A stretch of 64,000 nucleotides of DNA from a virus (lineage: Duplodnaviria; Caudoviricetes). The stretch lies in IMG/VR virus record IMGVR_UViG_3300013315_000010, positions 1,407 to 65,406 of that record; one strand, 5' to 3'. Both the position numbers and the translations under genes were made by a program. Shown one piece after another: positions 1-64,000 of this stretch. The notes below the pieces were generated by a model. That model ran no database searches. It was not told the DNA's origin and worked only from the letters and a program-made list of their open reading frames with translations. Within the stretch, counting starts at the first letter, position 1. Each line of letters starts with the position of its first letter.

Positions 1-1
1 C

Positions 2-1117
2 GGCAAGCCTATCCCCAACTCCCTTAAGAAGGGGCTCGGGATGGCTTTTGCAAAATTTGACCAGTACCAGCTGGCCAAGTACCGGGGTGAGGGTAAGTCC
101 CTCGGCCTGGTTGACCTGGCAAACCTGGTACACCCCCGGCCAACTGGCCGGAACGCTGAAGCGTTGACCCAGCTGGTCAACGGCACACTCCGGAGCACGG
201 GGACCTGGGAGTCCAAACTCTCCGCTGCCGGTAAGTCCGAGAACAAGGCCGAAGCAAAAGTCGAAGCCTGGCAGGAGCTGCTCGTGTCCGGACGCATCGG
301 GTACTTTGCCCTGCTCCGCAACCTGTGCAACATTGCAACCGATGCTCCCCACCTGATCGATCGGGCATGTGAGCTACTCACCAACGAGGCGGCAATTCAC
401 CGCAGCCTGGTGTTGCCCTTCAGGTTCAGCACAGCTTACACCCAGGTGGAAGGGCATGATCGTCGGCTTATTGTTGCCCTGAACAAAGCCGTTGACCTTT
501 CGTGCACCAACGTGCCCGACATGCCCAACAGCTTGGTGGTTGTAGACTACAGCTCCTCCATGGGAGAAGGCTACGACAGCAACAGAGGGAAAGGCACACT
601 CCTTGGAGCAGTGTTGGCCAAGCGGTCCAATGCAGACTTTATGATCTTTGGGGATAATGCAGCATACGTCCCCTACAATCCCGTGGACTCAACCCTAACA
701 CTGTGGGAAAGGTTCATGGCCAACAACCAAGGCTGGCAAAACAACATCTATTCAACCCAAAGGAAGTTCACCAACAAGTCCGGGGTTGGTGGTATAGAGG
801 TTGGTCACGGGACAAACTTCAATGACATCTTCGACACAGCCGCCAAGCCCTACGATCGCATCTTTGTCTTTAGCGATATGCAAGGGTGGCGTGGGGGTGG
901 AGCCCCCATACATGCCGTGGAGAACTACAAAAAGCGGCACAAGTGCAACCCGTTCATCTACTCCATGGACATGACAGGCTCGGGTACCATGATGTTTCAT
1001 CCAGGCAATGTTGCCGCCATCCCGGGGTTTTCGGAAAAGATCTTTGATCTGATTCGAGTCCTGGAGCAGGACAAGAATGCCTTGATCAAAAAGATCGAGG
1101 CAATACGGTTCGTATAA
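2..1117 (+). CDS. TROVE (Ro60/Rsr-like) + vWA domain RNA-binding protein, 5'-truncated by the window edge
   Basis: Frame is open from nt 2 (GKPIPNSLKKGLGMAFAKFDQYQLAKY). TROVE motifs KFDxYQLAKY and YFALLRNL are present, followed by a vWA MIDAS motif (VVVDYSSSM ... FVFSDMQ). Confidence 0.88.
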   Translation, partial: GKPIPNSLKKGLGMAFAKFDQYQLAKYRGEGKSLGLVDLANLVHPRPTGRNAEALTQLVNGTLRSTGTWESKLSAAGKSENKAEAKVEAWQELLVSGRIGYFALLRNLCNIATDAPHLIDRACELLTNEAAIHRSLVLPFRFSTAYTQVEGHDRRLIVALNKAVDLSCTNVPDMPNSLVVVDYSSSMGEGYDSNRGKGTLLGAVLAKRSNADFMIFGDNAAYVPYNPVDSTLTLWERFMANNQGWQNNIYSTQRKFTNKSGVGGIEVGHGTNFNDIFDTAAKPYDRIFVFSDMQGWRGGGAPIHAVENYKKRHKCNPFIYSMDMTGSGTMMFHPGNVAAIPGFSEKIFDLIRVLEQDKNALIKKIEAIRFV

Positions 1118-1118
1118 C

Positions 1119-1493
1119 ATGCGCCCCATTGAGATCGGGGAGGTTTATCAGATCCACTATGGCCCAAAGTACCTTAAAGCCTTTGGGCCTATTTACCATC
1201 ATCGTCACTGCCGGGTGATAGCCAAAGCTGCCAAGGGCCACAACTGTTTGGTGGTCCTTAAGGGTGGGACCAATGTCATCATCCCTGCAGGAAATCTGAT
1301 TCCATATTACCCGGGGATGATTGAGTCAGAGCACACTCATCGGACTGGCAAGTACGCCTTCAAGGTTCGAGTGTGGAATTGCTGTGAGAACCTTTGGGAG
1401 CTTTTGCTCTCCAGCCGGTACCCGGAGCGATATACCTGGAAGCCTGTTTGTCCAACGTGTGGATCAACAATCAAAGCGGAGAACAAAGTATGA
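1119..1493 (+). CDS. hypothetical protein with C-terminal CxxC
   Basis: 124-aa ORF immediately after TROVE; overlaps the next start (ATGA). Confidence 0.6.
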   Translation: MRPIEIGEVYQIHYGPKYLKAFGPIYHHRHCRVIAKAAKGHNCLVVLKGGTNVIIPAGNLIPYYPGMIESEHTHRTGKYAFKVRVWNCCENLWELLLSSRYPERYTWKPVCPTCGSTIKAENKV

Positions 1494-1642
1494 GTGACGA
1501 GACAGCGGACATCGAGATCGAGATCGAGATCGAACCTTCTGACGAGGAAACAGATGTTGATGACTTTGAAGATGGCGAGCTTGTGTTCTTTATCGCTGAG
1601 GTTGATGAGGATCAGGTAACTGATCTTTTCGATGACGATTAA
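1490..1642 (+). CDS. very acidic 50-aa protein (possible nucleic-acid mimic)
   Basis: ATG at 1490 overlaps the upstream stop. MSDETADIEIEIEIEP...DLFDDD has 24/50 D/E and no K/R. Confidence 0.65.
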   Translation: MSDETADIEIEIEIEPSDEETDVDDFEDGELVFFIAEVDEDQVTDLFDDD

Positions 1643-1658
1643 GTTTTATACATACTTT

Positions 1659-1807
1659 TCAAGTTCGGGGCGCAATGACGAGTTGTGCCCTCACGGATGG
1701 GTACCCGGGCAATCAACCTGCAGGGGTTGTGATGGTCAGGCAATTGTCAGATCTGGGTGGCATACCCGGGTGCGGGAGCTTTGGGTGGGGAATCCAAAGG
1801 AACTTGA
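1659..1807 (+). ncRNA. candidate structured small RNA (Y-RNA-sized, 4-way junction)
   Basis: Closing helix TCAAGTTC 1659-66 / GAACTTGA 1800-07. Arms: 1668-76/1682-90, 1701-09/1765-73 and 1779-86/1792-99. Lies 12 nt upstream of a tRNA-like gene. Confidence 0.55.
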
Positions 1808-1819
1808 TCAATTTCATAT

Positions 1820-1905
1820 CCCCGGGCATTGGGTATGTGGTGAACCCAAGTGGCTGTAAACCACCCGTTTCGGCTGTGCAGGTTCGACTCCTGCCCCGTG
1901 GACCA
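1820..1905 (+). tRNA. atypical tRNA-Tyr(GTA)
   Basis: Acceptor CCCCGGG/CCCGTGG, A73, encoded CCA. Anticodon loop CTGTAAA (GTA at 1856-58). Short variable arm CCG-TTT-CGG; T arm GCAGG-TTCGACT-CCTGC. Confidence 0.8.
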
Positions 1906-1988
1906 ATTAAAATTATTCTTGGGGTGAATACCCCCCTCCCCCTGTGGGACATTTTCAACAAGCAATTGTTACAGGTCCCATGGGATGA

Positions 1989-2022
1989 CCGGCGTGGGGT
2001 TAACCTCCTTCCCCCACGCCGG
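1989..2022 (+). other. 11-bp GC-rich hairpin with anti-SD-like loop
   Basis: CCGGCGTGGGG / CCCCACGCCGG stem; the loop contains ACCTCCTT. Confidence 0.6.
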
Positions 2023-2059
2023 ATTATCTATTTCGAAAAGCGGACATAAACGGGACACC

Positions 2060-2392
2060 ATGAAAAAACTATTTGTCATATTGCTGGTTTTGTTTGTCCT
2101 GTTTGGCCAGGCCCTGGCAGGGAGTCTCTCTCTTGCTTGGGATCATACCGGCACCCAGCCGGATGGGTTCAAACTTTTTATGCGCGAGAGCGGCAGGAGT
2201 TACAACTACTCCACTCCCGTGTGGACTGGGACAGCCAAGACCTGCACAATCACAAACCTTGCGGGTGGGGAAACTTACTTCTTTGTTGTCCGTGCTTTTC
2301 TCGGCACCGAGTCAAGTGTCAATTCAAATGAAGTGACATTCACAACCACACTCCCAGGTAAACCATCAGGGATCGGGTTATCCGATCAATAA
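2060..2392 (+). CDS. secreted fibronectin type III domain protein
   Basis: Signal peptide MKKLFVILLVLFVLFGQALA, then an FN3 pattern (LAWD...FKLF...TITNL...TYFFVVRAF...SNEV). Start is 2060 rather than the track's 1985. Confidence 0.8.
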   Translation: MKKLFVILLVLFVLFGQALAGSLSLAWDHTGTQPDGFKLFMRESGRSYNYSTPVWTGTAKTCTITNLAGGETYFFVVRAFLGTESSVNSNEVTFTTTLPGKPSGIGLSDQ

Positions 2393-2404
2393 CGGAGCAA
2401 GATT

Positions 2405-2668
2405 ATGTTTCTGATTTCGACACCTCAACCAGCAGCTGAGGTTGATCTTTTTGTCATCGACATCGATGGAACTGTACACAACAGTCCTCCCCAGGTTGAT
2501 GGATCTTTGGCTCGGTTGCACTTTGAGCTACCCAGCCTTTCCTTTGGTAACCACACAGCAACAGTTCGGGCCGTCAATGAGTGGGGGGACGGCCAGTGGT
2601 CGGACCCTTTCGACTTCGTCGTACAATTACCCTCCAAAGTTTCTGGGCTTGGATTGTCCGTGGATTAA
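2405..2668 (+). CDS. FN3/Ig-like small protein
   Basis: HTATVRAVNEWGDGQWSDP is an FN3 F-G strand pattern. Its C-terminus LPSKVSGLGLS resembles LPGKPSGIGLS of the upstream gene. Confidence 0.65.
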   Translation: MFLISTPQPAAEVDLFVIDIDGTVHNSPPQVDGSLARLHFELPSLSFGNHTATVRAVNEWGDGQWSDPFDFVVQLPSKVSGLGLSVD

Positions 2669-2708
2669 GGGGATCACCCTTTACCTACCTGAGAGTGTAG
2701 CCCATCGT

Positions 2709-2750
2709 GGGCTGATAGTTTAATTGGGAAAACATCAGTCTGGTCCACCA
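2709..2750 (+). pseudogene. tRNA remnant (acceptor-like stem plus D arm only)
   Basis: GGGCTGA-TA-GTTT-AATTGGGA-AAAC-A-TCAGTCT-GGTCCACCA. No anticodon arm or T arm. Confidence 0.45.
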
Positions 2751-2760
2751 CATAACACAC

Positions 2761-2838
2761 GCTCTCATGGACCAAACAGGCAAAGGTCACGAGACTTTCA
2801 ATCTCGGTGCGGCAGTTCAAGTCTGCCTGGGAGCACCA
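2761..2838 (+). tRNA. tRNA-Glu(TTC)
   Basis: Acceptor GCTCTCA/TGGGAGC, D stem GACC/GGTC, anticodon arm CGAGA-CTTTCAA-TCTCG, T arm GGCAG-TTCAAGT-CTGCC, encoded CCA. Confidence 0.92.
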
Positions 2839-2847
2839 TTAAAATTT

Positions 2848-2925
2848 GCGGGTATAGTCCAACTGGCAGGAGACAGCAGTCTTAGAAACTGAACAGTGGT
2901 GGTTCAAATCCATCTACCCGTACCA
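2848..2925 (+). tRNA. tRNA-Leu(TAG), no long variable arm
   Basis: Acceptor GCGGGTA/TACCCGT, anticodon arm CAGT-CTTAGAA-ACTG, T arm GGTGG-TTCAAAT-CCATC, encoded CCA. Confidence 0.9.
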
Positions 2926-2934
2926 TTCCTTCTT

Positions 2935-3010
2935 GCCACTGTAGCTCACCAGGTAGAGCCCCTGTCTTGTAAACAGGGGGTAGGGGGTTCGAGTCCTCCC
3001 AGTGGCTCCA
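2935..3010 (+). tRNA. tRNA-Thr(TGT)
   Basis: Canonical cloverleaf: acceptor GCCACTG/CAGTGGC, anticodon arm CCTGT-CTTGTAA-ACAGG, encoded CCA. Confidence 0.95.
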
Positions 3011-3037
3011 TCCTAAAATAACAATGCTTTTTATTTT

Positions 3038-3061
3038 AAGGGCACTTGAGTGGCCTTTTTT
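3038..3061 (+). terminator. intrinsic terminator after the tRNA cluster
   Basis: AAGGGCAC-TTGA-GTGGCC followed by a T run. Confidence 0.55.
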
Positions 3062-3159
3062 CTACGATCTCACCTCAGCCCATACCTACCTATGGGGTGC
3101 CTATGCCCCCCCGCTATATCACCCATTTCCACACTCCACAAAAATAACAAGGTGACACT

Positions 3160-3414
3160 ATGATTCAAAAAGATCCTTTAGGCCAGGCTATCCAAGGGTT
3201 CGCTCCCAAGAAAATTGTGGCAATCACAGCGACATCGGCTTGGACACCCTCGGCATACGATATTGCCTTTCGTGTTGGGCAATCCTGTAATTATTACATG
3301 GCATCCACAGGCAGTGGAAATTCTGCCGCGTTATCAGCAGGTGCAATCACGGTGATCAACAAGCTCGCCGGTACATACACATTCGACACGACAATGAAGA
3401 TTGAGGTAATGTAA
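3160..3414 (+). CDS. hypothetical virion-module protein
   Basis: 84-aa ORF with RBS-like AAGGTGA; coupled to the next gene. Confidence 0.65.
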   Translation: MIQKDPLGQAIQGFAPKKIVAITATSAWTPSAYDIAFRVGQSCNYYMASTGSGNSAALSAGAITVINKLAGTYTFDTTMKIEVM

Positions 3415-6311
3415 TGCTTATCAACTCACCCATGCTCAACGATGTTCAAGATGGAGCCTTTTGCTCAATCCCATTAAAAACCAATTTGAACGCTCTTGGT
3501 GCTGGCATGGGGGTTGGTAGTGTTGCCCGTGCCAGTGCCAGGACAAGGATCAATCCAAACACAGGGCTCATTGAAGAACTGTGGGGGGATAGAAGCCAAC
3601 TAATTGATACCACTACTGGACAAAATCCAACAGACGCTGATAGTTGGTGGAGTAAAATTAACTGTTCTGTTGATAGTGCTGGTGGGGTAATAGCCAGTGG
3701 TGGGCTTGTCCAACATTATATCAATCGTACTGGTATAGTGAGCGCTGGCGCTTATATTTTTTCTGCTAAAATTAAACCAGGTGTTTTAACTTGGGCAAGA
3801 CTCTACTCGTACACTGGTAATAGTTACGGCGGGTATATTGATATTGTTAATGGAGTTATCGGTGGAACAAGTTGGGGAGGGGCAGTGTTAAACTGCTCTG
3901 ACAGTCTTGACGCTGATGGATATAGAAAAGTTTGGATGTATTTTGTACCATCGGCATCTGGAAATATCCAAATTTTTGCAAGCGAAGCTGATGCAGATGA
4001 TTTTTACAGTGGAGATGACGAAACTCTTATCTACATTAAAGAGATCATGCTCGAAACCCTTCCCTCCAACGGAGCACTCGGACCCGACTTGATGGATCAG
4101 GAAGCGTTAACTGCACGGGTAGAAGGATACACGCTTGTTGTTGGTACAGTTTATAAAATAGTTTCAAGAGCAACGCTTGATTTTACTACTGTTGGGGCAG
4201 CAGACAATACAGCCGGAACATACTTTATATGCCATACAGCAGCAGTTCTTGGGTCAGGAGATGCCGCTTCCGATGTCACGGCTCCAGCCAAAGGCAGCTT
4301 GCACGGCATAGCTATGCTGGCGGGTAGCACAGAACTTGTGACCAATGGGACAATGGAGACAACGGATAATTGGCGAGCTACCGGAACTCCGGTGTCGCAA
4401 GGGCAGTCATCGGCGCAAAAGTATGTTGGGACATACTCATGGGAATTTACGGTTGATGGAGCAAATGAAGGAATCTTTACAAACCCCGGTACTTACCCAA
4501 TGTCGGTCAGTGCTGGCAAGCTTTATAAATATGAATTTTATGTGTACCCACCCAGCACCACAGTCAGGATTAGAATAAGGTCGGGAGATAACAGTGTTGA
4601 TGATCTTAGCCGCGTAGTCACTGGATTAACGGCATCTACTTGGAATAAAGTATCTGGATATTATGTGGCTAAAACCACCGGATCAGATACCTTTGTTTTA
4701 TTTTCTTCCGGTGATGAAACCTCTGGTACTTGGTATATTGACAATGTCTCCGTCCGTCAAGTCCAGACCGGATGGACCCGCTACGGCACCAACACAATGG
4801 AGATTGACGAAGCCGAAGGTTCCGGGGGGGCGCTAAAGATAACGTATGTTGACCAGAGCGAAGGTGGAGATTTGACCTTTAGAGACTCGTCTGATTGCTC
4901 ATCTGATTTGACAGCGTGGAAAACATATTTGATTTCATTTAAGGCCAAGGTATCGTCTGGAGCAAGTATTGCCGTGAGAGGTAATTGGAACGCAAATCCT
5001 TGGACTTTGCAAGCGGAAATTATGCTTACTCAAACTTCTTTGACTCAGTACTCTTTTGTGGCAAAGGTAAACAATGTAGCCTTTAATCTTCGATTTGCTT
5101 ATATGGGCGCTGGCGAATCCGTCTGGATTGACGACATCACAATAAAAGAAGTTCCATTTGAAGCCGCGCTCCAACCATCGGATTATATCAACAGCGCCAC
5201 AATCCCAGCACAGCCAGCATTTGAGGCAAACGGATTGCACTATAGTCCGGGTGGAACAAATCTGTTTCTGTATAGTGAAAACCAATCAAATTGGTCAGCG
5301 TTTGGGCGGTTAAAAACTTCTGGATTAACCCTGGTTGCAGATCCAGCGGACGGAACAAATGGATGGCCCATGATTCCGACAACAGAGAGTGGGGAACACT
5401 ACTGTCTTAAAACCTTTACCGGCACCGTCCTTGATAACACAAGCTACTGTTTTAGTGCATTTGTCAAACCTGGGACTCCCATATCTGGTGAAACGGATGT
5501 TTTTGCTGGATTGCAGTATGGTCTAAAAGATGGGTCATATAAACATTCAACTTTTAATCTATCCACTGGAAGTCTCGCGGATGTAAACACAACACTGCAT
5601 GGGATTTCAGGTCCGTATAATGGGTATTATCATATTTGGTCCGTTGTAAATTTTCTTTCTGGTGTAACAACCCCATATTTTAGACTTGAAATTTATAAAA
5701 ATGCGACGACCACTTCTTTTATCGGGGATAATGCTACCCCATCTTTTTGGATTTTTGGCGCTCAACTCACTGCCACCACTTTCCCGTTGCCCTACATCCC
5801 GACCAACGGCGCAATGGTCAGCACGGCTGCCGAGACTATCCGATGGACGTTATCTGATGCGTTGAAAGATATTGCGAGTACTGCCGTTGGTGGAGCAACC
5901 GCGCAGGGGACTTTGATTTTTGATTTGGTAATGGGATCGTCTTCTGTTACCAGCGATCAGGGTATATTAGCGTTTCGTGACACAAGCAATTACAGTTTAG
6001 TTTCTGTAAACAGCGCACCAAGACTGTTTTCGTCAGATGGCACTTCAACGCCAAATATGGGGACTACTCCGCTATCTTATAACGTGCTAACCATGGGATC
6101 GTTGACATGGCAATCCGGTGGAAATTTCCAACTTGGTTATAAACCATCTGGCAGTGCGTGGTCGTTTGGGACTGCCACGGCATTTGACGGAACATTTATT
6201 ATAGATACTTATTTGGCAATAGGCAATTTGGCTACCTTCCCGTTTCACATCAAAAATATTCGTTTCTTCAACAGGGCGCTTTCTACCACTGAAATTCAAA
6301 GGATGTTTTAA
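3414..6311 (+). CDS. head-spike/fibre-like adhesin with carbohydrate-binding-module-like inserts and LamG-like C-terminus
   Basis: 965 aa, beta-rich. N-terminal ARAS..TRINPNTGLIE, two repeats of an FSAxIKPG unit, IFGAQL...YIPT motif, CBM4/9-like segments (ELVTNGTME...W; YLISFKAK...WIDDITIKEV). Confidence 0.65.
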   Translation: MLINSPMLNDVQDGAFCSIPLKTNLNALGAGMGVGSVARASARTRINPNTGLIEELWGDRSQLIDTTTGQNPTDADSWWSKINCSVDSAGGVIASGGLVQHYINRTGIVSAGAYIFSAKIKPGVLTWARLYSYTGNSYGGYIDIVNGVIGGTSWGGAVLNCSDSLDADGYRKVWMYFVPSASGNIQIFASEADADDFYSGDDETLIYIKEIMLETLPSNGALGPDLMDQEALTARVEGYTLVVGTVYKIVSRATLDFTTVGAADNTAGTYFICHTAAVLGSGDAASDVTAPAKGSLHGIAMLAGSTELVTNGTMETTDNWRATGTPVSQGQSSAQKYVGTYSWEFTVDGANEGIFTNPGTYPMSVSAGKLYKYEFYVYPPSTTVRIRIRSGDNSVDDLSRVVTGLTASTWNKVSGYYVAKTTGSDTFVLFSSGDETSGTWYIDNVSVRQVQTGWTRYGTNTMEIDEAEGSGGALKITYVDQSEGGDLTFRDSSDCSSDLTAWKTYLISFKAKVSSGASIAVRGNWNANPWTLQAEIMLTQTSLTQYSFVAKVNNVAFNLRFAYMGAGESVWIDDITIKEVPFEAALQPSDYINSATIPAQPAFEANGLHYSPGGTNLFLYSENQSNWSAFGRLKTSGLTLVADPADGTNGWPMIPTTESGEHYCLKTFTGTVLDNTSYCFSAFVKPGTPISGETDVFAGLQYGLKDGSYKHSTFNLSTGSLADVNTTLHGISGPYNGYYHIWSVVNFLSGVTTPYFRLEIYKNATTTSFIGDNATPSFWIFGAQLTATTFPLPYIPTNGAMVSTAAETIRWTLSDALKDIASTAVGGATAQGTLIFDLVMGSSSVTSDQGILAFRDTSNYSLVSVNSAPRLFSSDGTSTPNMGTTPLSYNVLTMGSLTWQSGGNFQLGYKPSGSAWSFGTATAFDGTFIIDTYLAIGNLATFPFHIKNIRFFNRALSTTEIQRMF

Positions 6312-6313
6312 CA

Positions 6314-6802
6314 ATGGGCTACACTCATATGTTGTTTATTGCCGAAAGCAAATCGGCAGACATAGACGGCGTGACTGTCAATTATTATTAACTGACAAGG
6401 GGTGCGAACGTCTATCGTATTGGGACGGCAGCCTTATCAGATACGGTTGCCGATCAATACAACTATTACCATGTCGAGCTATCGCCTCCGCTCGCCCAGG
6501 AAGGAAGCCTTCATCTGTTCGATTGCTTGGTGCCTAATCAGTATGTTGGTGCTGCAAGCTTGTGCGATCAGTTTCGGGGGTGGAGTTACACTGATCTTGC
6601 GGGGCGTGTGGCGAACGGGCAAATCCCGGCATTGGTAATCAAGAAGTTTCTTCGCGTTCACTACACCGTGACTCCGGTTGATGGCGACGACACAGGGCAT
6701 CGCACAGGAACCATTAAGGAGTTTGAAGACGACACGAGTGCCGGGAAAGCTTGGAGTCGTGCCTTTATTCCGCACAAGTGGTTTGGGCAGGACTTTGAAT
6801 AG
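6314..6802 (+). pseudogene. virion-module gene interrupted by one in-frame TAA (6389-6391)
   Basis: ATG at 6314 gives MGYTHMLF...VNYY*LTRGANVY..., continuing in the same frame as ORF 6527-6802 to the stop at 6802. Confidence 0.6.
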
Positions 6803-6828
6803 GTGCATACACTTTTAGGTGAGTAGCA

Positions 6829-8553
6829 ATGGCAAATGATTTTTCAGGTGACAGTAATTGTGTTGCACTTTATAATCTTGAATCAGGCGCGTTAACCACA
6901 GACTCAAAGGGAAGCAATACTCTAACCGATGTTAACACGGTTGCTGCAAACACAACACAATATAAACAAGGCGCGGCTTCCGCTGATTTCGAGACATCAA
7001 GCACCGAACGTCTTTATAGAACTGATGCAAATCTAAGCACCGACTTCCCATTCAAGTCGGGGCAATCTAACAATTTAATGAGCGTCTGTTTTTGGGCGCA
7101 ATTTGAAGCAGTCACCACGGGAGCAACTTATCTTGTTTGCAAGTATGCTGCTTTGGATAATCAAAGATCCTGGGCAATAAAGCAATACAGTAGTGGGAAT
7201 ATTTTAGCGTCTTTTGGTTATGGCACTTCGTCCTATACTGATATTGAAGTACCTGATCTTGTCTGCAATGTTGGAGGATGGTATCACTTCGGGTTCACTT
7301 ATAATAATACTAATGGAGCTTATTGGCTTAGAGTATATGACGAAGACGCATATACAGTCTATGAATTAACTGGAACATTTGCTAACTATTCTACTTTCAC
7401 GGTTGGCGCGGCGGCATTCACTCTTGGTTCAAGAAGCGATGGTTCAGGCTATCATGACGGCGAACTTGATGAAGTAGTTGTCTTTAACGACATTTTAACC
7501 GCCGATGAAATCGATGATATTCGCAATGGTGTTTATGGTGCTGGATCAGCTGTGTCTGGTTCCATTGCTGAGTCTTTTGGCATCACAGATTCTATTGGCC
7601 GTACAGCAAGATTCGGGGCTGGGATCTCTGACGCACTTGTTATAACAGATACCCAAACCCCATTGGCATTATTGCTCGCCGGTATTTCGGATACCTTGGT
7701 ATTTGTAGATTCTCAATTAACAGGTGTTGCCCACTTTGTGGTAAGTATTGGGGATGTCTTTTCGGTTTCGGATCTTTCAGATAGTTCAAGACGTTTTTAC
7801 TCTGCTTCCAGTGATGTTTTAAGTTTGAGTGAAACGATTATTAAGTTGGCCCAAAGGCTTGGGAACATTTCCGACACTGATGTGTTAACAGATGCTCTGG
7901 CAACCCAGTTAGTTTATCTCTCCAGCATTTCTGATCCTATCCCTCTCATTGATGTTGTTGCTGGGTTTTTAGCTGGTACCCTCATCACAGGTCAAAGCAG
8001 TGACACACTCCCTTTGAACGATTCAATCGCTGTCTATGCCAACTTGTTGATCCAAGCTGTTTCCTACTTACAGATGTTCTGTGCGATTGGTGCTGTTGCT
8101 GATAAGCAAGCGTCTTTATCTGATTCGATGAGCTTGTCTGATGCTCTGTCCATAACAAGGGATCTGATTGGGCTTGCTTCTGATCCATTGGTACTTGGGG
8201 AACTTATTACCAGGTATTCACAAAAAAGTGGAGCAGTATCCGAGCAGTTATCTTTAACAGACTCCACTCCCGTCACAGTGAATTTGCACATTCAAGCCAG
8301 TGACACACTGCAGATCTTGGATACAGCCAACAAGGTTGCCTCCTTCCTCAAGAGTGTTACAGAACAGTTTAGCATCTCTGACTACACCATCGACATCTTT
8401 TCATTAAGAGACAGCCTTATTCTTCATTTTTCTGCCAACAAATTAAATTTTACCTTTGACATTGGGCTTGCCCCCACTACTGGGTTTGCAGCCCTCTCCA
8501 AGGAGAAGAGGTTCACAGCGACACCTCAAATCACAAAATTCACAATTAAGTAA
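6829..8553 (+). CDS. LamG/concanavalin-like domain fibre protein with repetitive shaft
   Basis: N-terminal LamG pattern (SVCFWAQF...WYHFGFTY...GELDEVVVFNDILTADEI) followed by many S-D-x-L-x-L/I-x-D repeats. Confidence 0.75.
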   Translation: MANDFSGDSNCVALYNLESGALTTDSKGSNTLTDVNTVAANTTQYKQGAASADFETSSTERLYRTDANLSTDFPFKSGQSNNLMSVCFWAQFEAVTTGATYLVCKYAALDNQRSWAIKQYSSGNILASFGYGTSSYTDIEVPDLVCNVGGWYHFGFTYNNTNGAYWLRVYDEDAYTVYELTGTFANYSTFTVGAAAFTLGSRSDGSGYHDGELDEVVVFNDILTADEIDDIRNGVYGAGSAVSGSIAESFGITDSIGRTARFGAGISDALVITDTQTPLALLLAGISDTLVFVDSQLTGVAHFVVSIGDVFSVSDLSDSSRRFYSASSDVLSLSETIIKLAQRLGNISDTDVLTDALATQLVYLSSISDPIPLIDVVAGFLAGTLITGQSSDTLPLNDSIAVYANLLIQAVSYLQMFCAIGAVADKQASLSDSMSLSDALSITRDLIGLASDPLVLGELITRYSQKSGAVSEQLSLTDSTPVTVNLHIQASDTLQILDTANKVASFLKSVTEQFSISDYTIDIFSLRDSLILHFSANKLNFTFDIGLAPTTGFAALSKEKRFTATPQITKFTIK

Positions 8554-8562
8554 AGGGATGCA

Positions 8563-9045
8563 ATGAACGATCTAATCAAACTTAAAGGAAAGTACCACTT
8601 TGTTTGCCGGGATAAAAACGGCAACGTCAAGTGGGAGGACGATGCAGAGAACACTATTGTCACAGAGGGTAAGAACCACATCCTTGGGGATGTATTTCAT
8701 CAGGTAAGCCAGATCACTATCTGGTATATCGGCTTAAAAAACGCCGGGTCTGCCGCCGCTGGTGACACACTGGCATCTCATGCAGGTTGGACAGAAAATG
8801 CCAACTACACAGGTACCCGCAAAGAGTGGACAGAAGGAGCTGCTTCTTCAGGGTCAATAACCAACTCAGCTGCGGTTGACTTTGCGATCAATGCCGATTT
8901 TCAAACTATCGCAGGAGCTTTTCTTTGCTCGGCAACATCAGGCACCACGGGAACATTGATGAGTGTTGCCGACTTTTCTGGTGGGTCAAAGTCTGTGGAT
9001 AACGGGGACACACTCTCAATTACCTACACTTTATCCTTCTCGTAA
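8563..9045 (+). CDS. conserved phage fibre-associated structural protein
   Basis: NTIVTEGKNHIL...WYIGL...IAGAFL...GTLMSVADF...GDTLSITYT pattern, commonly found beside LamG fibres. Confidence 0.6.
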   Translation: MNDLIKLKGKYHFVCRDKNGNVKWEDDAENTIVTEGKNHILGDVFHQVSQITIWYIGLKNAGSAAAGDTLASHAGWTENANYTGTRKEWTEGAASSGSITNSAAVDFAINADFQTIAGAFLCSATSGTTGTLMSVADFSGGSKSVDNGDTLSITYTLSFS

Positions 9046-9058
9046 CAAGGAACTTTAG

Positions 9059-9421
9059 ATGGCTGATTTTAATGAGGGAAGAATCGAAATACGGTACAAC
9101 GCGGATAACTGGGGTCCGTATGAATTCGATTTTGAGGGCTTTCTTCCAGAAAGTGATTCAATCTCAGCGGTTACTATCCGATCATTTGTTGGGAACTTAA
9201 AACCATCCAGTGACATGACCGATTTTGTTGAGATCCCTGCAGACCTTACCGGGTTGATTGACACAACTAAACCCCCAGTTATCTCCGTGACTTCTGTCCT
9301 GGTGTACTTTCGATACCCAGGCAGCACATACAAAGGGGAGAAGGTAACACTGGTTTTTCAAATTACAACAGAAGTCGGTGCCGTTCACGCGGCGTACTTT
9401 CAGTATGTGTACATTCAATAA
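9059..9421 (+). CDS. putative fibre adaptor protein
   Basis: 120-aa beta-rich ORF in the fibre module, with RBS. Confidence 0.5.
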   Translation: MADFNEGRIEIRYNADNWGPYEFDFEGFLPESDSISAVTIRSFVGNLKPSSDMTDFVEIPADLTGLIDTTKPPVISVTSVLVYFRYPGSTYKGEKVTLVFQITTEVGAVHAAYFQYVYIQ

Positions 9422-9486
9422 CTTTACCCGGCACTGCGGGATACCGCTTGGTGCCACTAATACAACTTCATAGGAGAAAATAAAAC

Positions 9487-9696
9487 ATGGCATTGAGTGC
9501 AGCAGTCCTGAAGGATCTGAAGGACAACATTCGGAACATTCCGGATCTGACAACCCAGATGGCTTTGTTTAAACTGATTGAGGCCATCTCGACAAATATG
9601 GGAGCAGTTCCCATTGCAGACGGCACAATCAACACAGCAACACACCCCAATCTTACCACAGTCAATGGGATTATCACTGCCAAGGCAGCAGCGTAA
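9487..9696 (+). CDS. hypothetical protein
   Basis: 69-aa ORF preceded by AGGAG. Confidence 0.65.
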   Translation: MALSAAVLKDLKDNIRNIPDLTTQMALFKLIEAISTNMGAVPIADGTINTATHPNLTTVNGIITAKAAA

Positions 9697-9719
9697 TCTA
9701 TGAAAGGAGTTTTTAAAAT

Positions 9720-10202
9720 ATGGAACATTTAATTCCCAGTATGCCCGTTGTTGAGGTCCTTGAGGGCATGAGAAATGTGGCTCTTACCTCGGGTGGGATT
9801 GCCATTGATGCAACACCTGCAGACATCGAGACTGCAAACACAATTGTTTATACGATTCAGGGGCAGTTTTACAGTAAAGTGGCTATTACCGCTATTGACC
9901 TGAGTGCTTCGGCAATTGCTGGTACGATCATCCCCGACAATTATAAGGCAGCTATGCTCCTATTGCTCGACGCTGCTGGAAACCCTGTCATGAAAATCTC
10001 GGCCAATGTGCTGATCGCGGACAAGATCACCATCCCTGCTTTTGACCTTAACACTTATACTTGTGTCGGCGCGGTTATGGTAGCCAATGATTCTGGCTCC
10101 AATTTTGTCGTTGGCACAACTTCTCTGGCCACAGCGAATGTTACAGATACATACATCAATGTGTTCAATGCCCTCCCTGGTGAAATCCCTGCGTGGGGTT
10201 AA
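9720..10202 (+). CDS. putative capsid decoration/cement protein
   Basis: 160 aa, Ala/Thr/Ile-rich, RBS AAGGAG; GIAI...TANTIVYTIQGQFYSK pattern. Confidence 0.45.
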   Translation: MEHLIPSMPVVEVLEGMRNVALTSGGIAIDATPADIETANTIVYTIQGQFYSKVAITAIDLSASAIAGTIIPDNYKAAMLLLLDAAGNPVMKISANVLIADKITIPAFDLNTYTCVGAVMVANDSGSNFVVGTTSLATANVTDTYINVFNALPGEIPAWG

Positions 10203-10244
10203 CCTATATGGTGACGGGGGATTCGTCCCCCGTCCACTTATCTT

Positions 10245-10676
10245 ATGACTGAAGAATGGACAATACCAGGGGCACCTACTCCTACTCGACCAAAACCACC
10301 GAAGCAAAAACCCAAACAAGAAAAATCTCCCGATTGGAGAAAGGGCATTTCCAAAGAACGGAAGGCTCGTTTTCTTCTTAATCTTCTTAAGGAAGAGCAC
10401 AACTTTGATCTTGTTGGTGAGATCATAAAAACGTACCGGGAAATTCAAACCCTGGCAGATGATGAAGTTCGCTTGCAACTCACAAGGTCAGTTCAAAAGG
10501 ATCTTATGAAGTATTGCTTCCCCACCTTGAAGTCCACCGAGACTCGTAAAGAGATGGAACAGACACTCATCAATTTCAATATTCCTCTGCTTCCTGCACA
10601 CATGATGGGGGCACAATCTATTCCGGAATTTGATCCAGATATGCAAGATGCAGAAATAGTAGAAGATGAAGATTGA
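10245..10676 (+). CDS. terS: putative terminase small subunit
   Basis: Directly upstream of and overlapping terL; helical, with KDLMKYCFPTLKSTE motif. Confidence 0.65.
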   Translation: MTEEWTIPGAPTPTRPKPPKQKPKQEKSPDWRKGISKERKARFLLNLLKEEHNFDLVGEIIKTYREIQTLADDEVRLQLTRSVQKDLMKYCFPTLKSTETRKEMEQTLINFNIPLLPAHMMGAQSIPEFDPDMQDAEIVEDED

Positions 10677-12120
10677 TTATACTGCAAACAACACATTTGC
10701 AAAAGTTCATCGTGATGCCAATCCTTACCTTTTCATACGCGGTCCAGTGGGTTCCGGCAAGTCCTCCGGGTGCATCATGCACCTGTTTATGAATGCAATG
10801 CTACAGCAGCCCGACCAGCGAAATATTCGCAGGAGCAGGTATGCTGTTATCCGTTCAACTTACCCTGCGTTGAAAACAACAGTTGTCAAGTCATGGAAAG
10901 ACTGGTTTGAGGATCGGATCAAAATTGTGTTCGATGTTCCTATTCGTGGCAACATTGAAATGGAACTGCCCGATGGAACCTCCATGGATATGGAGATTAT
11001 TTTTATAGCACTTGACCGTGAGGATAATATCAACAAACTCCAATCGCTGGAGTTAACAGGGGCACACATTAATGAAGCTGCAGAGATTGCCAAACCAATC
11101 TTTGATATGCTTAAAACACGCATCCGGCGATACCCTTCCTCCAAGAACGGAGGGCCAACTCACTCCTTTATCATCCTTGATTACAACTCAGTTGGGATCG
11201 ACCATTGGTTATATAAATTCGCTGAAGAAGAAAAGCCCATCAAACACAGCTTCTACAGCCAGCCTCCTGCTCTTCTTTGGAATGGTTCAGAGTATGTTAT
11301 AAACCCTGACGCTGATAACCTGGGTCACTATGACTCCGATATGAAATGGGTCAAGCACCTGGAGCCAGATTATTATTTGGACATGGTTGCAGGTAATGAT
11401 GATGACTTTGTCAGCGTGTATGTTCTGAACAACTACGGGAGTCTGCGCCAGGGTCGTCCGGTCTATAAAGCGTATGAGGATAAATACCATGCAACCAGTA
11501 GCATTATCAAACCGTATGATGGTTTGCCTCTTATCATCGGGATGGACTGTGGGCTTACCCCAGCTGCTGCTTTTTGTCAGCTGTCTCCTATTGGACAACT
11601 TATTGTTTTCGATGAGCTGGTAACTGAAAACACCAGCATTCAAGAGTTCGCCAACGACCACTTGTGGTCAATGATACACAACAAGTACCGCAAGTTCTCA
11701 TTCGAGGTCATCGTTGACCCCGCTGCTCGCACTCGTTCCCAGAACGATAAGCGCAGTGCTATGGAACTTCTAATCTCAGCCGGGATTCCTGTTCGTATTG
11801 CCAAGACCAATGAGTCCTTGGCCCGGCGTGAGGCAGTAAACTTTTTCTTGCGGAAACGAGATGGGCTATTAATCTCAGGCACTAATTGTCCTGTCATCCG
11901 AAAAGGGTTCATCAGTGAGTACAAGTTCGCCAAAGTATCACAGTCTGATGCGTTCTCAACTCGGTTCAAGGAAAAACCTGAAAAGAACATTTACAGCCAC
12001 GTTCACGATGCCCTTCAATATGCAGCAGTAGAACTTTCCGAGGGCCGCACTCTCAGAAATAAAAAGTCAAAGCACCATGCAACACACACAAGCCCAGCTG
12101 ATAGTTCCAGCGGGTATTAG
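10666..12120 (+). CDS. terL: terminase large subunit
   Basis: Walker A GPVGSGKS, LQSLELTGAHINEA Walker B region, nuclease motif IIGMDCGLTP ... HVHDALQY. Confidence 0.95.
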   Translation: MKIDYTANNTFAKVHRDANPYLFIRGPVGSGKSSGCIMHLFMNAMLQQPDQRNIRRSRYAVIRSTYPALKTTVVKSWKDWFEDRIKIVFDVPIRGNIEMELPDGTSMDMEIIFIALDREDNINKLQSLELTGAHINEAAEIAKPIFDMLKTRIRRYPSSKNGGPTHSFIILDYNSVGIDHWLYKFAEEEKPIKHSFYSQPPALLWNGSEYVINPDADNLGHYDSDMKWVKHLEPDYYLDMVAGNDDDFVSVYVLNNYGSLRQGRPVYKAYEDKYHATSSIIKPYDGLPLIIGMDCGLTPAAAFCQLSPIGQLIVFDELVTENTSIQEFANDHLWSMIHNKYRKFSFEVIVDPAARTRSQNDKRSAMELLISAGIPVRIAKTNESLARREAVNFFLRKRDGLLISGTNCPVIRKGFISEYKFAKVSQSDAFSTRFKEKPEKNIYSHVHDALQYAAVELSEGRTLRNKKSKHHATHTSPADSSSGY

Positions 12121-12128
12121 GATAATTA

Positions 12129-14186
12129 ATGGATCAAAAACAAGCCGAACAACAGGTGCAACAGCACTTGGATAAGATCATGAGTAAGGATTACTCTGAA
12201 GTCACCGACACAGATCTTACCCCATACCAGTCAGAACTTGGAAGGGTTCTTCGTTCCCTCTTTGAAGAAGCTGAGCGGGACAGATTAGAATTGGAAGATG
12301 AGTGGATCAAGGATCTCCGTCAGTTCAAGGGCAAGTATGACCCTGATGTCGAAGCAAAGTTCCACCCCAAACGGTCCAAAGCCAACTTAAGCATCACCCG
12401 AACGAAGGTCCGGACGGTCAGTGCCAGGGTGTGTGACATTCTTTTCCCGGCAAACGGCGATCGCAACTGGTCAATATCACCTTCCCCCGTTCCTGAGCTT
12501 GATCCGATGTTGATGCAAAACATTGCAAGCCAGATCGCTGAGATAACCGGTCAGGTTCCCACAGAGCCCGAGATCCGGAACATCGTTTATGATGAGGCCA
12601 AGAAAAGATCAGAGGCCATGCAGCGGGAAATTGAAGACCAGCTCAACGAGGTCAAGTACCGTGAGGTCATCCGGCAGGTTGTTCACAGTGGCAACCTTTA
12701 TGGAACCGGGGTGCTCAAAGGACCTTTGGTCAAACAAAATGTTAGCAAACGTTGGGTAAGTTCTGGCAATGGTGAGTGGTCAATCATTCAGATCAATTCA
12801 CTCTCTCCTTATTGTGAGTTTGTGCCCCTCTGGGACATCTATCCTGACATGAGCATGCCGGATATTGATAACGCCCAGTTCATTTTTCAACGGCATGTAA
12901 TGCCCCGGCACAAGTTGATTACCTTGGGCACTCGTCCCGGGTTCAATAAAGAAGCGATTCGAGCCTTCGTCAAGGCCAACAAGGATGGCGATAGCCAGGT
13001 AAAAACCCACGAGAACAATCTTACAGATCTTTCCCAGGATGGGGTCACTAAAACCTCAACAGTGGCATCCCGCTCAAATAAGTATGATGTGTTAGAGTTT
13101 TGGGGCTACTTGAGTGCTGATCAATTGATCGAGCAAGGGGTTGAGATGGATGAGTCTCTGCGAGGCTCTGAGGTCGCAGCAAATGTTTGGATTGTTGGGG
13201 ATGTTGTTATCAAGGCCGTCTTAAGTCCAATTGAGGGAGTTAACTTCCCCTATTATTTTTATTACTTTGAAAAGGATGAGACCTCAGTATTCGGTGAGGG
13301 TATCCCCCGAATCATGAGAGACCCTCAAAAGCTTTTCAATGCCGCAGTAAGGGCTCTACTCGACAACGCGGCGAATTCAGCTGGTCCTTACATTGAGGCC
13401 AATACGGAGCTATTAGCTCCAGATGAAGATCCAACAGATCTTTACCCCTTCCGGGTTTTCCAGCGCCACGGTACAGGTGTTGAGGCCCAGGCAAAGGCTA
13501 TCAATGTTTATGACATCCCCTCTCACACCGGGGAATTTCTGACCATGGTTGAGTTTTTCCTCAACGCGGCAGATGAAATCACCACAGTTCCCCGCTACAT
13601 GTACGGGGATACAAACCAGATCCAGGGTGCCGGTCGTACAGCCACCGGTCTGAGCATGCTAATGGGTGCGGCCAATATCACCATCAAGGATCAGATCAAG
13701 AACTTTGATGATGGTATCACCAAACCCTTTATCAAGTCGATGTACTTTTGGAACATGGACTTCAATCCCAAGATTGACATCAAGGGTGACTTCAGCATCA
13801 AGGCTGAAGGGACCTCTTCGTTGGTCGCCAAAGAAGTGTTAACCGAGCAACTGATGAACTGGTTGAACATCACCAATAATCCTGTCGATATTCAATTTAC
13901 AAATCGTGACGTTGCCCTGCGTGAAGCTGCCAAGTCTATGGATCTTGGTGTGTACAATTTAGTCAAAGGTGGGGATCAAATCAAGTTTGAACAGGAACGT
14001 CAGACTCAAGCGGTTAATAGCGAGCGGCAACAGCTCATGGAAATCGAGCGCTTGAAGGCAATGTCGAGTGGTCATGTTGATAACACAGGTCAATCAAACC
14101 GTCCCACCATGGAACAAGTTCCACTTGATCAAGTGGCACAAGGAAAGATCCCGGAAGTAAGCACACCAGATGGACAAACTTTGTAA
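12129..14186 (+). CDS. portal protein
   Basis: 685 aa after terL; P22-like podoviral portal pattern (GNLYGTGVLKGP, WDIYPD, FGEGIPRIMRDPQ, TATGLSMLMGAA). Confidence 0.9.
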   Translation: MDQKQAEQQVQQHLDKIMSKDYSEVTDTDLTPYQSELGRVLRSLFEEAERDRLELEDEWIKDLRQFKGKYDPDVEAKFHPKRSKANLSITRTKVRTVSARVCDILFPANGDRNWSISPSPVPELDPMLMQNIASQIAEITGQVPTEPEIRNIVYDEAKKRSEAMQREIEDQLNEVKYREVIRQVVHSGNLYGTGVLKGPLVKQNVSKRWVSSGNGEWSIIQINSLSPYCEFVPLWDIYPDMSMPDIDNAQFIFQRHVMPRHKLITLGTRPGFNKEAIRAFVKANKDGDSQVKTHENNLTDLSQDGVTKTSTVASRSNKYDVLEFWGYLSADQLIEQGVEMDESLRGSEVAANVWIVGDVVIKAVLSPIEGVNFPYYFYYFEKDETSVFGEGIPRIMRDPQKLFNAAVRALLDNAANSAGPYIEANTELLAPDEDPTDLYPFRVFQRHGTGVEAQAKAINVYDIPSHTGEFLTMVEFFLNAADEITTVPRYMYGDTNQIQGAGRTATGLSMLMGAANITIKDQIKNFDDGITKPFIKSMYFWNMDFNPKIDIKGDFSIKAEGTSSLVAKEVLTEQLMNWLNITNNPVDIQFTNRDVALREAAKSMDLGVYNLVKGGDQIKFEQERQTQAVNSERQQLMEIERLKAMSSGHVDNTGQSNRPTMEQVPLDQVAQGKIPEVSTPDGQTL

Positions 14187-14409
14187 CGAAATCCGACAAT
14201 ACTACGGCAGCTCTGATCTGTACTTAAAATTTATCACCTTGTTTGAGCAACGCTTAGACAGGTTAAGGGAGCAGAATGATGCTGCTCCCCAGGAAGAGGT
14301 GGCTAAAAACCAAGGGGCTATCAGAGAGCTTAAATGGTTTTTAAGTCATCTTACTTCCAAATCACATCCACGGGATACCAGTGTTACTGGCCCCACAATT
14401 AATATTTAG
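14170..14409 (+). CDS. small conserved head-assembly-region protein
   Basis: 79 aa between portal and scaffold (LREQND...NQGAIREL). Confidence 0.65.
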   Translation: MDKLCNEIRQYYGSSDLYLKFITLFEQRLDRLREQNDAAPQEEVAKNQGAIRELKWFLSHLTSKSHPRDTSVTGPTINI

Positions 14410-14417
14410 GAGTGTTT

Positions 14418-15314
14418 GTGGAACAAGCAAAAGAGAAAGAAGTGACTCCTGAAGAGGAGTTCGAGCAAGCCTTCGCTGAAGTAACCGGCGAAGAAGAACA
14501 TGAAGAGCAAGAAAAAAAGAGTACCGAGGAAGTCCCTCAATCTGAGGATGAGCAAAACTCTGAAGATGCCCCTGAAGGTGATCCCACCGATGAGGAAAGC
14601 GGTTCAGAGCAAGCTGATGATCCGAGTGGTGAGACAGACTACAAAACTCTGTACGAGAAGGAAGCTCAACGAACAAAGTCTTGGGAAGGCCGAATCAAAG
14701 CAGCCAATAAACGGGCAGAAGAAGCTGAGAGAAAGGCCAAAGAATTGGAAGCTGGAAAATCTGTTGCGGAAAAGGCAGTATCTGCCCCCGCACAAGCAGC
14801 TGAAGATGAGGATCTCAAGAACTTTTTTGCTGACTATCCAGAGCTTGAAAAACCCTTCAACAAACTTGTTACATTGAAGGGGGAAGCTATCGCTCGAAAA
14901 ATCGTGCAAGAAGAAATCCAGAAAATCGCACCTCAGATCACAGCCATTAAAGTAACTCAAGAGTCAGAGATAGAGCGTCAGCACTTTAGTGCTATCGAAA
15001 CCGCTCATCCGGACTATAAAGGGATTGTGGAAAGAGGAGAGTTAGATTCCTGGATTCAAACACAGCCTTCTTTCATTCGTAACGCAATGATTGCAGTTAC
15101 ACAAAAAGGCTCCACAGAGGAAGTTATTGAGTTGTTCGATAACTTCAAAAAGTCCAACCATAAAAAGAATCCTACCCCACCCTCCTCACAAAATCCCAAA
15201 TCAAAGAAAGCAGAAGATCTCGCTGCTGTCCCCGCATCGCGGAGACCAATTCCCAAAGGGAAGAGCAACGATGATTATGACTCTGCTTGGGAGGAGGCAG
15301 TGAGTAGAAAATAG
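14418..15314 (+). CDS. capsid scaffolding protein
   Basis: Acidic N-terminus, coiled coil, HPDY motif; directly upstream of MCP. GTG at 14418 fits the RBS AGGAG. Confidence 0.8.
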   Translation: MEQAKEKEVTPEEEFEQAFAEVTGEEEHEEQEKKSTEEVPQSEDEQNSEDAPEGDPTDEESGSEQADDPSGETDYKTLYEKEAQRTKSWEGRIKAANKRAEEAERKAKELEAGKSVAEKAVSAPAQAAEDEDLKNFFADYPELEKPFNKLVTLKGEAIARKIVQEEIQKIAPQITAIKVTQESEIERQHFSAIETAHPDYKGIVERGELDSWIQTQPSFIRNAMIAVTQKGSTEEVIELFDNFKKSNHKKNPTPPSSQNPKSKKAEDLAAVPASRRPIPKGKSNDDYDSAWEEAVSRK

Positions 15315-15327
15315 GAGTTAGTTTCTT

Positions 15328-16425
15328 ATGAATACCTATACAGCACTTAGTCCTCGCACAACCGCCTTCGTCGTCAAAGACCTCTTGGAACGAGGTTTCC
15401 CGTACCTGGTTTTTGAAAAGTTTGGCATGACCAAACCCCTGCCGAGCAAATCCACCAAAACCATGAAGTGGAGACGGTACTTCCTGTCCCCGGCATCCTT
15501 CACCAACAGTGTCTACAATCCGTATGAGTACTACGAGAACAACAATGGTACCAACGAGCTGTTTGACGTAACCACTGTTGCCGGTGTTGGTCAAGACGGT
15601 GGACGCAAGTTGACCGAAGGTGTCACCCCCCAGGCGATCGACCTTGATAGCTTGGACATTGAGGTGTCCATCGATCAGTTCGGTGCCTACACCGAAATCA
15701 CTGACCAGATCCAGGACCTTCACGAAGATTCGATCCTCCAGGAGTCCATTGACATCCTTGGTGAAACTGGTGCGTTTCTGGCCGAGCGCGTTCGTTACAA
15801 CGCCCTAAAGGGTGGTTCTAACGTGTACTACGCAACCGACGATGCCACTCCTGCCCGTGACAAGGTCAATCAGCCTATCTCGTTGACCCTGCAGCGCAAC
15901 ATCGTGCGCGGTCTGAAACGGAACCTTGGCAAGCCAATCACCAAAGTCGTGAAGAGCAACGCCAATTATGGTACCGAATCCATTGCCCCCTCTTATGTGG
16001 GCGTGTGTCATACCGATGTGGAGTCCGACATCCGCAGCATGGACGGTTTCGTCCCCGCTGAAAAGTACGGCGCAGGGGTAGCCTGGGAAGGCGAGATCGG
16101 AAAAGTGGAGAGCGTTCGGTACGTTCTGTCCACTGTCGTTTCCAGCCTGGGTGAAGTTGGTCACACCACTGTTCCGGCTACCTTGATCGGAACAGACTAT
16201 GTCAACGTGTACCCCATCCTTTACTTTGCCGCGAATGCCTACGCACTCGTGCCTCTAAAGGGTAAAAACGCCATCACCCCGATGGTGCTTAACCCGAACG
16301 TTCCCCGTGGTGGAGACCCCTTGGGTCAACGTGGTTCGGTCGGTATCAAGTTTTACCACGCTTGTGTCATCCTTCATGACTTTTGGATGGCCCGTGCTGA
16401 AGTTGGTGTTAGCAAACTTAGCTAA
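15328..16425 (+). CDS. major capsid protein, N4 gp56 family
   Basis: KTMKWRRY, EGVTP, QFGAYTEITD, GEIGKVESVRYV and DPLGQRGSVGIKFY motifs. Confidence 0.92.
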   Translation: MNTYTALSPRTTAFVVKDLLERGFPYLVFEKFGMTKPLPSKSTKTMKWRRYFLSPASFTNSVYNPYEYYENNNGTNELFDVTTVAGVGQDGGRKLTEGVTPQAIDLDSLDIEVSIDQFGAYTEITDQIQDLHEDSILQESIDILGETGAFLAERVRYNALKGGSNVYYATDDATPARDKVNQPISLTLQRNIVRGLKRNLGKPITKVVKSNANYGTESIAPSYVGVCHTDVESDIRSMDGFVPAEKYGAGVAWEGEIGKVESVRYVLSTVVSSLGEVGHTTVPATLIGTDYVNVYPILYFAANAYALVPLKGKNAITPMVLNPNVPRGGDPLGQRGSVGIKFYHACVILHDFWMARAEVGVSKLS

Positions 16426-16434
16426 CTAAAAGCT

Positions 16435-16465
16435 GGGAGGGGGGTCACACCCCCTCCCCTTGTCT
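16435..16465 (+). terminator. terminator after MCP
   Basis: GGGAGGGGGG-TCACA-CCCCCTCCC hairpin followed by TTGTCTT. Confidence 0.65.
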
Positions 16466-16490
16466 TATAAACTAAACAAAGGATTTATTT

Positions 16491-16955
16491 GTGTCTGAAG
16501 TAAAACTCACCAAGCAAGACTATTGGAAATTAAAGAAAGATGACCTGATCGCTATTCTCGTTGAAAAAAAGATTCCGTTTGACCCAGACAATATGGACCG
16601 CAAGGCTGCCATTGAAGCTTTGGTTCATGCCGAGGCCGAGGCTGGTGATTTACAAGGAGCTGTCGAAATTGACACCGAAGGCAACGTTGGCAAGCCTAAA
16701 GTGAAACGGGAATATGTTGACATTGTGTTCCACAACCAAGACGGCCAACCCAAGTATGTGTTTCTCGGTATCAATGGCAGGTTTCTATATCTTCCCCGAG
16801 AGTGTGCCGTTCGGATGCCAGCAGAGTTCATGGAAGTTGTTCGTAACGCTTATGTTGATAAGCCTGTGCAGTTTGAAGTCAATGGCAAGCTCGTCTATCG
16901 AGACGTTCGTACACCTCGGTTTGTCTATGAGGTTTTAGGTAAGGGAGTTATCTAA
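16491..16955 (+). CDS. hypothetical protein (N-terminal HeH/Rho-N-like helix pair)
   Basis: 154 aa, GTG start with RBS AAGGA. Confidence 0.7.
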   Translation: MSEVKLTKQDYWKLKKDDLIAILVEKKIPFDPDNMDRKAAIEALVHAEAEAGDLQGAVEIDTEGNVGKPKVKREYVDIVFHNQDGQPKYVFLGINGRFLYLPRECAVRMPAEFMEVVRNAYVDKPVQFEVNGKLVYRDVRTPRFVYEVLGKGVI

Positions 16956-16957
16956 AA

Positions 16958-17683
16958 ATGGCAGTGACCACCTCGCAGATCATTGGGAATGTAACCACTA
17001 TTTTGCAAGATACAGGTGCAGTCAGGCGCTGGTCAGACAGTGAACTGCTCGGGTGGCTCAATCTTGGGCAGGTTCAAATTGTATCAGCAAAGCCGGATAG
17101 TATGGCCATAACCACAGAGATGCTGCTGGCTGCAGGTGTAACCAAGCAACAGCTCCCGGACGGTACTGCAAATTATCAGGATGCCATTGGCACTACTCTC
17201 AGGGCAGGGATAAAGTTAATTGACCTTGTTCGCAATCTTGGAAGTACAGGAATAAGTGCGGGTAAAGCGATCTCAATCATCGACCGGAAGCTTCTGGATC
17301 AGTTTAATCCTGACTGGCATAACATGACTCCATCAACTTCGATTGTACATTTTATGTATGATGAGAAGGTCCCTCGTGTTTTTTATGTGACTCCGGCACC
17401 TCATGCTACTACCGCTGTGTGGGTGGAGTTCACTTATATTGCAAAGCCAAACGTTCTTACTTCAGGGCAAAACATTGAGTTACCCGACGAGTATGCCCCC
17501 ATTCTTATGGATTATATCCTCTTCAGGGCTTACAGCAAAGAGAGTGCAAGCCAGGGGTTCATACAAAAAGCTCTCGCTTACTATGCATCTTTCAAAGATG
17601 CTTTAGGTAACTACACTCTTATTGAGCACGAGGTTGATCCTAACAATACCAGTTTCAGCGCGTCTCCTTCAATTCAGAGGTAA
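16958..17683 (+). CDS. head-tail adaptor/connector protein
   Basis: RRWSDSELLGWLN...ILMDYILFRAYSK pattern of podoviral adaptors. Confidence 0.7.
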   Translation: MAVTTSQIIGNVTTILQDTGAVRRWSDSELLGWLNLGQVQIVSAKPDSMAITTEMLLAAGVTKQQLPDGTANYQDAIGTTLRAGIKLIDLVRNLGSTGISAGKAISIIDRKLLDQFNPDWHNMTPSTSIVHFMYDEKVPRVFYVTPAPHATTAVWVEFTYIAKPNVLTSGQNIELPDEYAPILMDYILFRAYSKESASQGFIQKALAYYASFKDALGNYTLIEHEVDPNNTSFSASPSIQR

Positions 17684-17685
17684 CC

Positions 17686-18330
17686 GTGAATATCAGCGAA
17701 TTTACAAAACGGGTGATGCCCGATGTACAAGGCTGCCCCCAGGTCATGGCTGAACAAGCTGTCCTGGATACCCTCAGTGATTTTTGCGCCCAGACCTGGG
17801 TTCTTACCCGGGGACTGGGTGTCACCATTTCGACTGTTGATTCTACATTGAATGATCAAACGAACATTGATCTTGGTGACGCAGTTCCGTCAGGGTTTCG
17901 CCCGGTCGGGATTAAGCTCTTCTCCATCGATGGTGTAGAATGGCCCATTGATCGAATGTATGTTGTCAACCATGTGGATGTGATTGCATCCGAGCTGGCA
18001 AAGAAGTTCTATTATTTCGAGAACAATCAAAGCTTGGTTGTCTTTCCTGTCGCAGTTGGATCTGCCTATATTGAGGTAGCTATAGCTCCTAATCCGGATG
18101 CAACTACTATTGACGATCACATTTACAACTTTTGGATTGACCCGGTTGTGTGTGGTGCAAAGTCCAGACTTCTTCGAATGCCTGGCAAAACATGGACCAA
18201 CGGTGAGGGTGCTTTGATATTTGATCGGGTTTACTCAAGAGGGGTTGTCCAGGCTCGACGGCAAGCCAACAAATCGTTTACCAAAACATCTTTATCTGTA
18301 ACCCCTCGGAGTGATCAAGTATGGTTTTAA
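17686..18330 (+). CDS. tail adaptor/tubular protein
   Basis: VMPDVQGCP...LSDFCAQT...GAKSRLLRMPGKTWTN pattern; position in the tail operon. Confidence 0.65.
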   Translation: MNISEFTKRVMPDVQGCPQVMAEQAVLDTLSDFCAQTWVLTRGLGVTISTVDSTLNDQTNIDLGDAVPSGFRPVGIKLFSIDGVEWPIDRMYVVNHVDVIASELAKKFYYFENNQSLVVFPVAVGSAYIEVAIAPNPDATTIDDHIYNFWIDPVVCGAKSRLLRMPGKTWTNGEGALIFDRVYSRGVVQARRQANKSFTKTSLSVTPRSDQVWF

Positions 18331-20003
18331 CCATTTATCCTCGTGGGTCGCGCATCCCAAAACTCAACTCAAAATTTCTTGAACCGGACACACCCCAGAC
18401 TTCCGTCAACGTAAATACTGAGTCTGGTAACCTGAAGCCCCTTAAGGGATTACTGCAGGATGTTTCTCTGACCAAACCTGGAGATCTCCGCAGTGTCTTT
18501 AAGCTTGGTGCAAACTGGCTTACCTGGACCCAAACCGTTGACGTTGTTAAAGCTCAAATAGCTGGGAGTGATGACCGGTTTTTTTATACTGGGGATAGCG
18601 CACCCAAACAATCAAACCTTACCCTGGCCACCCAGGGAGGTAATCCTGCAACGTATCCCGCTGCTTCTCGTCCTCTCGGGGTCACAGCTCCGACTTCTGT
18701 CCCAACCATCACAATTTTGGGCACACCAGATACCGCTCTTGATCCTGCTGTTGTATCCTACGTTTACACTTATGTATCAGACTGGGGTGAAGAAAGTGGC
18801 CCATCTCCTGTGACAGTGGTCACTACGATTCCTGGTGGGCAGTATGTAAAGTTGACCAACTTTGTTAACCCGGGGATTTCTTATATCACTGGGCTTCGAG
18901 TTTACCGGGTTGAAACTGGCACATCAGGCAATGCTGAATACCAGTTGATCTATACCAGGCCAGTAAACTTATCAGCCTCCCCCCTGGCCACAGTTCTCAT
19001 GAGTTCAATTGTTTCCACCAGCACTGGTCTTTATGATGCCAATAGTGGGACATCTCCAACAGGACTGACAAGTCAAGTAGGTGAGGTTCTTCCATCTGAT
19101 GAATGGGCTCCACCCCCGACTGATATGGTGAACCTGATCCAGTTCCAGAATGGAATTCTTGCAGGGTCATCCGGCCAGTATGTGTGTTTCAGTGAGGTCA
19201 ATTATCCGTATGCTTGGCCCATCGCTTATCGAAAAGCGCTGGACTACAACGTTGTTGGGCTCGGAGTATTTGGCAACACACTGGTTGCCTTAACCGGGGC
19301 TTACCCTTATCTGATCCAGGGCACTGATCCTACCAGGACCACACTCAAGAAGCTTGAATACAAGCAAGGGTGTGTGTCCAAGCGAGGGATCGTTTCTACC
19401 CGGGATGGTGTAATTTACCCGTCTCCAGATGGTCTTTTTATGGTGGACGCATCGTCCGTTATCAACCTCACCCAGAACATTTTCACGGCAGACCAGTGGG
19501 CTGCCTTGGTACCCTCCAGCTTGATCGGGTTCTTCTTTAATGACGCTTACTACGGGTTCTTCCAGGGCTCGGGAGTGGGCATCATAATCAGCATTGAGAG
19601 CCAACCAAAGCTCCAGGATTTTAGCCTCGGGACCAACATTTACGGTGGGTTTGTGGACCCCGCCACCAACACCCTTTGTTTGCTCGGCTATAGTTCGGGT
19701 TATAAGATTTACAAGTGGGGTGATGGGAATTCCCTTACCTACACTTGGAAGTCTAAAAAATTTGAGATCCCGCAAACAAACATGGGGGTTGTCCAGATCA
19801 GGGGTCCGTTCGATGCTGGGAATATAACCTTCACCCTTTACGCTGATGGTGTTGCCCAAACATCTATTACAGTTACAGGCTCTTCCTTCTATTGGTTGCC
19901 TCAAGGGTTCACTTACACCAATCTTGAAGTTCACCTGTCCGGGCAATCCGAGGTTGATCAAATTGTTATCGCACACGATCCAGAGGAACTAACCAATGTC
20001 TAA
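18321..20003 (+). CDS. tail nozzle/stabilisation protein (beta-propeller)
   Basis: 560 aa; YVYTYVSDWGEESGPSP, CFSEVNYPYAWP, GCVSKRGIV, YTWKSKKF. Confidence 0.75.
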   Translation: MVLTIYPRGSRIPKLNSKFLEPDTPQTSVNVNTESGNLKPLKGLLQDVSLTKPGDLRSVFKLGANWLTWTQTVDVVKAQIAGSDDRFFYTGDSAPKQSNLTLATQGGNPATYPAASRPLGVTAPTSVPTITILGTPDTALDPAVVSYVYTYVSDWGEESGPSPVTVVTTIPGGQYVKLTNFVNPGISYITGLRVYRVETGTSGNAEYQLIYTRPVNLSASPLATVLMSSIVSTSTGLYDANSGTSPTGLTSQVGEVLPSDEWAPPPTDMVNLIQFQNGILAGSSGQYVCFSEVNYPYAWPIAYRKALDYNVVGLGVFGNTLVALTGAYPYLIQGTDPTRTTLKKLEYKQGCVSKRGIVSTRDGVIYPSPDGLFMVDASSVINLTQNIFTADQWAALVPSSLIGFFFNDAYYGFFQGSGVGIIISIESQPKLQDFSLGTNIYGGFVDPATNTLCLLGYSSGYKIYKWGDGNSLTYTWKSKKFEIPQTNMGVVQIRGPFDAGNITFTLYADGVAQTSITVTGSSFYWLPQGFTYTNLEVHLSGQSEVDQIVIAHDPEELTNV

Positions 20004-22020
20004 CACACCCCAGATGCCTTCCCTCCTTGATGTTCCCAAAGGGGTTACTCCAGAGATGCAAAACTTTTTGGAGTCGGTAAAGGAGCTGTCTGAAACACGA
20101 GAGGGTCTCCGTGGAGACGAGCTTGATCGCTTCGTTTCAATGCGGGATCTTCAAACACTCAATCTTAACCAGATGGGATTTGCAGATGACTTGATAACAC
20201 CCTTTCAAGATGAGTCTGTGATCGCTCCCCCGACGAACTTAACCATAGAGGTCGGGGCGTGGTCCAACACCCTTCGGTGGGTCAACCCAGAGGGGAACCA
20301 TCTGGCTGGGATTGAAATCTGGTACCACACCTCCAACGTGGTTACCTCTGCAACCCGGATTGGGATTACAGGTCCAAACACTACCACCTTCATTCATGAG
20401 ACTCCCATTGTTACATCGGATGCCTATTACTGGATTCGGGCAATCACTTATGCCGGGAATTATTCAACATGGTGCCCTGATGTTCTGCAAGGGGGATTTT
20501 TGGTTCCACGCAAGGATTCTCTTGGGGAACGCATTGACAAAGTCATTGATGCCCTGCTCGGGTCAGATCCTCCACTTTATGCCAGTGGCACTGTCTACCA
20601 AATTGATGAGCTGGTCAGGTGGACTGACACAGATACCAACATCAAACGCTATCGCCGCCGCAATTATAACATTGGGGTGTCCAATCATCCCCCCTCTGAA
20701 ACCCTTTACTGGGAGCGGGTAGGTATCCTGGCTCAAGGGGATGTGGATGGGCAACCCACAGTTGGCATCGATGGCAATCTGGTTGTGGACCAGACCATTT
20801 TAGCCCGTGCTATTCAAACGAGTACCCTGGCAGTCGGGGATGGGTCGAATGGTTCCATTGTAATTCAAGACGGTGTGGTTGAAGTCCGACACATGGGGTC
20901 GGGCAGTCTTGAGGGGATGTATCGAAATTCGATTGATTCTAACTTTGTCCAGGATTCTAACTTTGCACGAAGTGTTGCTGGTGAAGATCATTGGACCTTA
21001 TGGGGCAATGTTCTACCAATTTTTGGGCTGTATGGGGAAAACAACAACCCCGGGATAAAGTTAACCCAGTCAAACGGGTTGGCTCATTATTCAGCAGCAA
21101 ACAGTTTTAAGTACCCTGCTCAAAAAGGAGAAAAGATCTTTGTTCAGGGCAGAGCGTACCTTTCTTCTGATTATGCCAGTTCAAGTACGGCTGGAATTCA
21201 GATTCAGATTACCGAGCTGGATAAAGATGGTAACCCGGTTGCATACCCGGAAGTTGCCACTGGAGTTGCAACAAAGGGGAGCTGGTTTAACTTTGGTGGG
21301 TCTGTCACATTAACTCATGCCAGTACCCAATTTATTCGGCCAGTCATTTATATTTATCACAATAATACAACCGGGGCAGCTGGATACGCTTCTGTGGATT
21401 GGATCTATATCTCCCGTGCTGAGTATGCTCCAACAAATGATAGTGGGTTTCGCAACCCAATTGATATCACTAAAATTGATGGTGGTAAAATTTATACAGG
21501 AAGTATTGTTGGTGACTCACTCGCAGCAAACATTATTACTGCGACTCACGTTGGCACAAATGAGATTATTGCTAACACTGCCAATCTTAAAGATGCAGTT
21601 GTATCAACATTAAAGATCGGAACAAATGCTGTTACGGTTCCTGCCTCAGCGTTCACAGCAGCCCAAATATCTTTTGGTACCACTGAGGCTTGGATTCAAA
21701 GTGTTTCTCTCAATTCAGCTGCTTTTCCAGTTCAGGTGTTCTTCTCGGGGCATGTATATGCCATATCAAATTCTGACTACAACCCAACAAAATATATTAT
21801 TCTCAAGATCTATCGTGGATCGACTCTACTCTTATCTCGACAAGTTATTATTCCAGGACCACAGTATGAAGAAAGCCCTCATTTTCATATAACCCTCATG
21901 GCTTTTGATCAATCTCCTCCAACAGGAACAAACACATACGCTTTTCAAGCTGTCTCTGCCAGTGGAGGGACTTATTGGGTAGAGGATCGATCTATGTTTG
22001 CAATAGGGGTAAAACGATAA
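19996..22020 (+). CDS. tail fibre / host-specificity protein
   Basis: 674 aa; FN3-like region (YYWIRAI), DGNLVVDQTI and IDGGKIYTGSI motifs like J-type fibres, CBM-like insert. Confidence 0.75.
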   Translation: MSNTPQMPSLLDVPKGVTPEMQNFLESVKELSETREGLRGDELDRFVSMRDLQTLNLNQMGFADDLITPFQDESVIAPPTNLTIEVGAWSNTLRWVNPEGNHLAGIEIWYHTSNVVTSATRIGITGPNTTTFIHETPIVTSDAYYWIRAITYAGNYSTWCPDVLQGGFLVPRKDSLGERIDKVIDALLGSDPPLYASGTVYQIDELVRWTDTDTNIKRYRRRNYNIGVSNHPPSETLYWERVGILAQGDVDGQPTVGIDGNLVVDQTILARAIQTSTLAVGDGSNGSIVIQDGVVEVRHMGSGSLEGMYRNSIDSNFVQDSNFARSVAGEDHWTLWGNVLPIFGLYGENNNPGIKLTQSNGLAHYSAANSFKYPAQKGEKIFVQGRAYLSSDYASSSTAGIQIQITELDKDGNPVAYPEVATGVATKGSWFNFGGSVTLTHASTQFIRPVIYIYHNNTTGAAGYASVDWIYISRAEYAPTNDSGFRNPIDITKIDGGKIYTGSIVGDSLAANIITATHVGTNEIIANTANLKDAVVSTLKIGTNAVTVPASAFTAAQISFGTTEAWIQSVSLNSAAFPVQVFFSGHVYAISNSDYNPTKYIILKIYRGSTLLLSRQVIIPGPQYEESPHFHITLMAFDQSPPTGTNTYAFQAVSASGGTYWVEDRSMFAIGVKR

Positions 22021-22430
22021 TGAAAAATTATGCTGTCTTTAATAAGGCGGGGGTGATTTTACGAACAGGGAGTTGTCCAGATGATGTCATCAAAGCACAA
22101 GCATTGCCTGGAGAGTACGTTATAGAAGGCGAAGCGGATGATCGTACACATTATATAGATCAAAAGGGGGACTCAGCATCCATTATAGAAAAGCTTTCTT
22201 TCAAGGTTCCTCATACTGTTCGTGTACCAGCAGATGGGGGTACTGCGGTGTATTTTGCAAATCTTCCAATTCCCACAAAAGCAATTGTAACCCTTCCATG
22301 GAAGGGGCGGCAAGAATATATCCTTCATGACGGAATTTGTGAAATGACTTTTGATTACCCTGGGAGATACACTCTAATCTTGCAAGCACCACATTATAAG
22401 GATGCACAGGTGGCCATCGATGCGAATTAA
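22020..22430 (+). CDS. tail-fibre-associated protein
   Basis: MKNYAVFNKAGVILRTGSCPDD...; start coupled to the fibre stop. Confidence 0.65.
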   Translation: MKNYAVFNKAGVILRTGSCPDDVIKAQALPGEYVIEGEADDRTHYIDQKGDSASIIEKLSFKVPHTVRVPADGGTAVYFANLPIPTKAIVTLPWKGRQEYILHDGICEMTFDYPGRYTLILQAPHYKDAQVAIDAN

Positions 22431-22626
22431 CATTCAAGCACCAGAGGAGTCAAAGAAAAAAAGGGGTGCATTCACAGACCCTGTAATTGGTGTCCTCATC
22501 AATAATCCTGACAAGATTGACATGATAATCGACAACATCAGTAATTTGGCAGAGCTTAAAGTTTTTCTCAAGAGGTTCGTCAAGGTCACTGCGTTTCTGT
22601 TAAGGCGTGAGATAAAGGAGATATAG
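22420..22626 (+). CDS. hypothetical protein
   Basis: 68-aa ORF overlapping the previous stop. Confidence 0.6.
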   Translation: MRINIQAPEESKKKRGAFTDPVIGVLINNPDKIDMIIDNISNLAELKVFLKRFVKVTAFLLRREIKEI

Positions 22627-22629
22627 CAC

Positions 22630-23184
22630 TTGAATTTATTTTTACTTCCGTTCACATATATTGATGGGGTCCCCACTCTCACAGATTCTGAGATCAAAAG
22701 TGTGTGGTCCCAGGTGCTAAGGGATAATACAGCGGATAGGGTCTTTTATGATGGAAGCATAAACAATGCGAAAGAGTTTTTAGCATTTGTAAAATCCCCA
22801 AGCAATTTGTTTTATTTTGTTATGGAAGAAAACCATATGTGTGGCTTTGTGTGGCTTAATCATCTTGAGTGTGACACTGCACGGATTCACTTTTGTGGGT
22901 TCAAACGCAAGTGGGGCCATATTATCCAGATAGGTAAATGGGTTTTAAACCAGCTCATCCACATGCAAAATGAATTCGGCTTTTATCTTTTTGACACATT
23001 CGTGGGATACACTCCCGCAAACAACAGGCTGGCAGTTAAGTATAACCAAAATATCGGAATGGTAACCGTGGGAGTGATACCTGGTTTATTGCTGGATTAT
23101 CACAACGGGCGAGCAGTAGATGGGGTGGTCACATACTTTAACAGGCAAGAGGCGAGCAAAAGTGAAGATTTATACAAAGGTTAA
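22630..23184 (+). CDS. GNAT-family acetyltransferase
   Basis: GFVWLN...ARIHFCGF...TFVGYTPANNRLAVKYNQNIGMVTVGVIPG (GNAT motifs). TTG start. Confidence 0.75.
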   Translation: MNLFLLPFTYIDGVPTLTDSEIKSVWSQVLRDNTADRVFYDGSINNAKEFLAFVKSPSNLFYFVMEENHMCGFVWLNHLECDTARIHFCGFKRKWGHIIQIGKWVLNQLIHMQNEFGFYLFDTFVGYTPANNRLAVKYNQNIGMVTVGVIPGLLLDYHNGRAVDGVVTYFNRQEASKSEDLYKG

Positions 23185-23803
23185 ATTTGATATGAATTCG
23201 TTAGAGGTACTCGAAGAAGATTCCTTCGAGTGGAGTGGCCCCGTGGCTCTTTGTGGGGGTGGCGGGTCAACCACAACCATCAATAGCTACGATCCAACAT
23301 ATAATGCTGGGATGCTCCAAATTTCTAAAGAGCAGCAAGCGATGGCACAAGAGTACTTCAACTTTTGGAGGGATACCTATAAGGACTACGAAACCAAGCA
23401 AGTTGAATCCAATACCCGGATGATGCCTTACATGGAAGAGGCTGAAATTGCTGAGGCAAAACTCAACAAACAAAAGTTTGAGACTGGCCAGGATCTGATG
23501 GGCCGACAAGCCCAGGTTGCTCGGGCTGCTTATGATGAAGCTCTCAAGGGGGTTGATGGGAACAGAGCAGCATCCCAAGCCCAAGCTGATGTTGTCCAAA
23601 GTTTTGACACATCTAAAGAATCCCTTAACCGGGACATGGCTCGACTGGGTCTTTCAACAAGTGATCCTGGGTATGCCAGTGCAATGGTTGGGCTGGCCCG
23701 TGACAAGGCCAAGGCGACAGCAGGGGCAATGACAACTGCTCGGAACACAGCCAGCGATAAATCTTTTTCCCGGCTTTCAACTGCAGCCGGTCTTGGAATA
23801 TAG
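23162..23803 (+). CDS. internal virion (ejection) protein
   Basis: GTG start; N-terminal EEDSFEWSGPVALCGGGG motif, Q/A-rich helical body. Confidence 0.65.
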   Translation: MKIYTKVKFDMNSLEVLEEDSFEWSGPVALCGGGGSTTTINSYDPTYNAGMLQISKEQQAMAQEYFNFWRDTYKDYETKQVESNTRMMPYMEEAEIAEAKLNKQKFETGQDLMGRQAQVARAAYDEALKGVDGNRAASQAQADVVQSFDTSKESLNRDMARLGLSTSDPGYASAMVGLARDKAKATAGAMTTARNTASDKSFSRLSTAAGLGI

Positions 23804-23812
23804 GGGCATAAC

Positions 23813-24082
23813 ATGGGACGAGGATTATTTCCTGTTGAAAATCCATACGACAAAGCAACCAGGACAATGGCTCAAGCGTCTGGGTCAATGGCGCAGCAAC
23901 ATCCTGATCAAAAGTCTGAAACTGAAGTGGCTAAAACAGCGGGGGGCGCAATAATGTCTGGTGCTGGTACTGCTGCCGCAGGAGCTATGATTGGAACTGG
24001 AGTCTCCACAGGTGCTTCGGCTGGGCCAGTTGGAGCAATCGTTGGTGGCGTGGTTGGACTTTTAGCCTATTTTTTATCTTAA
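23813..24082 (+). CDS. glycine-zipper internal virion protein
   Basis: C-terminal GGAIMSGAGTAAAGAMIG...GPVGAIVGGVVGLL. Confidence 0.7.
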   Translation: MGRGLFPVENPYDKATRTMAQASGSMAQQHPDQKSETEVAKTAGGAIMSGAGTAAAGAMIGTGVSTGASAGPVGAIVGGVVGLLAYFLS

Positions 24083-24091
24083 GGAGATACC

Positions 24092-25387
24092 ATGCAAGGT
24101 ATTGGAGTACTCGATCCTCGGGCTGCAAATGTTTTGGCAATGGCAGGGTTAGCTCAAGGGCTCGGCAAGCAGTTTAAAGAGGATCGATTCGATCGGTCCT
24201 ATAATGACTATTACAAAGGGTTTCAGGCAGACCCTGACTACAAGCCTGATATCAACGCAGATGGTTATGACGCTAAAGCCTACAACAAAGCCTCAGTTGA
24301 CTTTGTCAAACATCAGCTTGACACAGAAGATCTTAAGGCAAAGCGTTTTGAAAATGTCAAAAAAGATATCGATGAAAAGCATAGTGCTCTTCTTGAGATC
24401 GGACGGAACGCTGAATCTATCGCCACCACAAATCCAGACGCGGCTGTAGCCAGGTATATGGATGGTTATACAAAACACCCAAATGGTATTGATGTAGCGC
24501 ATAATCCAGAAACTGGCAAGTGGGATTTCCAGGATCATGCCACGGGGGCAACTTGGTCTGAACAAGTCTCACTTGATACCGCCCGGCAGATGTTTCAATC
24601 CGTGATCAAAAAGGAAGATTACGCCCAGATGTACTTGACTGATCGAAGTAAAGTGATCAAGCATAACGAGAATGCCTTTCTTAATCCAACAGTTCTGGTG
24701 GCTTCTGATAATACTGAGCTTTATTTGAGCAAACCTATTGATCCAAATACGGGGGAGGTCAAATCAGTTTACCGAGACAAGTCCGGTCAAGTTATTAATA
24801 TGACTGAAGAGGATCTGATGAAGGGTGGTTATCGTCTCAAGGATAATGTCACTAAAGAGAAAAAAGAAGGTCTCGGACTTGAAAAGCTGGAACACGAGAC
24901 AGAAGAAGCAAAGGCAAAGGCAGCAAACGAGCAAGGGCTGTTTGCCCAGCAAGAAAAGATCCAGAAGTTGGAGAACCAAGGTCGGGCTGATGCGACTGGT
25001 GGCTCCATGGAGAAACAGATTGATACTGTTATGTCAGCGTACAATGTTGACAGAGCAACCGCTATGGATCTCATTCGCCAGGATAAGACATATGGTTCTC
25101 GGTTGACTGCTGCACAAAAGGCCATCGATGAGGCTGGATTGGCGTTTGATGATCCTGATGATGCTGTTGAGATCAAGAAAATCTTGGAAGACTGGAATGT
25201 GGATAAGATCCCGGGTAAGGAAGGTTATGGAAAACCCCCCACAAAGCAACCAGCGGCAAAGTCTGGTCCTCCAGCGGCAAACACTCCCAGTGCACTTTAC
25301 CTGCAGCTTCGTAAACAGGGAGTAGATGCCAAGGAAGCTGAAAAACAAGTGAAAAAAGCATTCCCTAATATGCCAAAAAAGAAATAA
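24092..25387 (+). CDS. internal virion (ejection) protein
   Basis: 431 aa, charged and helical; position between ejection genes. Confidence 0.6.
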   Translation: MQGIGVLDPRAANVLAMAGLAQGLGKQFKEDRFDRSYNDYYKGFQADPDYKPDINADGYDAKAYNKASVDFVKHQLDTEDLKAKRFENVKKDIDEKHSALLEIGRNAESIATTNPDAAVARYMDGYTKHPNGIDVAHNPETGKWDFQDHATGATWSEQVSLDTARQMFQSVIKKEDYAQMYLTDRSKVIKHNENAFLNPTVLVASDNTELYLSKPIDPNTGEVKSVYRDKSGQVINMTEEDLMKGGYRLKDNVTKEKKEGLGLEKLEHETEEAKAKAANEQGLFAQQEKIQKLENQGRADATGGSMEKQIDTVMSAYNVDRATAMDLIRQDKTYGSRLTAAQKAIDEAGLAFDDPDDAVEIKKILEDWNVDKIPGKEGYGKPPTKQPAAKSGPPAANTPSALYLQLRKQGVDAKEAEKQVKKAFPNMPKKK

Positions 25388-25397
25388 GGAACCATCA

Positions 25398-28300
25398 ATG
25401 GATTTTGATGCACTTGAAAAAGAATACCAAGCGTCCCTGAAGTCTGATGACGAAGCTGATACGGCTGACACAGTTGACTTTGATGCCTTGGAGCAAGAGT
25501 ACCAGGGTTCCCTGGAGGAAGACTCTGCCGATGAACCGAGAAAGTCCAAAAGAAAAAAGAAAAAGGGCGCTCTTGATAATGTCGGGCGAATTGTCAAGGA
25601 CACCGCAGTCACGGTGGCCAAAGGAACCAGTGATATTGTTGGTGCTGGTCTTGGGCTTAGTGAGTTAAGCCAAGGTTCCCGACTTCGCCAGGGGATCATG
25701 AAGGCTATTGGCAAACCTGCTGATACCCTTTCCCCGGGATGGGTGCTTGAAAAGACAACGGGCTACACTCCCAAAAAGGCTGACGAGGCACTGGAGGAAA
25801 TGTACAGTGACGAGCAGCAAGCTGCAAATCAGCAGGTCGAAGAGGCTCATGGTTTTGTTGGCAAGGCCAAGGAGATGATCGAAAATCCCAGCACAATTTA
25901 TCACGGTGCTGTCCGAAGCGTGCCCAGTTCACTGGCAGGTGGGGTTGTTGGTCGTGCTGTGGCTCCAGCTTTCAATGCCGTTGCTCCTCGCGTTCTGGCA
26001 AAGGTTGCACCAAAGCTGGCTTCAAAAGTAGATGACATTGCAGCCCCTGTTGCTGGTGCCTTTGGTGAAGGTCTTATTGGAACAGGGCAATCGATTCAAA
26101 GCATCAAGGATCAAACACCTGGTGGGGATATCTCAGACACCCAGCTTGCGCTTGGAGTTGCATCTGGTATTGGTACGGGGCTCTTTTCCGTTATCGGCAA
26201 CCGGATCTCACAAAAGGCCGGGCTTGCTGATATCGACACCATGTTAATTTCCAAGGGTGCCAAGGAAACCAAAAAGGGTGTTGCCCGACGAATGATTGAG
26301 GGTGGGTTCACTGAGTCTGTGCTTGAAGAGTTGCCGCAAGGTATCCAAGAACAGATCTTTATGAATGCTGCCACAGACAAACCACTGCTCCATGGTGTTC
26401 CGGAAGGGATGGCCCAGTCCATCTTGACCGCTCTTCCTATGGGTGCAAGTGTCAATGCACTGTCCAGAAAGAGCACACCAGATGAGCAAGGCCCTAAGTC
26501 GAGCACAACGCCGGTTGATCTTGACTCTGCTATTGGTCTTCATACCGAGCCAGACAAACAGGCATTTACCAGTGGCGCGTCGAGTGATGACATTGTCCAG
26601 GCTAAATCAGCCGAGCAGGAAAACGCCATTCTCAAAGCAGCTCGGGAAGCCGAAGCACAGCAGATTGTTGCAGAGCAGCAAGCAGCGCAAGCGGAAGCTG
26701 AGAACCAGGCTAAAGCGGAGCAGGTTCAAGCTCAACAGACACAGGACTACAAGGCTAAGTTAGCAACCAATCAGAACCTCCAGCAGATCTTCGATGCAAC
26801 CGAGGACCTGTCCGGAACCTTGTCCGTTACCTCTAATTTGCTACACACTCTTGAGCAGACCAAGACAGGTGGAAAGTTCACCAAGGTGACCCGCAAGGCT
26901 CACGAAGCCTTGACCATGTACCAACGGGCAGTTAGCGAAGGGTCTGATCCTTCCGGGACATCCAATGTCCAGGCTCTGCAAAAGATTCAATATGAACTGC
27001 AGGACTATGGGTTCAACACCAACGATCAGCTTGAAAAGCTGCTCATTGGCCGGTTGGATATGTTTTTGGGAGAGCAGATCGCTGAGGCTCAAAAAGCTTA
27101 CGAGATGGACGTGCCTAAAGGCACACGCAAGCCTGATATCCTTCCTTCCGAGACGGACAACAAGCCGGTTGGTCGTGGTTTGTTCCGGTACGGTGAGCCT
27201 GTGGTGGAACAGGGTGCCAAGGATGCCCAGCAAAATGTAATCAAGCTGGAGCCCAGTTCGTATCAAGATCCTCATGCTGAGTTTATGAATAGGCCGACAT
27301 CTTTCGGTCCGGATGAATCTCGTATCACCCAGAAGGAAAAGATTGATGCAGAACTCCAAGCCAAAGAGCAAACCATTGCACACCGCAAGGCAACCAGTCC
27401 CATTGGGCTGGCTGCTTTACACCAGCGAATCGCATCCGAGAATGAGGCCAAGCGGCAAAAAAAGGAATCAAATGATCGAGCCCTTTCCAATGTTCGTGCT
27501 GCGGAGGAGGGTACAAGATCCAGTGGAAGAAGCGCTGATACTATTCAACCCACCCTATTAAAGGACCAGGGTCGCACTCTATCTGGGTTTCCAAAATCAA
27601 TTACACAAGGAATGAAAAATCTCGATCCGACCAACAAGGCCCAGGTTGCTGAAACTGAACGGGTCATGCTGGAGCGGGTCAAAGGCAGCACGGAGTTAAA
27701 CCCTGTTGCCAAGGCTGCATTGACTGAAAGAACCAAAAAGTTTTTCACGGAACTTCGGTCGAGGCAGTCCAGTGGTGAGAACCGTCTAAAGCTTGGCAAG
27801 AACCCTGCAGCACCAACAGGCAAGGTCCGATACAGCATGTCTGCTGTGCCGAAGCAAGCAGGACCTGCCACCTCTGCAAAAGAGTTGAATCAACGCTGGG
27901 AAAAAGCGGGTGTTAGAAACGCAGTCCTGGATAAAGGGGACACCATGGAACTTTTGTCCGTGGAGGTTCCTCATCTGGCCCAACACCAAGGGGTGGGGAC
28001 AAGGTTTGTTCGTGAGCTTACCAATTTGGCGGATGCTACAGGCAAAACGGTTAAGCTGCTTGCTTCTCCTTTGGGAGTGGGTAAAGGTAAAAGTGCAACA
28101 TCTACGGAAGCCAAGCGTCTTCGCAAATTTTATGAGGGTCATGGGTTTGCTGTAACCAAAGCAGAAGAAGATGGCTCCGGCTACTGGATGGAAAGACCAG
28201 CTGTTCGTTACGCAAAAACTTCTGCCAAGAAGAAAGGCAAGTTCACCAAGCATTCCACCCAGATCATCTATGATGCGATCAACCAAGTACAAAGCATGTC

Positions 28301-31300
28301 CAAGAAGGTAGCCAAGGTTGTCGTCGTGGAAAGGCAGGAAGATCTCCCTGAGTCGGCTCATGAATCACGAATGAGTGGGCGGACCGATGCTATGTGGGAC
28401 GAAGCTACTGACACCGTGTACTTTGTTGCCGAAAACATTCCGAGTGCCAAACGCGCTGTTGAGCTGTGGCTGCATGAGCAGGTTGGTCACAAGGGTCTTT
28501 TGAAACTGTTCGCAGATCAAGGGGCTGACTTTAACGAATTTTTAGACTTTGCTTACAACACCGTCAAGAAGAACAAAAAGCTTTTTAATGATGTGGCCAA
28601 GCTGTACAAAGATAAATCTTTAGAAGATAAGTCTTTGAACGAGCAAGAGCGGAAGAGTAAAGAGCAGGATCAGAAGAGGCTCATCGTTGAAGAAATCATA
28701 GCTCGTCGGGCAGAAAAATTAAATCCGTTCGCACGAAAGCAGATCTTTCAGCGGTTCCTTGATTTCATGAACAAGTGGCTCGGGCACATCACAGGGTACA
28801 GCACCGATCCAATCCGGGTAACAATGAAGGACATCGACACACTCCTTGAAGCAGCCAAGAACAAGCTCATCCACGATGAGTATCGGGACTGGCTGGAATT
28901 CAGGGAGAATGATGACGTATACATTGCTGCCCTTAAGGAGGTAGCTGAAAAGTCTCCGAAGGCGTTGACGTGGTACAGAAACCACCACAAGCTGGTTGAT
29001 GACGTTTTCGGTGATGATGCTCCGATCGTCCATGCGGTCTTGGGCGTGATGTCTCAGGCTGTGAGTGTGAAGGCCAATGGCGTGTTCTTTGCCAAGTCTT
29101 TCTTGTACCTGGCCGGTAAGCTCGACAAACCGGGTGGACGGTTTCCGAATGCTGTTCGGGAAAAGCTTGACGCTTTTGCCAAGGGGGATATCTCTGCCCT
29201 TGCTGGCAAGGCTGTAAAGATCGATGAGTTTTTGCGCTCGTTGTTTGGGGACCTGAAGGGGACCACAAACGACAGGTGGATGCACCGGGCTTTCTTTGGC
29301 CCGGCAATGCTCACCTGGAAAAAACTCGAAAGGATGTTTGCATATAACGCACAACAGCGTCTTCTTAAAAAGAAGGGGCTGGTTAAAACTGCCGGGACGA
29401 TTGGTCCTGACGAGCTGGATGCTCACTTCAGTGTGGATGAAAACACTGCCTCTCGTCACAAGCTGTTTGATCTCGCCCAACGGATGACAGACGAGACCGG
29501 TCGCCAGTGGCACCCGGTCGAAGTCCAGGCAGCCCTTTGGGTGTACCGTATGGCAAAGGATGAGGGTAAGACCCTTGAGGACGCATCGTTTGATTACAAC
29601 GACACGTTGACTCGCCAGTCCCCCGCACTTGATGGGATGACACCAATCGAGTACCTGCGTAAACATCTGGGAGATGAGCTGGGTCAGCTTCACAAAAGGA
29701 TCAAGTTGCCTCTGGCTACCCTATTCCCCCGTGTTTCAAAGCTGGAAAAACAGTACTTGAGATACCTTAAAAAGAAGGGTGTCAAGCAAATTGATACCTA
29801 CAGTACAGAGCCTGGTGTTGATCTTGGGATGGGGGTTCACTACAGTGAAGCCGAACTCAATGAGGGAAATTTCCTTATTGCCACACCCGCAGATGACCCG
29901 ATGTTTATGAACAACCACAGCCGCAGCGATATCTTCAATCGTCAGGAAGAAGGCAAGCGCTATGGTGCTGTAGCTCCTTATGCCGAGCTGGTTTATTTCT
30001 ACGAGGCTGGCTCTCAACCTGAAGTTCAACTGGCAAGCAAAAAGAAGGTTTACAATGTATCCTTTAAAGGTGCCAAGATCTATGATGCTGTGAGTGATGC
30101 CCTTGATCTGTGGGAAACTGCCAATAACATTCTTTCCAAGGAACTGGCGAGGAAAAGCGCGGAAACTGCAAAACGCGCCGGGCTAAACCCCGGACAGGTT
30201 CGTACCGGTAATCCTACAACTGCTGCCCTGACAAACATGGTGGCCAAGATGATCCAGGAGGAAGGGTATGATGGCTTTGTAACAAGGGCTCCCACGGGTC
30301 TTCGAAGAGGGGGTGGCCAAGGTCGATGGGTCTTGATGTTCAAACAAAAGGCCATTGAGCATGTCACCACTTCTGGTGCTGTTGGAATCAGTGATGTTGT
30401 CGAGTCCATCGAAAAGGGTATGCCCCAGGATATCGGGGATGCCTCCAAGATAATGAAACAACGGGCTGAGGCTTTTCAAACCCGCACCATGGAAATCAGC
30501 CGGAACTACAATGAAGTCCGGATAGACAGGTGGGACCCGGCAGTCGCCAGGTTCGGTGAAGCGACATCCGGTAGTCTTGAAGTTTCAAGCGCTGTAACCA
30601 TGACTGGTCCGATACCAGCACTTCGGGCTTTATTGGCCGAGGTTGGTATAGAAAATGCTCAACGCCAGATCTACTTGATGCACACCAAAGGTACCCCCAA
30701 TGGTACTATGATCAAGATGAAGGTTAACAGGAAGTTCAAGGACTATGCAAAGCTCAAGGCAGAGCTGGAATCAAATGGTCTGACAAACTTCAATTTGACC
30801 TCAAATGGATTTGGAGATATCTATCTTGAGCAGTTTGTTGGTGACTGGGACAGTGATGTTCTTGACAAACTGAATAATCTCTACGATATTGTAGGGGATA
30901 CCTCAATTCCATTCGAGCAAACCAGAATTTGCTCTGATATCCTTGGTGACCCTGAAGGTAGTGCGGATATCGATGCTGCACTGCATGGCTACAAAAAGGA
31001 TCTGATCGAGTACTTTGGACAACAAAAAGGAAACGAAATTTATGACCACGCAATCGAAAGACGAGAAGCCCGACTCAAAGACCTTCGAGCAAAAAATGCA
31101 GGAGTTCCTAAAAAAGGGCAGAGCGGTGGAAGTCCAACTCCCCAAGGACTGGGCACGGGCAATAATCCCACACCGGGACAACCAAGAGTAAGGTTCTCCA
31201 AAGCCTTCCGTCATCTTAACCTGCGAGAAACCCCTGAAGGGTTTGTTTCACACCTAAAGCATTACGCCTCCGCAACGACAAGCTGGTTCAAAGACAGCTG

Positions 31301-33752
31301 GGCCTCGCTCTTTGATGGCCGGTTGGGTGAAGCCCTATTCGATGACCTGGCACGAGTTCAGCAAATCGAAGAGGGCCAAGACCTGGCTCCATCCATGAGT
31401 GGGTGGAAGTCACTGCGAATGATGCGCTCTCTTGGAGCTATCATGGGTACCATGCTTCGTGAAGGCACCCTGGTTTACGACCAGGGTAACCATCACGTTC
31501 GTCTTGGGGAACGAGACGGTGGGTTGCTAAAACCCTTCGAGAAAATGGACCAAAAAACGTTTGCTCGGATCAAGGCCAGGTTACTGGCCGAGAGAGTGGA
31601 TTCCCTTTTGAAGTCCAAAAAGCTCGACCAAAAGATCCTTGACCGGATCTATGGGGATGACGAGGATGGAAATGTGATCGACCCTCGGGCTTATACAGAC
31701 GAGGTGCTTAACGACACTGCGGATCTTGCCAAGGACAGCAAGTACAACGAGGTTGTCCAACACCTGAAAAAGTACAACAACGCCATGCTTGACCTGCTTG
31801 AAAAGAGTGGGATCATCGGAGCGGATAAACGGGCCGAGTGGGAGCAGTTTGCAACCTACGTTCCGTTGAACCGTATCCTGGATAAGGACGACCACCCTGA
31901 AGTTCATGCGTCACCGATCTTCAGCAAAGCCGCAACCGTATCCGGGCCGAAGGCATTCAAGGGATCAGCCGGTTATCAAATCGGAGATCCACTTGACAAC
32001 CTGATGGCAAACTACACCTACCTTACCAATGAGGCCATGCGGAACACTGCCTTTAAAAAGGTGTTCAATGCAGCCAAGAGTGTGGGTCTGATGGTTCACG
32101 AACAGATCCCCCGATCGATGGCAATGCAACGCCGGGGTCGGGATATCATCACCATCAAGGTGGGTGGCAAGGAACAGTATATTAGGTGTGACGATACGCG
32201 GTTGTTCAACGCTCTGGCTGACCTGGATAACACCGGGTTTACCATCAAGGCGCTTAACCTGGCCAAGAAGTGGCTGACCTTTGGTGTGACAGTAAGTCCC
32301 GCATTCCGGATTCGAAACCTGATGCGTGACACCATGCACACCTGGGCATTGATGGGCAAGGTGAACCTGGTGGATGTGGCCAAGGCTATGAAGGATGTGT
32401 ACAAAGAAAGTGATGACTGGGTGGATTTGATGTCCATGGGTGGAGCCCTGACCGGGTCCTACTACAGAGCGGATAATCCCAAGGCAATTGAAAAGGAAAT
32501 TGACACCAAACGCAAGGGCCACACCAAGTTGGGTGCAGCCTGGAGATGGTGGGAAAAGATCGGAGAAGCGGCAGAGAATGCCAACCGGTTGGCTCTTTAT
32601 CGTCGGCTAAAGATGGAAGGTGCCAGTGACTTTGATGCTGCCTTTGAAGCCCGTGACCTGCTGGACTTTTCTGCCCATGGCAAGAATGGTTTGGCTCGGT
32701 TCTTGATCAGCATCGTTCCGTTCATGAATGCTCGGTTGCAAGGTCTGCACAAGATCAAACGCCAGGCATCCGGACCGGATCGTGCCAAGCTGATCATGCG
32801 CGGTGCAGCCGTGGCAACAGCATCGGTTGTTTTGCATGCCCTTAACCTGGCGATGCAAAGTGACGATGATCCCTGGTATGATGAGCTACCCGAGAGTGAT
32901 CGGTGGCTCTACTGGCACTTTGGCAAGCACATTGCCCTCCCCAAGCCGTTCGAGTTGGGTGCCGTATTTGGAGAGCTACCTGTCCAGATCATGGACTCGA
33001 TTTACCGACAGATTGCCAAGGATGATCCTGAAGCCTTCAAGGACCTTTGGGCCTTCAGCACATTCACTCTCACAGAAACTTTTAACCTTAACCCACTGGG
33101 ACAAGGTATGATCCTGGTGGAACAGCTTGCCAATAAAGACTTTTTCCGAAATCGTCCCATCGTTGACATTGGTCTACAAGGAGTGGATGCCGACCTCCAG
33201 TGGGATTACCGGTCAAGCAAGTTCTCACGAGAGCTTGGTGAGGCAATCAAGTTCAGTCCAAAACGGATTGATCATCTTGTCGAAAAGACCTTCGGCTTTG
33301 CCGGACAAGCAGCGGTTGCTGCCTTTGACCATGCGGTCGCACCGTGGATGAGCAACTACCCAACCGATCCCGCCTTGACCGTGGACTCGTTCTACTGGCT
33401 CCATGGCAGAATTCCTCGTGGTGATGCCCGGTACATTAAACAGGAGCATGAGTTCTATGACCTGTTCAGTGAGGTTGACCAAGCCATGTCCTCGTACAAA
33501 AAGATCAAGGAGCTGGATCGATCCAAAGCCAAAGAATACCGCAAGGAACACCGAGCCGAATTCAAGGTTGAAGGGTTGATGGACAGTGTCAAAAAAAGGC
33601 TCTCCAAGCTCAAAAAACGGGAACAGGAGATTTATCTGGACACCAAACTATCCGCAGAGGAAAAACGGGAAGAGTTAGATGATCTCACCAACAAGAGACA
33701 CGAGATCATTAAGCGCAAACTGGATAGGATCAAAGAAAGGTACTATGAATAA
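25398..33752 (+). CDS. giant polyvalent ejection protein (GNAT, zincin peptidase, HhH-like, ART-like and LPD38-like domains)
   Basis: 2784 aa. GNAT (QHQGVGTRFVREL), metallopeptidase (LHEQVGH), TNDRWMHR...VQAALW, GVHYS...GYDGFV, and a C-terminal YDELPESDRW..W...LPKPFELG...SPKRIDHL domain. Confidence 0.8.
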   Translation: MDFDALEKEYQASLKSDDEADTADTVDFDALEQEYQGSLEEDSADEPRKSKRKKKKGALDNVGRIVKDTAVTVAKGTSDIVGAGLGLSELSQGSRLRQGIMKAIGKPADTLSPGWVLEKTTGYTPKKADEALEEMYSDEQQAANQQVEEAHGFVGKAKEMIENPSTIYHGAVRSVPSSLAGGVVGRAVAPAFNAVAPRVLAKVAPKLASKVDDIAAPVAGAFGEGLIGTGQSIQSIKDQTPGGDISDTQLALGVASGIGTGLFSVIGNRISQKAGLADIDTMLISKGAKETKKGVARRMIEGGFTESVLEELPQGIQEQIFMNAATDKPLLHGVPEGMAQSILTALPMGASVNALSRKSTPDEQGPKSSTTPVDLDSAIGLHTEPDKQAFTSGASSDDIVQAKSAEQENAILKAAREAEAQQIVAEQQAAQAEAENQAKAEQVQAQQTQDYKAKLATNQNLQQIFDATEDLSGTLSVTSNLLHTLEQTKTGGKFTKVTRKAHEALTMYQRAVSEGSDPSGTSNVQALQKIQYELQDYGFNTNDQLEKLLIGRLDMFLGEQIAEAQKAYEMDVPKGTRKPDILPSETDNKPVGRGLFRYGEPVVEQGAKDAQQNVIKLEPSSYQDPHAEFMNRPTSFGPDESRITQKEKIDAELQAKEQTIAHRKATSPIGLAALHQRIASENEAKRQKKESNDRALSNVRAAEEGTRSSGRSADTIQPTLLKDQGRTLSGFPKSITQGMKNLDPTNKAQVAETERVMLERVKGSTELNPVAKAALTERTKKFFTELRSRQSSGENRLKLGKNPAAPTGKVRYSMSAVPKQAGPATSAKELNQRWEKAGVRNAVLDKGDTMELLSVEVPHLAQHQGVGTRFVRELTNLADATGKTVKLLASPLGVGKGKSATSTEAKRLRKFYEGHGFAVTKAEEDGSGYWMERPAVRYAKTSAKKKGKFTKHSTQIIYDAINQVQSMSKKVAKVVVVERQEDLPESAHESRMSGRTDAMWDEATDTVYFVAENIPSAKRAVELWLHEQVGHKGLLKLFADQGADFNEFLDFAYNTVKKNKKLFNDVAKLYKDKSLEDKSLNEQERKSKEQDQKRLIVEEIIARRAEKLNPFARKQIFQRFLDFMNKWLGHITGYSTDPIRVTMKDIDTLLEAAKNKLIHDEYRDWLEFRENDDVYIAALKEVAEKSPKALTWYRNHHKLVDDVFGDDAPIVHAVLGVMSQAVSVKANGVFFAKSFLYLAGKLDKPGGRFPNAVREKLDAFAKGDISALAGKAVKIDEFLRSLFGDLKGTTNDRWMHRAFFGPAMLTWKKLERMFAYNAQQRLLKKKGLVKTAGTIGPDELDAHFSVDENTASRHKLFDLAQRMTDETGRQWHPVEVQAALWVYRMAKDEGKTLEDASFDYNDTLTRQSPALDGMTPIEYLRKHLGDELGQLHKRIKLPLATLFPRVSKLEKQYLRYLKKKGVKQIDTYSTEPGVDLGMGVHYSEAELNEGNFLIATPADDPMFMNNHSRSDIFNRQEEGKRYGAVAPYAELVYFYEAGSQPEVQLASKKKVYNVSFKGAKIYDAVSDALDLWETANNILSKELARKSAETAKRAGLNPGQVRTGNPTTAALTNMVAKMIQEEGYDGFVTRAPTGLRRGGGQGRWVLMFKQKAIEHVTTSGAVGISDVVESIEKGMPQDIGDASKIMKQRAEAFQTRTMEISRNYNEVRIDRWDPAVARFGEATSGSLEVSSAVTMTGPIPALRALLAEVGIENAQRQIYLMHTKGTPNGTMIKMKVNRKFKDYAKLKAELESNGLTNFNLTSNGFGDIYLEQFVGDWDSDVLDKLNNLYDIVGDTSIPFEQTRICSDILGDPEGSADIDAALHGYKKDLIEYFGQQKGNEIYDHAIERREARLKDLRAKNAGVPKKGQSGGSPTPQGLGTGNNPTPGQPRVRFSKAFRHLNLRETPEGFVSHLKHYASATTSWFKDSWASLFDGRLGEALFDDLARVQQIEEGQDLAPSMSGWKSLRMMRSLGAIMGTMLREGTLVYDQGNHHVRLGERDGGLLKPFEKMDQKTFARIKARLLAERVDSLLKSKKLDQKILDRIYGDDEDGNVIDPRAYTDEVLNDTADLAKDSKYNEVVQHLKKYNNAMLDLLEKSGIIGADKRAEWEQFATYVPLNRILDKDDHPEVHASPIFSKAATVSGPKAFKGSAGYQIGDPLDNLMANYTYLTNEAMRNTAFKKVFNAAKSVGLMVHEQIPRSMAMQRRGRDIITIKVGGKEQYIRCDDTRLFNALADLDNTGFTIKALNLAKKWLTFGVTVSPAFRIRNLMRDTMHTWALMGKVNLVDVAKAMKDVYKESDDWVDLMSMGGALTGSYYRADNPKAIEKEIDTKRKGHTKLGAAWRWWEKIGEAAENANRLALYRRLKMEGASDFDAAFEARDLLDFSAHGKNGLARFLISIVPFMNARLQGLHKIKRQASGPDRAKLIMRGAAVATASVVLHALNLAMQSDDDPWYDELPESDRWLYWHFGKHIALPKPFELGAVFGELPVQIMDSIYRQIAKDDPEAFKDLWAFSTFTLTETFNLNPLGQGMILVEQLANKDFFRNRPIVDIGLQGVDADLQWDYRSSKFSRELGEAIKFSPKRIDHLVEKTFGFAGQAAVAAFDHAVAPWMSNYPTDPALTVDSFYWLHGRIPRGDARYIKQEHEFYDLFSEVDQAMSSYKKIKELDRSKAKEYRKEHRAEFKVEGLMDSVKKRLSKLKKREQEIYLDTKLSAEEKREELDDLTNKRHEIIKRKLDRIKERYYE

Positions 33753-34193
33753 ATGGGTCTGCTAAGTGTTTTGGCTCTGGGCAAACAGGCCGGGGATGCG
33801 ATTGCATCCCCGGTCGAAGCCGTGGGCAACGTATTAGATAAGCTCTTTACCAGCGATGAGGAGAGAGCTGTCGCGGCTCAAGTCATTGAGAAACTCAGGC
33901 AGCACCCACAGGAGCTGCAGGTTGAGATCAACAAGCTTGAAGCCCAGCACCGTTCTTGGTTCGTCGCCGGGTGGCGACCGTTCATTGGGTGGGTCTGTGG
34001 TGTCTCCCTTGGGACATACTACATACCCCAGTTCATCCTTGCCAGTATCTTATGGCTGAGGGTGAGTTGGGCAGCCAGCTCCCTGGCACCCTATCCTATT
34101 GACAACGTCGAGGGGCTGTTTGAGCTGGTGATTGCAATGCTTGGTTTGGCTGGTTTCCGCATGGTCGAAAAGTTTGGAGGCAAGGCGAAATAA
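33753..34193 (+). CDS. holin, 3TM gene-transfer-release type
   Basis: LEAQHRSWFVAGWRPFIGWVCG ... LVIAMLGLAGFRMVEKFGG signature. Confidence 0.85.
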   Translation: MGLLSVLALGKQAGDAIASPVEAVGNVLDKLFTSDEERAVAAQVIEKLRQHPQELQVEINKLEAQHRSWFVAGWRPFIGWVCGVSLGTYYIPQFILASILWLRVSWAASSLAPYPIDNVEGLFELVIAMLGLAGFRMVEKFGGKAK

Positions 34194-34194
34194 C

Positions 34195-34488
34195 ATGACA
34201 CCTGAACAACACACTGAACTCCTTGTTCGACTGGATGAACGCACTGAGGAGCTTTGCGGCAAGATGGATTATTTTTTTTCGAAGGCTGACAATGGGGGGT
34301 GGTCTCGATGTAAGCTTAACATGGCTGAAATCGCTGAACTCAAACGGGAGAGCAAAGAGCGGGACGAACAGGCCAGATGGTATCGTCGTGCCGCAGGAGG
34401 AGCGATTGTTGTCCTGATGGTCAACTCGTTCTTTGGGCCTATTGTGGCCCTATTCCAGAAACTATTGTCAGCCATAATCCCCGGGTAA
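34195..34488 (+). CDS. holin/XhlA-like membrane protein
   Basis: Coiled-coil N-terminus (LLVRLDERTEEL) plus a C-terminal transmembrane segment. Confidence 0.55.
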   Translation: MTPEQHTELLVRLDERTEELCGKMDYFFSKADNGGWSRCKLNMAEIAELKRESKERDEQARWYRRAAGGAIVVLMVNSFFGPIVALFQKLLSAIIPG

Positions 34489-34524
34489 AAACTAACAATT
34501 GACTAACAATGAAACAACGCATTG

Positions 34525-34562
34525 AAGCCTATCTCCTTTAATTTCGGGGAGATAGGCTTTTT
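34525..34562 (+). terminator. late-operon intrinsic terminator
   Basis: AAGCCTATCTCC / GGAGATAGGCTT stem followed by a T run. Confidence 0.85.
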
Positions 34563-34651
34563 GTTTGCACCATCCTGAAAACTATTTTGGGGGTGAGGCC
34601 CTTGCATTGCGTAAAGTAGCATTACGATTATGCAATTCAATCTTTTCCCAC

Positions 34652-34696
34652 TTGACAATTGATTTTTTATGTTCTATATTATTACGGTATCGTAAT
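34652..34696 (+). promoter_or_regulatory. sigma70 promoter of the integrase with palindromic operator
   Basis: TTGACA-17-TATATT, immediately followed by ATTACGGTATCGTAAT. A weaker operator copy lies at 34621-36. Confidence 0.75.
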
Positions 34697-34768
34697 GATA
34701 CCCAATGAGATCCGCAAGTTGCAGCATGTGACAAAACTAACAATAGGCTAACAAAAAAGGAGGGGGAT

Positions 34769-35989
34769 ATGAGTTACCAGGTGGGAAAAAGGGTGAAGGT
34801 CAAGGGTAAGCCCGGCCTTTACATCTATGCCGGGAAGGGGATGACCAACGGACGGCAGCCTCTGTGTTATTATTTCACCTACCGCAAGAGCGGGTATATA
34901 AAGGTGGGGTGGAATCACGAGGGCTTCACTCTCAGCGATGCCGAGAACAAACGCCAGCAATACATCCTCAACCTGAGAGAGGGGATCAACCCTGACGATG
35001 ACAACAAAAAGCAGATCACCTTTAACCAGGGATGGGATCAGTTTATGAACTACGCCAATGAGACCCACATGCCCCGGGTGATGTCCTTCAGGTCTGCCAA
35101 TAAAGTTTATTTCAAAAGAGCCTTCGGCTCCAAGGCAGTACGCATGATCACCAAAACGGACATTGAAAGGTTTATGGGAAAGTTACCGGCACACCTTTCC
35201 CAAAATTACCAGGTGTCCATCCTTACCCGGCTCCGGACCTTTTTCAACCACATGGTTGATGAGGGTGTGTGCCTGGCCAACCCATGCCGTGGAATTAAAA
35301 AGTACCGGCGCAATAACAACACCAAGGAGCGATACCTTGAGCTCCATGAGATTGAGGCCCTGAAAGAATTGTGTGACCATTATATATCCACGGCCAGCAC
35401 CATGGAGGATCGGTTGGCATGGACAGAGACACGAGCCCAGATCCTGCTCATGGTCGAGATGGGGTTGCGCCGGAGTGAGGTCCGCGACTTCCAGCGGGAT
35501 GCAAAAGAACGCAACGTAAATTACAGCCTTCTCTGGGAACGGATCAACTGGGAGACCCGGATGGTCCTGATTGTTGGTAAGGGGAACAAAACCCGGGTGG
35601 TCAAGATGACCTCCCAGGTGGAGGAAGCCTTGCGAACCTTGGGTGTCCAAAAGCGTGGCCCGGTATTTACGGCCACACGATTCTTGCAAATCAAAAGACT
35701 GATCCAAGAGCTTAATATGAACCACGGACTTGACAAAACCAATCCGGATGACCGGCGACATTGGGTATCGTGTCACACCTTCCGACACACCTTCGGCACC
35801 TACGCAGCCCTTAAAACGATGGACCTGCGACTGGTAGCCAAGCTGATGGGACACAGTGTGGCGACCACCACGGAAACATACAGCCACCTGATCAAAGGTG
35901 AGGAAGCGGCAGCGATGGATAAGCTGAGTGAATTCTATTTGACACAACCAGGGGCCAAGGTAATCCCCTTGACCAGCCGTCGATCGTAA
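34769..35989 (+). CDS. int: tyrosine integrase
   Basis: Catalytic R-K-H-R-H-Y residues: GLRRSE, GKGNK, HTFRH, LMGH, TETYSH. N-terminal arm-binding-like domain; RBS AGGAGG. Confidence 0.93.
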   Translation: MSYQVGKRVKVKGKPGLYIYAGKGMTNGRQPLCYYFTYRKSGYIKVGWNHEGFTLSDAENKRQQYILNLREGINPDDDNKKQITFNQGWDQFMNYANETHMPRVMSFRSANKVYFKRAFGSKAVRMITKTDIERFMGKLPAHLSQNYQVSILTRLRTFFNHMVDEGVCLANPCRGIKKYRRNNNTKERYLELHEIEALKELCDHYISTASTMEDRLAWTETRAQILLMVEMGLRRSEVRDFQRDAKERNVNYSLLWERINWETRMVLIVGKGNKTRVVKMTSQVEEALRTLGVQKRGPVFTATRFLQIKRLIQELNMNHGLDKTNPDDRRHWVSCHTFRHTFGTYAALKTMDLRLVAKLMGHSVATTTETYSHLIKGEEAAAMDKLSEFYLTQPGAKVIPLTSRRS

Positions 35990-36019
35990 ATAAAAGGGCA
36001 CTCAAGTGCCATTAAAACA

Positions 36020-36090
36020 AAAAAAAAGCCCCCCAGATTCAAAGGACCGTATTATCGATCCGATGAACCCGGGGGGCTTTCGTTTTTTGT
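36020..36090. terminator. bidirectional terminator at the convergent junction
   Basis: A-run-GCCCCCC ... GGGGGGCTTT-T-run between int and the minus-strand operon. Confidence 0.65.
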
Positions 36091-36290
36091 TCAAATGTGA
36101 TCCCTGTTCATAAATAATGAACACTCTTATCCGAGATCCTCACCACAACAAAGGCATCGCATATCCGGCTCACTCCCATTGGCGCTGTAATAATACACCC
36201 CGGCATTGTGACCTCTTGCCCTGCACCAAAAGTTTTCCCACCCGGTGCACCCAATGAGCAGGTACTGCCACCATTCCAGGCTAAACCACT

Positions 36291-36569
36291 TTACCATGGT
36301 TCCACCTCACACAGCATCTGAGCGGATTGAGTCAACTGTTCATTATAGTTGTTCAATTTACGGTAGAGTTGTTCCCGCGCAGAGCGAAGGGATTCTATAC
36401 AAGCCTTAATAGCATCAGCCGGGGACAAAAAAACCTCACCTTTATACCAACGTATCCTGTAATCGAGGAACTCGTGCAAGACGATCATTTTATCAGTGAC
36501 CGAAGCGATCTCGGCAGACAGAAGTTCAACCTTACCATCATCGGTTGCTTTGCACAAATAAGCTTTCAT
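36291..36569 (-). CDS. hypothetical protein
   Basis: 92-aa ORF coupled to the upstream gene. Confidence 0.6.
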   Translation of the reverse strand: MKAYLCKATDDGKVELLSAEIASVTDKMIVLHEFLDYRIRWYKGEVFLSPADAIKACIESLRSAREQLYRKLNNYNEQLTQSAQMLCEVEPW

Positions 36570-37192
36570 TGATCTTCCCCCTTTCCTTTCGGAACCTCAT
36601 CGTGAAAAATTGTTTGTTTAAACATTGCCCCGGATGCCGTGTGAAAAATCACCACACCCTCGGGGTTCATGTACCCTGGAGCAGCCACACTCCCAGTCAC
36701 CTGTAAAGACCAGAGGGTATGAATAATCTTCCCCTCATCAAACATCCCCTGGTAAAGGACAGGGACAACATGAACACCTGGTATCCTGGGCAAACCGTCT
36801 TTCCACCTGGTGGTATTGAACAAGCTGAATCGTTTTTCTTTCAAGCCATACTTTCGTTGGATGCCACTGCCCCACCATTCACCAAAGTGTCTGCCATGCC
36901 CAAGCTGGATTAAATCCGATGCATTCTGCTGCGCCCAGGAAGCAAATCCGTAGTTATCGTTTAGGGGTGTGACCCACCGAGACTTACTCCCAGCTGCCAG
37001 GTGAATACCATTCTCATCACACAGCCACGGGACCCCATCAGGTGGGGTCCCAAATAGATTGTCTGTGTCAGGATTGATGCCCAACTCATCCCAGATAAAG
37101 ATCTGGCCGTTGGTGCCATCAATCTTTTCCGTCACAATGATATCGCGCCTGAGCCGTGCGATCTTGGGGAAAGCAATGTATGTATCACTCAT
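36566..37192 (-). CDS. RNA ligase (Rnl2-like, ATP-dependent)
   Basis: Motif I EKIDGTN; GSKSR, FGEWWGSGIQ, FSLFN, VVPVLYQG, PEGVV and FK. Start at MSDTY (37192). Confidence 0.88.
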   Translation of the reverse strand: MSDTYIAFPKIARLRRDIIVTEKIDGTNGQIFIWDELGINPDTDNLFGTPPDGVPWLCDENGIHLAAGSKSRWVTPLNDNYGFASWAQQNASDLIQLGHGRHFGEWWGSGIQRKYGLKEKRFSLFNTTRWKDGLPRIPGVHVVPVLYQGMFDEGKIIHTLWSLQVTGSVAAPGYMNPEGVVIFHTASGAMFKQTIFHDEVPKGKGEDQ

Positions 37193-37560
37193 TTGCCACC
37201 TCCAAATCCGATCTTGTTCTTGACATCCCCGTCGATCAGGGTGGCGATAGCCCACATATCCCGCAAGCTGAGGTCTCCCTTTTTGTTGAAATTAGAGCAG
37301 TCCGCGATGCGGTGTCGGCCCAGCTTCACGTTGTACATGCTACAGCTGGCATAAACAATTTGGTGCATGTCATCCTCGGCATACTCATAATGGCTACACT
37401 TGGCACACACTCCCACGGTCTGGGCATGGTTGGGACCAAACCGATTACCAGGACCATCATCATAGCGCACATTGGTTCCCACAAGGGAAGCAGTGCTGGT
37501 AATTTCTTGATAGCCTTTGGACTCTTCCGTGGGTTCAAGTTCACTTACCTTCTTTGCCAA
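37189..37560 (-). CDS. Cys-rich hypothetical protein
   Basis: TTG start after AGGAGG; contains CAKCSH...CSM...CSNF. Confidence 0.55.
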   Translation of the reverse strand: MAKKVSELEPTEESKGYQEITSTASLVGTNVRYDDGPGNRFGPNHAQTVGVCAKCSHYEYAEDDMHQIVYASCSMYNVKLGRHRIADCSNFNKKGDLSLRDMWAIATLIDGDVKNKIGFGGGK

Positions 37561-37792
37561 TGTCTTCCTCCTTTGCTTTTGATTTTTTAAATCCACCCCC
37601 AACTCCTTTTCGAGCGGGGTTGGTTCCAAATCGGAACGGGTAAAGAGGGCAGTATGGAATCGGACAAAGGGTAATTTCCTTGTGCCTCCAGTTTGCACAC
37701 TCCAAACAGTTCTCTCGGATCGCCTTGATGGGAGTGAGGGACACCTCCCTCAACTCCCCTTCCCAATTTTTGATCATGTGCTTTACAGCCAT
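37541..37792 (-). CDS. small Zn-finger-like protein
   Basis: KAIRENCLEC...ITLCPIPYCPLYPFRFG. Confidence 0.7.
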   Translation of the reverse strand: MAVKHMIKNWEGELREVSLTPIKAIRENCLECANWRHKEITLCPIPYCPLYPFRFGTNPARKGVGGGFKKSKAKEEDIGKEGK

Positions 37793-37909
37793 TCTTTTAT
37801 GCCCTCCTCTTCATACGATTGGATGTGGAATACTCTGGGATACCTCGTCCTTTTGCCCAGGTGGACTTCCCACTTCGGGGAAGTCCCACGGTTACCAGCA
37901 ATCTCATTT

Positions 37910-38509
37910 CTATTCCTCCGTAAAATTGGAACGGTATTGGTTGACGGTGTTGCACATACTGGTGTACATACCAGAAACCCCTTTTGTTGTTGCATCAAAG
38001 GACACAGTATTGATTGCCTTCATTCCCATGCTGGTGCCTACAGCCATAGCATCCTGGTTTGCACCAAGATAAATGAACTCCCACCCTTTCTGACCCTCCA
38101 GATCCTTGATCTTATCAAACACCTTTTCCCTACTCCACTCCTTTGAAGCATTCTCAAAACCATCTGTCATGATTGCCACGATGACTTTGCTGGCATCTGC
38201 TGCCGAGGTGATTGCCATGCCAATGGCATCATATAAAGCAGTAGCCCCCCGAGGGACATAGGTAAGGTTGGTAAGATCCGGAACCTTACTCAGGGGTGCG
38301 TCCTGGTGGACCACCTGGTACTCATGATCAAATAAGATCAAGGTAAGTGTAGGCTCACCCGGCAAGGCTTTTTGTTGAGCCAGAAAAGAGTTGAACCCTC
38401 CGATAACATCCTTCTCAATTCCGTGCATCGAACCACTCCGGTCCACCACTACAATAATCTTTTGAACAATTTCTTCCTTGCATTTTTCACAAATCATTTC
38501 TCTCTCCAT
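37910..38509 (-). CDS. von Willebrand factor A domain protein
   Basis: VVVDRSGSM MIDAS, GATALYDAIG, IMTDGFENAS, FIYLGANQDA. Confidence 0.9.
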   Translation of the reverse strand: MEREMICEKCKEEIVQKIIVVVDRSGSMHGIEKDVIGGFNSFLAQQKALPGEPTLTLILFDHEYQVVHQDAPLSKVPDLTNLTYVPRGATALYDAIGMAITSAADASKVIVAIMTDGFENASKEWSREKVFDKIKDLEGQKGWEFIYLGANQDAMAVGTSMGMKAINTVSFDATTKGVSGMYTSMCNTVNQYRSNFTEE

Positions 38510-38667
38510 TTCTCCGGCACAGTGTTGCCGGTCTCTTCTTCATATCGTTTCTGCAGCCCGAGCATTACATCATAATGTGCTGGGCCAAAGTCCACGTTCT
38601 TGGCTAACCACTTAAGCCACAGGTACTCATCGATATCTACGGGTAGCTGACCATATTCACTGCTCAT
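38494..38667 (-). CDS. hypothetical protein
   Basis: MSSEYG... start coupled to the upstream stop. Confidence 0.55.
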   Translation of the reverse strand: MSSEYGQLPVDIDEYLWLKWLAKNVDFGPAHYDVMLGLQKRYEEETGNTVPEKWREK

Positions 38668-38870
38668 CGATTCCCCCATCCTAATGCTTTTGAGGCGGCA
38701 ACGTATGCCATGGGGTCCATTGCTCGCAGTGCATTCAACCGGCTTAACCAGTACTCGCCGGTTTCTCCTTGAAACCATGGGTCGCCCACGGGGGCGAACC
38801 TCACTCGATCAAGCAGTTGCATTACGGTCATCGCGTCGATCTTGGCTTTATTTTCCGGTGTCAGATCCAT
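38664..38870 (-). CDS. hypothetical protein
   Basis: 68 aa with RBS; RFAPVGDPWFQGETGEYW. Confidence 0.65.
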   Translation of the reverse strand: MDLTPENKAKIDAMTVMQLLDRVRFAPVGDPWFQGETGEYWLSRLNALRAMDPMAYVAASKALGWGNR

Positions 38871-39501
38871 CTTCTCCCCCCTTATTTATCCCAGATGTCA
38901 CGTTACTCCAGAGCCTCCCCGGGAGTTGCTCCTTGATGGAGGATAAAAAGAACTTCCATTCCTCCAGCCTATGGTTGCATCGTTGCCGGTAGATGTTGCG
39001 AAGAGACATCATGTCCAGCCGCACCATGCGAGTTTGCAAGAACCCCTCGGGAAGGTTTGCTTTAATCCCCCTAAACAGCCGCTCTTTTACAGCCGTGTCT
39101 GTTGCCATCTGATACACGCTAATGTAATTGTTCAATTCCACCAGAGTGCTCGTATAGATTGGCTCAACAAAGTCATCTTGTGTAAGAAGACGTTTAGTGA
39201 TCGTGTGCATGGTGGACCCACTCTGTTTAGACAGATGACGATAGGTATCCATCTCTTGCCACCAATACCGAGGGGCTTTGATAAGCACCCAAGAAATGAT
39301 GGACTCAAGATACTTGTTGTGCCCCCCGTCAAGTGGGGCCAGGGCATCGGCTCGTCTTACGACCCTGTCAACCACCGCTTCAATCTTTTCTCTGTTGCCG
39401 GTCGCAATATCTTCGTAATTAAAGATGCCATGGCTTAGACCAATTCCGACAAGAGCGTGACCCACTCCCGCAGTTTCAATAACACTTACATTCATGTTCA
39501 T
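38848..39501 (-). CDS. thyX: ThyX-like (flavin-dependent thymidylate synthase fold) protein
   Basis: GGHNKYLES, APRYWWQEMDTYR...STMH, NLPEGFLQTR, LRNIYRQRCNHRLEEW. Confidence 0.7.
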   Translation of the reverse strand: MNMNVSVIETAGVGHALVGIGLSHGIFNYEDIATGNREKIEAVVDRVVRRADALAPLDGGHNKYLESIISWVLIKAPRYWWQEMDTYRHLSKQSGSTMHTITKRLLTQDDFVEPIYTSTLVELNNYISVYQMATDTAVKERLFRGIKANLPEGFLQTRMVRLDMMSLRNIYRQRCNHRLEEWKFFLSSIKEQLPGRLWSNVTSGINKGGEDGSDTGK

Positions 39502-39869
39502 TCTGTATCATTCTCCTTTTGTTCTGTTGGGGTTTTTACAACCCGCAGTGTTTTGATAAAGTTTCGTTTGGCTGCTTCAATGATCATCTGATCGAGTGGA
39601 ACTTGGGAAAGATCAATCCCGCCTTTGAACATGTCGATCAAGTTACGATGCCACTGTTGGAGTGTGGCCCATCGCTTCTGGTGGGACAGTCGTTCCTGAT
39701 ACTCATACCTGTCGAGAACCAGCTCGCAGGTGTCTGGATCAAGAGTAAACCCGTACACCTGTCGGGCCAGTTTATCCGACCTCTGTCGGATTACTTCTGT
39801 GCTGTTCATTTTTTCCTTACATGCTTTCCTAATGGTTTTGTAAGAGCCTCTTTCAAAGACAAACCGCAT
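39498..39869 (-). CDS. hypothetical protein
   Basis: 123-aa ORF within the operon. Confidence 0.55.
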   Translation of the reverse strand: MRFVFERGSYKTIRKACKEKMNSTEVIRQRSDKLARQVYGFTLDPDTCELVLDRYEYQERLSHQKRWATLQQWHRNLIDMFKGGIDLSQVPLDQMIIEAAKRNFIKTLRVVKTPTEQKENDTE

Positions 39870-40498
39870 TTTAACCTGCCATTCAATGTCGTTCTGTTTA
39901 TCTTGTACTTCAGTGCGACGTGAGTTTTACATAAACGCTCCCCGTCGAAAGGGTCTTCAACCCATGCAGTATTTCGTTTATTGAGCTCTTGCTCTGCAGA
40001 TGTCGCCCATCGAGCATTCCCGGGGCCGTAGTTTTTATTATTATCAGGTCTATCAATGCTCAAATCATCACTGGTTTTCTTTCCCATGTAATTTAAGAAT
40101 ACAGGAAAGAAGGCATCATCATCCCAGCATGGGTCAACCTTAATTCCTCTTCCTCCGTAGTATGGATAAGATGGATTATTTGGATCATTGCACCGAGCCC
40201 TCATGTTCCTAAATGTCTGGTACTCACGAGGATATTTTGTTGTCAATCCACCAGAGGATCTCAATAGACAACCACAACTTTTTACACTTCCTATATTCAA
40301 CTCTCTCGTCAGATATAAGGCTGTATTTCCACATGTACACAAACACTCCCAATAGGTTCTATTTGTACCCCTGGTTGGTGGTAAGAAAACGGATTTAATG
40401 ACAGTTAATCTCCCAAACGTTTTCCCGACTAAATTTTCTTTTATTTTACGCCCCCTCCTCTTCTTTTCCGGGCATACCTCAGACGTATCTTGAATCAT
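39806..40498 (-). CDS. free-standing HNH-type homing endonuclease
   Basis: GKTFGRLTV, WECLCTCGN, SCGC, MRARC..YGGRGIKV, SIDRPDNNKNYGPGNARWAT. Confidence 0.85.
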   Translation of the reverse strand: MIQDTSEVCPEKKRRGRKIKENLVGKTFGRLTVIKSVFLPPTRGTNRTYWECLCTCGNTALYLTRELNIGSVKSCGCLLRSSGGLTTKYPREYQTFRNMRARCNDPNNPSYPYYGGRGIKVDPCWDDDAFFPVFLNYMGKKTSDDLSIDRPDNNKNYGPGNARWATSAEQELNKRNTAWVEDPFDGERLCKTHVALKYKINRTTLNGRLKCGLSLKEALTKPLGKHVRKK

Positions 40499-41679
40499 CC
40501 TTTATACACTCCCATTGGGGTTAAAATCATGATCACCTTAAGCAAGCCAGCTTGTGCTTCGATTACTCCAGCGATCTCCTTGTACGCTTGAGGAGCTTCA
40601 TCCAATCCCGGGCTGTTGAAGGTGAAGATCCCGTGCATTGCTGCTTTCATTTGCTCAGGCGTGATCTTTTCCTTGGCTGCCGTTCTGGACATCGTTCGCC
40701 CAGCACCATGGCTACAAGATCGAAAGGACATTGCATCCGCTCGACCAAGGACAATGTAGCTGGGCGAGCCCATCGACCCGGGTATCACTCCCAGCTGGGT
40801 ATTGTTTGCACTGGTTGCCCCTTTGCGGTGCACCCAGACATTCTGGCCAAAGTGGAACTCAGATGCAGCATAGTTATGATGGATATCAATCCGGGTGAGC
40901 ACTCGAATATCGTTGCACTTTCGTAACGATAATGCCCTAAAAAAAGCCCGTTCGAACTGCTCCATGATGATACGCCGGTTTTCATGGGCATAGGCCAGGG
41001 CAAAGTTCATATCCCGGAGATATTCTTGCCCCCACAAAGAGCTGGTGGCGAGTGACTCCAACCCAGGGGGATCGTTTACCCCCTTTCCAGCCTTGGCCAA
41101 CTTTTGATAATGGGAGTGGATTGCCGCTCCCAGCCCACGTGACCCGGTATGGATCATCAGGTAGACCCTGTCATCGGTTCCCCGTTGGATTTCCATAAAG
41201 TGGTTGCCACCCCCCAGGGTCCCAAGACTTGCAACAACCCGGTCCCAATTTCTTTCGGTCAGCCATCCTGGTAGGTTTTGCTTGACCACTTCGGTGTACT
41301 CGTCCATGGTAGCCCAGTTGTAAGGGGTACTCAGATACACCCCGTTTCCGGCTGGCACCATGGCTGCAACGGTTGAGAACATAGTGTGCATGAGCTTGTT
41401 GTCCACAAGAGAGGCTGGACAGTTGGTTTGAATCACGCTCATCCCACACCCTATATCACTGCCCACCATGTTTGGACTTATGGCATCCTTGAGCGCTGCC
41501 ACTCCACCGATAGGCATCCCGTATCCAGCGTGAGCATCTGGCATCAGGGCAACGTGGTGGAAAGCTGCGGGGTGTTGTCTTAAATTTTGCACCTGCTCGA
41601 TCGTGGCTTGATCGAGTGTCTCAATTGGAATCCACGAACACAACGGAACACCAGGACCACTATCATATTTGAACATCAC
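40495..41679 (-). CDS. rtcB: RNA ligase RtcB (2',3'-cyclic phosphate / 5'-OH)
   Basis: MPDAH, VGSDIGCG, GGGNHF, HTGSRG, HHNY, HRKGA, IPGSMG, HGAGR and DEAPQAYK are all present. Confidence 0.95.
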   Translation of the reverse strand: MMFKYDSGPGVPLCSWIPIETLDQATIEQVQNLRQHPAAFHHVALMPDAHAGYGMPIGGVAALKDAISPNMVGSDIGCGMSVIQTNCPASLVDNKLMHTMFSTVAAMVPAGNGVYLSTPYNWATMDEYTEVVKQNLPGWLTERNWDRVVASLGTLGGGNHFMEIQRGTDDRVYLMIHTGSRGLGAAIHSHYQKLAKAGKGVNDPPGLESLATSSLWGQEYLRDMNFALAYAHENRRIIMEQFERAFFRALSLRKCNDIRVLTRIDIHHNYAASEFHFGQNVWVHRKGATSANNTQLGVIPGSMGSPSYIVLGRADAMSFRSCSHGAGRTMSRTAAKEKITPEQMKAAMHGIFTFNSPGLDEAPQAYKEIAGVIEAQAGLLKVIMILTPMGVYKG

Positions 41680-42212
41680 AGCTCCTTTATTTTAGGTTGA
41701 ATAATATCAATGTTGATCCTTATCAACTCCAGCTCCAGGTCATCGAGTGCCCCTTGATTCAAGATCCGGAAGTCCTCGGGCTTTCGCTCAACCCCAGCCT
41801 CACTCTTATGTGCCAGGATATCAGGTACACCATCCCGGTACACATGAAATAAGACCCCATGCTGGCGCACCCATTCAGCCTCGTTGTTGAATCGAACATC
41901 TGGAATAACTACCAGCGGGATGTCCCTTAGCTTAAGGAAAGCAACACGCAACCAGAAGTCATCTCGAACCGTCTCCCGGGCAAACTCAGTACCGAACTTT
42001 TGGTACACATACCTGGGGCTCACTCCCCAGAAAGGATCAACGACCTCTTTAAGTTCCCCGAACCCGTGACGATCATCCCACCCGAACAGTGGGTTGACCG
42101 TGCTTTTAATCGGATCGGCAAAGGCATAGCGGTGGAACCCGCGCTTCATAAAGAATGAAGCGCAGGTATCCTTTCCACTGCGAGCTTTACCGGCAAGGCC
42201 GATGATAAACAA
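41676..42212 (-). CDS. deoxynucleoside monophosphate kinase
   Basis: IIGLAGKARSGKDT, FADPIK, QKFGTE, DVRFNNE, HKSE. Confidence 0.9.
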   Translation of the reverse strand: MFIIGLAGKARSGKDTCASFFMKRGFHRYAFADPIKSTVNPLFGWDDRHGFGELKEVVDPFWGVSPRYVYQKFGTEFARETVRDDFWLRVAFLKLRDIPLVVIPDVRFNNEAEWVRQHGVLFHVYRDGVPDILAHKSEAGVERKPEDFRILNQGALDDLELELIRINIDIIQPKIKEL

Positions 42213-42545
42213 TTACGCGGTCTCCTTTTTGGCGGCGATACGCTGATCTTGATCTCGGTCAGCGACTGCTTCTTTTATTTCATTGATGATGGGCTCAGCA
42301 TCAATCCCAATAATTTCACAAATGTCAGTAATCTCTTCGATCAAGGCTAAGCCGTTGGTGTACCCCATCCTAATACCAAAAACTATGGTACTGAGGGTAA
42401 AGAGCCCCCAGAGGGAGGGGGCAGGACAGATCTCTTTTTGCTTGGAAACAGAACCGTACACTGCCATCATAGCAATGCGGAACTCATCCAAGGTATCCAT
42501 CTCCTTCTTCATGCATTCAAGTTTTTCAAAAACGTCTAAATCCAT
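42213..42545 (-). CDS. hypothetical protein
   Basis: MDLDVFEK... start with RBS AAGGAG. Confidence 0.6.
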   Translation of the reverse strand: MDLDVFEKLECMKKEMDTLDEFRIAMMAVYGSVSKQKEICPAPSLWGLFTLSTIVFGIRMGYTNGLALIEEITDICEIIGIDAEPIINEIKEAVADRDQDQRIAAKKETA

Positions 42546-42558
42546 TTTAGATCTCCTT

Positions 42559-43050
42559 TCATACTGCGTAATTGTTATAGTTTTTAATTGCTTCCTCGAC
42601 GGTACCTTTCCCAAGCGAAGTGTTGTAATGGTTTTTCCAGTAAGTTGCCATCGCCAACACGTTTTTCAAGGATGGTAACTGTTCTACTTTACGCCAATAA
42701 TGCACCCGTGCCATGGCAATCTGATACGCCAGGTTGTAGTGCATTGGCTGAAGCAACTGGTCCCCATTCGTGCTTGTCGAAAAGGTGTAACTTCGAAACC
42801 TTTGCATCTTTTTTTCGAGTGCGGAGTTGTGCCGCAGGAAATTATTCCAGATGTCTTGCTCGGTTGCTGGTTCCATCTGGAATATCCCCATGGCGGGACC
42901 TTTAATCTGTTTCAGGTAGGTCCCCATCTTTGACTCTTGTGCTGCTGTGAGCATCAGCAGTTCGACGGCATCCGCAGTGTACGGGACATCTGGGTTAAGG
43001 TACACCAAGACATCCTGGATCAACTCGCGGAGTTGAGATTTATCGATCAC
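42559..43050 (-). CDS. lysozyme-like/transglycosylase protein, probable endolysin
   Basis: GTG start after AGGGGG; LLMLTAAQES, GPAMGIFQMEPAT, ARVHYWR, YWKNHYNT. Confidence 0.7.
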   Translation of the reverse strand: MIDKSQLRELIQDVLVYLNPDVPYTADAVELLMLTAAQESKMGTYLKQIKGPAMGIFQMEPATEQDIWNNFLRHNSALEKKMQRFRSYTFSTSTNGDQLLQPMHYNLAYQIAMARVHYWRKVEQLPSLKNVLAMATYWKNHYNTSLGKGTVEEAIKNYNNYAV

Positions 43051-43090
43051 TTCCCCCCTTTCTACCCAAAAGATGGTTTGTTGGTGTTCA

Positions 43091-44956
43091 TCATAATTCG
43101 CAAGCTCCTCCGGCACATGCCAGCTCTCCTGATCCACATGTCTGATCTCGCTTCTCATAAGAAGCCAGCTGAGCGAAATCAATAACAGGAAAAGCCCTGC
43201 ATAGATTGTTGTAGGTATCTTCATCGATCTCCTCATAAGGTGGCAGTTCATAAATCGTGTCATCTTTAGGGAAGAAGGTCAGACCACAAACACTGTTCCA
43301 ATTTTTATACACCCACGCTCCAACTTCCATCCACTCACTATCCTTGACATAGATCGTGCACGATGGGTTGTGCTCACACCAGGTCTGCTTCAGCATCAGC
43401 CAGTACTCCAGCTGCCGGAGTGCACTCATCTCATCGTTTGTCTTGGATGTTTCAGGGGACTTGATAGGGAATTCAAACTTCCACCCATCGCCCCCGGGAA
43501 TCTTTTGGTGTGGGACCCCCTGATCAATCAGCATCTTTGCTAAAGGATCAGTTGATGCGACCTCAACCCGCCGAATATAAAACGGAGAAAATCGTGGATG
43601 AATCCCTGAAGACGAATTGACCAACTGGGATACAGTTCCACTCGGCTTGACACATGTAATTGCTTTCGGCATCGGAATTCCAAGTACGGAACTCCACTCT
43701 TTTGCTGTTTCAATTGCCTCCTCTTTCATTTGGGTCAAGATACGCTTTGACTCAGAGTTGACCCGGTTAAGAACTGGATGATCCATAAGCCCTGTGAGAC
43801 TCACTCCCAAAAGTCGTTCCTCCTCACAGTTCTTACGCCAGCTCTGGTTGATGAATTGGAACTTGGTCAGTGTACTTTGAAGGACACCAAGGACTGTGGC
43901 CCAGCGAACCTTTGCACACAGATCCTCTGGTTTGTCATCGTACCGAATGATGACCTCAGTTAGGTTACAAAATTCAAATGGACGAAGGATGATCTCCCCA
44001 CAAGGGTTGAGCCCCCAATCGTACCCAACTTCTCGACGACCGGTAGCCGCCACGGTGAACTCTGCCGCTTGCCGGTTAAAGATCCCTCGCTCACCTGCCC
44101 GGCTGAGGATCAGGTTGTACCACTCGTCCATGAACTCCAACATGCTGGGCTTTCGTTCATAGGCGACACTGATGTTGGCCCTCCAACGGATATCAGGGAA
44201 GGCACCCATCTTGGCCTTGTCCATTTCACTGTGAAGATCTGACAGACTGATCCCAGCTGACCGGCGAACACCCCCGACAACAACACTATCTGCAACCATA
44301 CAGGCAATGTCGTGACACTCCAGGGGAGTGAGTTGCCTTCCGGCTGCATTGGTGAGGGTGTAATGGCAAAAGTCCAGCAGCTTTTTCAAAGGATCGGGAC
44401 CACTGGCCCTGCCACCAAAGGTCTTGAGTGGAGCCCCTTTGGGTCTGATCTTGGACAGATCATACTGGGGGATCTCCCCCCGGAAGAGGCTGTTGAGCCA
44501 CTTGAGTAACCCCTCAGCCCATCCTCTTTTGCTATCTGCAAACACAATGACCCGGCCCACCTTTTCGAACTGAGCAGGTACCTTGGGGAGTTCATTGACG
44601 TGTGTATATTCTACACTCCATCCAACCCCGGTCCCATTCATAAGGATGTGCAGGATTTCAGCAAACGCTCGTACTGAATCAATAGGCAGATAGGCACAGT
44701 TGTACCCGGCAATGTTGTCACGCTCCAGGGCAGGACCTGCAGTCCACAGAGCTCGCATGCTTGGCATAATCTTAAGCTCTGAAATAGCGTTGGCTGCCTG
44801 GATAAACTTTGCCCGGTGGGATGCCGGAATCCGAGGGGCAAAGAAGTCGATGTAGCGGGAGACTGGTTCAGGCCAGATCTCCCGCCGCCCGAGCTCATCA
44901 GACCACCGGCAATAACTTCGGGTGACGATGAACTCTTGATATTGGGATTCAAACAT
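43091..44956 (-). CDS. nrdJ: class II (adenosylcobalamin-dependent) ribonucleotide reductase
   Basis: PSMRAL, GYNC, GTGVG, NPCGEI, CNLTE, RLLGVSLTG, TCVKPSGT, and C-terminal ACAGGAC. No NrdB is present. Confidence 0.9.
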   Translation of the reverse strand: MFESQYQEFIVTRSYCRWSDELGRREIWPEPVSRYIDFFAPRIPASHRAKFIQAANAISELKIMPSMRALWTAGPALERDNIAGYNCAYLPIDSVRAFAEILHILMNGTGVGWSVEYTHVNELPKVPAQFEKVGRVIVFADSKRGWAEGLLKWLNSLFRGEIPQYDLSKIRPKGAPLKTFGGRASGPDPLKKLLDFCHYTLTNAAGRQLTPLECHDIACMVADSVVVGGVRRSAGISLSDLHSEMDKAKMGAFPDIRWRANISVAYERKPSMLEFMDEWYNLILSRAGERGIFNRQAAEFTVAATGRREVGYDWGLNPCGEIILRPFEFCNLTEVIIRYDDKPEDLCAKVRWATVLGVLQSTLTKFQFINQSWRKNCEEERLLGVSLTGLMDHPVLNRVNSESKRILTQMKEEAIETAKEWSSVLGIPMPKAITCVKPSGTVSQLVNSSSGIHPRFSPFYIRRVEVASTDPLAKMLIDQGVPHQKIPGGDGWKFEFPIKSPETSKTNDEMSALRQLEYWLMLKQTWCEHNPSCTIYVKDSEWMEVGAWVYKNWNSVCGLTFFPKDDTIYELPPYEEIDEDTYNNLCRAFPVIDFAQLASYEKRDQTCGSGELACAGGACEL

Positions 44957-44958
44957 CG

Positions 44959-45147
44959 TTAATTCCCTGGGAAAATCGATTTAATAGCACCCAGGGTGCC
45001 AATAACTTTCGTCAGTTCACCCTTTAAATCAGCTATCTTGCATTCCAGGAGCTGGCGTTCAAAAGCCTTTCTCTCATGCAACTGTTCAAGATCCTTCTTG
45101 AGGGTGGTGAAGTTTTTAATGATTGAATCATATGTTTTTACGAACAT
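44959..45147 (-). CDS. small coiled-coil protein
   Basis: 62-aa ORF with RBS. Confidence 0.6.
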   Translation of the reverse strand: MFVKTYDSIIKNFTTLKKDLEQLHERKAFERQLLECKIADLKGELTKVIGTLGAIKSIFPGN

Positions 45148-45328
45148 GCTTTGTTGCTCCTTTCATCTTCAATTTTTTGATTGCATCTTTCAGATGCTGG
45201 TAATCCCATCGAGGGCCGATAACAACAACCTGGCCATTCGCAGCAGTGGAGTAGACTCGCTTCCCCTTGGAAGGAGTCCCTCGGTACGCTGCCTTTCGAA
45301 TAACTTTGGCAAGCTTTCCCCGCATCAC
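45128..45328 (-). CDS. small basic protein
   Basis: 66 aa, K/R-rich. Confidence 0.55.
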   Translation of the reverse strand: MMRGKLAKVIRKAAYRGTPSKGKRVYSTAANGQVVVIGPRWDYQHLKDAIKKLKMKGATKHVRKNI

Positions 45329-45448
45329 TCCACCTCTCTTTGAATAACCCCTGCAATTTCTTGCAGTTCATCAGCGATAGCTTCAAGATCATCAGAATAA
45401 GGGTCATGATTTGATTTCATTCGAAGAGTATCAGCTATCTCGGTTATC

Positions 45449-45889
45449 TTATCGACCTGTGCTTCCAAAACCGCCAGATCCACGCTCTGTTTCCTTTAAA
45501 TGTGTTGATTCAATAATTGAACATCGTGCATAAGGAACAATGACCCCCTGTGCAAAACGTTCGCCAGATTCAATAAAGATTTTTTCATTCCATGCCACAG
45601 TGAGGATCTTAATCTCACCTCGATAATCCTCATCTACTACACCAGGGGCATTGCTGATATAGGTTGGGTGGTTAAGTGAATACCCCGACCGAGGGGTTAT
45701 CAAAAGCACTGTGCCCGGTGGCAGCTGTACAGCCAACCCAGTTCGAACTGGAGTCACCTTGCCAGGATAAATGATAGCTCTTTCCAAGGCATGAAAATCA
45801 AACCCTGCTGCCCCTGCCGTTTTGTAGTTAGGGATAATTGCAGCTGGATCGAGCTTTTTAAAATGGACATCCACTACTCTTTCCTCCAT
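45449..45889 (-). CDS. dut: trimeric dUTPase
   Basis: AAGFD, PRSG, GVVDEDYRGE, RFAQ and RGSGGFGSTG motifs. Confidence 0.95.
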   Translation of the reverse strand: MEERVVDVHFKKLDPAAIIPNYKTAGAAGFDFHALERAIIYPGKVTPVRTGLAVQLPPGTVLLITPRSGYSLNHPTYISNAPGVVDEDYRGEIKILTVAWNEKIFIESGERFAQGVIVPYARCSIIESTHLKETERGSGGFGSTGR

Positions 45890-46398
45890 TCTGCTGGGAA
45901 TTCCTTTTCAGCCCAAGGGAACCCATGCTTATCAGCCCAGTCTCCATAGGTGGTATGACTGGCCCGGTTCAGTTTGTTTGTTGCTCGTTCAAACACCAAG
46001 CGTATATCCAGGTCCGGATGCTCCTCTTTTATCTTGATGAGCTTTGTTCGATCAGGTCCCTGAAAATTTCCCTTATACTCAATGAACATGTACACACTGC
46101 TCCCCTTCTTTCGTTTCTTAATTCGAAAGTCTGGAGTGTACTTGCGCTTGGCCGGTGTCCAAGTAAAAGACTCTGGCTCATACTCATACTCCACTTTGCA
46201 TTCATCCAGCTGGGCGGCGAACTTTACTTCACCCATTGACCGAAGGCCAATGGTCAAGGCCAATCTTTTAGCGTTGGCTTTACTTCTCTTACTCTTTGGA
46301 TATTTACTCCACACCTGCACAAGACAAGCAGCACAACACACAGCTTGCTTATTGTGCTCGGGAGTGAATTGCTTTCCACACTCGACACATTGCTTCAT
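45874..46398 (-). CDS. T7 endonuclease I-like resolvase with N-terminal Zn finger
   Basis: RSMGE, YTPDF, IEYKG, DRTK..HPDLDIRLVF; N-terminal CVECG...CCAAC. Confidence 0.9.
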   Translation of the reverse strand: MKQCVECGKQFTPEHNKQAVCCAACLVQVWSKYPKSKRSKANAKRLALTIGLRSMGEVKFAAQLDECKVEYEYEPESFTWTPAKRKYTPDFRIKKRKKGSSVYMFIEYKGNFQGPDRTKLIKIKEEHPDLDIRLVFERATNKLNRASHTTYGDWADKHGFPWAEKEFPAEWRKE

Positions 46399-46400
46399 CT

Positions 46401-47312
46401 TTAATCTTCTCCCCTTTCAATCAAGTATTCAGCATACTGATTACAAAAGGCAGAGACGGGGCAATAGTTGAGACATCGAGTGCGCTCCGCTTCCCTCTTT
46501 TCAACAGTGTACTTTCCAAGAGGATTACCCTTGTCCTCTCTCCACTTGATATACTTTTCAACCTCTGCTTGCGTTCCGAGCACACGGGATGCCCTCTTTT
46601 TACCTACCTCCATGATGGCTAACTTGGCGGGTTTCACCCACATGTCCCCGTCCGTGCACAAGGGGAGCTCGTGATCAGCCATGGTCTCGGAATCTCGCAA
46701 CCTGATCACCCGTTCACGGACGAGCTTAGCTTGCTGCTCAGTGCTCCACAGGGGGATCTTGACCTCATGGATGGGCTGTTGTGGGTACTTGGGATCTTTG
46801 GCAGCATCGAACTTATTCCAGCCCGGGTGGATACAGATGATGATAAGGTTGTCCACCTGTAATCCATTAATCCTTAGAAACCAGGCATAGACATTAAGCT
46901 GAACCTCATAACTTTCATAGTCACCGAACATCGCCTTGTACGTTGAGGTGACCTTGTAATCGTAGATCGTTTTTGTTGGTGCGTGATAGCAGTCAAGCTT
47001 ACCAGCAATCTTTCGATCTTCGATCCGCTCCCAGAACTTTGCCTCAGTGAGAAAGGTATTACGATACTCGTCCTTGTTGTTAGCCGCTCGCAAGTACTTG
47101 TCGAGCATTAAATGCCAGGCGTTTCCCTGGAAGGCAGAGAGCATGTCAGTCACCCTTTGCAGTGGAAGCTCATCTTTGTGCCTATTTTTTAGATGGATGA
47201 TCCGTGGTGCATCGAGGAGCTCAGTAACAGAGTAATTACCCCCCCGGATATAAAGCCCTCCCCAGTTGGAGTAGGCATCAAATGCAGCTCGAATCGGAAT
47301 TATATTGTCCAT
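46401..47312 (-). CDS. PD-(D/E)XK Cas4-like exonuclease
   Basis: SVTEL, GNAWH, GKLD, DYK, QLNVY and C-terminal RCLNYCPVSAFC. Confidence 0.85.
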   Translation of the reverse strand: MDNIIPIRAAFDAYSNWGGLYIRGGNYSVTELLDAPRIIHLKNRHKDELPLQRVTDMLSAFQGNAWHLMLDKYLRAANNKDEYRNTFLTEAKFWERIEDRKIAGKLDCYHAPTKTIYDYKVTSTYKAMFGDYESYEVQLNVYAWFLRINGLQVDNLIIICIHPGWNKFDAAKDPKYPQQPIHEVKIPLWSTEQQAKLVRERVIRLRDSETMADHELPLCTDGDMWVKPAKLAIMEVGKKRASRVLGTQAEVEKYIKWREDKGNPLGKYTVEKREAERTRCLNYCPVSAFCNQYAEYLIERGED

Positions 47313-47330
47313 ATTTCCTTTCGATAGGTT

Positions 47331-47378
47331 GGCCGGGGGTGTGACCCCCCGGCATAGTTAGTGTTACGATATCTTAAT
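47331..47378 (-). promoter_or_regulatory. hairpin plus operator-like palindrome
   Basis: GCCGGGGG-TGTGA-CCCCCCGGC hairpin; GTTACGATATCTTAAT at 47363-78. Confidence 0.5.
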
Positions 47379-47405
47379 GGTAAGAACAAAAAAATATTGC
47401 CATTG

Positions 47406-47600
47406 TTAGATATCAATATTGAGTTTGCGGAATATGGCTTTACTCCACTTAAAAAAGTACAGCAACCCGATGCAGGTTAGAACAGCTGCAAGTATAATTA
47501 AAGGGTAGCTGTAGGTCTCAATCAAACTGAATATTCCATACCCAAACCCAATAACCCCAATAAAAAACCCGACGATCTCTGCAAGAACAGACAACTTCAT
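47406..47600 (-). CDS. two-TM small membrane protein
   Basis: MKLSVLAEIVGFFIGVIGFGYG...LIILAAVLTCIGLLYFF; RBS AGGAGG. Confidence 0.7.
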   Translation of the reverse strand: MKLSVLAEIVGFFIGVIGFGYGIFSLIETYSYPLIILAAVLTCIGLLYFFKWSKAIFRKLNIDI

Positions 47601-47627
47601 TTTATAGCCCTCCTTTTCATCCCCCAA

Positions 47628-48272
47628 CTAAAAGGGGACATCATCATCATCAGACGAACCAGCCGGGACATCCGGTTGATCCAGATTTGCTCCAGGCCCA
47701 ACATCCTCGGTAGAGGATTTGGGATTCCCAACCTTTAAGGTGCCCTTGATAAAGCTGAGCGCCTTGGTTGCAAACTCAAAGAGTGCAATCTCAAGGTTCT
47801 CAAGGGTCTCACTCTTTTTGACCAGCTTGGCAAGCTTGTCCGAGTTGGCCATGACATTCCCATAGTGTCGTACAGCAATACCCAACGCTGCAGAGCGATA
47901 GTCTTCATCTGTAAGGGCACTGGCAGGGACACTGGCCGCCTTTGTCGTACTCTTGGGAGTGAATCCCGTGCCAGGGATTGGGGGTGTGGCACTCTCCGGC
48001 TGACTTTGCGTGGCACCTGGAGGAGCAGAACCAGTCACCGTGATAACAGATGCGTTATTCTTTTCATCCAGGGTGATTTCGATCGGTGTTCCAGGCTGCA
48101 AAGTTTTGGCGATGGAAGCTACCTCTTTGGCGCTGTGGAAATACGGAATGCTGAACTGTTTCCCGGAAGTGTACTCAATGGTGATAGCGTACCGGTACCA
48201 CTTTCTACCATTCTTCTCACCTGACCCGGTGAGGCTGTTTTTTACGAAGGAACCGCTTCTTACATCGGACAT
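47628..48272 (-). CDS. putative single-stranded DNA-binding/recombination protein
   Basis: OB-like N-terminus and acidic aromatic tail SSDDDDVPF; located in the replication cluster. Confidence 0.55.
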   Translation of the reverse strand: MSDVRSGSFVKNSLTGSGEKNGRKWYRYAITIEYTSGKQFSIPYFHSAKEVASIAKTLQPGTPIEITLDEKNNASVITVTGSAPPGATQSQPESATPPIPGTGFTPKSTTKAASVPASALTDEDYRSAALGIAVRHYGNVMANSDKLAKLVKKSETLENLEIALFEFATKALSFIKGTLKVGNPKSSTEDVGPGANLDQPDVPAGSSDDDDVPF

Positions 48273-48279
48273 ATCTCTC

Positions 48280-50289
48280 CTATCTTATGCGTTTTAATTC
48301 CCCATAATTGGGGCCAATTTCAAATTCCCCTCCCAGCGGAAGGTTAAAGTTAATCCCCCAGAAGCTGTGCATCAGCTTCGGCAGATCTCGAAACGTGTTG
48401 ACAGTGATATCGGCTACAGTATCAACCTCGTCCTTGACCAGGTCGAACACGATGGAATCGTGAACCTGAAGAAATAAAAGGGATTGGCAACCAGCCTGTC
48501 GCATCCGTTTCTTGATAACCACCATTGCCAGGGGAGTGATGTCAGCCGTGGCGAAGCTTTGAACCGGGTAGTTTTTAATAGCGGTTATGCTGTAAACATT
48601 CCCGTCCCGGTCTGCGTTTGCAAGCCTGGGAAACACCAGCTTGCGACCGGACGGCGTTTGGAGCCACCCACCTTGTTTCTCTACCAGCTCAATGTTGTCT
48701 TGCTGCCACTGCTGCAGGACCTGATACTTCTCATAATACCCTTGAACAATTCGAACCCACTTTGGCAGGGAAAAGTTGGGCATGGTCTGATCCATGTACA
48801 TCCCGTAAGCAGACCCACCGTAAAGCAACCTGAACCCGAACACCTTTGCAACAGTTCGAATGGGCTTGAACTTTGGGTGATCGTTGTCAAGCTTTGGATT
48901 GGCACCAAAGAACTGGATGGCGTTATCCCTATGGTAATCAACGTTGTCGATGATTTCTTGCATAGCTACAGGGTCCTGGGACATCCAGGCTGCAACACGC
49001 CACTCAAGTTGGCTTAAATCCCCGTTACCAATAAGATCGAATCGAGGAACAAAGATCGTCTTGACGGGGGAAGTGCCCTTCCGTGGCCAGTTCTGGCCGT
49101 TGGGGTTGCTCGAACTCAAGCGACCGGTTGCAGTAACCGTCTGGTTAAAGCTCGGGTGCACTCGATGATCCGGCATCAGTTTGCCCAAAATTCCAGAGTC
49201 ATCCTGATCCCCCCTAAAGGTCTCAGCTGCCTTTGATGCTGTGCTGTGCTCCTTGAGCAGGGTCAAGATCTTCTTCTGTCTGTCGGTCTCACCCTTTAAT
49301 TGTGAGAGTGTGTTTTTGTCTGTGCTATAAAAGCCTCCTTTCTCTAACTCAGTGTTGTCGATTGGTTTAAATATGCGGGGCAACTCAATCTCCTGAATTG
49401 CCCTACGGGTTTTGGTTATTGGTTCTTGGACAACTACATTTCTCCACTTGACAGTCGTTCCCTTTTTAGGATCAGCATAGGTAAAGGGGTATGCTTCCCG
49501 CTTGGTGACATTGTGGGTTGTCTGGTAGGACTCCAGGTACTCCCGCTTGATCACTCCCCCATACAAGGCAGCAGACAACTCGTTAGTGCTCCCCAGGTTC
49601 AGATCATCGCGGCCTATCTCAAGCTTTAACTCAACCTCCAGTGTGTGGATCTTTTCTTCCAGGGAACTATGAAGTGCATTGGCTTTTTCCACATCGACCA
49701 AGGCACCTGCACTCTCCATCTCTGAAAGGATATTCATCAGGTCCATCTGGAGGGCTACAATCCGTTGCATCTTCCACTTGGAAATAATGGGGACTTGACG
49801 CTGGTAAAGGACCAGAGAGTTGATGCAATCTTGCTCAAGGTACGGGGTCAGAACAGATAGAGGGATTTCGTCTGTCTCGTACCCGGCATCCCAAAAGATC
49901 TTCACCCTGTCGATCTTTGGCGTGATACTGTACCTTAGGCAAACATCAGCCAAGTGATAACTGACCTTGGCTTGCCCTTGAATTAAGTATTCAGCTACCT
50001 GGGTGCAGTAAAACTTTTGGCGATCCACTCTCAAGCCAGCATGACGCAACCACTGCAGGTCAAACTTGAGATTGTGGCCCACAATCCTGTGGGCCTTATC
50101 CAGCTCACTTTGGATCTCGGCAAGGACTTGCCGTTGGTTTACCCCCTGGGCTTCCTTGTGGTTAAGCGTCCAGGTCTTCACCCGCTTGTCTTCCCATGCC
50201 ATACCCACACTCACAAGAAACGACCCTGGATGCCATGGTCGGAAACGTGGAATCTTGCTGGTCTCCACGTCAAGTGCCAGAGTTATCAT
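48280..50289 (-). CDS. polA: family A DNA polymerase with 3'-5' exonuclease
   Basis: Exonuclease motifs LDVET, HNLKFD, YLEQD; TATGRLSS; motif A DLSQLE, motif B KVFGFRLLYG, motif C VHDS. Confidence 0.95.
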   Translation of the reverse strand: MITLALDVETSKIPRFRPWHPGSFLVSVGMAWEDKRVKTWTLNHKEAQGVNQRQVLAEIQSELDKAHRIVGHNLKFDLQWLRHAGLRVDRQKFYCTQVAEYLIQGQAKVSYHLADVCLRYSITPKIDRVKIFWDAGYETDEIPLSVLTPYLEQDCINSLVLYQRQVPIISKWKMQRIVALQMDLMNILSEMESAGALVDVEKANALHSSLEEKIHTLEVELKLEIGRDDLNLGSTNELSAALYGGVIKREYLESYQTTHNVTKREAYPFTYADPKKGTTVKWRNVVVQEPITKTRRAIQEIELPRIFKPIDNTELEKGGFYSTDKNTLSQLKGETDRQKKILTLLKEHSTASKAAETFRGDQDDSGILGKLMPDHRVHPSFNQTVTATGRLSSSNPNGQNWPRKGTSPVKTIFVPRFDLIGNGDLSQLEWRVAAWMSQDPVAMQEIIDNVDYHRDNAIQFFGANPKLDNDHPKFKPIRTVAKVFGFRLLYGGSAYGMYMDQTMPNFSLPKWVRIVQGYYEKYQVLQQWQQDNIELVEKQGGWLQTPSGRKLVFPRLANADRDGNVYSITAIKNYPVQSFATADITPLAMVVIKKRMRQAGCQSLLFLQVHDSIVFDLVKDEVDTVADITVNTFRDLPKLMHSFWGINFNLPLGGEFEIGPNYGELKRIR

Positions 50290-50849
50290 GGCATCTCAAT
50301 ACCTGGACAATCCTTGTAGAATTCAAACGCGGTCTTGAACCACTCAAACCGGTCTTTCTTTAGGGCTGCCGTGCCCACGTTCCAGGGTTGAGGAAACATC
50401 AAGACATGACCACCGGCCTTGGTGAATGCCTCAAGGTTGCCAGGCTTATCATCAATAAGCAGGGTGGATCTGGAAGCTGCCGCCCACTTTGCAGGACCGA
50501 TCAGATATCTCTTGTCATGAAAGTAGTCGGGCATGTTTTTCATGATCCAGTGCTGCCTCCACCCGGCATTGTTCAGAGTTGGTGCCGTTGCGATGATCGG
50601 CTTGTATGGCTTGAGCATCTCCAGCAACTCTTCAGCCCATGGGTACATGGGCAGACTCATCCAAAAATCCTCCCCCTGACGTTTCCAGAACCCTGACCGG
50701 GTATCCCCGGTCTTTTCCATGTAGATCTTTTCAATGGAGTTGTATTCAAGCAGCGAGTTATCCAGTACACCAAGATCAAAGTACTTGATGACTGCGCCAC
50801 AGTAGTCAATCACAACACCATCCAGATCGAGCAAAATTCTATTGATCAT
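50286..50849 (-). CDS. HAD 5'(3')-deoxyribonucleotidase
   Basis: LLDLDGV ... LLIDD..N...PQPWN. Real start MINRIL at 50849. Confidence 0.85.
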   Translation of the reverse strand: MINRILLDLDGVVIDYCGAVIKYFDLGVLDNSLLEYNSIEKIYMEKTGDTRSGFWKRQGEDFWMSLPMYPWAEELLEMLKPYKPIIATAPTLNNAGWRQHWIMKNMPDYFHDKRYLIGPAKWAAASRSTLLIDDKPGNLEAFTKAGGHVLMFPQPWNVGTAALKKDRFEWFKTAFEFYKDCPGIEMP

Positions 50850-51708
50850 CCTTTTCAGCCTCCTGAAAATCGTAAGCCATGCACACACCCCCGTTTTTAA
50901 AGTATGCTGTGGTGTGAGTGTCCCGGGCGAACTCAGCACGGCGGCGAGCCTCGGCACGGCCAACCTTCCGCAGGAAGATATCACCTGCATCCTTGTTGCA
51001 CTTGCTGACCCCGATGTGGAACTTTCCATCAGTTGACTTGAGCTTGCAGATCACCCCTTTGGGTTGCCCATTCTTGCCGATAATGGTTTCAAAAGTGACA
51101 TACTCCCGGGTGGCATGGGGAGGTTCTGCAAGAGAATCGGAAGACACCTTTTCGAGTTCACTGGCAATTGCTTGCCAGCCTTTGTGATTTGGAAAGTCTA
51201 CCACTATCTGATTGGTGTGGAGACTGGCGATAGTGCCAACATCACCATGTTTGACATATCCCCAACCACGGGCTGGGGAGGTCACACTCTCTTTGACCCG
51301 AACTTTATCCCCGACTTTGAAAGGGTGAGGGGTCTCCGATAATGTGACATTGACAACCTCAAGCTCATCGGCGGGAGCATACCAAACACTCTGACATGCC
51401 CAAGAAACCTCCACCATGTTGCCCTCGATGCTGGTAACAGTTCCAATATCCCCCGGCTTAACCGCTCCCCAGTCAAGAGAGGGCCTCACTCCGGCCTTGA
51501 CACGGACACGGTCTCCAACGCTGATGGGCGAAGACACAACTTCCAGGTCATGCTCGTTGTAGTAGTCGCTTCCATTATTAGGAGAGTAATAGCCATCCTC
51601 GATGCACCGTTGAACAGTCACTACATCCCCAATATTATGTTCAGCCGAACATATGTGTTTCCCAACCGTTTTATCTTTGATTCTTACCAGTGACCCATTC
51701 TTTATCAT
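50839..51708 (-). CDS. tandem SH3-like (Mib/HERC2-like) repeat protein
   Basis: Repeats VGDRVRVK..W..VKPGDIGTV and VGDKVRVK..GWG.VKHGDVGTI..VDF..W..SELE. Confidence 0.65.
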   Translation of the reverse strand: MIKNGSLVRIKDKTVGKHICSAEHNIGDVVTVQRCIEDGYYSPNNGSDYYNEHDLEVVSSPISVGDRVRVKAGVRPSLDWGAVKPGDIGTVTSIEGNMVEVSWACQSVWYAPADELEVVNVTLSETPHPFKVGDKVRVKESVTSPARGWGYVKHGDVGTIASLHTNQIVVDFPNHKGWQAIASELEKVSSDSLAEPPHATREYVTFETIIGKNGQPKGVICKLKSTDGKFHIGVSKCNKDAGDIFLRKVGRAEARRRAEFARDTHTTAYFKNGGVCMAYDFQEAEKDDQ

Positions 51709-51720
51709 TTTCTTCTCCTT

Positions 51721-52944
51721 TTATATTTGAATGTAACGATTTTTTAGTGGGTCAATCTTGGCAGGATACCTGCCGAGCTTGATTCCAAGTTTATTTTTGC
51801 TAATGCAAAAATATCGATGATCTTCTTTTTCTTCTGATCGCCCAATCCCGATGATGTAGTCACACTCTCCAGGTATCCCGACTTTACTTCCATCGATGTG
51901 GTTATAGGTGAGCCACTTCTTGTTTTCTGCTGCGCTGTCCGCTTGCCCAACCGTGATAAACACCAGCCTGTTTCTGCTGGCCATGGTCCGATAAGCATTG
52001 TAGACAAGCTGCCGTGCTTCAACGCTGGAGTAGTTGCCTGGGAGTGAGACCTTCGGGCCTTGATCAACGATCACCACCCGTGGCTTATACCTGGCAATGT
52101 TCTGTTCAACCTTGGCCAGGGTTCCAACTTCCCCCACAAAGACGAGGTTCTTTCCTCCCTTTTCTAAATATAGCTGCTCGTACTGGTCTTCCTTGTCTTG
52201 CAGTAAAGTATCAACAGGAAGGCCAATCAACGAGGCATAGGCTCTCGCCCTGGTTCGGTTCACACCCTCTTCATTGGAAAGGAAGAGGACCTTTTCGTTC
52301 GTCTTGCGTAACTGGTAGGCAAAAAAGGATGCCTGTGAGACACAAAATGCAGTCTTGCCGACCTCAGGACGGGCCAGAATGTGACCCAATGTCCCCGGGT
52401 AGACAGGCCCGATCGCACTGTTGAGGAAGTCCAAACTCCAGTCGAGACCGTCCCGTTTTATATCCTCGATGATCTGCCGTAGAGGGGTTATGCACTCATC
52501 GGGGTTTTCTTCTCCGACAGCGGAGACCACTGACCGGTACTCATCGATCAGTGGTAGGATTGTCTCGATTCCGGCCTTACCCCCAGCATTTAAAAACTTG
52601 ACCAGCTCTCCCATGGCTTTGGTGGAATAATGAAAGTCCGTAACCCGCTTCAGGGCAGTGTCCAGCAGAGCGCTGTTGTCAATATTGATGCTTCGGATTT
52701 GGTCGAACAGGATATCGTAGACCCCAGTGTCTTTGATCACTGGGTTTTCCTGATGGAAAAAGATTTGTAGCTCATCCGGGGTTATTGCCTCGTGGCCCGG
52801 GAACTGTTCATAATATCCCTTTATGGCCTGGAGGATCTGCTTGTGCTCACGTTCCAGACTGTCGAATTCAAGGAGCATCGGGGCGTACTTGATGTACGCC
52901 CCCCGGTGTAACAGCCCCTTGAGGCACAAAATGTGGGAATTCAA
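51721..52944 (-). CDS. DnaB/T7 gp4-like replicative helicase
   Basis: Walker A ARPEVGKT, VIVDQ Walker B, GQA, GSKVGIPGECDYIIG, SKNK. Confidence 0.88.
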   Translation of the reverse strand: MNSHILCLKGLLHRGAYIKYAPMLLEFDSLEREHKQILQAIKGYYEQFPGHEAITPDELQIFFHQENPVIKDTGVYDILFDQIRSINIDNSALLDTALKRVTDFHYSTKAMGELVKFLNAGGKAGIETILPLIDEYRSVVSAVGEENPDECITPLRQIIEDIKRDGLDWSLDFLNSAIGPVYPGTLGHILARPEVGKTAFCVSQASFFAYQLRKTNEKVLFLSNEEGVNRTRARAYASLIGLPVDTLLQDKEDQYEQLYLEKGGKNLVFVGEVGTLAKVEQNIARYKPRVVIVDQGPKVSLPGNYSSVEARQLVYNAYRTMASRNRLVFITVGQADSAAENKKWLTYNHIDGSKVGIPGECDYIIGIGRSEEKEDHRYFCISKNKLGIKLGRYPAKIDPLKNRYIQI

Positions 52945-52947
52945 CTC

Positions 52948-53238
52948 TTACTTTGTCCCCTCCTTTACCTCCCGCTTTAGATGCCGGTGTTTTTTGGGTT
53001 GCCACTTGACTATCGCGTACAAGCGGTTGATCAGGGGCTGGGCGAGCTCGGCGTAAAGTGGCCTGAACATTGCCCGGCCCGACTGGTACTTGTTGCACCC
53101 CCGCACCATATTGGCTGGAGGTCTTTCCCGCAGCTCGATATGACCATCCTTGGTCACCTCGGCTCGGATAACGGTGCAATTGCGATTGGTGCACAGGTTG
53201 CACACGTCAACGGTTCGGTTCAAATAGATATCGGTCAT
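52948..53238 (-). CDS. Cys-rich hypothetical protein
   Basis: MTDIY start after AAAGGAG; CNLC...C...C. Confidence 0.6.
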   Translation of the reverse strand: MTDIYLNRTVDVCNLCTNRNCTVIRAEVTKDGHIELRERPPANMVRGCNKYQSGRAMFRPLYAELAQPLINRLYAIVKWQPKKHRHLKREVKEGTK

Positions 53239-53307
53239 GGTTCTCCTTTGGATCAGCATTAAGAGTTCGTAACGGTGAATTCAAAAAAATATCCCCTCCT
53301 TAACCCT

Positions 53308-53335
53308 ATTATAATTACGATTTCGTAATTGTCAA
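53308..53335 (-). promoter_or_regulatory. consensus sigma70 promoter of the replication operon, with the operator as its spacer
   Basis: Minus strand reads TTGACA-ATTACGAAATCGTAAT-TATAAT. Confidence 0.85.
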
Positions 53336-53339
53336 TGGA

Positions 53340-54158
53340 CTAAGCAGCCTTTTGGGTGATGGGCTTGGGTAAAAACACCCTCAAGCCCATAGTCCTGGAC
53401 ATCTTGACCACCAGCTCGGACACCATCTTGATCATCTCAGTGGTGAGACTCCACGCGGCCCTCTTGCCCGAGGCTTTGTAGGCATCGTCCAGCTTGGTGG
53501 ACACCATCTCCTCGATGAAGTTGATGGCTGACAGGGTGATGTTGTCAAAGTTGTCACGCAAGTTGTCAACCCCAAGATCCTCTTTGAGCTTTTCAGCTGT
53601 CTTGCCGAATAAGGCAAGGTAGGTGATGTTGGTTGCAGTGGCATACCTCCACGCTGCACCAAAGGCACCGTTGCGTCCGATCATAGAGGTGAACCGGTTT
53701 CTGCCAATGGTGCTGATGATCCGGTTATAGATCCAGTCCTCTGGACGACCCTGCTTGCGGTAAAACTCCTGGGCTCTTTCCTGGGCGCGAGTGAGGCCCA
53801 GGTCCGGGTTGGCCATCTCCTCGAACCGTTCCTTGATCACCTGGTTTGCCCAGATGTGGAACTCAGGGCTGAGGTACTTGGCATAGGCAAGGGCAATCTG
53901 CCAGTGAGCCCAGGTGCCCCCCCACCTGCCCATGGCTGTTTTCAAAGTTGATTGTGGATCAACTTTCAACTTTTTAGCGTTGGCCTTGATAAATCGAACA
54001 GTATCCTGTTGGCGTAACCAGAAGGTAGGCTTTCTTGCCAGAATCACCCCGGCATCCGGTTCATCCCGCTGCCAGGCCCTCCACATGTTGGTTAGGTTGA
54101 CCATTTTTGTACCCTGCTGGAACTGAATCTCGAACCCCTCATAAATCATACTGTCCAT
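53340..54158 (-). CDS. KilA-N domain protein (antirepressor-like)
   Basis: VNLTNMW, WLRQQDT, GGTWAHWQIALAYAKYLSPEFHIW. Confidence 0.9.
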   Translation of the reverse strand: MDSMIYEGFEIQFQQGTKMVNLTNMWRAWQRDEPDAGVILARKPTFWLRQQDTVRFIKANAKKLKVDPQSTLKTAMGRWGGTWAHWQIALAYAKYLSPEFHIWANQVIKERFEEMANPDLGLTRAQERAQEFYRKQGRPEDWIYNRIISTIGRNRFTSMIGRNGAFGAAWRYATATNITYLALFGKTAEKLKEDLGVDNLRDNFDNITLSAINFIEEMVSTKLDDAYKASGKRAAWSLTTEMIKMVSELVVKMSRTMGLRVFLPKPITQKAA

Positions 54159-54174
54159 AAAAATGCTCCTTTCA

Positions 54175-54215
54175 TAGTAAGATAATAGTAAGATATTTAT
54201 CCCTTAAGGGATAAA
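54175..54215 (-). promoter_or_regulatory. perfect 20-bp palindrome and tandem repeat upstream of the KilA-N gene
   Basis: TTTATCCCTTAAGGGATAAA at 54196-54215; TAGTAAGATA at 54175 and 54186. Confidence 0.5.
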
Positions 54216-54219
54216 GTTG

Positions 54220-55236
54220 TTAATGATCTTGTGAGCGTAAAATTTCCTTGAGGATGATCCGCGCCAGCATCTCATCCCAGTACCCCTGATCAATATGCTT
54301 GGGCAAAAGAGAGGCTGTGGCCAGGACCTCAACCTGGTCCATCAACGACTCCAAAGCCGGGGCAACCTCGGTAATAAAGTCCATCTCACCTGCCTTAATT
54401 TTCCGCAGGGTGGTGCTATCCCATAGTGGGTACACCAGGTCACCCGTTTTAAAAATTTCCTCCATCTGCCTGGCAGCCCGAAACGCATGACTTACCGCTT
54501 TCCAGTCAATCCCCTGGTTCGCTTTTGCCAACTTCGCCCGGTGCCCATAGCCCTCTTGTACTCTCTCCAGGGATCGGAGTATTTCAGATACTCGAATCGT
54601 TTCGTGAAATCTCTTACCGCAGACTTCAAACGTTCGATGAGGGTTGAGATCTGATGGATCAACCTTATGCAGATGATCACCTCCAGGAAGATAATTCCAA
54701 ACATCACCAAGTTTAGGGGAATTCCCTCCATGTGCTTTTTCAACCTCCTTTAAAAAAGAGATAACCCGATCAATGGCATCCAGTCGAGAACCCTTGATGC
54801 CATACTTTGCCGCTTGTTTCCGGGCATACCCTACAAACGCCCTCATGTCTGTGCTGTATGCCTTGGAACGGTTGGCATGCAGGATCTCCCAAATGGGGGT
54901 GGACACATTGCACTGGCCCGGTTTGATGTGAATCATATCCATGGACACGGTATCCCCCTGGCAGAGCAGGTGGAGAAAATAGTGCAAGCTGTACACCTCG
55001 ATGTCGATGTCATCCGGGGCATTCTTGGCTCCCTCTGCCGTGGACTTCTTGCTCCCCCACGAGTAAGTCCGTGGGATCTTGCCGGTCAGGATCTGCTGCA
55101 CTGTAGGCATGTATACCCCCTTGAAATCTCGATCCGATGCAGGGGTATCTGTGCCATACAGGTGAGACCCAAATGGGGCGAACATGATCAGCTCCCCAGG
55201 CAACCCCAACCTTTCAATCAGTTCGTGCTTTTGCAT
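54220..55236 (-). CDS. RlaP-like Pol-beta nucleotidyltransferase (T4 nrdC.11-like)
   Basis: FGSHLYGTDTPASDRDFKGVY, YSLHYFL, GKQAAKYG-like motif (RKQAAKYG), DWKAVSHAFR. Confidence 0.85.
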   Translation of the reverse strand: MQKHELIERLGLPGELIMFAPFGSHLYGTDTPASDRDFKGVYMPTVQQILTGKIPRTYSWGSKKSTAEGAKNAPDDIDIEVYSLHYFLHLLCQGDTVSMDMIHIKPGQCNVSTPIWEILHANRSKAYSTDMRAFVGYARKQAAKYGIKGSRLDAIDRVISFLKEVEKAHGGNSPKLGDVWNYLPGGDHLHKVDPSDLNPHRTFEVCGKRFHETIRVSEILRSLERVQEGYGHRAKLAKANQGIDWKAVSHAFRAARQMEEIFKTGDLVYPLWDSTTLRKIKAGEMDFITEVAPALESLMDQVEVLATASLLPKHIDQGYWDEMLARIILKEILRSQDH

Positions 55237-55290
55237 TATTTACACCTCATCTTTCAATCAACTTGTGCTTTTGCATTATTTACGCCTCAT
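55211..55290 (-). repeat. 40-bp tandem duplication of a gene junction, creating the 9-aa ORF MQKHKLIER (55247-55276)
   Basis: 55211-50 and 55251-90 are identical at 36/40 positions. Confidence 0.9.
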
Positions 55291-56095
55291 CAATGATTGT
55301 TGTGATCTGCTCCTCCGTGTACTCCTTGGGGTCCTTGGGAGTGTAGATCCTCTTTACGGGAATGCCAAAGGATTGATACCGCTTTGTCCTGGCCAAACTT
55401 TCCTTTGCCTTATCAGCGTCCAGCCACAAGTAAATAGTGGTATAGACTTTGGCCAGATCCATCACCAATTGGTCCGGAACGTAGGACCCCAACAACCCGA
55501 TACTGTCCATAACCCGGTTGACCTTGATGGCACTGATCATATCCTCTACCAGGACAACCTCATCGGTTCCGGGCTCTTTATTTGGCTGAAAGAAGACATT
55601 TTGCCGGGTGGCCGACCGTTGGTTGATCCACTTTTGATGCCCAGGAGTAAAGGATCGGCCTTGCCAATAGATTGGCTTTCCATCCCTGTCAAACACAGGT
55701 ATTATCAGCCGATAGTTATCGGCCAAATATATCCGATAACGGTTGATCTCAGCGTCTGTGATACCATACTTGAGTAGCCAGGCTATGGCATGCTCTTGTG
55801 TTCTGGCTATCGAACGCTCTGCTCGGCAGGGTGGTGGGAGTGTGACCTCTGATACTACAGGGCTTGTGTGATCCCTTTGGGTAAACTGGACGACCTCCCT
55901 GGTGCTCAGCCCATCCAACCCACGAAACCCAGATGCTCCACATCGGTGGCACCGGTACTTCCACCCAGCAGCGGTGCGGGTGACCACCAGGCACGGTGAT
56001 TTTTTCTCGCTGCACCCCTCGTGCAGGTACCGCACCGGCACCCCTTCGGGAGTGCTGGTGTCAAAATACTGCTGATCATCAATTCTCTCGCGCAC
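55280..56095 (-). CDS. DNA primase (Zn ribbon plus TOPRIM)
   Basis: HEGC...CHRCG; YWQGR; VLVEDMISA; LWLDAD. Confidence 0.88.
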   Translation of the reverse strand: MRERIDDQQYFDTSTPEGVPVRYLHEGCSEKKSPCLVVTRTAAGWKYRCHRCGASGFRGLDGLSTREVVQFTQRDHTSPVVSEVTLPPPCRAERSIARTQEHAIAWLLKYGITDAEINRYRIYLADNYRLIIPVFDRDGKPIYWQGRSFTPGHQKWINQRSATRQNVFFQPNKEPGTDEVVLVEDMISAIKVNRVMDSIGLLGSYVPDQLVMDLAKVYTTIYLWLDADKAKESLARTKRYQSFGIPVKRIYTPKDPKEYTEEQITTIIDEA

Positions 56096-56228
56096 GGCTA
56101 TCCTCCTCTACCTGCACAGTGGGAGCACTTGTGCGGATCTTCCACTTGGACCACCCGTAGCACTCGGCACACTGGTCTGTGTGGTCAACCGTCCAGATGC
56201 CGTTCTCACAATTTGCACATCTTTTCAC
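56079..56228 (-). CDS. small Zn-ribbon-like protein
   Basis: GTG after GGAGG; CANC...CAEC. An operator copy (56239-54) abuts the RBS. Confidence 0.55.
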   Translation of the reverse strand: MKRCANCENGIWTVDHTDQCAECYGWSKWKIRTSAPTVQVEEDSRAREN

Positions 56229-56262
56229 GCTTTCCTCCTTTACGATTATGTAATGATGAGCC

Positions 56263-56302
56263 CAAAAAAACCCGGGGGAGAGAAACCTTCCTCTCCCCCG
56301 GT
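56263..56302 (-). terminator. intrinsic terminator
   Basis: CCGGGGGAGAG / CTCTCCCCCGG stem with a T7 tail on the minus strand. Confidence 0.7.
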
Positions 56303-56320
56303 GGTCTTTTGGTCGGGTTG

Positions 56321-56512
56321 TTACAGCATAAGTGTGACCTCGGTTGCGAGGTCCCCTGTTTCCTTGACAATCTTTTCCATACGGGCCTTCACCGGCACAC
56401 TCATCTCGGTCCATAGGACATACTTGTCGGGGAATTCAACATCTTTGCCGACCGCAATGGATCGGCCCGGTACAATTTCAACGTGCACTCCATTTTTAGT
56501 AACAAGGACCAT
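56321..56512 (-). CDS. hypothetical protein
   Basis: MVLVTKNG... after AAGGAGG. Confidence 0.55.
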   Translation of the reverse strand: MVLVTKNGVHVEIVPGRSIAVGKDVEFPDKYVLWTEMSVPVKARMEKIVKETGDLATEVTLML

Positions 56513-56525
56513 AGGACCAGCCTCC

Positions 56526-56858
56526 TTAGCGTAGGAGCACCAGCTTCCGCATGAGCTCCTCACCCTTTTTGGTTAGTGATACAGAAAAAATCCGAACATC
56601 ATCCCTGGACCCATCGGTTCGCAGCAACCCCATAATCTCGTGTTTGCCAGTCTCCGGGTTGAACACGGTCTCCTCACGGAGCTTATCAACGCTCCGGCTG
56701 ACCGTGGCCCGGGTGGTTTTGAACCTCTTCTCCAGTTCAGGCATTGTGATGCCGGGTTCAGCCATTACAGCCAGTAGAATGCCGACTTGTAGCAGCGTCA
56801 TGTTGCCAACCTCTGCGGTAAGCAGCCTGACCATGTTTTGCCCACTTTTGATCTCCAT
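56526..56858 (-). CDS. MarR-like winged-HTH regulator
   Basis: MTLLQVGILLAV...PGITMPELEKRFKTTRATVSRSVDKL...DDVRIFSVSLTKKGEEL. Confidence 0.85.
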   Translation of the reverse strand: MEIKSGQNMVRLLTAEVGNMTLLQVGILLAVMAEPGITMPELEKRFKTTRATVSRSVDKLREETVFNPETGKHEIMGLLRTDGSRDDVRIFSVSLTKKGEELMRKLVLLR

Positions 56859-57110
56859 TCACATCCTCCTTTATGGCGAGCGAGAGTGCCCAGCTACAGC
56901 TGGAATATGTATTACATATAACACTTTTTCGCCATAACGCAATAGCAATATTGCGCGGTTATGTGGTACGCCATTTATGGGAGATCGAGATTGGATTAAA
57001 TGTAATACCTTTAAAGCATTATCCTCCTCGCATCAGTGCCTCCCCCTTTACAAAAAAATTCCCATCTGATCTATTACAATTACAAATTTTGCACAATGCT
57101 CAAAAAGTAC

Positions 57111-57677
57111 TTAATACCTGTCCCGGAACTCAAAGAAGCGTAACAGGACCTCCAATCCTGCCCGGGTTGTTCCGTTTGGCAGTTTATGTCGGATGCTGTA
57201 ACGGTGGTTTGATACAGTCCGCTCAGACATCCCTCGGCGTGATGCGATATCCTTTGTGGATAGGCCACAGTGTATGTCAGCAGCAATCAATAACTCGGTT
57301 TTTGTCAGCGTGTTAGGCAATGGTTGCAGACTGCCAGGAGCAGGATGGGACACTGTGGCAACAATGTAATGGTACTTTTTTGTCACCCGTCCGGCCTCTG
57401 CCCTCCATACACCCCACACCCCCCCACGGGATCGTAACAGCATGGTGAGCATCCCGCTGTATCCAGCGGACTTCAGCCGGGCGAGTGCACTCCTATAAAG
57501 GGGCTCGTGTTGTGGAGCCAGTTCTGCGATCAACCGCTCCCCGATAACCGCGCCAAACCGTAGCGCGGTGGGGTTTGCCCATATCACCTTTCGGGTTTCC
57601 GTTCTGACCAACACGATGGCAAAGCCTGAATCCAACAGCCTGGAGTGTAGCCACTTTGGGACAAATCTATTAACCAT
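57111..57677 (-). CDS. PAS domain plus LuxR-type HTH transcription factor
   Basis: PAS pattern AIVLV...KVIWANPTA..FG..VIG; LuxR HTH LTKTE...GLSTKDIA...MSERTVSNHRYSIRHKL. Confidence 0.82.
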   Translation of the reverse strand: MVNRFVPKWLHSRLLDSGFAIVLVRTETRKVIWANPTALRFGAVIGERLIAELAPQHEPLYRSALARLKSAGYSGMLTMLLRSRGGVWGVWRAEAGRVTKKYHYIVATVSHPAPGSLQPLPNTLTKTELLIAADIHCGLSTKDIASRRGMSERTVSNHRYSIRHKLPNGTTRAGLEVLLRFFEFRDRY

Positions 57678-57758
57678 AGCACACCTCCATATGAAAGGGG
57701 TAAGGCCCCACAGGTGAGCCTTACCCCCAAAGGATACTACACAAAACCCCCGTGTAAA

Positions 57759-58655
57759 CTACATGGTCAGCCGAAGCAGCTCCTCCACCCCCCGCTGCAT
57801 CAGCTGATCAGCGGAACCAAAGGTCACGGACTCGAAACGCACCTCGTCCTCATCCCGGCCATCGCGGACCCTGGTGGTGCGCTGGTGGTTGCAGTACTCG
57901 GTCAGGGCGTTGAGTGCGTGATACGCGGTCCCCCGCACCCCAGGAAGATCCACCCCCCGGCCAGTGTGGAGCAGGTTGATGAACTCTGCCTTGACGTTCA
58001 TGGAGCGAGACTTGGACCGGTCGCTGGTTTGCTCCGGCGTGGGCATGACGGTGTCGAACCATTCCATCATCTGGTCATTGGTCATCCGGTGGCGAACGAA
58101 CCGGGCCATCCGGCCATCGAACTGGTTGATCTCCTGGCGCAAGTAGGAGAGCATCTTCATCGCGGTCTCCATCCTCAGCTCCACGTTGGCCGTGTGTTTA
58201 AGGTTGAAAATTCTCTTGGAGCTGGGCAGCTGGTTTGTGCACACCCAGCGGCGGGAAATTGCCCGGCCCATGACACTGTAGGAGCAATCAAACGAGGTCA
58301 TGAGCACGAACGACCGGTTAATGGGATCACCGGGGACATACTCGGTGTCCCCCATGGTGATCCCCACCCCCATGACAGACCCATTCCGCAGATTTAGGAC
58401 CTGATCAATAGTCCCCTTGGTCTCGGCCACCAGCTTGTCCACCATGTCGTAAAATTTTGCTGGCTGCACGGGAGTGTAGCCCTTGCCAACCGTGCCAAGA
58501 TATGCCCCGTTGTCCGACCGGACCACGGCCTGGCGGTCCGGGACGACCTTGCCACTGGCCAGGTACACCGGCACCATTAGTGCATTGAAATTGTGATCAC
58601 CGGCATACATAGCGTCCCCAATTGAATTGGTCTTTACTGCAACAAATTTTTTCAT
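57759..58655 (-). CDS. DUF932-family protein
   Basis: AVVRSDNGAYLGTVGKGYTPVQ, LMTSFDCS, RWVCTNQL, HTANV, GTAYHALNALTEYCNH. Confidence 0.85.
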   Translation of the reverse strand: MKKFVAVKTNSIGDAMYAGDHNFNALMVPVYLASGKVVPDRQAVVRSDNGAYLGTVGKGYTPVQPAKFYDMVDKLVAETKGTIDQVLNLRNGSVMGVGITMGDTEYVPGDPINRSFVLMTSFDCSYSVMGRAISRRWVCTNQLPSSKRIFNLKHTANVELRMETAMKMLSYLRQEINQFDGRMARFVRHRMTNDQMMEWFDTVMPTPEQTSDRSKSRSMNVKAEFINLLHTGRGVDLPGVRGTAYHALNALTEYCNHQRTTRVRDGRDEDEVRFESVTFGSADQLMQRGVEELLRLTM

Positions 58656-58669
58656 GACTTTTTCTCCTT

Positions 58670-59092
58670 TTAGATGTTGGATAAAACCCGATTAACAACT
58701 TCCCTTTTTGTAATCTTTAAAGCGGCCCTCATAACACCCAGATGATACTGATATAGGCCATATGCCTTAGTGGACTGGGAATGAGTCATCAAGACGACCA
58801 CCCTTTTAGTCCCCTTAGTCCGGCCCAGCAGCATATGAGTGTGACCGAACATCACCCGAGAAACCACCCGTTGCAGCACTCTAAACTCATCCAAGGTTTT
58901 AAAGTAGAACGCGAACCTCTCCACAGGTTCAGTGGCTGCTTTAGGTGCCCCAATTACCTGGTCCAGGGTGACCTTGTTTGCTACCAGAAGACGATCCAAG
59001 GCAGCCTTGGCTGCCTCTCTTTCCCCCTCGGTTGCCCCCCGGGTTGTGAGTGTGTGAACGGCCCGGATTTTATTGGCCAGTTGTGGCGACAT
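58670..59092 (-). CDS. DUF2786-like protein
   Basis: KIRAVHTLTTRGATEGEREAAKAALDRLL. Confidence 0.7.
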   Translation of the reverse strand: MSPQLANKIRAVHTLTTRGATEGEREAAKAALDRLLVANKVTLDQVIGAPKAATEPVERFAFYFKTLDEFRVLQRVVSRVMFGHTHMLLGRTKGTKRVVVLMTHSQSTKAYGLYQYHLGVMRAALKITKREVVNRVLSNI

Positions 59093-59195
59093 TTTTTACC
59101 TCCTCTCTCTTTGATTATTTGAGTTATTGATCCGTGCGACCACCAGTGAGAGTGTCGTTTTCCCCTCCAACTGGTGGCCGGGCTGACCAAGAACT

Positions 59196-59762
59196 CTATG
59201 AAAGCAATTCGGCCAGAGCATTACTAAGTTTGTGAGCATGCTCAAAACCCATAAAGGTTTTACCCACGGCGAGGGACTTGACCTCGCCACGATGCAGTGC
59301 GGTGATGTGGATGTAATGCCCCTCACTGCCACCGGTTACCGCAAAACAGGCAACCCGCCAGGCATCAATCGGCCACGGGTCCCCTGGATTGTCCCATGAA
59401 AAGTAGTCATACTCCGTGAGATCAATCCCCTTTTTTTGCAGTTCGGCCTGTATCCAGGCTGCAACCTGGCTGATCTTCTTCGGCTGGGTATGAACGATAT
59501 ACCCGCCGAAGGTCACCTCAAAGGTTGAGAATTGATCCTCATCCCCATTCCGGACCACCCGGTCGAACTCCCGAAATATCTGGTTGTTCTGGTACTCCAA
59601 GCGAAACGGGCCGATGCCCTCATTCCGGAACATCTTCGCTACCTTGTACTTCGGGTAGCCCCCATCAAACAGTGGAGAATGGTTGTAAACAAGGTTGACC
59701 AGCTCCCAGTGCTTATCAGACACGGGGCAGTCAACCAGCTTTTCGAACTCGTGCTTCATCAT
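59196..59762 (-). CDS. early hypothetical protein
   Basis: 188-aa ORF with RBS. Confidence 0.65.
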   Translation of the reverse strand: MMKHEFEKLVDCPVSDKHWELVNLVYNHSPLFDGGYPKYKVAKMFRNEGIGPFRLEYQNNQIFREFDRVVRNGDEDQFSTFEVTFGGYIVHTQPKKISQVAAWIQAELQKKGIDLTEYDYFSWDNPGDPWPIDAWRVACFAVTGGSEGHYIHITALHRGEVKSLAVGKTFMGFEHAHKLSNALAELLS

Positions 59763-59980
59763 AGGTCCCCCCCTTTACCAAATACTTCTTTCTCCGGTAT
59801 GCCGTTGGTATCAACAGCCTGGTCCTGGATGCAATCCAGCACTCCAATGATGCCGTTGATAGCATCGATATCACGAGATGAAAGCTTATCTTCCCGTGAT
59901 GACAAATTGAGCAGTGTGGTCTTCTGCTGCCTTAACAGCGGCAGGTCTAACAGCAACGAACACTTGACGATCCGTCCCAT
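59759..59980 (-). CDS. early hypothetical protein
   Basis: MGRIVKCS... after GGAGG. Confidence 0.55.
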   Translation of the reverse strand: MGRIVKCSLLLDLPLLRQQKTTLLNLSSREDKLSSRDIDAINGIIGVLDCIQDQAVDTNGIPEKEVFGKGGDL

Positions 59981-59981
59981 G

Positions 59982-60158
59982 CTACACCTCCACGTCATAA
60001 TAGGTTGTCATGGTGCACTTGAAGCACCACTTCTGCCACGCCCCGTTGCCATCGAAAAACCCCGATGGGGATGCGTTGTGATCTTTGCCAAGCAGGTCCC
60101 CGCAGTTGAAGCAGAACACGGAATCGTGATCCTTTGCCACTGGAAAGTCTTTAATCAT
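59982..60158 (-). CDS. early Zn-ribbon protein
   Basis: CFNC...CFKC; RBS GGAGG. Confidence 0.55.
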   Translation of the reverse strand: MIKDFPVAKDHDSVFCFNCGDLLGKDHNASPSGFFDGNGAWQKWCFKCTMTTYYDVEV

Positions 60159-60252
60159 TTTGAACCCCCTCCATTTTAAGGATGCTGCCATCATCAGACC
60201 CTTGGAGCATACCCAAGGATGACCACGGGAGTGGATGCCCCCGTGGTTTCGG

Positions 60253-60525
60253 CTATCGTGTGAACCGGTCCATCCGGCGAATCCGGCTCAACCCATCAGT
60301 ATGGGACTCGATCACGTCAATATGCCACCCCGCCGCTTTTGCTGCTGCCAGGTAGCGAGGGGCATCACAGTCCTCTTCCAGGTACACGCGGGACCCGCGC
60401 TGGTAGGAAAACCCGGAGATTTTATCCGTGATCCCCAGGTCCTCCAGATCGTATTGATTGATCCTGAGCCACCCATGACCCGGGTCTGAGAAAAACATAA
60501 GTTTGCGCTTGATTTTTTCTTTCAT
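60253..60525 (-). CDS. early conserved hypothetical protein
   Basis: FFSDPGHGWL...ISGFSYQRG..VYLEEDCDA. Confidence 0.7.
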   Translation of the reverse strand: MKEKIKRKLMFFSDPGHGWLRINQYDLEDLGITDKISGFSYQRGSRVYLEEDCDAPRYLAAAKAAGWHIDVIESHTDGLSRIRRMDRFTR

Positions 60526-60664
60526 TTTGTTGGCCCTCCTAATCCTGCCGGTGTCCAAAAGCGATAGCTGCCCTGCAACCAAATATAGATTGCATCCCCT
60601 GATCGCCATGCTGGAAAAGTGGTATGGTAGGTGATCCGGCCATCCCGGATGCGCTTATATGCTT

Positions 60665-61078
60665 TTATGCTTCCCCCTTCCAGCCTTCGCTGGTCTTGGT
60701 GAATTTAAACCAATCGGAACGTGGCCCGGTTATGCCAAACAACTGGGCCATGACGGAGGTGTCATCAATGTTGGCCGTGTGGATCTCAACGGCCTGGTTG
60801 GACATTAGGGCGTTGCCGATGCACCTCGGGCATGACTCACGGGCCATGTCCTGGATCACGGGATCGCTTGTCCCGTGCAAAGTCATATCCTCGGTGAGTC
60901 CGGCGCGGCTCCCCTTGCCGGATGCCCAGAATTCGGCCATCCCAGCGAGCCAAAGGCTGCGGTTGGCCCAAAACACTGGGCGGCCGCGCATCCCACGTTG
61001 CAGAAAATCCACCACCATGGGAACAGGATCAAAAAAGCATTTCGGAGCAGCATCAAAAAATTGAGTTTGCTTTTGCAT
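60665..61078 (-). CDS. early hypothetical protein
   Basis: MQKQTQ start after GGAGAGG. Confidence 0.6.
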   Translation of the reverse strand: MQKQTQFFDAAPKCFFDPVPMVVDFLQRGMRGRPVFWANRSLWLAGMAEFWASGKGSRAGLTEDMTLHGTSDPVIQDMARESCPRCIGNALMSNQAVEIHTANIDDTSVMAQLFGITGPRSDWFKFTKTSEGWKGEA

Positions 61079-61082
61079 ATGG

Positions 61083-61373
61083 TTACCTCTCCAGTGTAAT
61101 GATATGGGGCATGGGAATCCATGCCTGGTTGATAATGTGGATCGTGCGGACCCCCTGCGGGAGCGAGTCTGCGAAGATCGCCATGGCTTCCTCTGCCCTC
61201 TCACAGTCCATGTCCGTGCCGGTGAGAAGATCACCGGCCAGCCGCACATAGGCTGCCCCAGTAGCATCATCAATTGATACCAGGGCAACAGGGGGTTGAT
61301 GAAGTACTTCTGCCAGGATGAGAGTAATGCCCAGTAGGGACAACATCAGGATGGTGGATTTATTTATAGTCAT
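61083..61373 (-). CDS. early protein with N-terminal hydrophobic segment
   Basis: MTINKSTILMLSLLGITLILA. Confidence 0.55.
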   Translation of the reverse strand: MTINKSTILMLSLLGITLILAEVLHQPPVALVSIDDATGAAYVRLAGDLLTGTDMDCERAEEAMAIFADSLPQGVRTIHIINQAWIPMPHIITLER

Positions 61374-61563
61374 TCCACCCCTCTCTTTCACGGCGGTCAA
61401 TTTCATTTCGCAAAATGATTTTAACTGCGGAAAGACCAAAGCCTTTGTAAGCCTTGGAGAAAAATGGCCACTGGAGCAGCGCTCCAAGATGATCGGCCAT
61501 GGTGCTAAGCTCTTGGTCAGTCATACGCTCCATTTCTCTGTCCCAGTCTGCTAATGTTGTCAT
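61360..61563 (-). CDS. early hypothetical protein
   Basis: 67-aa coupled ORF. Confidence 0.55.
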   Translation of the reverse strand: MTTLADWDREMERMTDQELSTMADHLGALLQWPFFSKAYKGFGLSAVKIILRNEIDRREREGWNDYK

Positions 61564-61793
61564 GATTTCCCCCCTTTTTTGCGTAGGATTACTTTTTTCG
61601 GCTTTGGCTGATTAATCCCCAACCGTGCGAACATTGCTTTGCACTTTTTGCGTGTTTGCTTGTCAATTTTGCGATAGTGGGCGGCGAACTTTTCATGTTG
61701 GTGCGGCTTTCCTTTTCCCCGCCGCAAACGCTTGATCCAGACTACTCCAGTCTGGCAATTCTTGCCAAGTGTCTTATACATAGGTCCCCCCAT
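61560..61793 (-). CDS. early basic hypothetical protein
   Basis: 77 aa, K/R-rich. Confidence 0.5.
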   Translation of the reverse strand: MGGPMYKTLGKNCQTGVVWIKRLRRGKGKPHQHEKFAAHYRKIDKQTRKKCKAMFARLGINQPKPKKVILRKKGGKS

Positions 61794-61965
61794 TCATTTG
61801 GCTGCCATCATCAGATTACGGGCACCACCCCGTGATGACCGGGCCAATGGTGGCCCGGTTTCGGCTTTACTTTTTAGTTGTTGCAGCCTCGATCCGCTTC
61901 AAAGTGGCGGCCAGGGCCACTTTGCGCTGCTTTGCAAATACTTTTTTAGGGCTCATAGTGTGCTC

Positions 61966-62190
61966 CTATTTTTTTATGGTTAGCATCAATGATGATGCGG
62001 ATAATAAATGCAGTGAGAAGTCATTGGCGTAGACCTCAACGGGGACATACTCTTGCCACCGACCATTTACTTTTGCCGATTTAACGCGGGAAAAATCGGG
62101 GGCTTTTGCTACCATCATTGCCTGATTTTTTGGAGTAATTACCCGGCTGCCAGGTCTTAACTGCAAGGCTTCAACTAATTTCATGTCCAT
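61966..62190 (-). CDS. early hypothetical protein
   Basis: RBS AGGAG. Confidence 0.6.
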   Translation of the reverse strand: MDMKLVEALQLRPGSRVITPKNQAMMVAKAPDFSRVKSAKVNGRWQEYVPVEVYANDFSLHLLSASSLMLTIKK

Positions 62191-62255
62191 TGCTCCTATG
62201 TAATGGTGAGTTTAAAAAAAAGCCCCACATGAGAGTGAGGCCCTTTTAGGGTTAG

Positions 62256-62492
62256 TTAGTAATCAATTTCTTCTGGCATAATAGTAATCATCCTGCCGGT
62301 CTCAATATTAACGTAGGTGTCCGGGATGTACTCTGGCCCTGCCGGTACATAGGCCACTGCCCATCGGTCCCCACCTGAGCGCTCACGCACCAAACGCCGA
62401 TTGATCGCGGCCAAAGTGGGCTTGCCCGTGTGCCGCTCATATATGCCATAGTACCCCTCACCACTGTAGATGATCGCTCCCCTGTAGTCCAT
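62256..62492 (-). CDS. first early gene, hypothetical
   Basis: Strong RBS AGGAGG; followed by a terminator at ~62215-62248. Confidence 0.7.
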   Translation of the reverse strand: MDYRGAIIYSGEGYYGIYERHTGKPTLAAINRRLVRERSGGDRWAVAYVPAGPEYIPDTYVNIETGRMITIMPEEIDY

Positions 62493-62520
62493 GTTTCAAT
62501 CCTCCTATGTTGTTGTTGTG

Positions 62521-62980
62521 GGTTCGTTAAGGCTCTCCGTGGTTTCGGAGAGCTTTAACCAGCCCACAACGTGGGCTTGGTCGCGGATTTCGCCGTTGTG
62601 CCTCACCGTAGTCTCACCATTAGGTGCACGGGATCGCAGGGGACTGACCCCCACGGGCAAGTTTACTCGCTGGCAGGGCATCGTATATGATGGGGTGACC
62701 GCTTCACGCGGCATTCGCCCGGCGAGGTGCCGGGTTACTCTCTCCCATTTGCAAATGATGCCCACCTGCACAACAACCGCAGCACTACCCACCCCATGAT
62801 GATGGCTCTCGGGGCTCTCGTGCCGGATTATCCGCTCGTATTCACGCCCAGCGTGAGAGTCACTCCAGCTGGGTTATCTCGCCGCCACACCGTGTTGGTG
62901 CGGGACTTGGTCACGTGCCTGGGACCTGTATTTTGGGTTTTTCGTCTGCGGCTCTCGCCACCACCGGGTTGGCCGGTGGA
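62521..62980 (-). ncRNA. candidate large structured leader RNA/ncRNA upstream of the early operon
   Basis: At least 10 hairpins and a multi-branch domain closed by GGGCATC/GATGCCC (62676-82/62757-63); four GAGAGCC copies. Confidence 0.55.
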
Positions 62981-63576
62981 TTTATTTTTTGCTCCTTTCG
63001 TTTTTTGATGGGTGTGTTCGCATGCCATATCCCATATCACATACCGTGCCAGTATTACAATGACACAATGCAAAACAGGGCCAAACTCCCGGAAAAACAC
63101 TAAATAAAAATGTTTCTATGTGGTAATTGTGCCAAGGTGCAATGAAGGGAAACAAGAAGTGGTAATTCCGATAATGGTGGGTTGTTATGGGCAAAGACGG
63201 ATGAAACCCAGCAAACATCGTTTTGGACTTAAAATCGGAACATCCAGTTCCGATATGAACAAAAGGTTCCGGATTGCCCTGATCCTTTAAATGGGCGTGA
63301 TTGACGATTTATGCGCCAAAGCTCGTTGGATCATGGTTTGGTGCCCTGGGAGTGTTGCCCGTCAAGTAGGACAATATGGCAATTGTCCTACCAATGATCC
63401 TGGCTGGTTGCTGGGAGTGTGTATTTTTTACCCATATGAGGGTAAACTATTAAATCTTTTAATACCTGTGTCACCATTTGTGCACACCTCTCCCCTTCGC
63501 TGCCAGGTGCAGCTCGGATGATCAGGCTCCAGGATCGGATGATCATCGGATGATTCGGTCAGCATCCTGGTGCCGG

Positions 63577-63597
63577 GACTATCAATGGACTAACAAT
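63577..63597 (+). repeat. third pair of attP arm-like repeats
   Basis: GACTATCAAT-G-GACTAACAAT, with the same 11-bp period as the pairs at 34491 and 34736. Confidence 0.55.
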
Positions 63598-64000
63598 GCC
63601 GCAGTTCAATGCTGCATTATCCAATGATCATGCGCCTTTGTCTGTGCCTGATGCTGCATCCCATGATCACGAGTGATGCCCCACTGCCGGGCCGAAGGCC
63701 GGGTTAAGATGATCGCGTTCCGTCTTACGCGCCACCCAACACGCACCCATGGGGGGGCACCCCACCACCCCCCACCGTGGACCCGACACTCCACCCAGGT
63801 ACCCATATATTCAAGTGCACACACAAATTTTGATATAAAATTGTGTCAGGATGTCACCTGTTCTTGAGAAGTGGCAGCATCTCGTCTGATCACACCCGGA
63901 CCTCCGGCTTGGGTGCCGGGGCCGGGTAAGATCTTATTGGCCCGGGCCACACTCGCTCCCGGAATACCGGGATCATCGTGTGTGCCAAGATCTTTAATAT

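What the first reader, a model, noticed from the sequence alone, without database searches (positions are those of the whole stretch)
2..55236. Phage-encoded multi-component RNA repair kit: TROVE/Ro60, RtcB, Rnl2-like ligase, RlaP-like nucleotidyltransferase and replacement tRNAs
Seen in sequence: a TROVE-vWA gene (2-1117) heads a small-RNA/tRNA cluster, and the same genome carries RtcB (40495-41679), an Rnl2-like ligase (36566-37192) and an RlaP-type Pol-beta nucleotidyltransferase (54220-55236). Established knowledge: RtcB joins 2',3'-cyclic-phosphate/5'-OH ends, Rnl2 joins 3'-OH/5'-P ends, and bacterial rsr/Y-RNA/rtcB loci act in tRNA damage repair. Inference: a ~64-kb phage carrying both ligase chemistries plus a Ro-like chaperone may counter host anticodon nucleases or toxins. 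I found no Pnkp-like end-healing enzyme, so the Rnl2 substrate is unclear; the HAD at 50286 or RlaP might supply healing.
Basis: partly seen in the sequence, partly recalled or inferred. Interest (0 to 1): 0.82.

Follow-up and report, generated by a model that had tools for sequence, protein, structure and literature searches.

The report
Phage RNA-repair genes, separately acquired
A 65-kb temperate phage really does carry a Ro60 protein with its Y RNA, an RtcB ligase, a minimal ATP-dependent RNA ligase, an RlaP nucleotidyltransferase and four tRNAs, but they sit at four separate loci, are inherited independently among relatives, and all belong to families already described in phages.

Summary
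All four proteins are real. Each Pfam match is above its cut-off, and RtcB keeps every catalytic motif. The ligase has motif I KxDG, and RlaP has the Pol-beta GS...DxD motif. TROVE is cut by the window edge; the full gene is about 502 aa.

The cognate Y RNA was missed. A YrlA-like permuted-tRNA RNA lies about 110 nt upstream of TROVE on the same strand, just outside the window. Two other TROVE phages show the same layout.

The genes are not one module. They lie at four loci. The syntenic 67-kb relative keeps RtcB and RlaP at the same positions and has 21 tRNAs, but it lacks TROVE and the ligase. More distant capsid relatives have none of the four.

Among five other TROVE phages, RtcB is in 0/5. 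Among three phages with the short ligase, RtcB and TROVE are in 0/3, and the ligase sits in DNA replication or metabolism gene neighbourhoods.

No Pnkp-like healing enzyme was found. The HAD protein is NT5C-like, and the kinase beside RtcB is a dNMP kinase.

Such combinations are already described for jumbo phages, and phage Ro60/Y RNA has been characterised. I rate this a new member of a known kind, of modest interest. Function is inferred, not shown.

The parts
1..1117 (+). 3' part of the Ro60/TROVE-vWA gene. The full CDS is genome 1015 (or 1009) to 2523, equal to L001:1015-2523, about 502 aa. Its YrlA-like Y RNA lies upstream at L001:797-903, which is window -609 to -503 and so outside the window.
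   Evidence: Pfam TROVE E 6.5e-12. Two TROVE stretches in one 504-aa open frame. Match to the solved Thermus phage Ro60 (9kop), E 4e-17, with the MIDAS motif DxSxS aligned. YrlA (RF02553) scores 30.8 bits over the full model and is the best hit in the genome. The MFE fold reproduces the V, T, AS and D arms.
1820..1905 (+). tRNA-Tyr (GTA), type II, with encoded CCA, C1:G72 and a C3.U70 mismatch.
   Evidence: ARAGORN. Rfam tRNA scores only 25 bits. The anticodon and T arms are conserved with the tRNA-Tyr of relative G001, whose acceptor stem differs but is fully paired.
2761..3010 (+). tRNA-Glu (TTC) at 2761-2838, tRNA-Leu (TAG) at 2848-2925 and tRNA-Thr (TGT) at 2935-3010.
   Evidence: ARAGORN. 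Rfam tRNA scores 51.7 to 61.4 bits.
36566..37192 (-). Minimal ATP-dependent RNA ligase of 208 aa. It is a nucleotidyltransferase domain only and belongs to the Rnl2/Rnl5-like clade.
   Evidence: PF09414 above cut-off. PHROG 548. Motif I TEKIDGTN, and EGVVI...FKQT. More than 7,900 short homologues with invariant K23, D25 and G26. AlphaFold2 pLDDT 92.8. Foldseek top hits are T4 Rnl2, TbREL1 and Naegleria RNA ligase.
40495..41679 (-). RtcB 3'-phosphate/5'-OH RNA ligase, 394 aa.
   Evidence: PF01139, E 4.8e-100, full length. The active-site motifs align with P. horikoshii RtcB: MPDAH-GYG, DIGCG, GNHF, HTGSRGLG, HHN and CHGAGR. A syntenic orthologue at 49% identity is present in G001.
54220..55236 (-). 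RlaP-family Pol-beta nucleotidyltransferase, 338 aa.
   Evidence: PF10127 at 41.4 bits against a cut-off of 23. PHROG 388, E 1.5e-82. The GS-x10-DRD motif is present. A syntenic orthologue at 50% identity lies between primase and KilA-N in G001.
41676..42212 (-). dNMP kinase directly upstream of RtcB. It is not a polynucleotide kinase and is listed only to exclude it as a healing enzyme.
   Evidence: PF21448 DNMK, E 1.6e-20. PHROG 139, E 3.4e-50. T4 dNMP kinase 1dek, E 6e-9. Absent from G001.
50286..51029 (-). HAD phosphatase of the NT5C (deoxyribonucleotidase) type next to PolA. It is listed only to exclude it as a likely RNA 3'-phosphatase.
   Evidence: NT5C at E 4.7e-5, just below cut-off. 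PHROG 2643, 5'-3' deoxyribonucleotidase; the PNK PHROG matches only at 1.2e-4. PDB 3bwv, a putative 5'(3')-deoxyribonucleotidase, E 6.7e-4. Conserved beside PolA in G001.

Best explanation
This 65.4-kb temperate, T7-like phage has an integrase, family A DNA polymerase, endonuclease I and a T7-type portal. It carries several RNA end-joining and RNA quality-control functions of already known families. They were acquired and are inherited separately, not as one kit.

Layer 1 is the lineage core, RtcB and RlaP, embedded in the leftward replication and nucleotide-metabolism operon. RtcB would directly reseal 2',3'-cyclic-phosphate or 3'-phosphate plus 5'-OH breaks. Those breaks are left by metal-independent host ribonucleases such as anticodon nucleases, HEPN and toxin RNases, and Cas13-type effectors. 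RlaP would add back one or two nucleotides to trimmed 3'-OH ends.

Layer 2 is accessory to this phage. A YrlA-like Y RNA plus Ro60 and four tRNAs sit in the variable tRNA island ahead of the structural genes. The Ro60-Y RNA particle would bind damaged or misfolded RNAs and/or capture host PNPase. The tRNAs would top up depleted or rare species.

Layer 3 is also accessory. It is a 208-aa ligase consisting only of the nucleotidyltransferase domain, at the far end of the leftward operon. It would seal 3'-OH/5'-phosphate nicks in duplex RNA or RNA-DNA, such as breaks left by metal-dependent nucleases or ends extended by RlaP. On that reading no Pnkp-type healing is needed.

Shown here: gene identities, catalytic motifs, the Y RNA architecture and position, and the distribution among relatives. 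Inferred: every activity, every substrate and the counter-defence purpose.
For: - Identities and motifs.
- Y RNA. It is the full-length and best genome-wide YrlA hit, 111 nt before the TROVE start on the same strand. The MFE fold gives a closing stem, T arm, GAAA-capped acceptor-like hairpin and canonical D arm, with z = -2.4. ARAGORN calls no tRNA there. YrlA hits also lie upstream of TROVE in Xanthomonas phage Tabio (52 and 37 bits) and Streptomyces phage BRock (33 and 32 bits). This fits the rule of Chen et al. 2014 of same strand and within 4 kb (PMC4201824).
- Lineage core versus accessory. tblastn synteny with G001 finds RtcB, RlaP and the HAD protein among more than 30 shared genes in the same order. 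TROVE, the ligase, the dNMP kinase, the HNH protein and the 199-aa vWA protein are absent.
- G001 holds 21 tRNAs at the equivalent site.
- The RlaP product is a 3'-OH end, which suits 5'-phosphate ligases but not RtcB (PMC12776372, Discussion).
- Phage combinations of RtcB, Rnl, RlaP, TROVE and tRNAs are interpreted in the literature as repair of RNase damage (PMC7824862, section 3.4.9).
Against: - No expression or activity data exist, and no sequencing run could be listed.
- The components are scattered across four loci, so cooperation is not indicated by gene order.
- The YrlA score of 30.8 bits is below Rfam's gathering score of 69. tRNA arrays elsewhere give partial hits of up to 28.5 bits. 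No close relative was available for covariation analysis.
- The only biochemical study of a phage Ro60 found attenuation of host PNPase, not help with repair (PMC12135203).
- In other phages the short ligase sits among DNA replication genes without any other RNA-repair gene.
- CTA is the rarest Leu codon in the phage at 6%, so codon supplementation is also a reasonable reading for the tRNA-Leu(TAG).
- The host is unknown.
Confidence: 0.6

Rival explanations
1. The Ro60-YrlA particle is not a repair scaffold. It is a device that captures host polynucleotide phosphorylase in a RYPER-like complex. That would damp degradation of phage RNA or interfere with PNPase-dependent host defence, independently of RtcB, RlaP and the ligase.
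For: - Thermus phage phiLo Ro60 binds two upstream Y-like RNAs that carry a CGAA motif. It forms ternary complexes with host PNPase and slows PNPase by about 70-76% in vitro (PMC12135203).
- The protein here matches that structure (9kop, E 4e-17), and its YrlA contains UUCGAAU.
- TROVE phages lack RtcB in 5 of 5 cases checked.
Against: - The in vitro result comes from one thermophilic phage whose Ro60 shares only about 24% identity with this one.
- No infection data exist for any phage Ro60.
- In Salmonella, rsr-yrlBA is co-transcribed with rtcBA (PMC7790460), so a link to repair remains possible.
Confidence: 0.3
2. The 208-aa ligase serves DNA replication or recombination rather than tRNA repair. 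It would seal nicks whose 3'-OH side is ribonucleotide, such as Okazaki or ribo-patch junctions.
For: - Homologues at 42-49% identity sit among DNA replication and metabolism genes in other phages. In Mycobacterium phage Tucker the gene lies between RNR and ThyX near DNA polymerase I. In Caulobacter phage CcrBL9 it lies near polymerase, Dda helicase and dNMP kinase. In Rhizobium phage RHph_Y1_10 it lies near a methylase, RusA and a replication protein.
- None of those three phages has RtcB or TROVE, and only CcrBL9 has a distant RlaP gene.
- The nearest folds, T4 Rnl2 and Naegleria RNA ligase, are nick-sealing enzymes. From established knowledge, they require a ribonucleotide 3'-OH in a duplex.
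- No DNA ligase was detected in this T7-like replication module.
Against: - It matches the RNA-ligase Pfam and PHROG families, not DNA-ligase families.
- Here it lies at the distal end of the operon, 11 kb from the polymerase, among accessory genes that are absent from G001.
Confidence: 0.3
3. The four tRNAs are ordinary codon-usage supplements, and their co-residence with repair genes is incidental.
For: - The tRNA island is a variable region: 4 tRNAs here against 21 in G001 at the same position.
- tRNA-Leu(TAG) reads the phage's rarest Leu codon.
- TROVE embedded in a tRNA array is also seen in Streptomyces phage BRock.
Against: - Tyr, Glu and Thr codon use in the phage is unremarkable.
- The host codon usage is unknown, so the test is incomplete.
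- The literature also supports phage tRNAs as decoys or replacements for cleaved host tRNAs (PMC10264068).
Confidence: 0.35
4. RtcB acts on the phage's own transcripts. [quoted passage not shown]
For: - Two Hammerhead_II hits lie on the same strand, at 56.3 bits and 37.1 bits (gathering score 37). Both have intact CUGAUGA, GAAA and GUC cores and identical core flanks.
- From established knowledge, hammerhead products are exactly RtcB substrates.
Against: - The relative G001 keeps RtcB but has no hammerhead.
- Perreault et al. 2011 looked for spliced or circular products from clustered prophage hammerheads and detected none (PMC3088659).
- Host RtcB, if present, would make a phage copy unnecessary.
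Confidence: 0.05

Closest known systems
Phage RNA-repair gene sets described by comparative genomics (Burroughs & Aravind 2016; Iyer et al. 2021, jumbo phages, PMC7824862 section 3.4.9)
   Same: The component families are the same: RtcB and/or ATP-dependent Rnl ligases, the RlaP nucleotidyltransferase, occasional Rot/TROVE with a tRNA-like RNA, and phage tRNAs. As noted there, any combination of ligases can occur in one phage.
   Different: That description is for genomes over 200 kb. This is a 65-kb temperate T7-like phage. No polynucleotide kinase or phosphatase accompanies the ATP-dependent ligase here. The ligase is the NTase-only short form, not canonical Rnl1 or Rnl2.
Bacterial rsr-yrlBA-rtcBA operon (Salmonella; PMC7790460, PMC4201824)
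   Same: Ro60, a YrlA-type tRNA-mimic Y RNA and RtcB are all present. YrlA lies next to rsr on the same strand.
   Different: In the phage, Ro60/YrlA and RtcB are about 40 kb apart on opposite strands. There is no RtcA or RtcR. The two parts are inherited independently among relatives.
Thermus phage phiLo Ro60 with Yrl1/Yrl2 (PMC12135203; PDB 9kop, 9l5y)
   Same: A phage-encoded TROVE-vWA protein with Y-like RNA containing a CGAA motif, encoded just upstream.
   Different: Identity is only about 24%, and a single YrlA was detected here rather than two. The phiLo genome is 178 kb. Binding to PNPase was not tested here.
T4 Rnl2 and Naegleria/Deinococcus Rnl5 nick-sealing RNA ligases
   Same: The adenylyltransferase fold and motifs I, IV and V are shared. 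These are the closest solved structures (Foldseek E 1e-5 to 1e-4).
   Different: It lacks the Rnl2 C-terminal domain and the Rnl5 N-terminal domain. TM-scores are only 0.45-0.55, and the profile match to T4 Rnl2 is marginal (E 0.04).
RlaP (PF10127), characterised from Pseudomonas (PMC12776372); T4 NrdC.11 is a viral member
   Same: The family match and the Pol-beta catalytic motif are shared.
   Different: It is not adjacent to an RNA ligase gene here. It lies between primase and KilA-N. About 190 C-terminal residues fall outside the Pfam match.

Membership tests
RtcB (PF01139) | Full-length match to the family model above the curated cut-off | tested here: met
   336 bits against a cut-off of 27, covering model positions 1-426.
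RtcB (PF01139) | Metal-binding Asp/Cys/His residues and the GMP-accepting histidine (CHGAGR) | tested here: met
   The alignment to P. horikoshii RtcB 1uc2 conserves MPDxHxGYG, DIxCG, GNHF, HTGSRGLG, HN and CHGAGR.
RtcB (PF01139) | GTP- and Mn-dependent joining of 3'-P or 2',3'>P ends to 5'-OH ends | not testable with these tools
   Needs biochemistry.
Ro60 / TROVE | TROVE HEAT-repeat ring domain | tested here: met
   PF05731 at 45.8 bits against a cut-off of 23 in the window part. Two stretches in one 504-aa frame. Match to phage Ro60 9kop, E 4e-17, over residues 21-377.
Ro60 / TROVE | C-terminal vWA domain with a MIDAS DxSxS motif | tested here: met
   VVVDYSSSM aligns to the DxSxS motif of 9kop. 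Pfam vWA_Ro60 scores only 17.6 bits, below its cut-off.
Ro60 / TROVE | Cognate Y RNA encoded nearby on the same strand | tested here: met
   A YrlA-like RNA lies 111 nt upstream on the same strand.
YrlA (Rfam RF02553) | Score at or above the gathering threshold of 69 bits | tested here: not met
   30.8 bits, with E 2.6e-6 for the genome. Other phage YrlA candidates next to TROVE score 32-52 bits.
YrlA (Rfam RF02553) | Permuted tRNA-like domain (V, T arm, acceptor-like hairpin, D arm) enclosed by a terminal stem | tested here: met
   Full-length model alignment and an independent MFE fold. The T loop is UUCAAAU and the D arm is GCUC-AGCUGGGA-GAGC.
YrlA (Rfam RF02553) | 5' GNCGAAN0-1G Ro-binding motif | tested here: inconclusive
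   The sequence has CUUCGAAUU. The CGAA core is present but the leading G is missing.
Rnl2-type RNA ligase (PF09414) | Covalent nucleotidyltransferase motifs (motif I KxDG lysine; motifs IV and V) | tested here: met
   TEKIDGTN, EGVVI and FKQT are present. K23, D25, G26, E178, G179 and K192 are invariant across 47 homologues.
Rnl2-type RNA ligase (PF09414) | Rnl2 C-terminal domain needed for the RNA-adenylylation step | tested here: not met
   The protein ends about 15 residues after motif V. It matches only positions 30-218 of the 341-position PHROG 548 profile. The downstream 92-aa ORF has no family hit and is not conserved next to homologues.
Rnl2-type RNA ligase (PF09414) | Fold closest to Rnl2 among ligases | tested here: inconclusive
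   T4 Rnl2, TbREL1 and Naegleria Rnl5 all match with E 1e-5 to 1e-4 and TM 0.45-0.55. There is also a weak hit to TIGR02306, the DraRnl family.
RlaP (PF10127) | Family model above cut-off, plus the Pol-beta hG[GS]x9-13DxD motif | tested here: met
   41.4 bits against a cut-off of 23. FGSHLYGTDTPASDRDF is present.
RlaP (PF10127) | Gene neighbourhood with an RNA ligase (the origin of the name) | tested here: not met
   It is 12.5 kb from RtcB and 17 kb from the short ligase, flanked by primase and KilA-N. The placement is the same in G001.
Pnkp-type end healing (polynucleotide kinase / 3'-phosphatase) | A P-loop polynucleotide kinase and/or an RNA 3'-phosphatase or 2H/metallophosphoesterase | tested here: not met
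   The P-loop kinase next to RtcB is a dNMP kinase. The HAD protein is NT5C-like. No other candidate appeared among about 70 ORFs scanned. Small structural ORFs were not scanned with Pfam.

The most novel reading that the evidence does not exclude
The phage's RtcB works on the phage's own ribozyme products. Two same-strand type II hammerheads in the early operon share identical core flanks. [quoted passage not shown] RtcB could circularise it, regenerating a chimeric hammerhead at the junction and giving a stable circular early mRNA in a bacteriophage.
Probability: 0.04. Interest if true: 0.85.

Novelty: new member of a known kind. Interest (0 to 1): 0.33.

Why it matters
A compact 65-kb phage combines six RNA-related features. 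These are a Y RNA/Ro60 particle, RtcB, RlaP, a minimal ATP-dependent ligase, four tRNAs and two self-cleaving ribozymes. That would make it a convenient natural system for asking what each RNA-repair or quality-control component contributes during infection.

The comparison with its 67-kb relative gives a ready-made natural contrast. That relative has the same RtcB and RlaP but 21 tRNAs, no Ro60 and no ligase. The concept itself is already published, so the value lies in an example and in the evidence that the components are modular rather than an obligate kit.

Tried and rejected
- The look-up of sequencing runs listed no run and no RNA holder. Read laying was therefore not used, and there are no expression or junction data.
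- A megablast of the first 20 kb against phage records found nothing.
- The search for related loci gave no relatives with DNA polymerase or RlaP as query. With RtcB as query it gave only distant fragments.
- No YrlA hit was found near the two closest TROVE homologues, L003 and LR745206. Covariation support for the Y RNA could not be obtained.
- phmmer of the ligase and of RlaP against PDB sequences gave nothing. The ligase profile gave only E 0.04 to T4 Rnl2.
- Candidate partner genes gave nothing. The 124-aa ORF after TROVE, the 169-aa and 92-aa ORFs flanking the ligase, and the conserved 234-aa and 123-aa ORFs flanking RtcB have no informative family. The 124-, 169- and 92-aa ORFs also have no homologue beside TROVE or the ligase in the other phage loci compared.
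- The 'nucleotidyltransferase' next to the ligase in Caulobacter phage CcrBL9 is not similar to this RlaP.
- I rejected the HAD protein as a Pnkp-like phosphatase and the dNMP kinase as a polynucleotide kinase.
- The 1659-1807 structured element as a second Y RNA was examined. It folds well (z = -2.97), but it has no CGAA motif, no Rfam hit and no relatives. It is left open.

Full report
**What the window is**

The window is bases 1407-65406 of a 65,406-bp IMG/VR viral record. The record is classed as linear, with a CheckV completeness of 98%.

The rightward arm carries the tRNA island, then the terminase, a T7-type portal/adaptor, the major head protein and an internal virion protein. After these come a 2,784-aa LPD38-containing protein, a holin and an integrase.

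The leftward arm (about 36.3-62.5 kb) is an early and replication arm. It encodes regulators, DUF932, primase, a DnaB-like helicase, family A DNA polymerase, an exonuclease, endonuclease I, dUTPase, a class II-like RNR and a dNMP kinase. This is a temperate T7-like phage. Weak hints point to an alphaproteobacterial host.

**Checking the observation**

All four named proteins are real.

- **TROVE.** PF05731, E 6.5e-12. The window cuts the gene. The full frame is genome 1009-2523, with a GGAGG-GTG start at 1015. It matches the solved Thermus phage Ro60, with the vWA MIDAS DxSxS motif aligned.
- **RtcB.** The match is full length, E 4.8e-100. It keeps every active-site motif of P. horikoshii RtcB, including the GMP-accepting CHGAGR histidine.
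- **RNA ligase.** It has motif I TEKIDGTN and motifs IV/V. It passes PF09414 and PHROG 548, but covers only the nucleotidyltransferase part of those profiles.
  - It belongs to a very large family of 177-260-aa proteins, with more than 7,900 hits. The catalytic Lys, Asp and Gly are invariant across the 47 aligned.
  - A confident AlphaFold2 model (pLDDT 92.8) is closest to T4 Rnl2, TbREL1 and the Naegleria Rnl5 ligase, at TM 0.45-0.55.
  - It is therefore Rnl2/Rnl5-like but lacks the accessory domain of either.
- **RlaP.** It passes PF10127 and PHROG 388 (E 1.5e-82) and has the GS-x10-DRD Pol-beta motif.
- **tRNAs.** Four are present: Tyr, Glu, Leu and Thr. The odd tRNA-Tyr is homologous to the tRNA-Tyr of the nearest relative. 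Their acceptor stems differ, and the relative's is fully paired.

The Y RNA is not in the window. Rfam's YrlA model gives a full-length hit at genome 797-903. It scores 30.8 bits, with E 2.6e-6 for the genome. It lies on the same strand as TROVE, 111 nt before the TROVE start. The next-best hits in the genome are 10-bit fragments inside true tRNAs.

ARAGORN sees no tRNA there. The sequence reads as a permuted tRNA:

- an 8-9-bp closing stem;
- a small V hairpin containing UUCGAAU;
- a T arm, GUGGG-UUCAAAU-CCCAU;
- an 8-bp acceptor-like hairpin capped by GAAA;
- UA, then a canonical D arm, GCUC-AGCUGGGA-GAGC.

An unconstrained MFE fold returns exactly this architecture, with z = -2.4.

The score is below Rfam's gathering value of 69. 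However, YrlA hits of 52, 37, 33 and 32 bits lie in the same place, upstream and on the same strand, next to TROVE in Xanthomonas phage Tabio and Streptomyces phage BRock. This is the positional rule reported by Chen et al. 2014 (PMC4201824). I accept it as the Ro60 partner with fair confidence. Covariation could not be tested for lack of close relatives.

A perfect sigma-70 consensus promoter at genome 148-175 could drive this block.

**Is it a kit?**

The genes occupy four loci:

- YrlA-TROVE and the tRNAs at the left end, on the plus strand;
- the ligase at 36.6 kb;
- RtcB at 40.5 kb;
- RlaP at 54.2 kb, the last three on the minus strand.

The closest relative, G001, is 67 kb with 58% capsid identity. 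It is collinear over more than 30 genes. It has RtcB (49% identity) and RlaP (50%) at the same positions. It carries 21 tRNAs where this phage has four. It has no TROVE, PF09414 ligase, dNMP kinase, HNH protein or 199-aa vWA protein. Four more distant capsid relatives have none of the four genes.

| Starting set | RtcB | RlaP | PF09414 ligase | TROVE |
|---|---|---|---|---|
| Five TROVE-bearing phages | 0/5 | 2/5 | 3/5 | all, by selection |
| Three phages with the short ligase | 0/3 | 1/3 | all, by selection | 0/3 |

In the three short-ligase phages the ligase lies among DNA replication and metabolism genes.

So RtcB and RlaP are an inherited pair in this lineage. Ro60/YrlA and the ligase are separate add-ons at the distal ends of the two arms. 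It does not speak against each part having an RNA-repair role.

**End healing**

I found no Pnkp-like enzyme. The P-loop kinase overlapping the RtcB start is a T4-type dNMP kinase. The HAD protein is NT5C-like and conserved beside PolA in G001.

Healing may simply not be needed. RtcB takes cyclic-phosphate/5'-OH ends directly. A nick-sealing ATP-dependent ligase takes the 3'-OH/5'-phosphate ends left by metal-dependent nucleases (established enzymology; inference for this phage).

RlaP's product is a 3'-OH end, which fits the ATP-dependent ligase but not RtcB. The authors of the RlaP preprint raise this point themselves (PMC12776372). Yet the conserved partner of RlaP in this lineage is RtcB, and that remains unexplained.

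**Comparison with what is known**

- Iyer et al. 2021 describe jumbo-phage combinations of RtcB, Rnl1, Rnl2, RlaP, occasional TROVE with a tRNA-like RNA, and tRNA arrays. They interpret them as repair of RNase damage (PMC7824862).
- RlaP has been characterised biochemically (PMC12776372).
- A phage Ro60 with upstream Y-like RNAs has been solved and shown to bind and attenuate host PNPase (PMC12135203).
- RtcB occurs in 698 phage records, TROVE in 97 and the short ligase in 82, out of 50,697.

What is mildly unusual here is that all of these sit together in a small temperate phage, and that the ligase is the bare NTase form. I rate it a new member of a known kind.

**Side observation**

Two type II hammerhead ribozymes with intact cores lie between small early ORFs on the minus strand, at 61866-61796 and 60254-60179. 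Their products would be RtcB substrates.

Clustered hammerheads near integrases in prophages are known. Circular products were sought without success by Perreault et al. 2011 (PMC3088659). G001 has RtcB but no hammerhead. I keep the RtcB-ribozyme link only as a low-probability novel reading.

**Limits**

- Co-occurrence rests on a handful of genomes rather than a corrected survey.
- All activities are inferred from family membership.

Noticed in passing
L001:797-903 (+), i.e. window -609 to -503, outside the window: A YrlA-like Y RNA (permuted tRNA mimic) lies 111 nt upstream of the TROVE start. It scores 30.8 bits against Rfam RF02553 over the full model and is the best hit in the genome.
   Followed up: yes
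window 61796-61866 (-) and 60179-60254 (-): Two type II hammerhead ribozymes (56.3 and 37.1 bits) sit in intergenic gaps of the early leftward operon. Both have intact cores and identical core flanks. The predicted cuts at 61837|61836 and 60221|60220 would release a 1,616-nt RNA. None was found in five relatives.
   Followed up: partly
window 1659-1807 (+): A ~150-nt four-way-junction fold lies between the acidic small ORF and tRNA-Tyr (z = -2.97, 0 of 200 shuffles as stable). It has no Rfam family and no CGAA motif. Three CCCGGG palindromes occur in and around it. It could be a second small RNA or a processing element.
   Followed up: partly
L034:2077-6420 (G001:C1:62077-66420): The syntenic relative carries 21 tRNA genes where this phage has four tRNAs plus YrlA and Ro60. 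The tRNA island ahead of the structural genes is therefore a hot spot for exchange.
   Followed up: partly
window 39806-40498 (-): An HNH endonuclease (PHROG 374, E 6e-55) overlaps the RtcB stop and is absent from G001. It is probably a homing-endonuclease insertion.
   Followed up: partly
window 37910-38509 (-): A stand-alone 199-aa vWA protein (PHROG 7371, E 1.4e-63) lies between the ligase and RtcB and is absent from G001. Its function is unknown.
   Followed up: no
window 1490-1642 (+) and 1119-1493 (+): Two ORFs directly follow TROVE: a 50-aa strongly acidic ORF (an EIEIEIE run, Asp/Glu-rich) and a 124-aa Cys/His-containing ORF. Neither has a family match or a conserved counterpart next to other TROVE genes.
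   Followed up: partly
L001:148-175 (+): A perfect 12/12 sigma-70 consensus promoter (TTGACA-16-TATAAT) lies at the left end of the record, upstream of a 94-aa ORF, YrlA and TROVE.
   Followed up: no
window 25398-33752 (+): A 2,784-aa protein has a C-terminal LPD38 domain, is partly conserved in G001 (34% identity over 861 aa) and is probably an ejected polyvalent virion protein.
   Followed up: no
window 2061-2392 and 2405-2668 (+): Two small ORFs lie inside the tRNA island. The first has a signal-peptide-like N-terminus and a weak, below-cut-off fn3 match when read from the upstream start at 1985; the second has no family match. Both are absent from G001.
   Followed up: no

Follow-up and report, generated by a model that had tools for sequence, protein, structure and literature searches.

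What kind of regulator is encoded in the early region of this temperate phage, where the sequence-only reading had seen a PAS-like domain joined to a LuxR-type helix-turn-helix (HTH) and had proposed a small-molecule lysis-lysogeny switch? By its sequence, the 188-aa product is a nearly orphan, phage-carried PAS-LuxR protein of a known one-component architecture and not a VqmA homologue. All positions refer to the window, that is, the whole stretch of 64,000 nucleotides that was analysed.

The window belongs to an IMG/VR virus record of 65.4 kb with a completeness rating of 98%. The + strand carries the structural genes and a tyrosine integrase (Pfam PF00589, E 6.1e-16), an assignment in which the sequence-only reading was right, and the presence of this integrase indicates that the phage is temperate. 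The - strand arm, from approximately 63 kb down to 36 kb, contains early, replication and RNA-repair genes (primase, DnaB-like helicase, Pol A, class II RNR, RtcB and RNA ligase in Pfam/PHROG). The only recognisable DNA-binding regulators of this arm are LuxR, MarR and a KilA-N protein; CI/Cro-like proteins were not found in the ten early small ORFs scanned with Pfam and PHROG. Around the locus, no DNA or protein similarity to VP882-like phages or to any other record of the phage collection was detectable beyond chance or HTH level (nothing in blastn; chance or HTH-level matches only in tblastn), and the putative large terminase ORF (6829-8553) had no match in the same collection. The closest Pol A of a cultured phage is just 31% identical (approximately), the hosts being Methylophilales, Alcaligenes and Puniceispirillum, and there is consequently no basis for the probable anaerobic host that had been suggested. 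A scan of genome contigs with the integrase was empty.

The PAS-LuxR gene has an ATG start codon preceded at 8 nt by GGAGG, and JGI called the identical gene on the source contig. Residues 123-166 matched Pfam GerE (PF00196) with 36.7 bits, above the gathering cut-off of 23.5 (E 3.2e-9), and in the full-length AF2 model the HTH is tetrahelical with a pLDDT of 87-98, as expected of a LuxR/GerE HTH. In Foldseek, this part superposed with an rmsd of 1.3-2.3 A on the DNA-binding domains of GerE, NarL, LiaR, EL222 and VqmA (1.6-1.7 A in the case of VqmA). A short Pro-rich linker (residues 112-122) separates the HTH from the N-terminal domain. The AHL autoinducer-binding domain PF03472 had no Pfam match in the protein, the N-terminal fold being PAS (see below), and the PADLOC matches of LuxR and MarR were no more than HTH-level noise.

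The N-terminal domain very probably adopts the PAS fold, as judged from homology to two relatives (P0013 and P0056, see below) and from the ESM and AF2 models; the PAS plus LuxR layout of the sequence-only reading is thereby confirmed. Pfam PAS profiles did not match the 188-aa protein at E<=0.1, nor did NCBIfam PAS profiles at E<=1. The ESM Atlas model of residues 1-113 showed TM values of 0.67-0.72 to PAS-domain clusters (10/10). The AF2 model of the domain alone (six-sequence alignment, pLDDT 63, pTM 0.53) had the topology H8-16, E22-24, E30-34, H36-40, H55-70, E75-82, E88-97 and E103-106, which at this middling confidence is the order of PAS elements (A-beta, B-beta, helices, G-beta, H-beta, I-beta), with helices on the flanks of an antiparallel sheet of five strands. 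Foldseek with the same model returned 28 matches at E<=1e-3, and the best 50 listed were all PAS, LOV or haem-PAS, with EcDOS at the top (E 1e-4, 16-18% identity). VIA-align reached Z of 9-10.2 across 104-113 residues, with PAS/LOV only among the matches listed, on a scale where unrelated models, too, commonly reach a best Z of 7-8. When the N-terminal profile was compared with PDB sequences, ten matches were obtained and 10/10 were PAS, at marginal E values (0.08-1.5) driven partly by P0013. The full-length AF2 model, built on 19 aligned sequences, was of no use for the N-terminus (pLDDT 30-60), and Foldseek on this model matched the HTH only. A match of residues 8-100 to UDP-galactopyranose mutase (E 0.02) was rejected as spurious because all structure and profile searches give PAS.

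Full-length relatives are extremely scarce. When 1.8 billion cluster representatives were searched exhaustively with phmmer, 56 matches were obtained, only two of them full-length. P0013 (196 aa) is 30% identical across its full length and matches PF00989 (8.8e-10) and TIGR00229 (6.4e-12) in addition to GerE; its link to PAS rests on sequence homology and is independent of any structure model. P0056 (221 aa, on a 1.5-kb contig) is 25% identical in a full-length alignment. The PAS+GerE layout and the recognition-helix motif RTV(E/S)NHRY are common to both and to the 188-aa protein. P0013 is encoded on a 233-kb contig, between gyrB and hypothetical genes of a replication module, with phage-type primase, CobS/CobT-like proteins (strong PHROG matches), GyrB, NAD ligase and Pol III alpha as neighbours; the contig looks like a jumbo phage, and no lysogeny gene was seen in the 20 kb examined near P0013. 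The nearest HTH relatives are often PAS+GerE proteins too (P0051, P0059 and P0030, the last a bacterial tandem (PAS-GerE)x2 fusion). No neighbours are common to our locus and the loci of P0013, P0056, P0021 and P0030. Word-indexed searches with the protein, a two-sequence profile and the P0013 PAS region gave no further N-terminal relatives; in IMG/VR, neither the PAS-LuxR profile nor the DUF932 protein nor MarR retrieved a relative. A metagenome scan retrieved 44 loci, all at HTH level, in whose ORFs the N-terminus HMM detected no new members, and the N-terminal profile was empty against 185,579 species genomes. As far as these searches reach, the protein is almost an orphan, in a tiny, phage-associated PAS-LuxR lineage.

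Table 1. Position of the PAS-LuxR gene, its domains, its neighbours and the candidate control elements in the window
Feature	Position	Strand	Basis or context
PAS-LuxR one-component regulator gene, 188 aa	57111..57677	-	ORF list, RBS, JGI call, Pfam GerE
Probable PAS-fold sensor/dimerisation domain, residues ~8-111	57345..57656	-	AF2, Foldseek, VIA, ESM, P0013 bridge
LuxR/GerE tetrahelical HTH, residues ~123-180	57138..57311	-	Pfam PF00196, AF2, Foldseek
Weak sigma-70-like promoter match TTTACA-16-TATCCT upstream of luxR	57731..57758	-	Consensus scan, 9/12
Stable hairpin between DUF932 gene and luxR	57697..57727	-	Inverted repeat; fold -24.2 kcal/mol, z -4.5
AT-rich luxR-marR intergenic region, 252 nt, candidate local control region	56859..57110		Repeats, palindromes
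MarR-type winged-helix regulator, short, 110 aa	56526..56858	-	Pfam MarR_2 PF12802, phrog_9665
Small ORF after marR	56321..56563	-	ORF list; 63 aa in JGI call, 80 aa from first GTG
Strong intrinsic terminator closing the luxR-marR-orf unit	56272..56301	-	13-bp stem, 9 GC pairs, U7 tail
16-bp operator copy, 1 mismatch	53314..53329		Ahead of helicase/replication genes
16-bp operator copy, 2 mismatches	47363..47378		Adjoins hairpin
16-bp operator copy, 1 mismatch	34681..34696		Just downstream of integrase promoter -10
Tyrosine integrase	34769..35989	+	Pfam PF00589, E 6.1e-16

Hairpin, luxR, spacer, marR, small ORF and terminator follow one another in series (Table 1), and the locus thus looks like a self-contained regulatory cassette. 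The hairpin has a 13-bp stem as folded, with 10-bp perfect arms, and is followed only by a short UUU. The region contains this one sigma-70-like match, whereas shuffled sequences would give 2.4, and it is therefore not significant alone. The MarR-like neighbour that had been noted is real: the gene lies downstream of luxR, co-directional with it, and its product matched PF12802 with 38.4 bits (cut-off 27, E 1.4e-9) and the transcriptional regulator family phrog_9665 (1.2e-9), being shorter than typical MarR proteins. The small ORF had no Pfam, PHROG or PADLOC match. The closing terminator folds at -27.5 kcal/mol (z -3.3). The spacers flanking luxR contained no credible small ORF and no Rfam match. 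The luxR-marR spacer harbours two palindromes that are unique in the window, one of 18 bp (CGCAATA-N4-TATTGCG, 56938-56955) and one of 15 bp (ATATGTA-T-TACATAT, 56905-56919), together with three of the window's eight copies of TGTAATA (56910, 57001 and 57072) and its only GCAATATTGC.

The shared operator of the sequence-only reading was recovered as a 16-bp palindrome, ATTACGATATCGTAAT, with three sites at <=2 mismatches against 0.09 expected. The copy ahead of the replication genes fills the gap between the TTGACA and TATAAT hexamers of a perfect - strand promoter at 53308-53335, and the integrase promoter is located around 34.65 kb. None of the three strong sites is located near luxR. The 7-2-7 geometry fits NarL/GerE-type dimers and, equally, MarR dimers; no operator is assignable to the PAS-LuxR protein over MarR or the KilA-N protein.

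Reasoning by analogy, we consider it fairly probable that the protein is a cytoplasmic one-component transcription factor of the PAS-LuxR type: its PAS domain would govern either dimerisation or the release of the HTH, and its targets would be the marR region and, possibly, the 16-bp regulon. The mechanistic template is EL222 of Erythrobacter litoralis (LOV-HTH; PDB 3P7N, 8A5R), likewise a minimal one-component PAS(LOV)-LuxR HTH, in which the PAS sheet sequesters the HTH and a signal leads to dimerisation on DNA. EL222 was the best PDB sequence match for the HTH (E 0.005), and the PAS model aligned with it at Z 8.9 over 104-115 residues (VIA). The haem-binding PAS-HTH one-component switch FG214 (PDB 10JX; Foldseek 8.6e-4) has the same architecture. 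Effector release and dimerisation have been described for FG214 and EL222 (bioRxiv 10.64898/2026.03.15.711900) and for VqmA (bioRxiv 10.1101/2019.12.19.881847), and from these three cases the PAS domain of the phage protein would most likely control dimerisation and/or HTH release. We infer that, as a dimer, PAS-LuxR would go on to occupy a palindromic site and thereby switch promoters of the phage. Given the compact unit in the early (- strand) arm, the likeliest first target would be the control region of the adjacent marR, where the two unique palindromes (18 and 15 bp) are located; a second candidate is the 16-bp operator at the integrase and replication promoters, which may be shared with MarR.

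The layout alone is no indication of quorum sensing, as PAS+LuxR proteins are widespread (EL222, FG214 and the PimM type of Streptomyces). The Streptomyces regulators PimM, PteF and CfaR are PAS-LuxR dimeric activators with no known ligand (PMC9774167). They have the two-domain layout and a similar size, but they are actinobacterial regulators of biosynthetic clusters and not phage proteins; PimM-type regulators were not among the 56 phmmer matches, which gives no specific sequence relationship.

The sequence of the PAS domain identifies no cofactor. C137, which lies in the HTH, is the one Cys that the protein has; residues 1-136 are without Cys, so that the adduct-forming cysteine of LOV domains is absent from the PAS core and the protein is not a LOV-type photoreceptor. 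A flavin-binding motif is also absent, and the AF2 models predicted no J-alpha linker helix. In these respects, and in being phage-encoded, the protein differs from EL222. The haem ligand His77 of EcDOS aligned with Tyr61 (HMMER, a weak alignment with marginal E), and His57, 4 residues upstream of Tyr61, is not conserved in the relatives; unlike in haem-PAS sensors of the EcDOS/FixL/FG214 type, an axial His on the F-alpha helix is thus not demonstrably conserved.

Many PAS domains have no known cofactor. The domain might accordingly be a ligand-less dimerisation module, and the protein a constitutive early activator or repressor serving, for example, the timing of middle genes or acting as partner or antagonist of MarR. 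We rate this as rather unlikely. The missing cofactor signatures (no Cys in the domain, and no conserved His where haem-PAS proteins align), the minimal size of the domain (approximately 100 aa) and the position in a co-directional early operon, which suits a temporal regulator, would all agree with it. However, the PAS-HTH factors that have been studied, EL222, FG214 and VqmA, are all signal-responsive, and the sequence cannot separate a sensor from a ligand-less module.

A VqmA-type switch is improbable. The protein would in that case bind a host autoinducer or other small molecule and trigger prophage induction, as VqmA-phage does through Qtip. We compared it with VqmA-phage (VP882 gp56) and the divergent neighbouring gene product Qtip (gp55), both taken from the phage collection. 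Like VqmA-phage (PDB 7DWM) and host VqmA (PDB 6IDE), the protein has an N-terminal PAS domain and a C-terminal LuxR-type tetrahelical HTH; both phages are temperate, and the proteins measure about 190-235 aa. Sequence similarity was restricted to the HTH: BLASTP aligned 57 aa (32% identity), and hhalign with a four-sequence profile aligned 55 columns, all of them HTH. In the VqmA-phage family profile phrog_27555, gp56 scores 6.8e-98 over positions 1-203, while the 188-aa protein matched positions 125-179 only (E 2.2e-4). Full-length homology to the VqmA family, including the PAS_4 ligand-binding domain, was consequently not found by BLASTP, hhalign or the PHROG profile. The DPO pocket is formed by F67, F99 and K101 in V. 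cholerae VqmA numbering (bioRxiv 10.1101/2019.12.19.881847), and these residues cannot be mapped because the PAS domains are not alignable by sequence. VqmA chains were absent among the best 50 VIA matches listed, an absence that excludes nothing. The linker also differs, being short and Pro-rich here and a long loop in VqmA.

The genetic context departs from that of VP882 as well. Neither spacer flanking luxR contained a plausible qtip-like divergent small ORF, both neighbours are co-directional, and no recognisable cI was among the early small ORFs scanned; the sequence-only reading, too, had recognised neither a qtip-like ORF nor CI. The phage described here is integrative and carries Pol A, whereas VP882 is a TelN linear plasmid phage, and VP882-like linear plasmid phages are the only known carriers of the VqmA-phage family (PMC12324486). 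The closest relative, P0013, lies in the jumbo-phage-like replication region described above. As only the HTH aligns, no counter-oriented ORF is present and the phage is unlike VP882, what the two proteins have in common is the generic PAS + LuxR-HTH architecture. The description as VqmA-like therefore stands for the two-domain layout and not for relatedness; the proposal of an independent instance agrees with our results. A switch of the VqmA type would draw some support from the temperate lifestyle with this layout, from the absence of a recognisable CI/Cro, which makes an unusual decision circuit possible, and from the sequence diversity of phage sensory transcription factor modules (PMC10432266).

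A broader proposal is that the luxR-marR cassette is a decision and immunity module without CI/Cro: a host metabolite or redox cue would act on the PAS domain, and the PAS-LuxR protein, with or without MarR, would occupy the 16-bp palindrome at the replication and integrase promoters. We hold this to be quite improbable. For the pairing of luxR and marR as such, a partial parallel is found in the phages Apop and ARM81ld, which combine AHL-type LuxR receptors with an XRE partner and a smORF (PMC10432266): they too have a LuxR-HTH sensor and a second small HTH regulator (XRE there, MarR here), but their sensor is an autoinducer-binding domain and not PAS, and they drive a counter-oriented smORF antirepressor that is absent here. 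If the proposal were true, host physiology would be coupled directly to integration and replication with no antirepressor, and lysis-lysogeny would have a second sensory input of independent evolutionary origin, with a diverged form in a jumbo phage.

It is very improbable that the cassette is a moron expressed during lysogeny that rewires host genes, in the manner of LuxR solos or CsgD-like regulators, and not phage genes. The strong hairpin and strong terminator that bracket it and its own upstream and internal non-coding regions resemble those of many morons, and the strong 16-bp sites lie elsewhere. Nevertheless, the cassette is placed among co-directional early and replication genes, not at the genome end or adjacent to att, its GC content matches that of its neighbours, and the spacer palindromes, unique to the phage locus, point to local control. 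That the N-terminus is an unrelated alpha/beta domain forced into a common fold by the predictors is hardly credible: the missing Pfam PAS match, the middling pLDDT and the Z values of 7-8 seen with unrelated models could be cited for it, but the homology to P0013 with its curated PAS matches is model-independent, two different predictors (ESM and AF2) agree, and the matches listed comprise PAS chains exclusively, in their hundreds, aligned along nearly the entire domain at Z values of up to 10.2.

The reading that we prefer, a one-component PAS-LuxR transcription factor with local phage targets, bears on how phages perceive their hosts. Phage sensory transcription factors (VqmA-phage; AHL-type LuxR with XRE) are the known route to host signals besides DNA damage, and those known so far form a narrow set, in linear plasmid phages of Vibrio, Aeromonas and their allies. 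The 188-aa protein, a candidate and not a demonstrated switch, is small and tractable in vitro. An integrative, otherwise very novel phage carries a PAS-LuxR protein of independent origin, and a genome resembling that of a jumbo phage carries a distant cousin; this suggests that phages may recruit PAS one-component sensing repeatedly.

The phage is only remotely similar to phages in culture, among which the best match to its Pol A is approximately 31% identical. A tblastn search of the phage collection gave no match to the large-terminase candidate (574-aa ORF at 6829-8553), and pattern scans of IMG/VR or species genomes gave no relatives of DUF932, MarR or the integrase.

The 16 bp spacer of a promoter that directly follows the KilA-N gene and precedes the helicase module consists wholly of the palindromic operator. 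In PADLOC, the KilA-N protein also matched two models of candidate defence systems, PDC-S13 (1.2e-17) and PDC-S22 (1.7e-11). The degenerate operator copy directly abuts the GGAGG and GTG start of a small ORF with a CxxC...CxxC zinc-ribbon pattern, which sits right after the terminator of the luxR-marR cassette and overlaps the primase start. The start of the RlaP-type nucleotidyltransferase gene, comprising its ribosome-binding site and initial 9 codons, is present twice in tandem. Of the two copies, the upstream one overlaps the stop of the primase gene and would code for a mini-ORF of 9 codons (MQKHKLIER) that lies just before the real nucleotidyltransferase start (MQKHELIER...).

Features of the phage window and of the loci carrying two PAS-GerE relatives
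Feature	Location	Details
tRNA cluster (n = 4)	window 1820-3010	Tyr-GTA, Glu-TTC, Leu-TAG, Thr-TGT; near left end
Promoter	window 53308-53335	TTGACA/TATAAT, perfect; - strand
KilA-N domain protein gene	window 53340-54158	
Tandem duplication	window 55211-55290	40 nt, 90% identical
Degenerate 16-bp operator copy and zinc-ribbon ORF	window 56079-56254	12/16; 49 aa
P0013 gene	L002:10001-10591	233-kb ENA contig; replication region
P0030 gene	L052:3001-4344	bacterial; 447 aa

The bacterial relative P0030 consists of two PAS-GerE units fused in tandem, and both of its PAS copies were matched by the N-terminal profile of the PAS-LuxR family. The closest relative of the PAS-LuxR protein was P0013 (PAS+GerE, 30% identity), whose neighbours include DnaB, a phrog_47 primase, GyrB, NAD ligase, Pol III alpha and CobS/CobT-like proteins (phrog_249, phrog_1576). 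The contig carrying P0013 looks like a jumbo phage. PAS-LuxR regulators are therefore carried by at least two unrelated phage genomes, the second of them jumbo-phage-like.

Follow-up and report, generated by a model that had tools for sequence, protein, structure and literature searches.

The stretch of DNA analyzed here, referred to below as the window, is 64,000 nucleotides (nt) long and corresponds to positions 1407-65406 of a linear IMG/VR virus record that measures 65,406 bp and has an estimated completeness of 98%. Gene calls were those of JGI for contig Ga0170573_10198453, which is the same phage as the IMG/VR record, and positions are those of the window unless the record is named. Large open reading frames run rightward from 1 to ~36000 and leftward from ~36500 to 62492, where the first leftward gene, P0001, begins. 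From P0001 (62492-62256, minus strand) to ~63890 JGI calls no gene, and the right end of the record, where the element described here lies, is therefore gene-free over ~1.5 kb. A circular record was not supported: the JGI contig is 37 nt longer, yet there is no overlap between the ends. The family A DNA polymerase of the phage shares at most 32% identity with that of any cultured phage, and protein-anchored scans of IMG/VR with P0001, a DUF932 protein and the DNA polymerase found no close relatives. Elsewhere in the gene-free end, a cluster of GATC-containing repeats at 63513-63720 holds three copies of TCGGATGATCA together with CCAATGATCA, CCCATGATCA and AAGATGATCG, with inverted copies present; this cluster is possibly an origin or an array of regulatory sites.

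The original prediction, made from the letters of the sequence, was that of a densely structured, untranslated RNA of ~460 nt that leads into the first early gene. Four open reading frames of 90-102 codons cross 62493-63000 on both strands; none has a PHROG match, their translations resemble noise, and their codon-usage scores are negative, as compared to +0.08 for P0001. Since JGI calls no gene in 62493-63000, PHROG gives no match and the codon scores are negative, we read the region as non-coding, in agreement with the prediction of an untranslated stretch. The element also extends to the P0001 ribosome-binding site, and so does lead into the first leftward gene. Its parts and its neighbors are collected in Table 1.

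Table 1. Features of the region upstream of P0001 and of its surroundings (window coordinates)
Feature	Position	Strand	Remarks
Candidate structured untranslated leader, whole element as folded	62505-62990	-	z -6.70 vs 100 shuffles; no gene; no Rfam family
5′ array of short hairpins	62837-62979	-	62978-62, 62961-48 (GAGA loop), 62903-885, 62873-47, 62846-37
Stem	62961-67/62973-79		7 bp
Stem	62885-91/62897-903		7 bp; complete only on minus strand, one pair there G-U
Stem	62847-52/62868-73		6 bp
Stem	62824-34		4 bp
Central multibranch domain	62583-62835	-	predicted helix probabilities 0.85-1.00 (partition function)
Multibranch closure	62676-82/62757-63		7 bp; p=0.99
Inner hairpin, within closure	62718-23/62729-34		6 bp; p=1.00
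Three neighboring hairpins (62670-57, 62655-35, 62631-06)	62606-62670	-	p 0.95-1.00; within 196-nt domain
Stem	62561-67/62571-77		7 bp
Stem	62526-39/62546-59		found as originally predicted
Imperfect hairpin	62515-62570	open to both	21 pairs in three helices (minus), 24 pairs (plus)
CA-rich linker, AGGAGG ribosome-binding site (62504-62499), spacer before ATG (62492)	62493-62514	-	
GAGAGCC copy 1	62950-62956	-	GAGA tetraloop and 3′ arm of small hairpin
GAGAGCC copies 2 and 3, tandem	62804-62819	-	CGAGAGCC CC GAGAGCC
GAGAGCC copy 4	62531-62537	-	3′ arm of long-hairpin apex
Opposite-strand intrinsic terminator at 5′ edge of element	62961-62990	+	7-bp G+C-rich stem, then ATTTATTTTTT
P0001, first leftward gene	62256-62492	-	78 aa; unnamed family of small phage proteins
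Intrinsic terminator directly after P0001 stop codon	62215-62247	-	13-bp stem, 8 U, -17.2 kcal/mol, z -4.0
Type II hammerhead	61866-61796	-	56.3 bits; between small genes of leftward early operon
Type II hammerhead 2	60254-60179	-	37.1 bits; between small genes of leftward early operon

Predicted Fold of the Element

All of the stems of the original prediction, together with the multibranch closure and the hairpin inside it, were present at the plus-strand coordinates given for them. Modeled on the minus strand, the RNA would fold into a loose 5′ array of hairpins followed by a compact central and 3′ domain with long-range helices. In the central domain three such helices are nested (62835-30/62588-83, 62777-68/62601-592 and 62763-57/62682-76), and they enclose the hairpins 62734-18 and 62712-698. 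The fold is predicted to end in the 21-pair imperfect hairpin at 62515-62570, which stops 10 nt upstream of the ribosome-binding site and corresponds to inverted repeat I1, with 25-nt arms that are 88% complementary. The model leaves the CA-rich linker open and the ribosome-binding site about half open, with predicted unpaired fractions of 0.89 and 0.53, respectively. Of the suggested GNRA-like loops, only one canonical GNRA tetraloop (GAGA, 62956-62953, with a helix probability of 0.42) and one GUGAA pentaloop are present; with a single loop of each kind, this part of the description is thin.

Stability Relative to Chance

Greater stability than dinucleotide-shuffled controls had been set as the criterion in advance, and we used 100 shuffles for the whole element and 200 for its sub-blocks. 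For 62505-63000 on the minus strand the folding energy is -213.4 kcal/mol (z -6.70), and 0/100 shuffles were as good. The signal is strongest in the 3′ 196 nt (62700-62505), where z is -5.91, 0/200 shuffles were as good and the best structure makes up 0.26 of the ensemble; the 5′ ~290 nt (62990-62698) reach z -2.58, a value matched by 1/200 shuffles. The region is indeed more stable than its shuffles, strongly so for the 3′ 200 nt.

As a genomic yardstick we scored 319 non-overlapping 200-nt segments on both strands, which yielded 638 z-scores with a mean of -0.8 and a standard deviation of 1.3. By this measure 62401-62600 (minus) ranks 4th of 638. Ranks 1 and 2 are a bidirectional terminator at 36001-36200, counted once per strand, and rank 3 is 42001-42200 (minus, z -5.5), which overlaps a listed open reading frame at 41676-42212. 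Set against the genome, the 3′ domain is exceptional and the 5′ half no more than mildly unusual. Dense structure over ~460 nt was therefore an overstatement, because the exceptional signal is confined to the 3′ ~200 nt and the 5′ ~290 nt are modest in this respect. What stands directly upstream of the first leftward gene is a real, non-coding and thermodynamically unusual element.

Repeated Motifs and Palindromes

The four GAGAGCC copies that had been reported at 62531, 62804, 62813 and 62950 were confirmed. The window holds eight copies of this 7-mer, and the four within 62531-62956 all lie on the minus strand; any 7-mer reached four copies in 22/2000 dinucleotide shuffles of the region (p ~0.011). 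Modular internal repeats were considered as well and rejected, each being individually at chance level (E 0.4-17).

One reading of these motifs is that the signal acts as DNA, namely as an array of protein sites or palindromes (a GGCTCTC operator or partition-like array, or a replication or packaging element) in a terminal or divergent control region. Both strands fold well, which is expected of palindromic DNA; the locus offers a 25-bp inverted repeat and a 7-mer present four times in one orientation; and it occupies a gene-free record end of ~1.5 kb that adjoins the GATC-rich repeats at 63513-63720. However, one strand clearly surpasses the other in z-score and in how well its ensemble is defined, several helices rely on G-U pairs, the G+C content of 57-61% is unlike that of typical origins, and the motif and palindromes were counted as non-recurring elsewhere in the genome (GAGAGCC has 8 copies per 64 kb). 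We regard a DNA-level signal as rather improbable.

Strand, Promoters and Terminators

The minus strand is the probable RNA-bearing strand. It has the better z-score and a much better-defined ensemble: on the plus strand, 62505-63000 folds at -213.3 kcal/mol with z -4.32, and the 3′ 196 nt give z -3.65 with a best-structure frequency of 0.008. Some helices depend on G-U pairs that form on the minus strand, for example 62903-885, 62670-57, 62655-35 and 62631-06; in the hairpin trio of 62606-62670, four minus-strand G-U pairs become A-C mismatches on the plus strand. The A/T and G/C skews of the plus strand fit leftward genes up to ~63000 and reverse beyond that point, and the shared orientation of the four GAGAGCC copies also favors the minus strand. 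On the other side, the long hairpin at 62515-62570 gains 8 kcal/mol in stability on the plus strand (-43.9 kcal/mol, z -8.2) over the minus strand (-35.7 kcal/mol, z -9.5), and the plus strand bears a clean intrinsic terminator at 62961-62990. We leave the strand unsettled because the plus strand also folds well and because the long hairpin is stabler there.

Intrinsic terminators mark out a short leftward unit. P0001 is followed at once by a terminator, after which P0002 is the next gene, and more leftward terminators lie at 61464 and 56269. Upstream of the element, no minus-strand promoter scored above the genomic background. Promoter scores of 10 are reached by ~20 sites per strand in the genome and by as many in shuffles. 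Only three near-consensus sigma-70 promoters are present in the record (plus 34652, minus 53335 and plus record 148-176; PWM 15.8-16.1), none of them upstream of the leftward early genes at 62492-56300.

The plus strand carries an intrinsic terminator at the 5′ edge of the element, and the 51-nt stretch that holds this terminator and a 3-bp hairpin folds at -18.4 kcal/mol. It is one of a pair of terminator-like elements, GGTTGGCCGGTGGATTTATTTTTT at 62961-62990 and GGTTGCTGGGAGTGTGTATTTTTT at 63398-63429, which are 71% alike and 439 nt apart, in a region where no plus-strand gene is called. A candidate plus-strand promoter facing the terminator (TTTACT-18-TATGAT, 62662-62691) was rejected, its score of 10.1 being at background.

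These features bear on a second alternative, in which the locus would produce one or more free-standing non-coding RNAs: either a plus-strand RNA antisense to the leader and ending at 62961-62990, or a stable RNA processed from the leader as in P4/P1 immunity. In its favor are a strong intrinsic terminator on the plus strand that has no gene there to serve, the promoter-like site aimed at that terminator, the greater stability of the 62515-62570 hairpin on the plus strand, and a single GCUCUC stretch (62553-62548) that is complementary to the four GAGAGC copies. Against it, the promoter-like site is no better than background, the predicted plus-strand RNA of 62698-62990 folds at chance level (z -0.78, with 44/200 shuffles as good), and no Rfam family beyond generic hairpins is matched at E<=10. 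We consider a free-standing RNA unlikely.

Known RNA Families

The original prediction recognized no hammerhead, RNase P, tmRNA or intron core in the element, and here we agree, since 0/4227 Rfam 15 covariance models match it. A search of 62450-63050 returned only generic hairpins and nothing else at E<=10; these were microRNA precursors at 15-21 bits (thresholds 67-102) and a CRISPR repeat at 15 bits. Judged by these models, the element is outside every described RNA family.

Hammerheads have a CUGANGA and GAAA core with three stems, and the phage encodes two of type II within the leftward early operon (Table 1). A hidden hammerhead or other ribozyme in 62493-63000 was rejected on the negative Rfam result. 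Kinship of the element to the second hammerhead was likewise dismissed, as their 12-nt identity, CCGAAACCACGG, is at chance level (E 1.6). The only RAGATH match lies outside the element at 60406-60445 and is at chance level (19.9 bits).

Conservation of P0001 and of the Element

P0001 belongs to a family with 348 representative clusters at E<=1e-3 and the consensus SGEG..G...TGK.T.RAI..RLTRER.GGDRWA; its relatives are 40-65% identical. Neither Pfam nor PHROG gave a match, and no solved structure was matched by sequence. The protein is modeled with a pLDDT of 96.1 as a compact beta-beta-alpha-beta-beta-beta domain whose structural neighbors are weak (Z 4.9 to T4 Dmd and 4.4 to AcrIF9); Foldseek returned nothing at E<=0.001, and the Atlas held no usable match. 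P0002 has no relatives.

Where the flanking DNA of P0001 relatives was seen, the gene comes early in a series of small genes that follows a strand switch. The sequence upstream of these relatives does not resemble the element. Two IMG/VR loci found through the P0001 alignment (40% identity) have unrelated DNA upstream; at locus L002 a homing-endonuclease gene lies upstream, and at L004 and L039 other small genes do. Three loci have unrelated upstream spacers of 120-150 nt, of which two fold at z 0.0 (L035) and z -0.3 (L037), and the third reaches z -2.5 and ends in a terminator (L038). The sole upstream stretch that recurs among the relatives is CAACAACAAC, before the ribosome-binding site. 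A group I intron linking an upstream open reading frame to P0001 was rejected: Rfam gave no intron match, the N-terminus of P0001 is conserved, and the gene is preceded by a ribosome-binding site of its own.

Direct searches gave a similar picture. No match was obtained by blastn of 62200-63200 against 50,697 phage records (INPHARED). A motif-chain pattern had 0 matches in IMG/VR and 25 in JGI metagenomes, of which 0 were similar by blastn or nhmmer. A paired GACCAAG motif had 3 IMG/VR matches, none similar to the region and two in seemingly coding sequence. GTDB genome contigs yielded nothing with either the P0001 alignment or the 22-nt hairpin apex, and a loop-only descriptor of the 3′ domain had 0 matches. 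On these sequence comparisons, the leader seems to be confined to this lineage of phages.

Such an orphan might also be spacer DNA or the product of sequence decay, without a dedicated function, its folding arising from composition and chance palindromes. No homologue was found in the collections searched, and relatives of P0001 manage without the element; the 5′ 290 nt differ little from the genomic background, the z-score of 42001-42200 shows that similar values occur elsewhere in the genome, and the short internal repeats are at chance. This reading has a small but appreciable chance of being correct. However, it would have to accommodate an overall z of -6.7 and a z of -5.9 for the 3′ domain, which none of the 100 and 200 shuffles, respectively, attained, a best-structure frequency of 0.26 for a 196-nt RNA, and the enrichment of the 7-mer. 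Moreover, an idle spacer of 490 nt directly before a gene would be unusual because phage genomes are compact.

A Candidate 5′ Leader of an Early Unit

We tentatively favor a different reading, to which we give somewhat less than an even chance: that the element serves in cis as the 5′ leader, specific to this lineage, of a short leftward unit of early transcription made up of leader, P0001 and terminator. In favor of this reading are the lack of a gene in the region, the position just before the P0001 ribosome-binding site, the minus-strand folding and its genomic rank, the G-U pairs, the composition skews, the four GAGAGCC copies and the precedent of the lambda N leader. Transcription would probably start in the A+T-rich 63000-63300, where we place the promoter by inference, and the resulting RNA may have a cis effect on the P0001 mRNA, namely on how stable it is or on how it is processed or translated. 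A factor would putatively bind at the four GAGAGCC copies. Several observations sit poorly with such a leader. No minus-strand promoter upstream rises above background, and the plus strand, too, far exceeds chance in its folding and has the more stable long hairpin; the element includes a strong plus-strand terminator within its 5′ edge, and its 5′ 290 nt are only modestly structured; finally, the collections searched hold no homologue, and the DNA upstream of the P0001 relatives is unrelated, short or not unusually structured.

Among known systems a close parallel is lambda, in which nutL and N are ~200 nt apart, N being downstream and preceded by a highly structured leader modulated by RNase III (PMC5725501). 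The lambda pL-nutL-N-tL1 unit and the present one are alike in having a structured leader (a candidate one in the present unit), a hairpin near the ribosome-binding site, a small first gene, a terminator and then the rest of the operon. They are unlike in length, with ~200-220 nt for the N leader as compared to at least 490 nt here, and they share no sequence similarity. In the lambda leader the large hairpin near the ribosome-binding site is an RNase III site, and a terminator follows N. By analogy with it, the long hairpin at 62515-62570 may be an RNase III-type processing or stabilizing element. N itself is a disordered, arginine-rich peptide, whereas P0001 is a compact, confidently modeled alpha/beta protein.

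This difference also weighs on antitermination, which the original prediction had raised in a put-like form. A nut site consists of a boxA upstream of a boxB hairpin on the transcribed strand. No boxA (CGCUCUUA or UGCUCUUUAACA) was found on the minus strand of 62493-63000 at up to 1-2 mismatches, total matches being at chance expectation. A lambdoid nut site was accordingly rejected, for want of a minus-strand boxA and because P0001 is not an arginine-rich, disordered antiterminator of the N type; P0001 was likewise discarded as an N-like antiterminator, being a compact folded protein with no Pfam or PHROG match. The put element of HK022 has two stems, measures ~65-75 nt and lies shortly after its promoter. 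The present locus is like it in placing a candidate cis RNA ahead of terminators (after P0001, at 61464 and at 56269) and unlike it in that the element is six times larger and that nothing put-like was identified when the two were compared by description. The put-like antitermination RNA lacks its expected parts, including a boxA-like element on the minus strand, and was not upheld.

A riboswitch or attenuator has an expression platform in which a terminator or a helix sequestering the ribosome-binding site alternates with an aptamer helix. On the minus strand of 62990-62493 there is no hairpin with a U-tract that could serve as an intrinsic terminator or attenuator inside the leader. The best structure does pair 62631-62661 with the ribosome-binding site and codons 3-12, but we rejected this helix as a switch component since its strength is at chance level; pairing between leader and coding region was equalled by 87/1000 shuffles and 96/1008 genomic 32-mers. 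Having neither a terminator or attenuator nor a clear sequestering helix, and with the ribosome-binding site 0.53 unpaired, the suggested riboswitch-like leader was not supported. Nothing speaks specifically for a put-like, nut-like or riboswitch reading.

Two further groups of RNAs invite comparison. The P4 CI RNA and the P1/P7 c4 antisense RNA resemble the element in having a long leader with a short repeated sequence and one complementary copy. Unlike in those systems, there is here no Rfam match beyond generic hairpins and no premature terminator in the leader, and the complementarity covers only 6-7 nt. Similarly, GOLLD, ROOL, HEARO and RAGATH share the setting of a large structured RNA candidate in a phage with tRNAs and type II hammerheads, but the element matches none of their Rfam models. 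There is a slight chance that the locus represents a new class of large phage RNA, a stable processed regulator or polymerase modifier controlling read-through at 62215-62247, 61464 and 56269; this would amount to an RNA-based early switch or immunity in a temperate phage without a recognizable CI/Cro pair. If the cis-acting leader is real, an uncultured temperate phage would have an unusually long and well-folded leader controlling its first early gene, and this could, as a single-sequence prediction, point to new control of early phage transcripts. The element is of value as a lead for those who hold the phage, its host or RNA data.

Other RNA Parts of the Phage

The phage is unusually rich in RNA parts, with a Ro60 protein, a YrlA-like RNA, tRNAs and two hammerheads. 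A gene for the TROVE/Ro60 protein is located at record 1009-2523 (window 2-1117; PF05731, 7.9e-22). The idea that the element is the Y RNA of this protein was rejected, as the YrlA-like match lies elsewhere and none falls in 62450-63050. That candidate, at record 797-903 (plus strand) and outside the window, matches RF02553 over the full model length with 30.8 bits (E 7.6e-4), below the gathering score of 69, and is positioned 106 nt upstream of the TROVE gene. At window 1824-1898 (plus strand; record 3230-3304) ARAGORN identifies a tRNA-Tyr, which at 25 bits on the Rfam tRNA model falls short of the gathering score, 29 bits; the next three tRNAs reach 52-61 bits on the same model.
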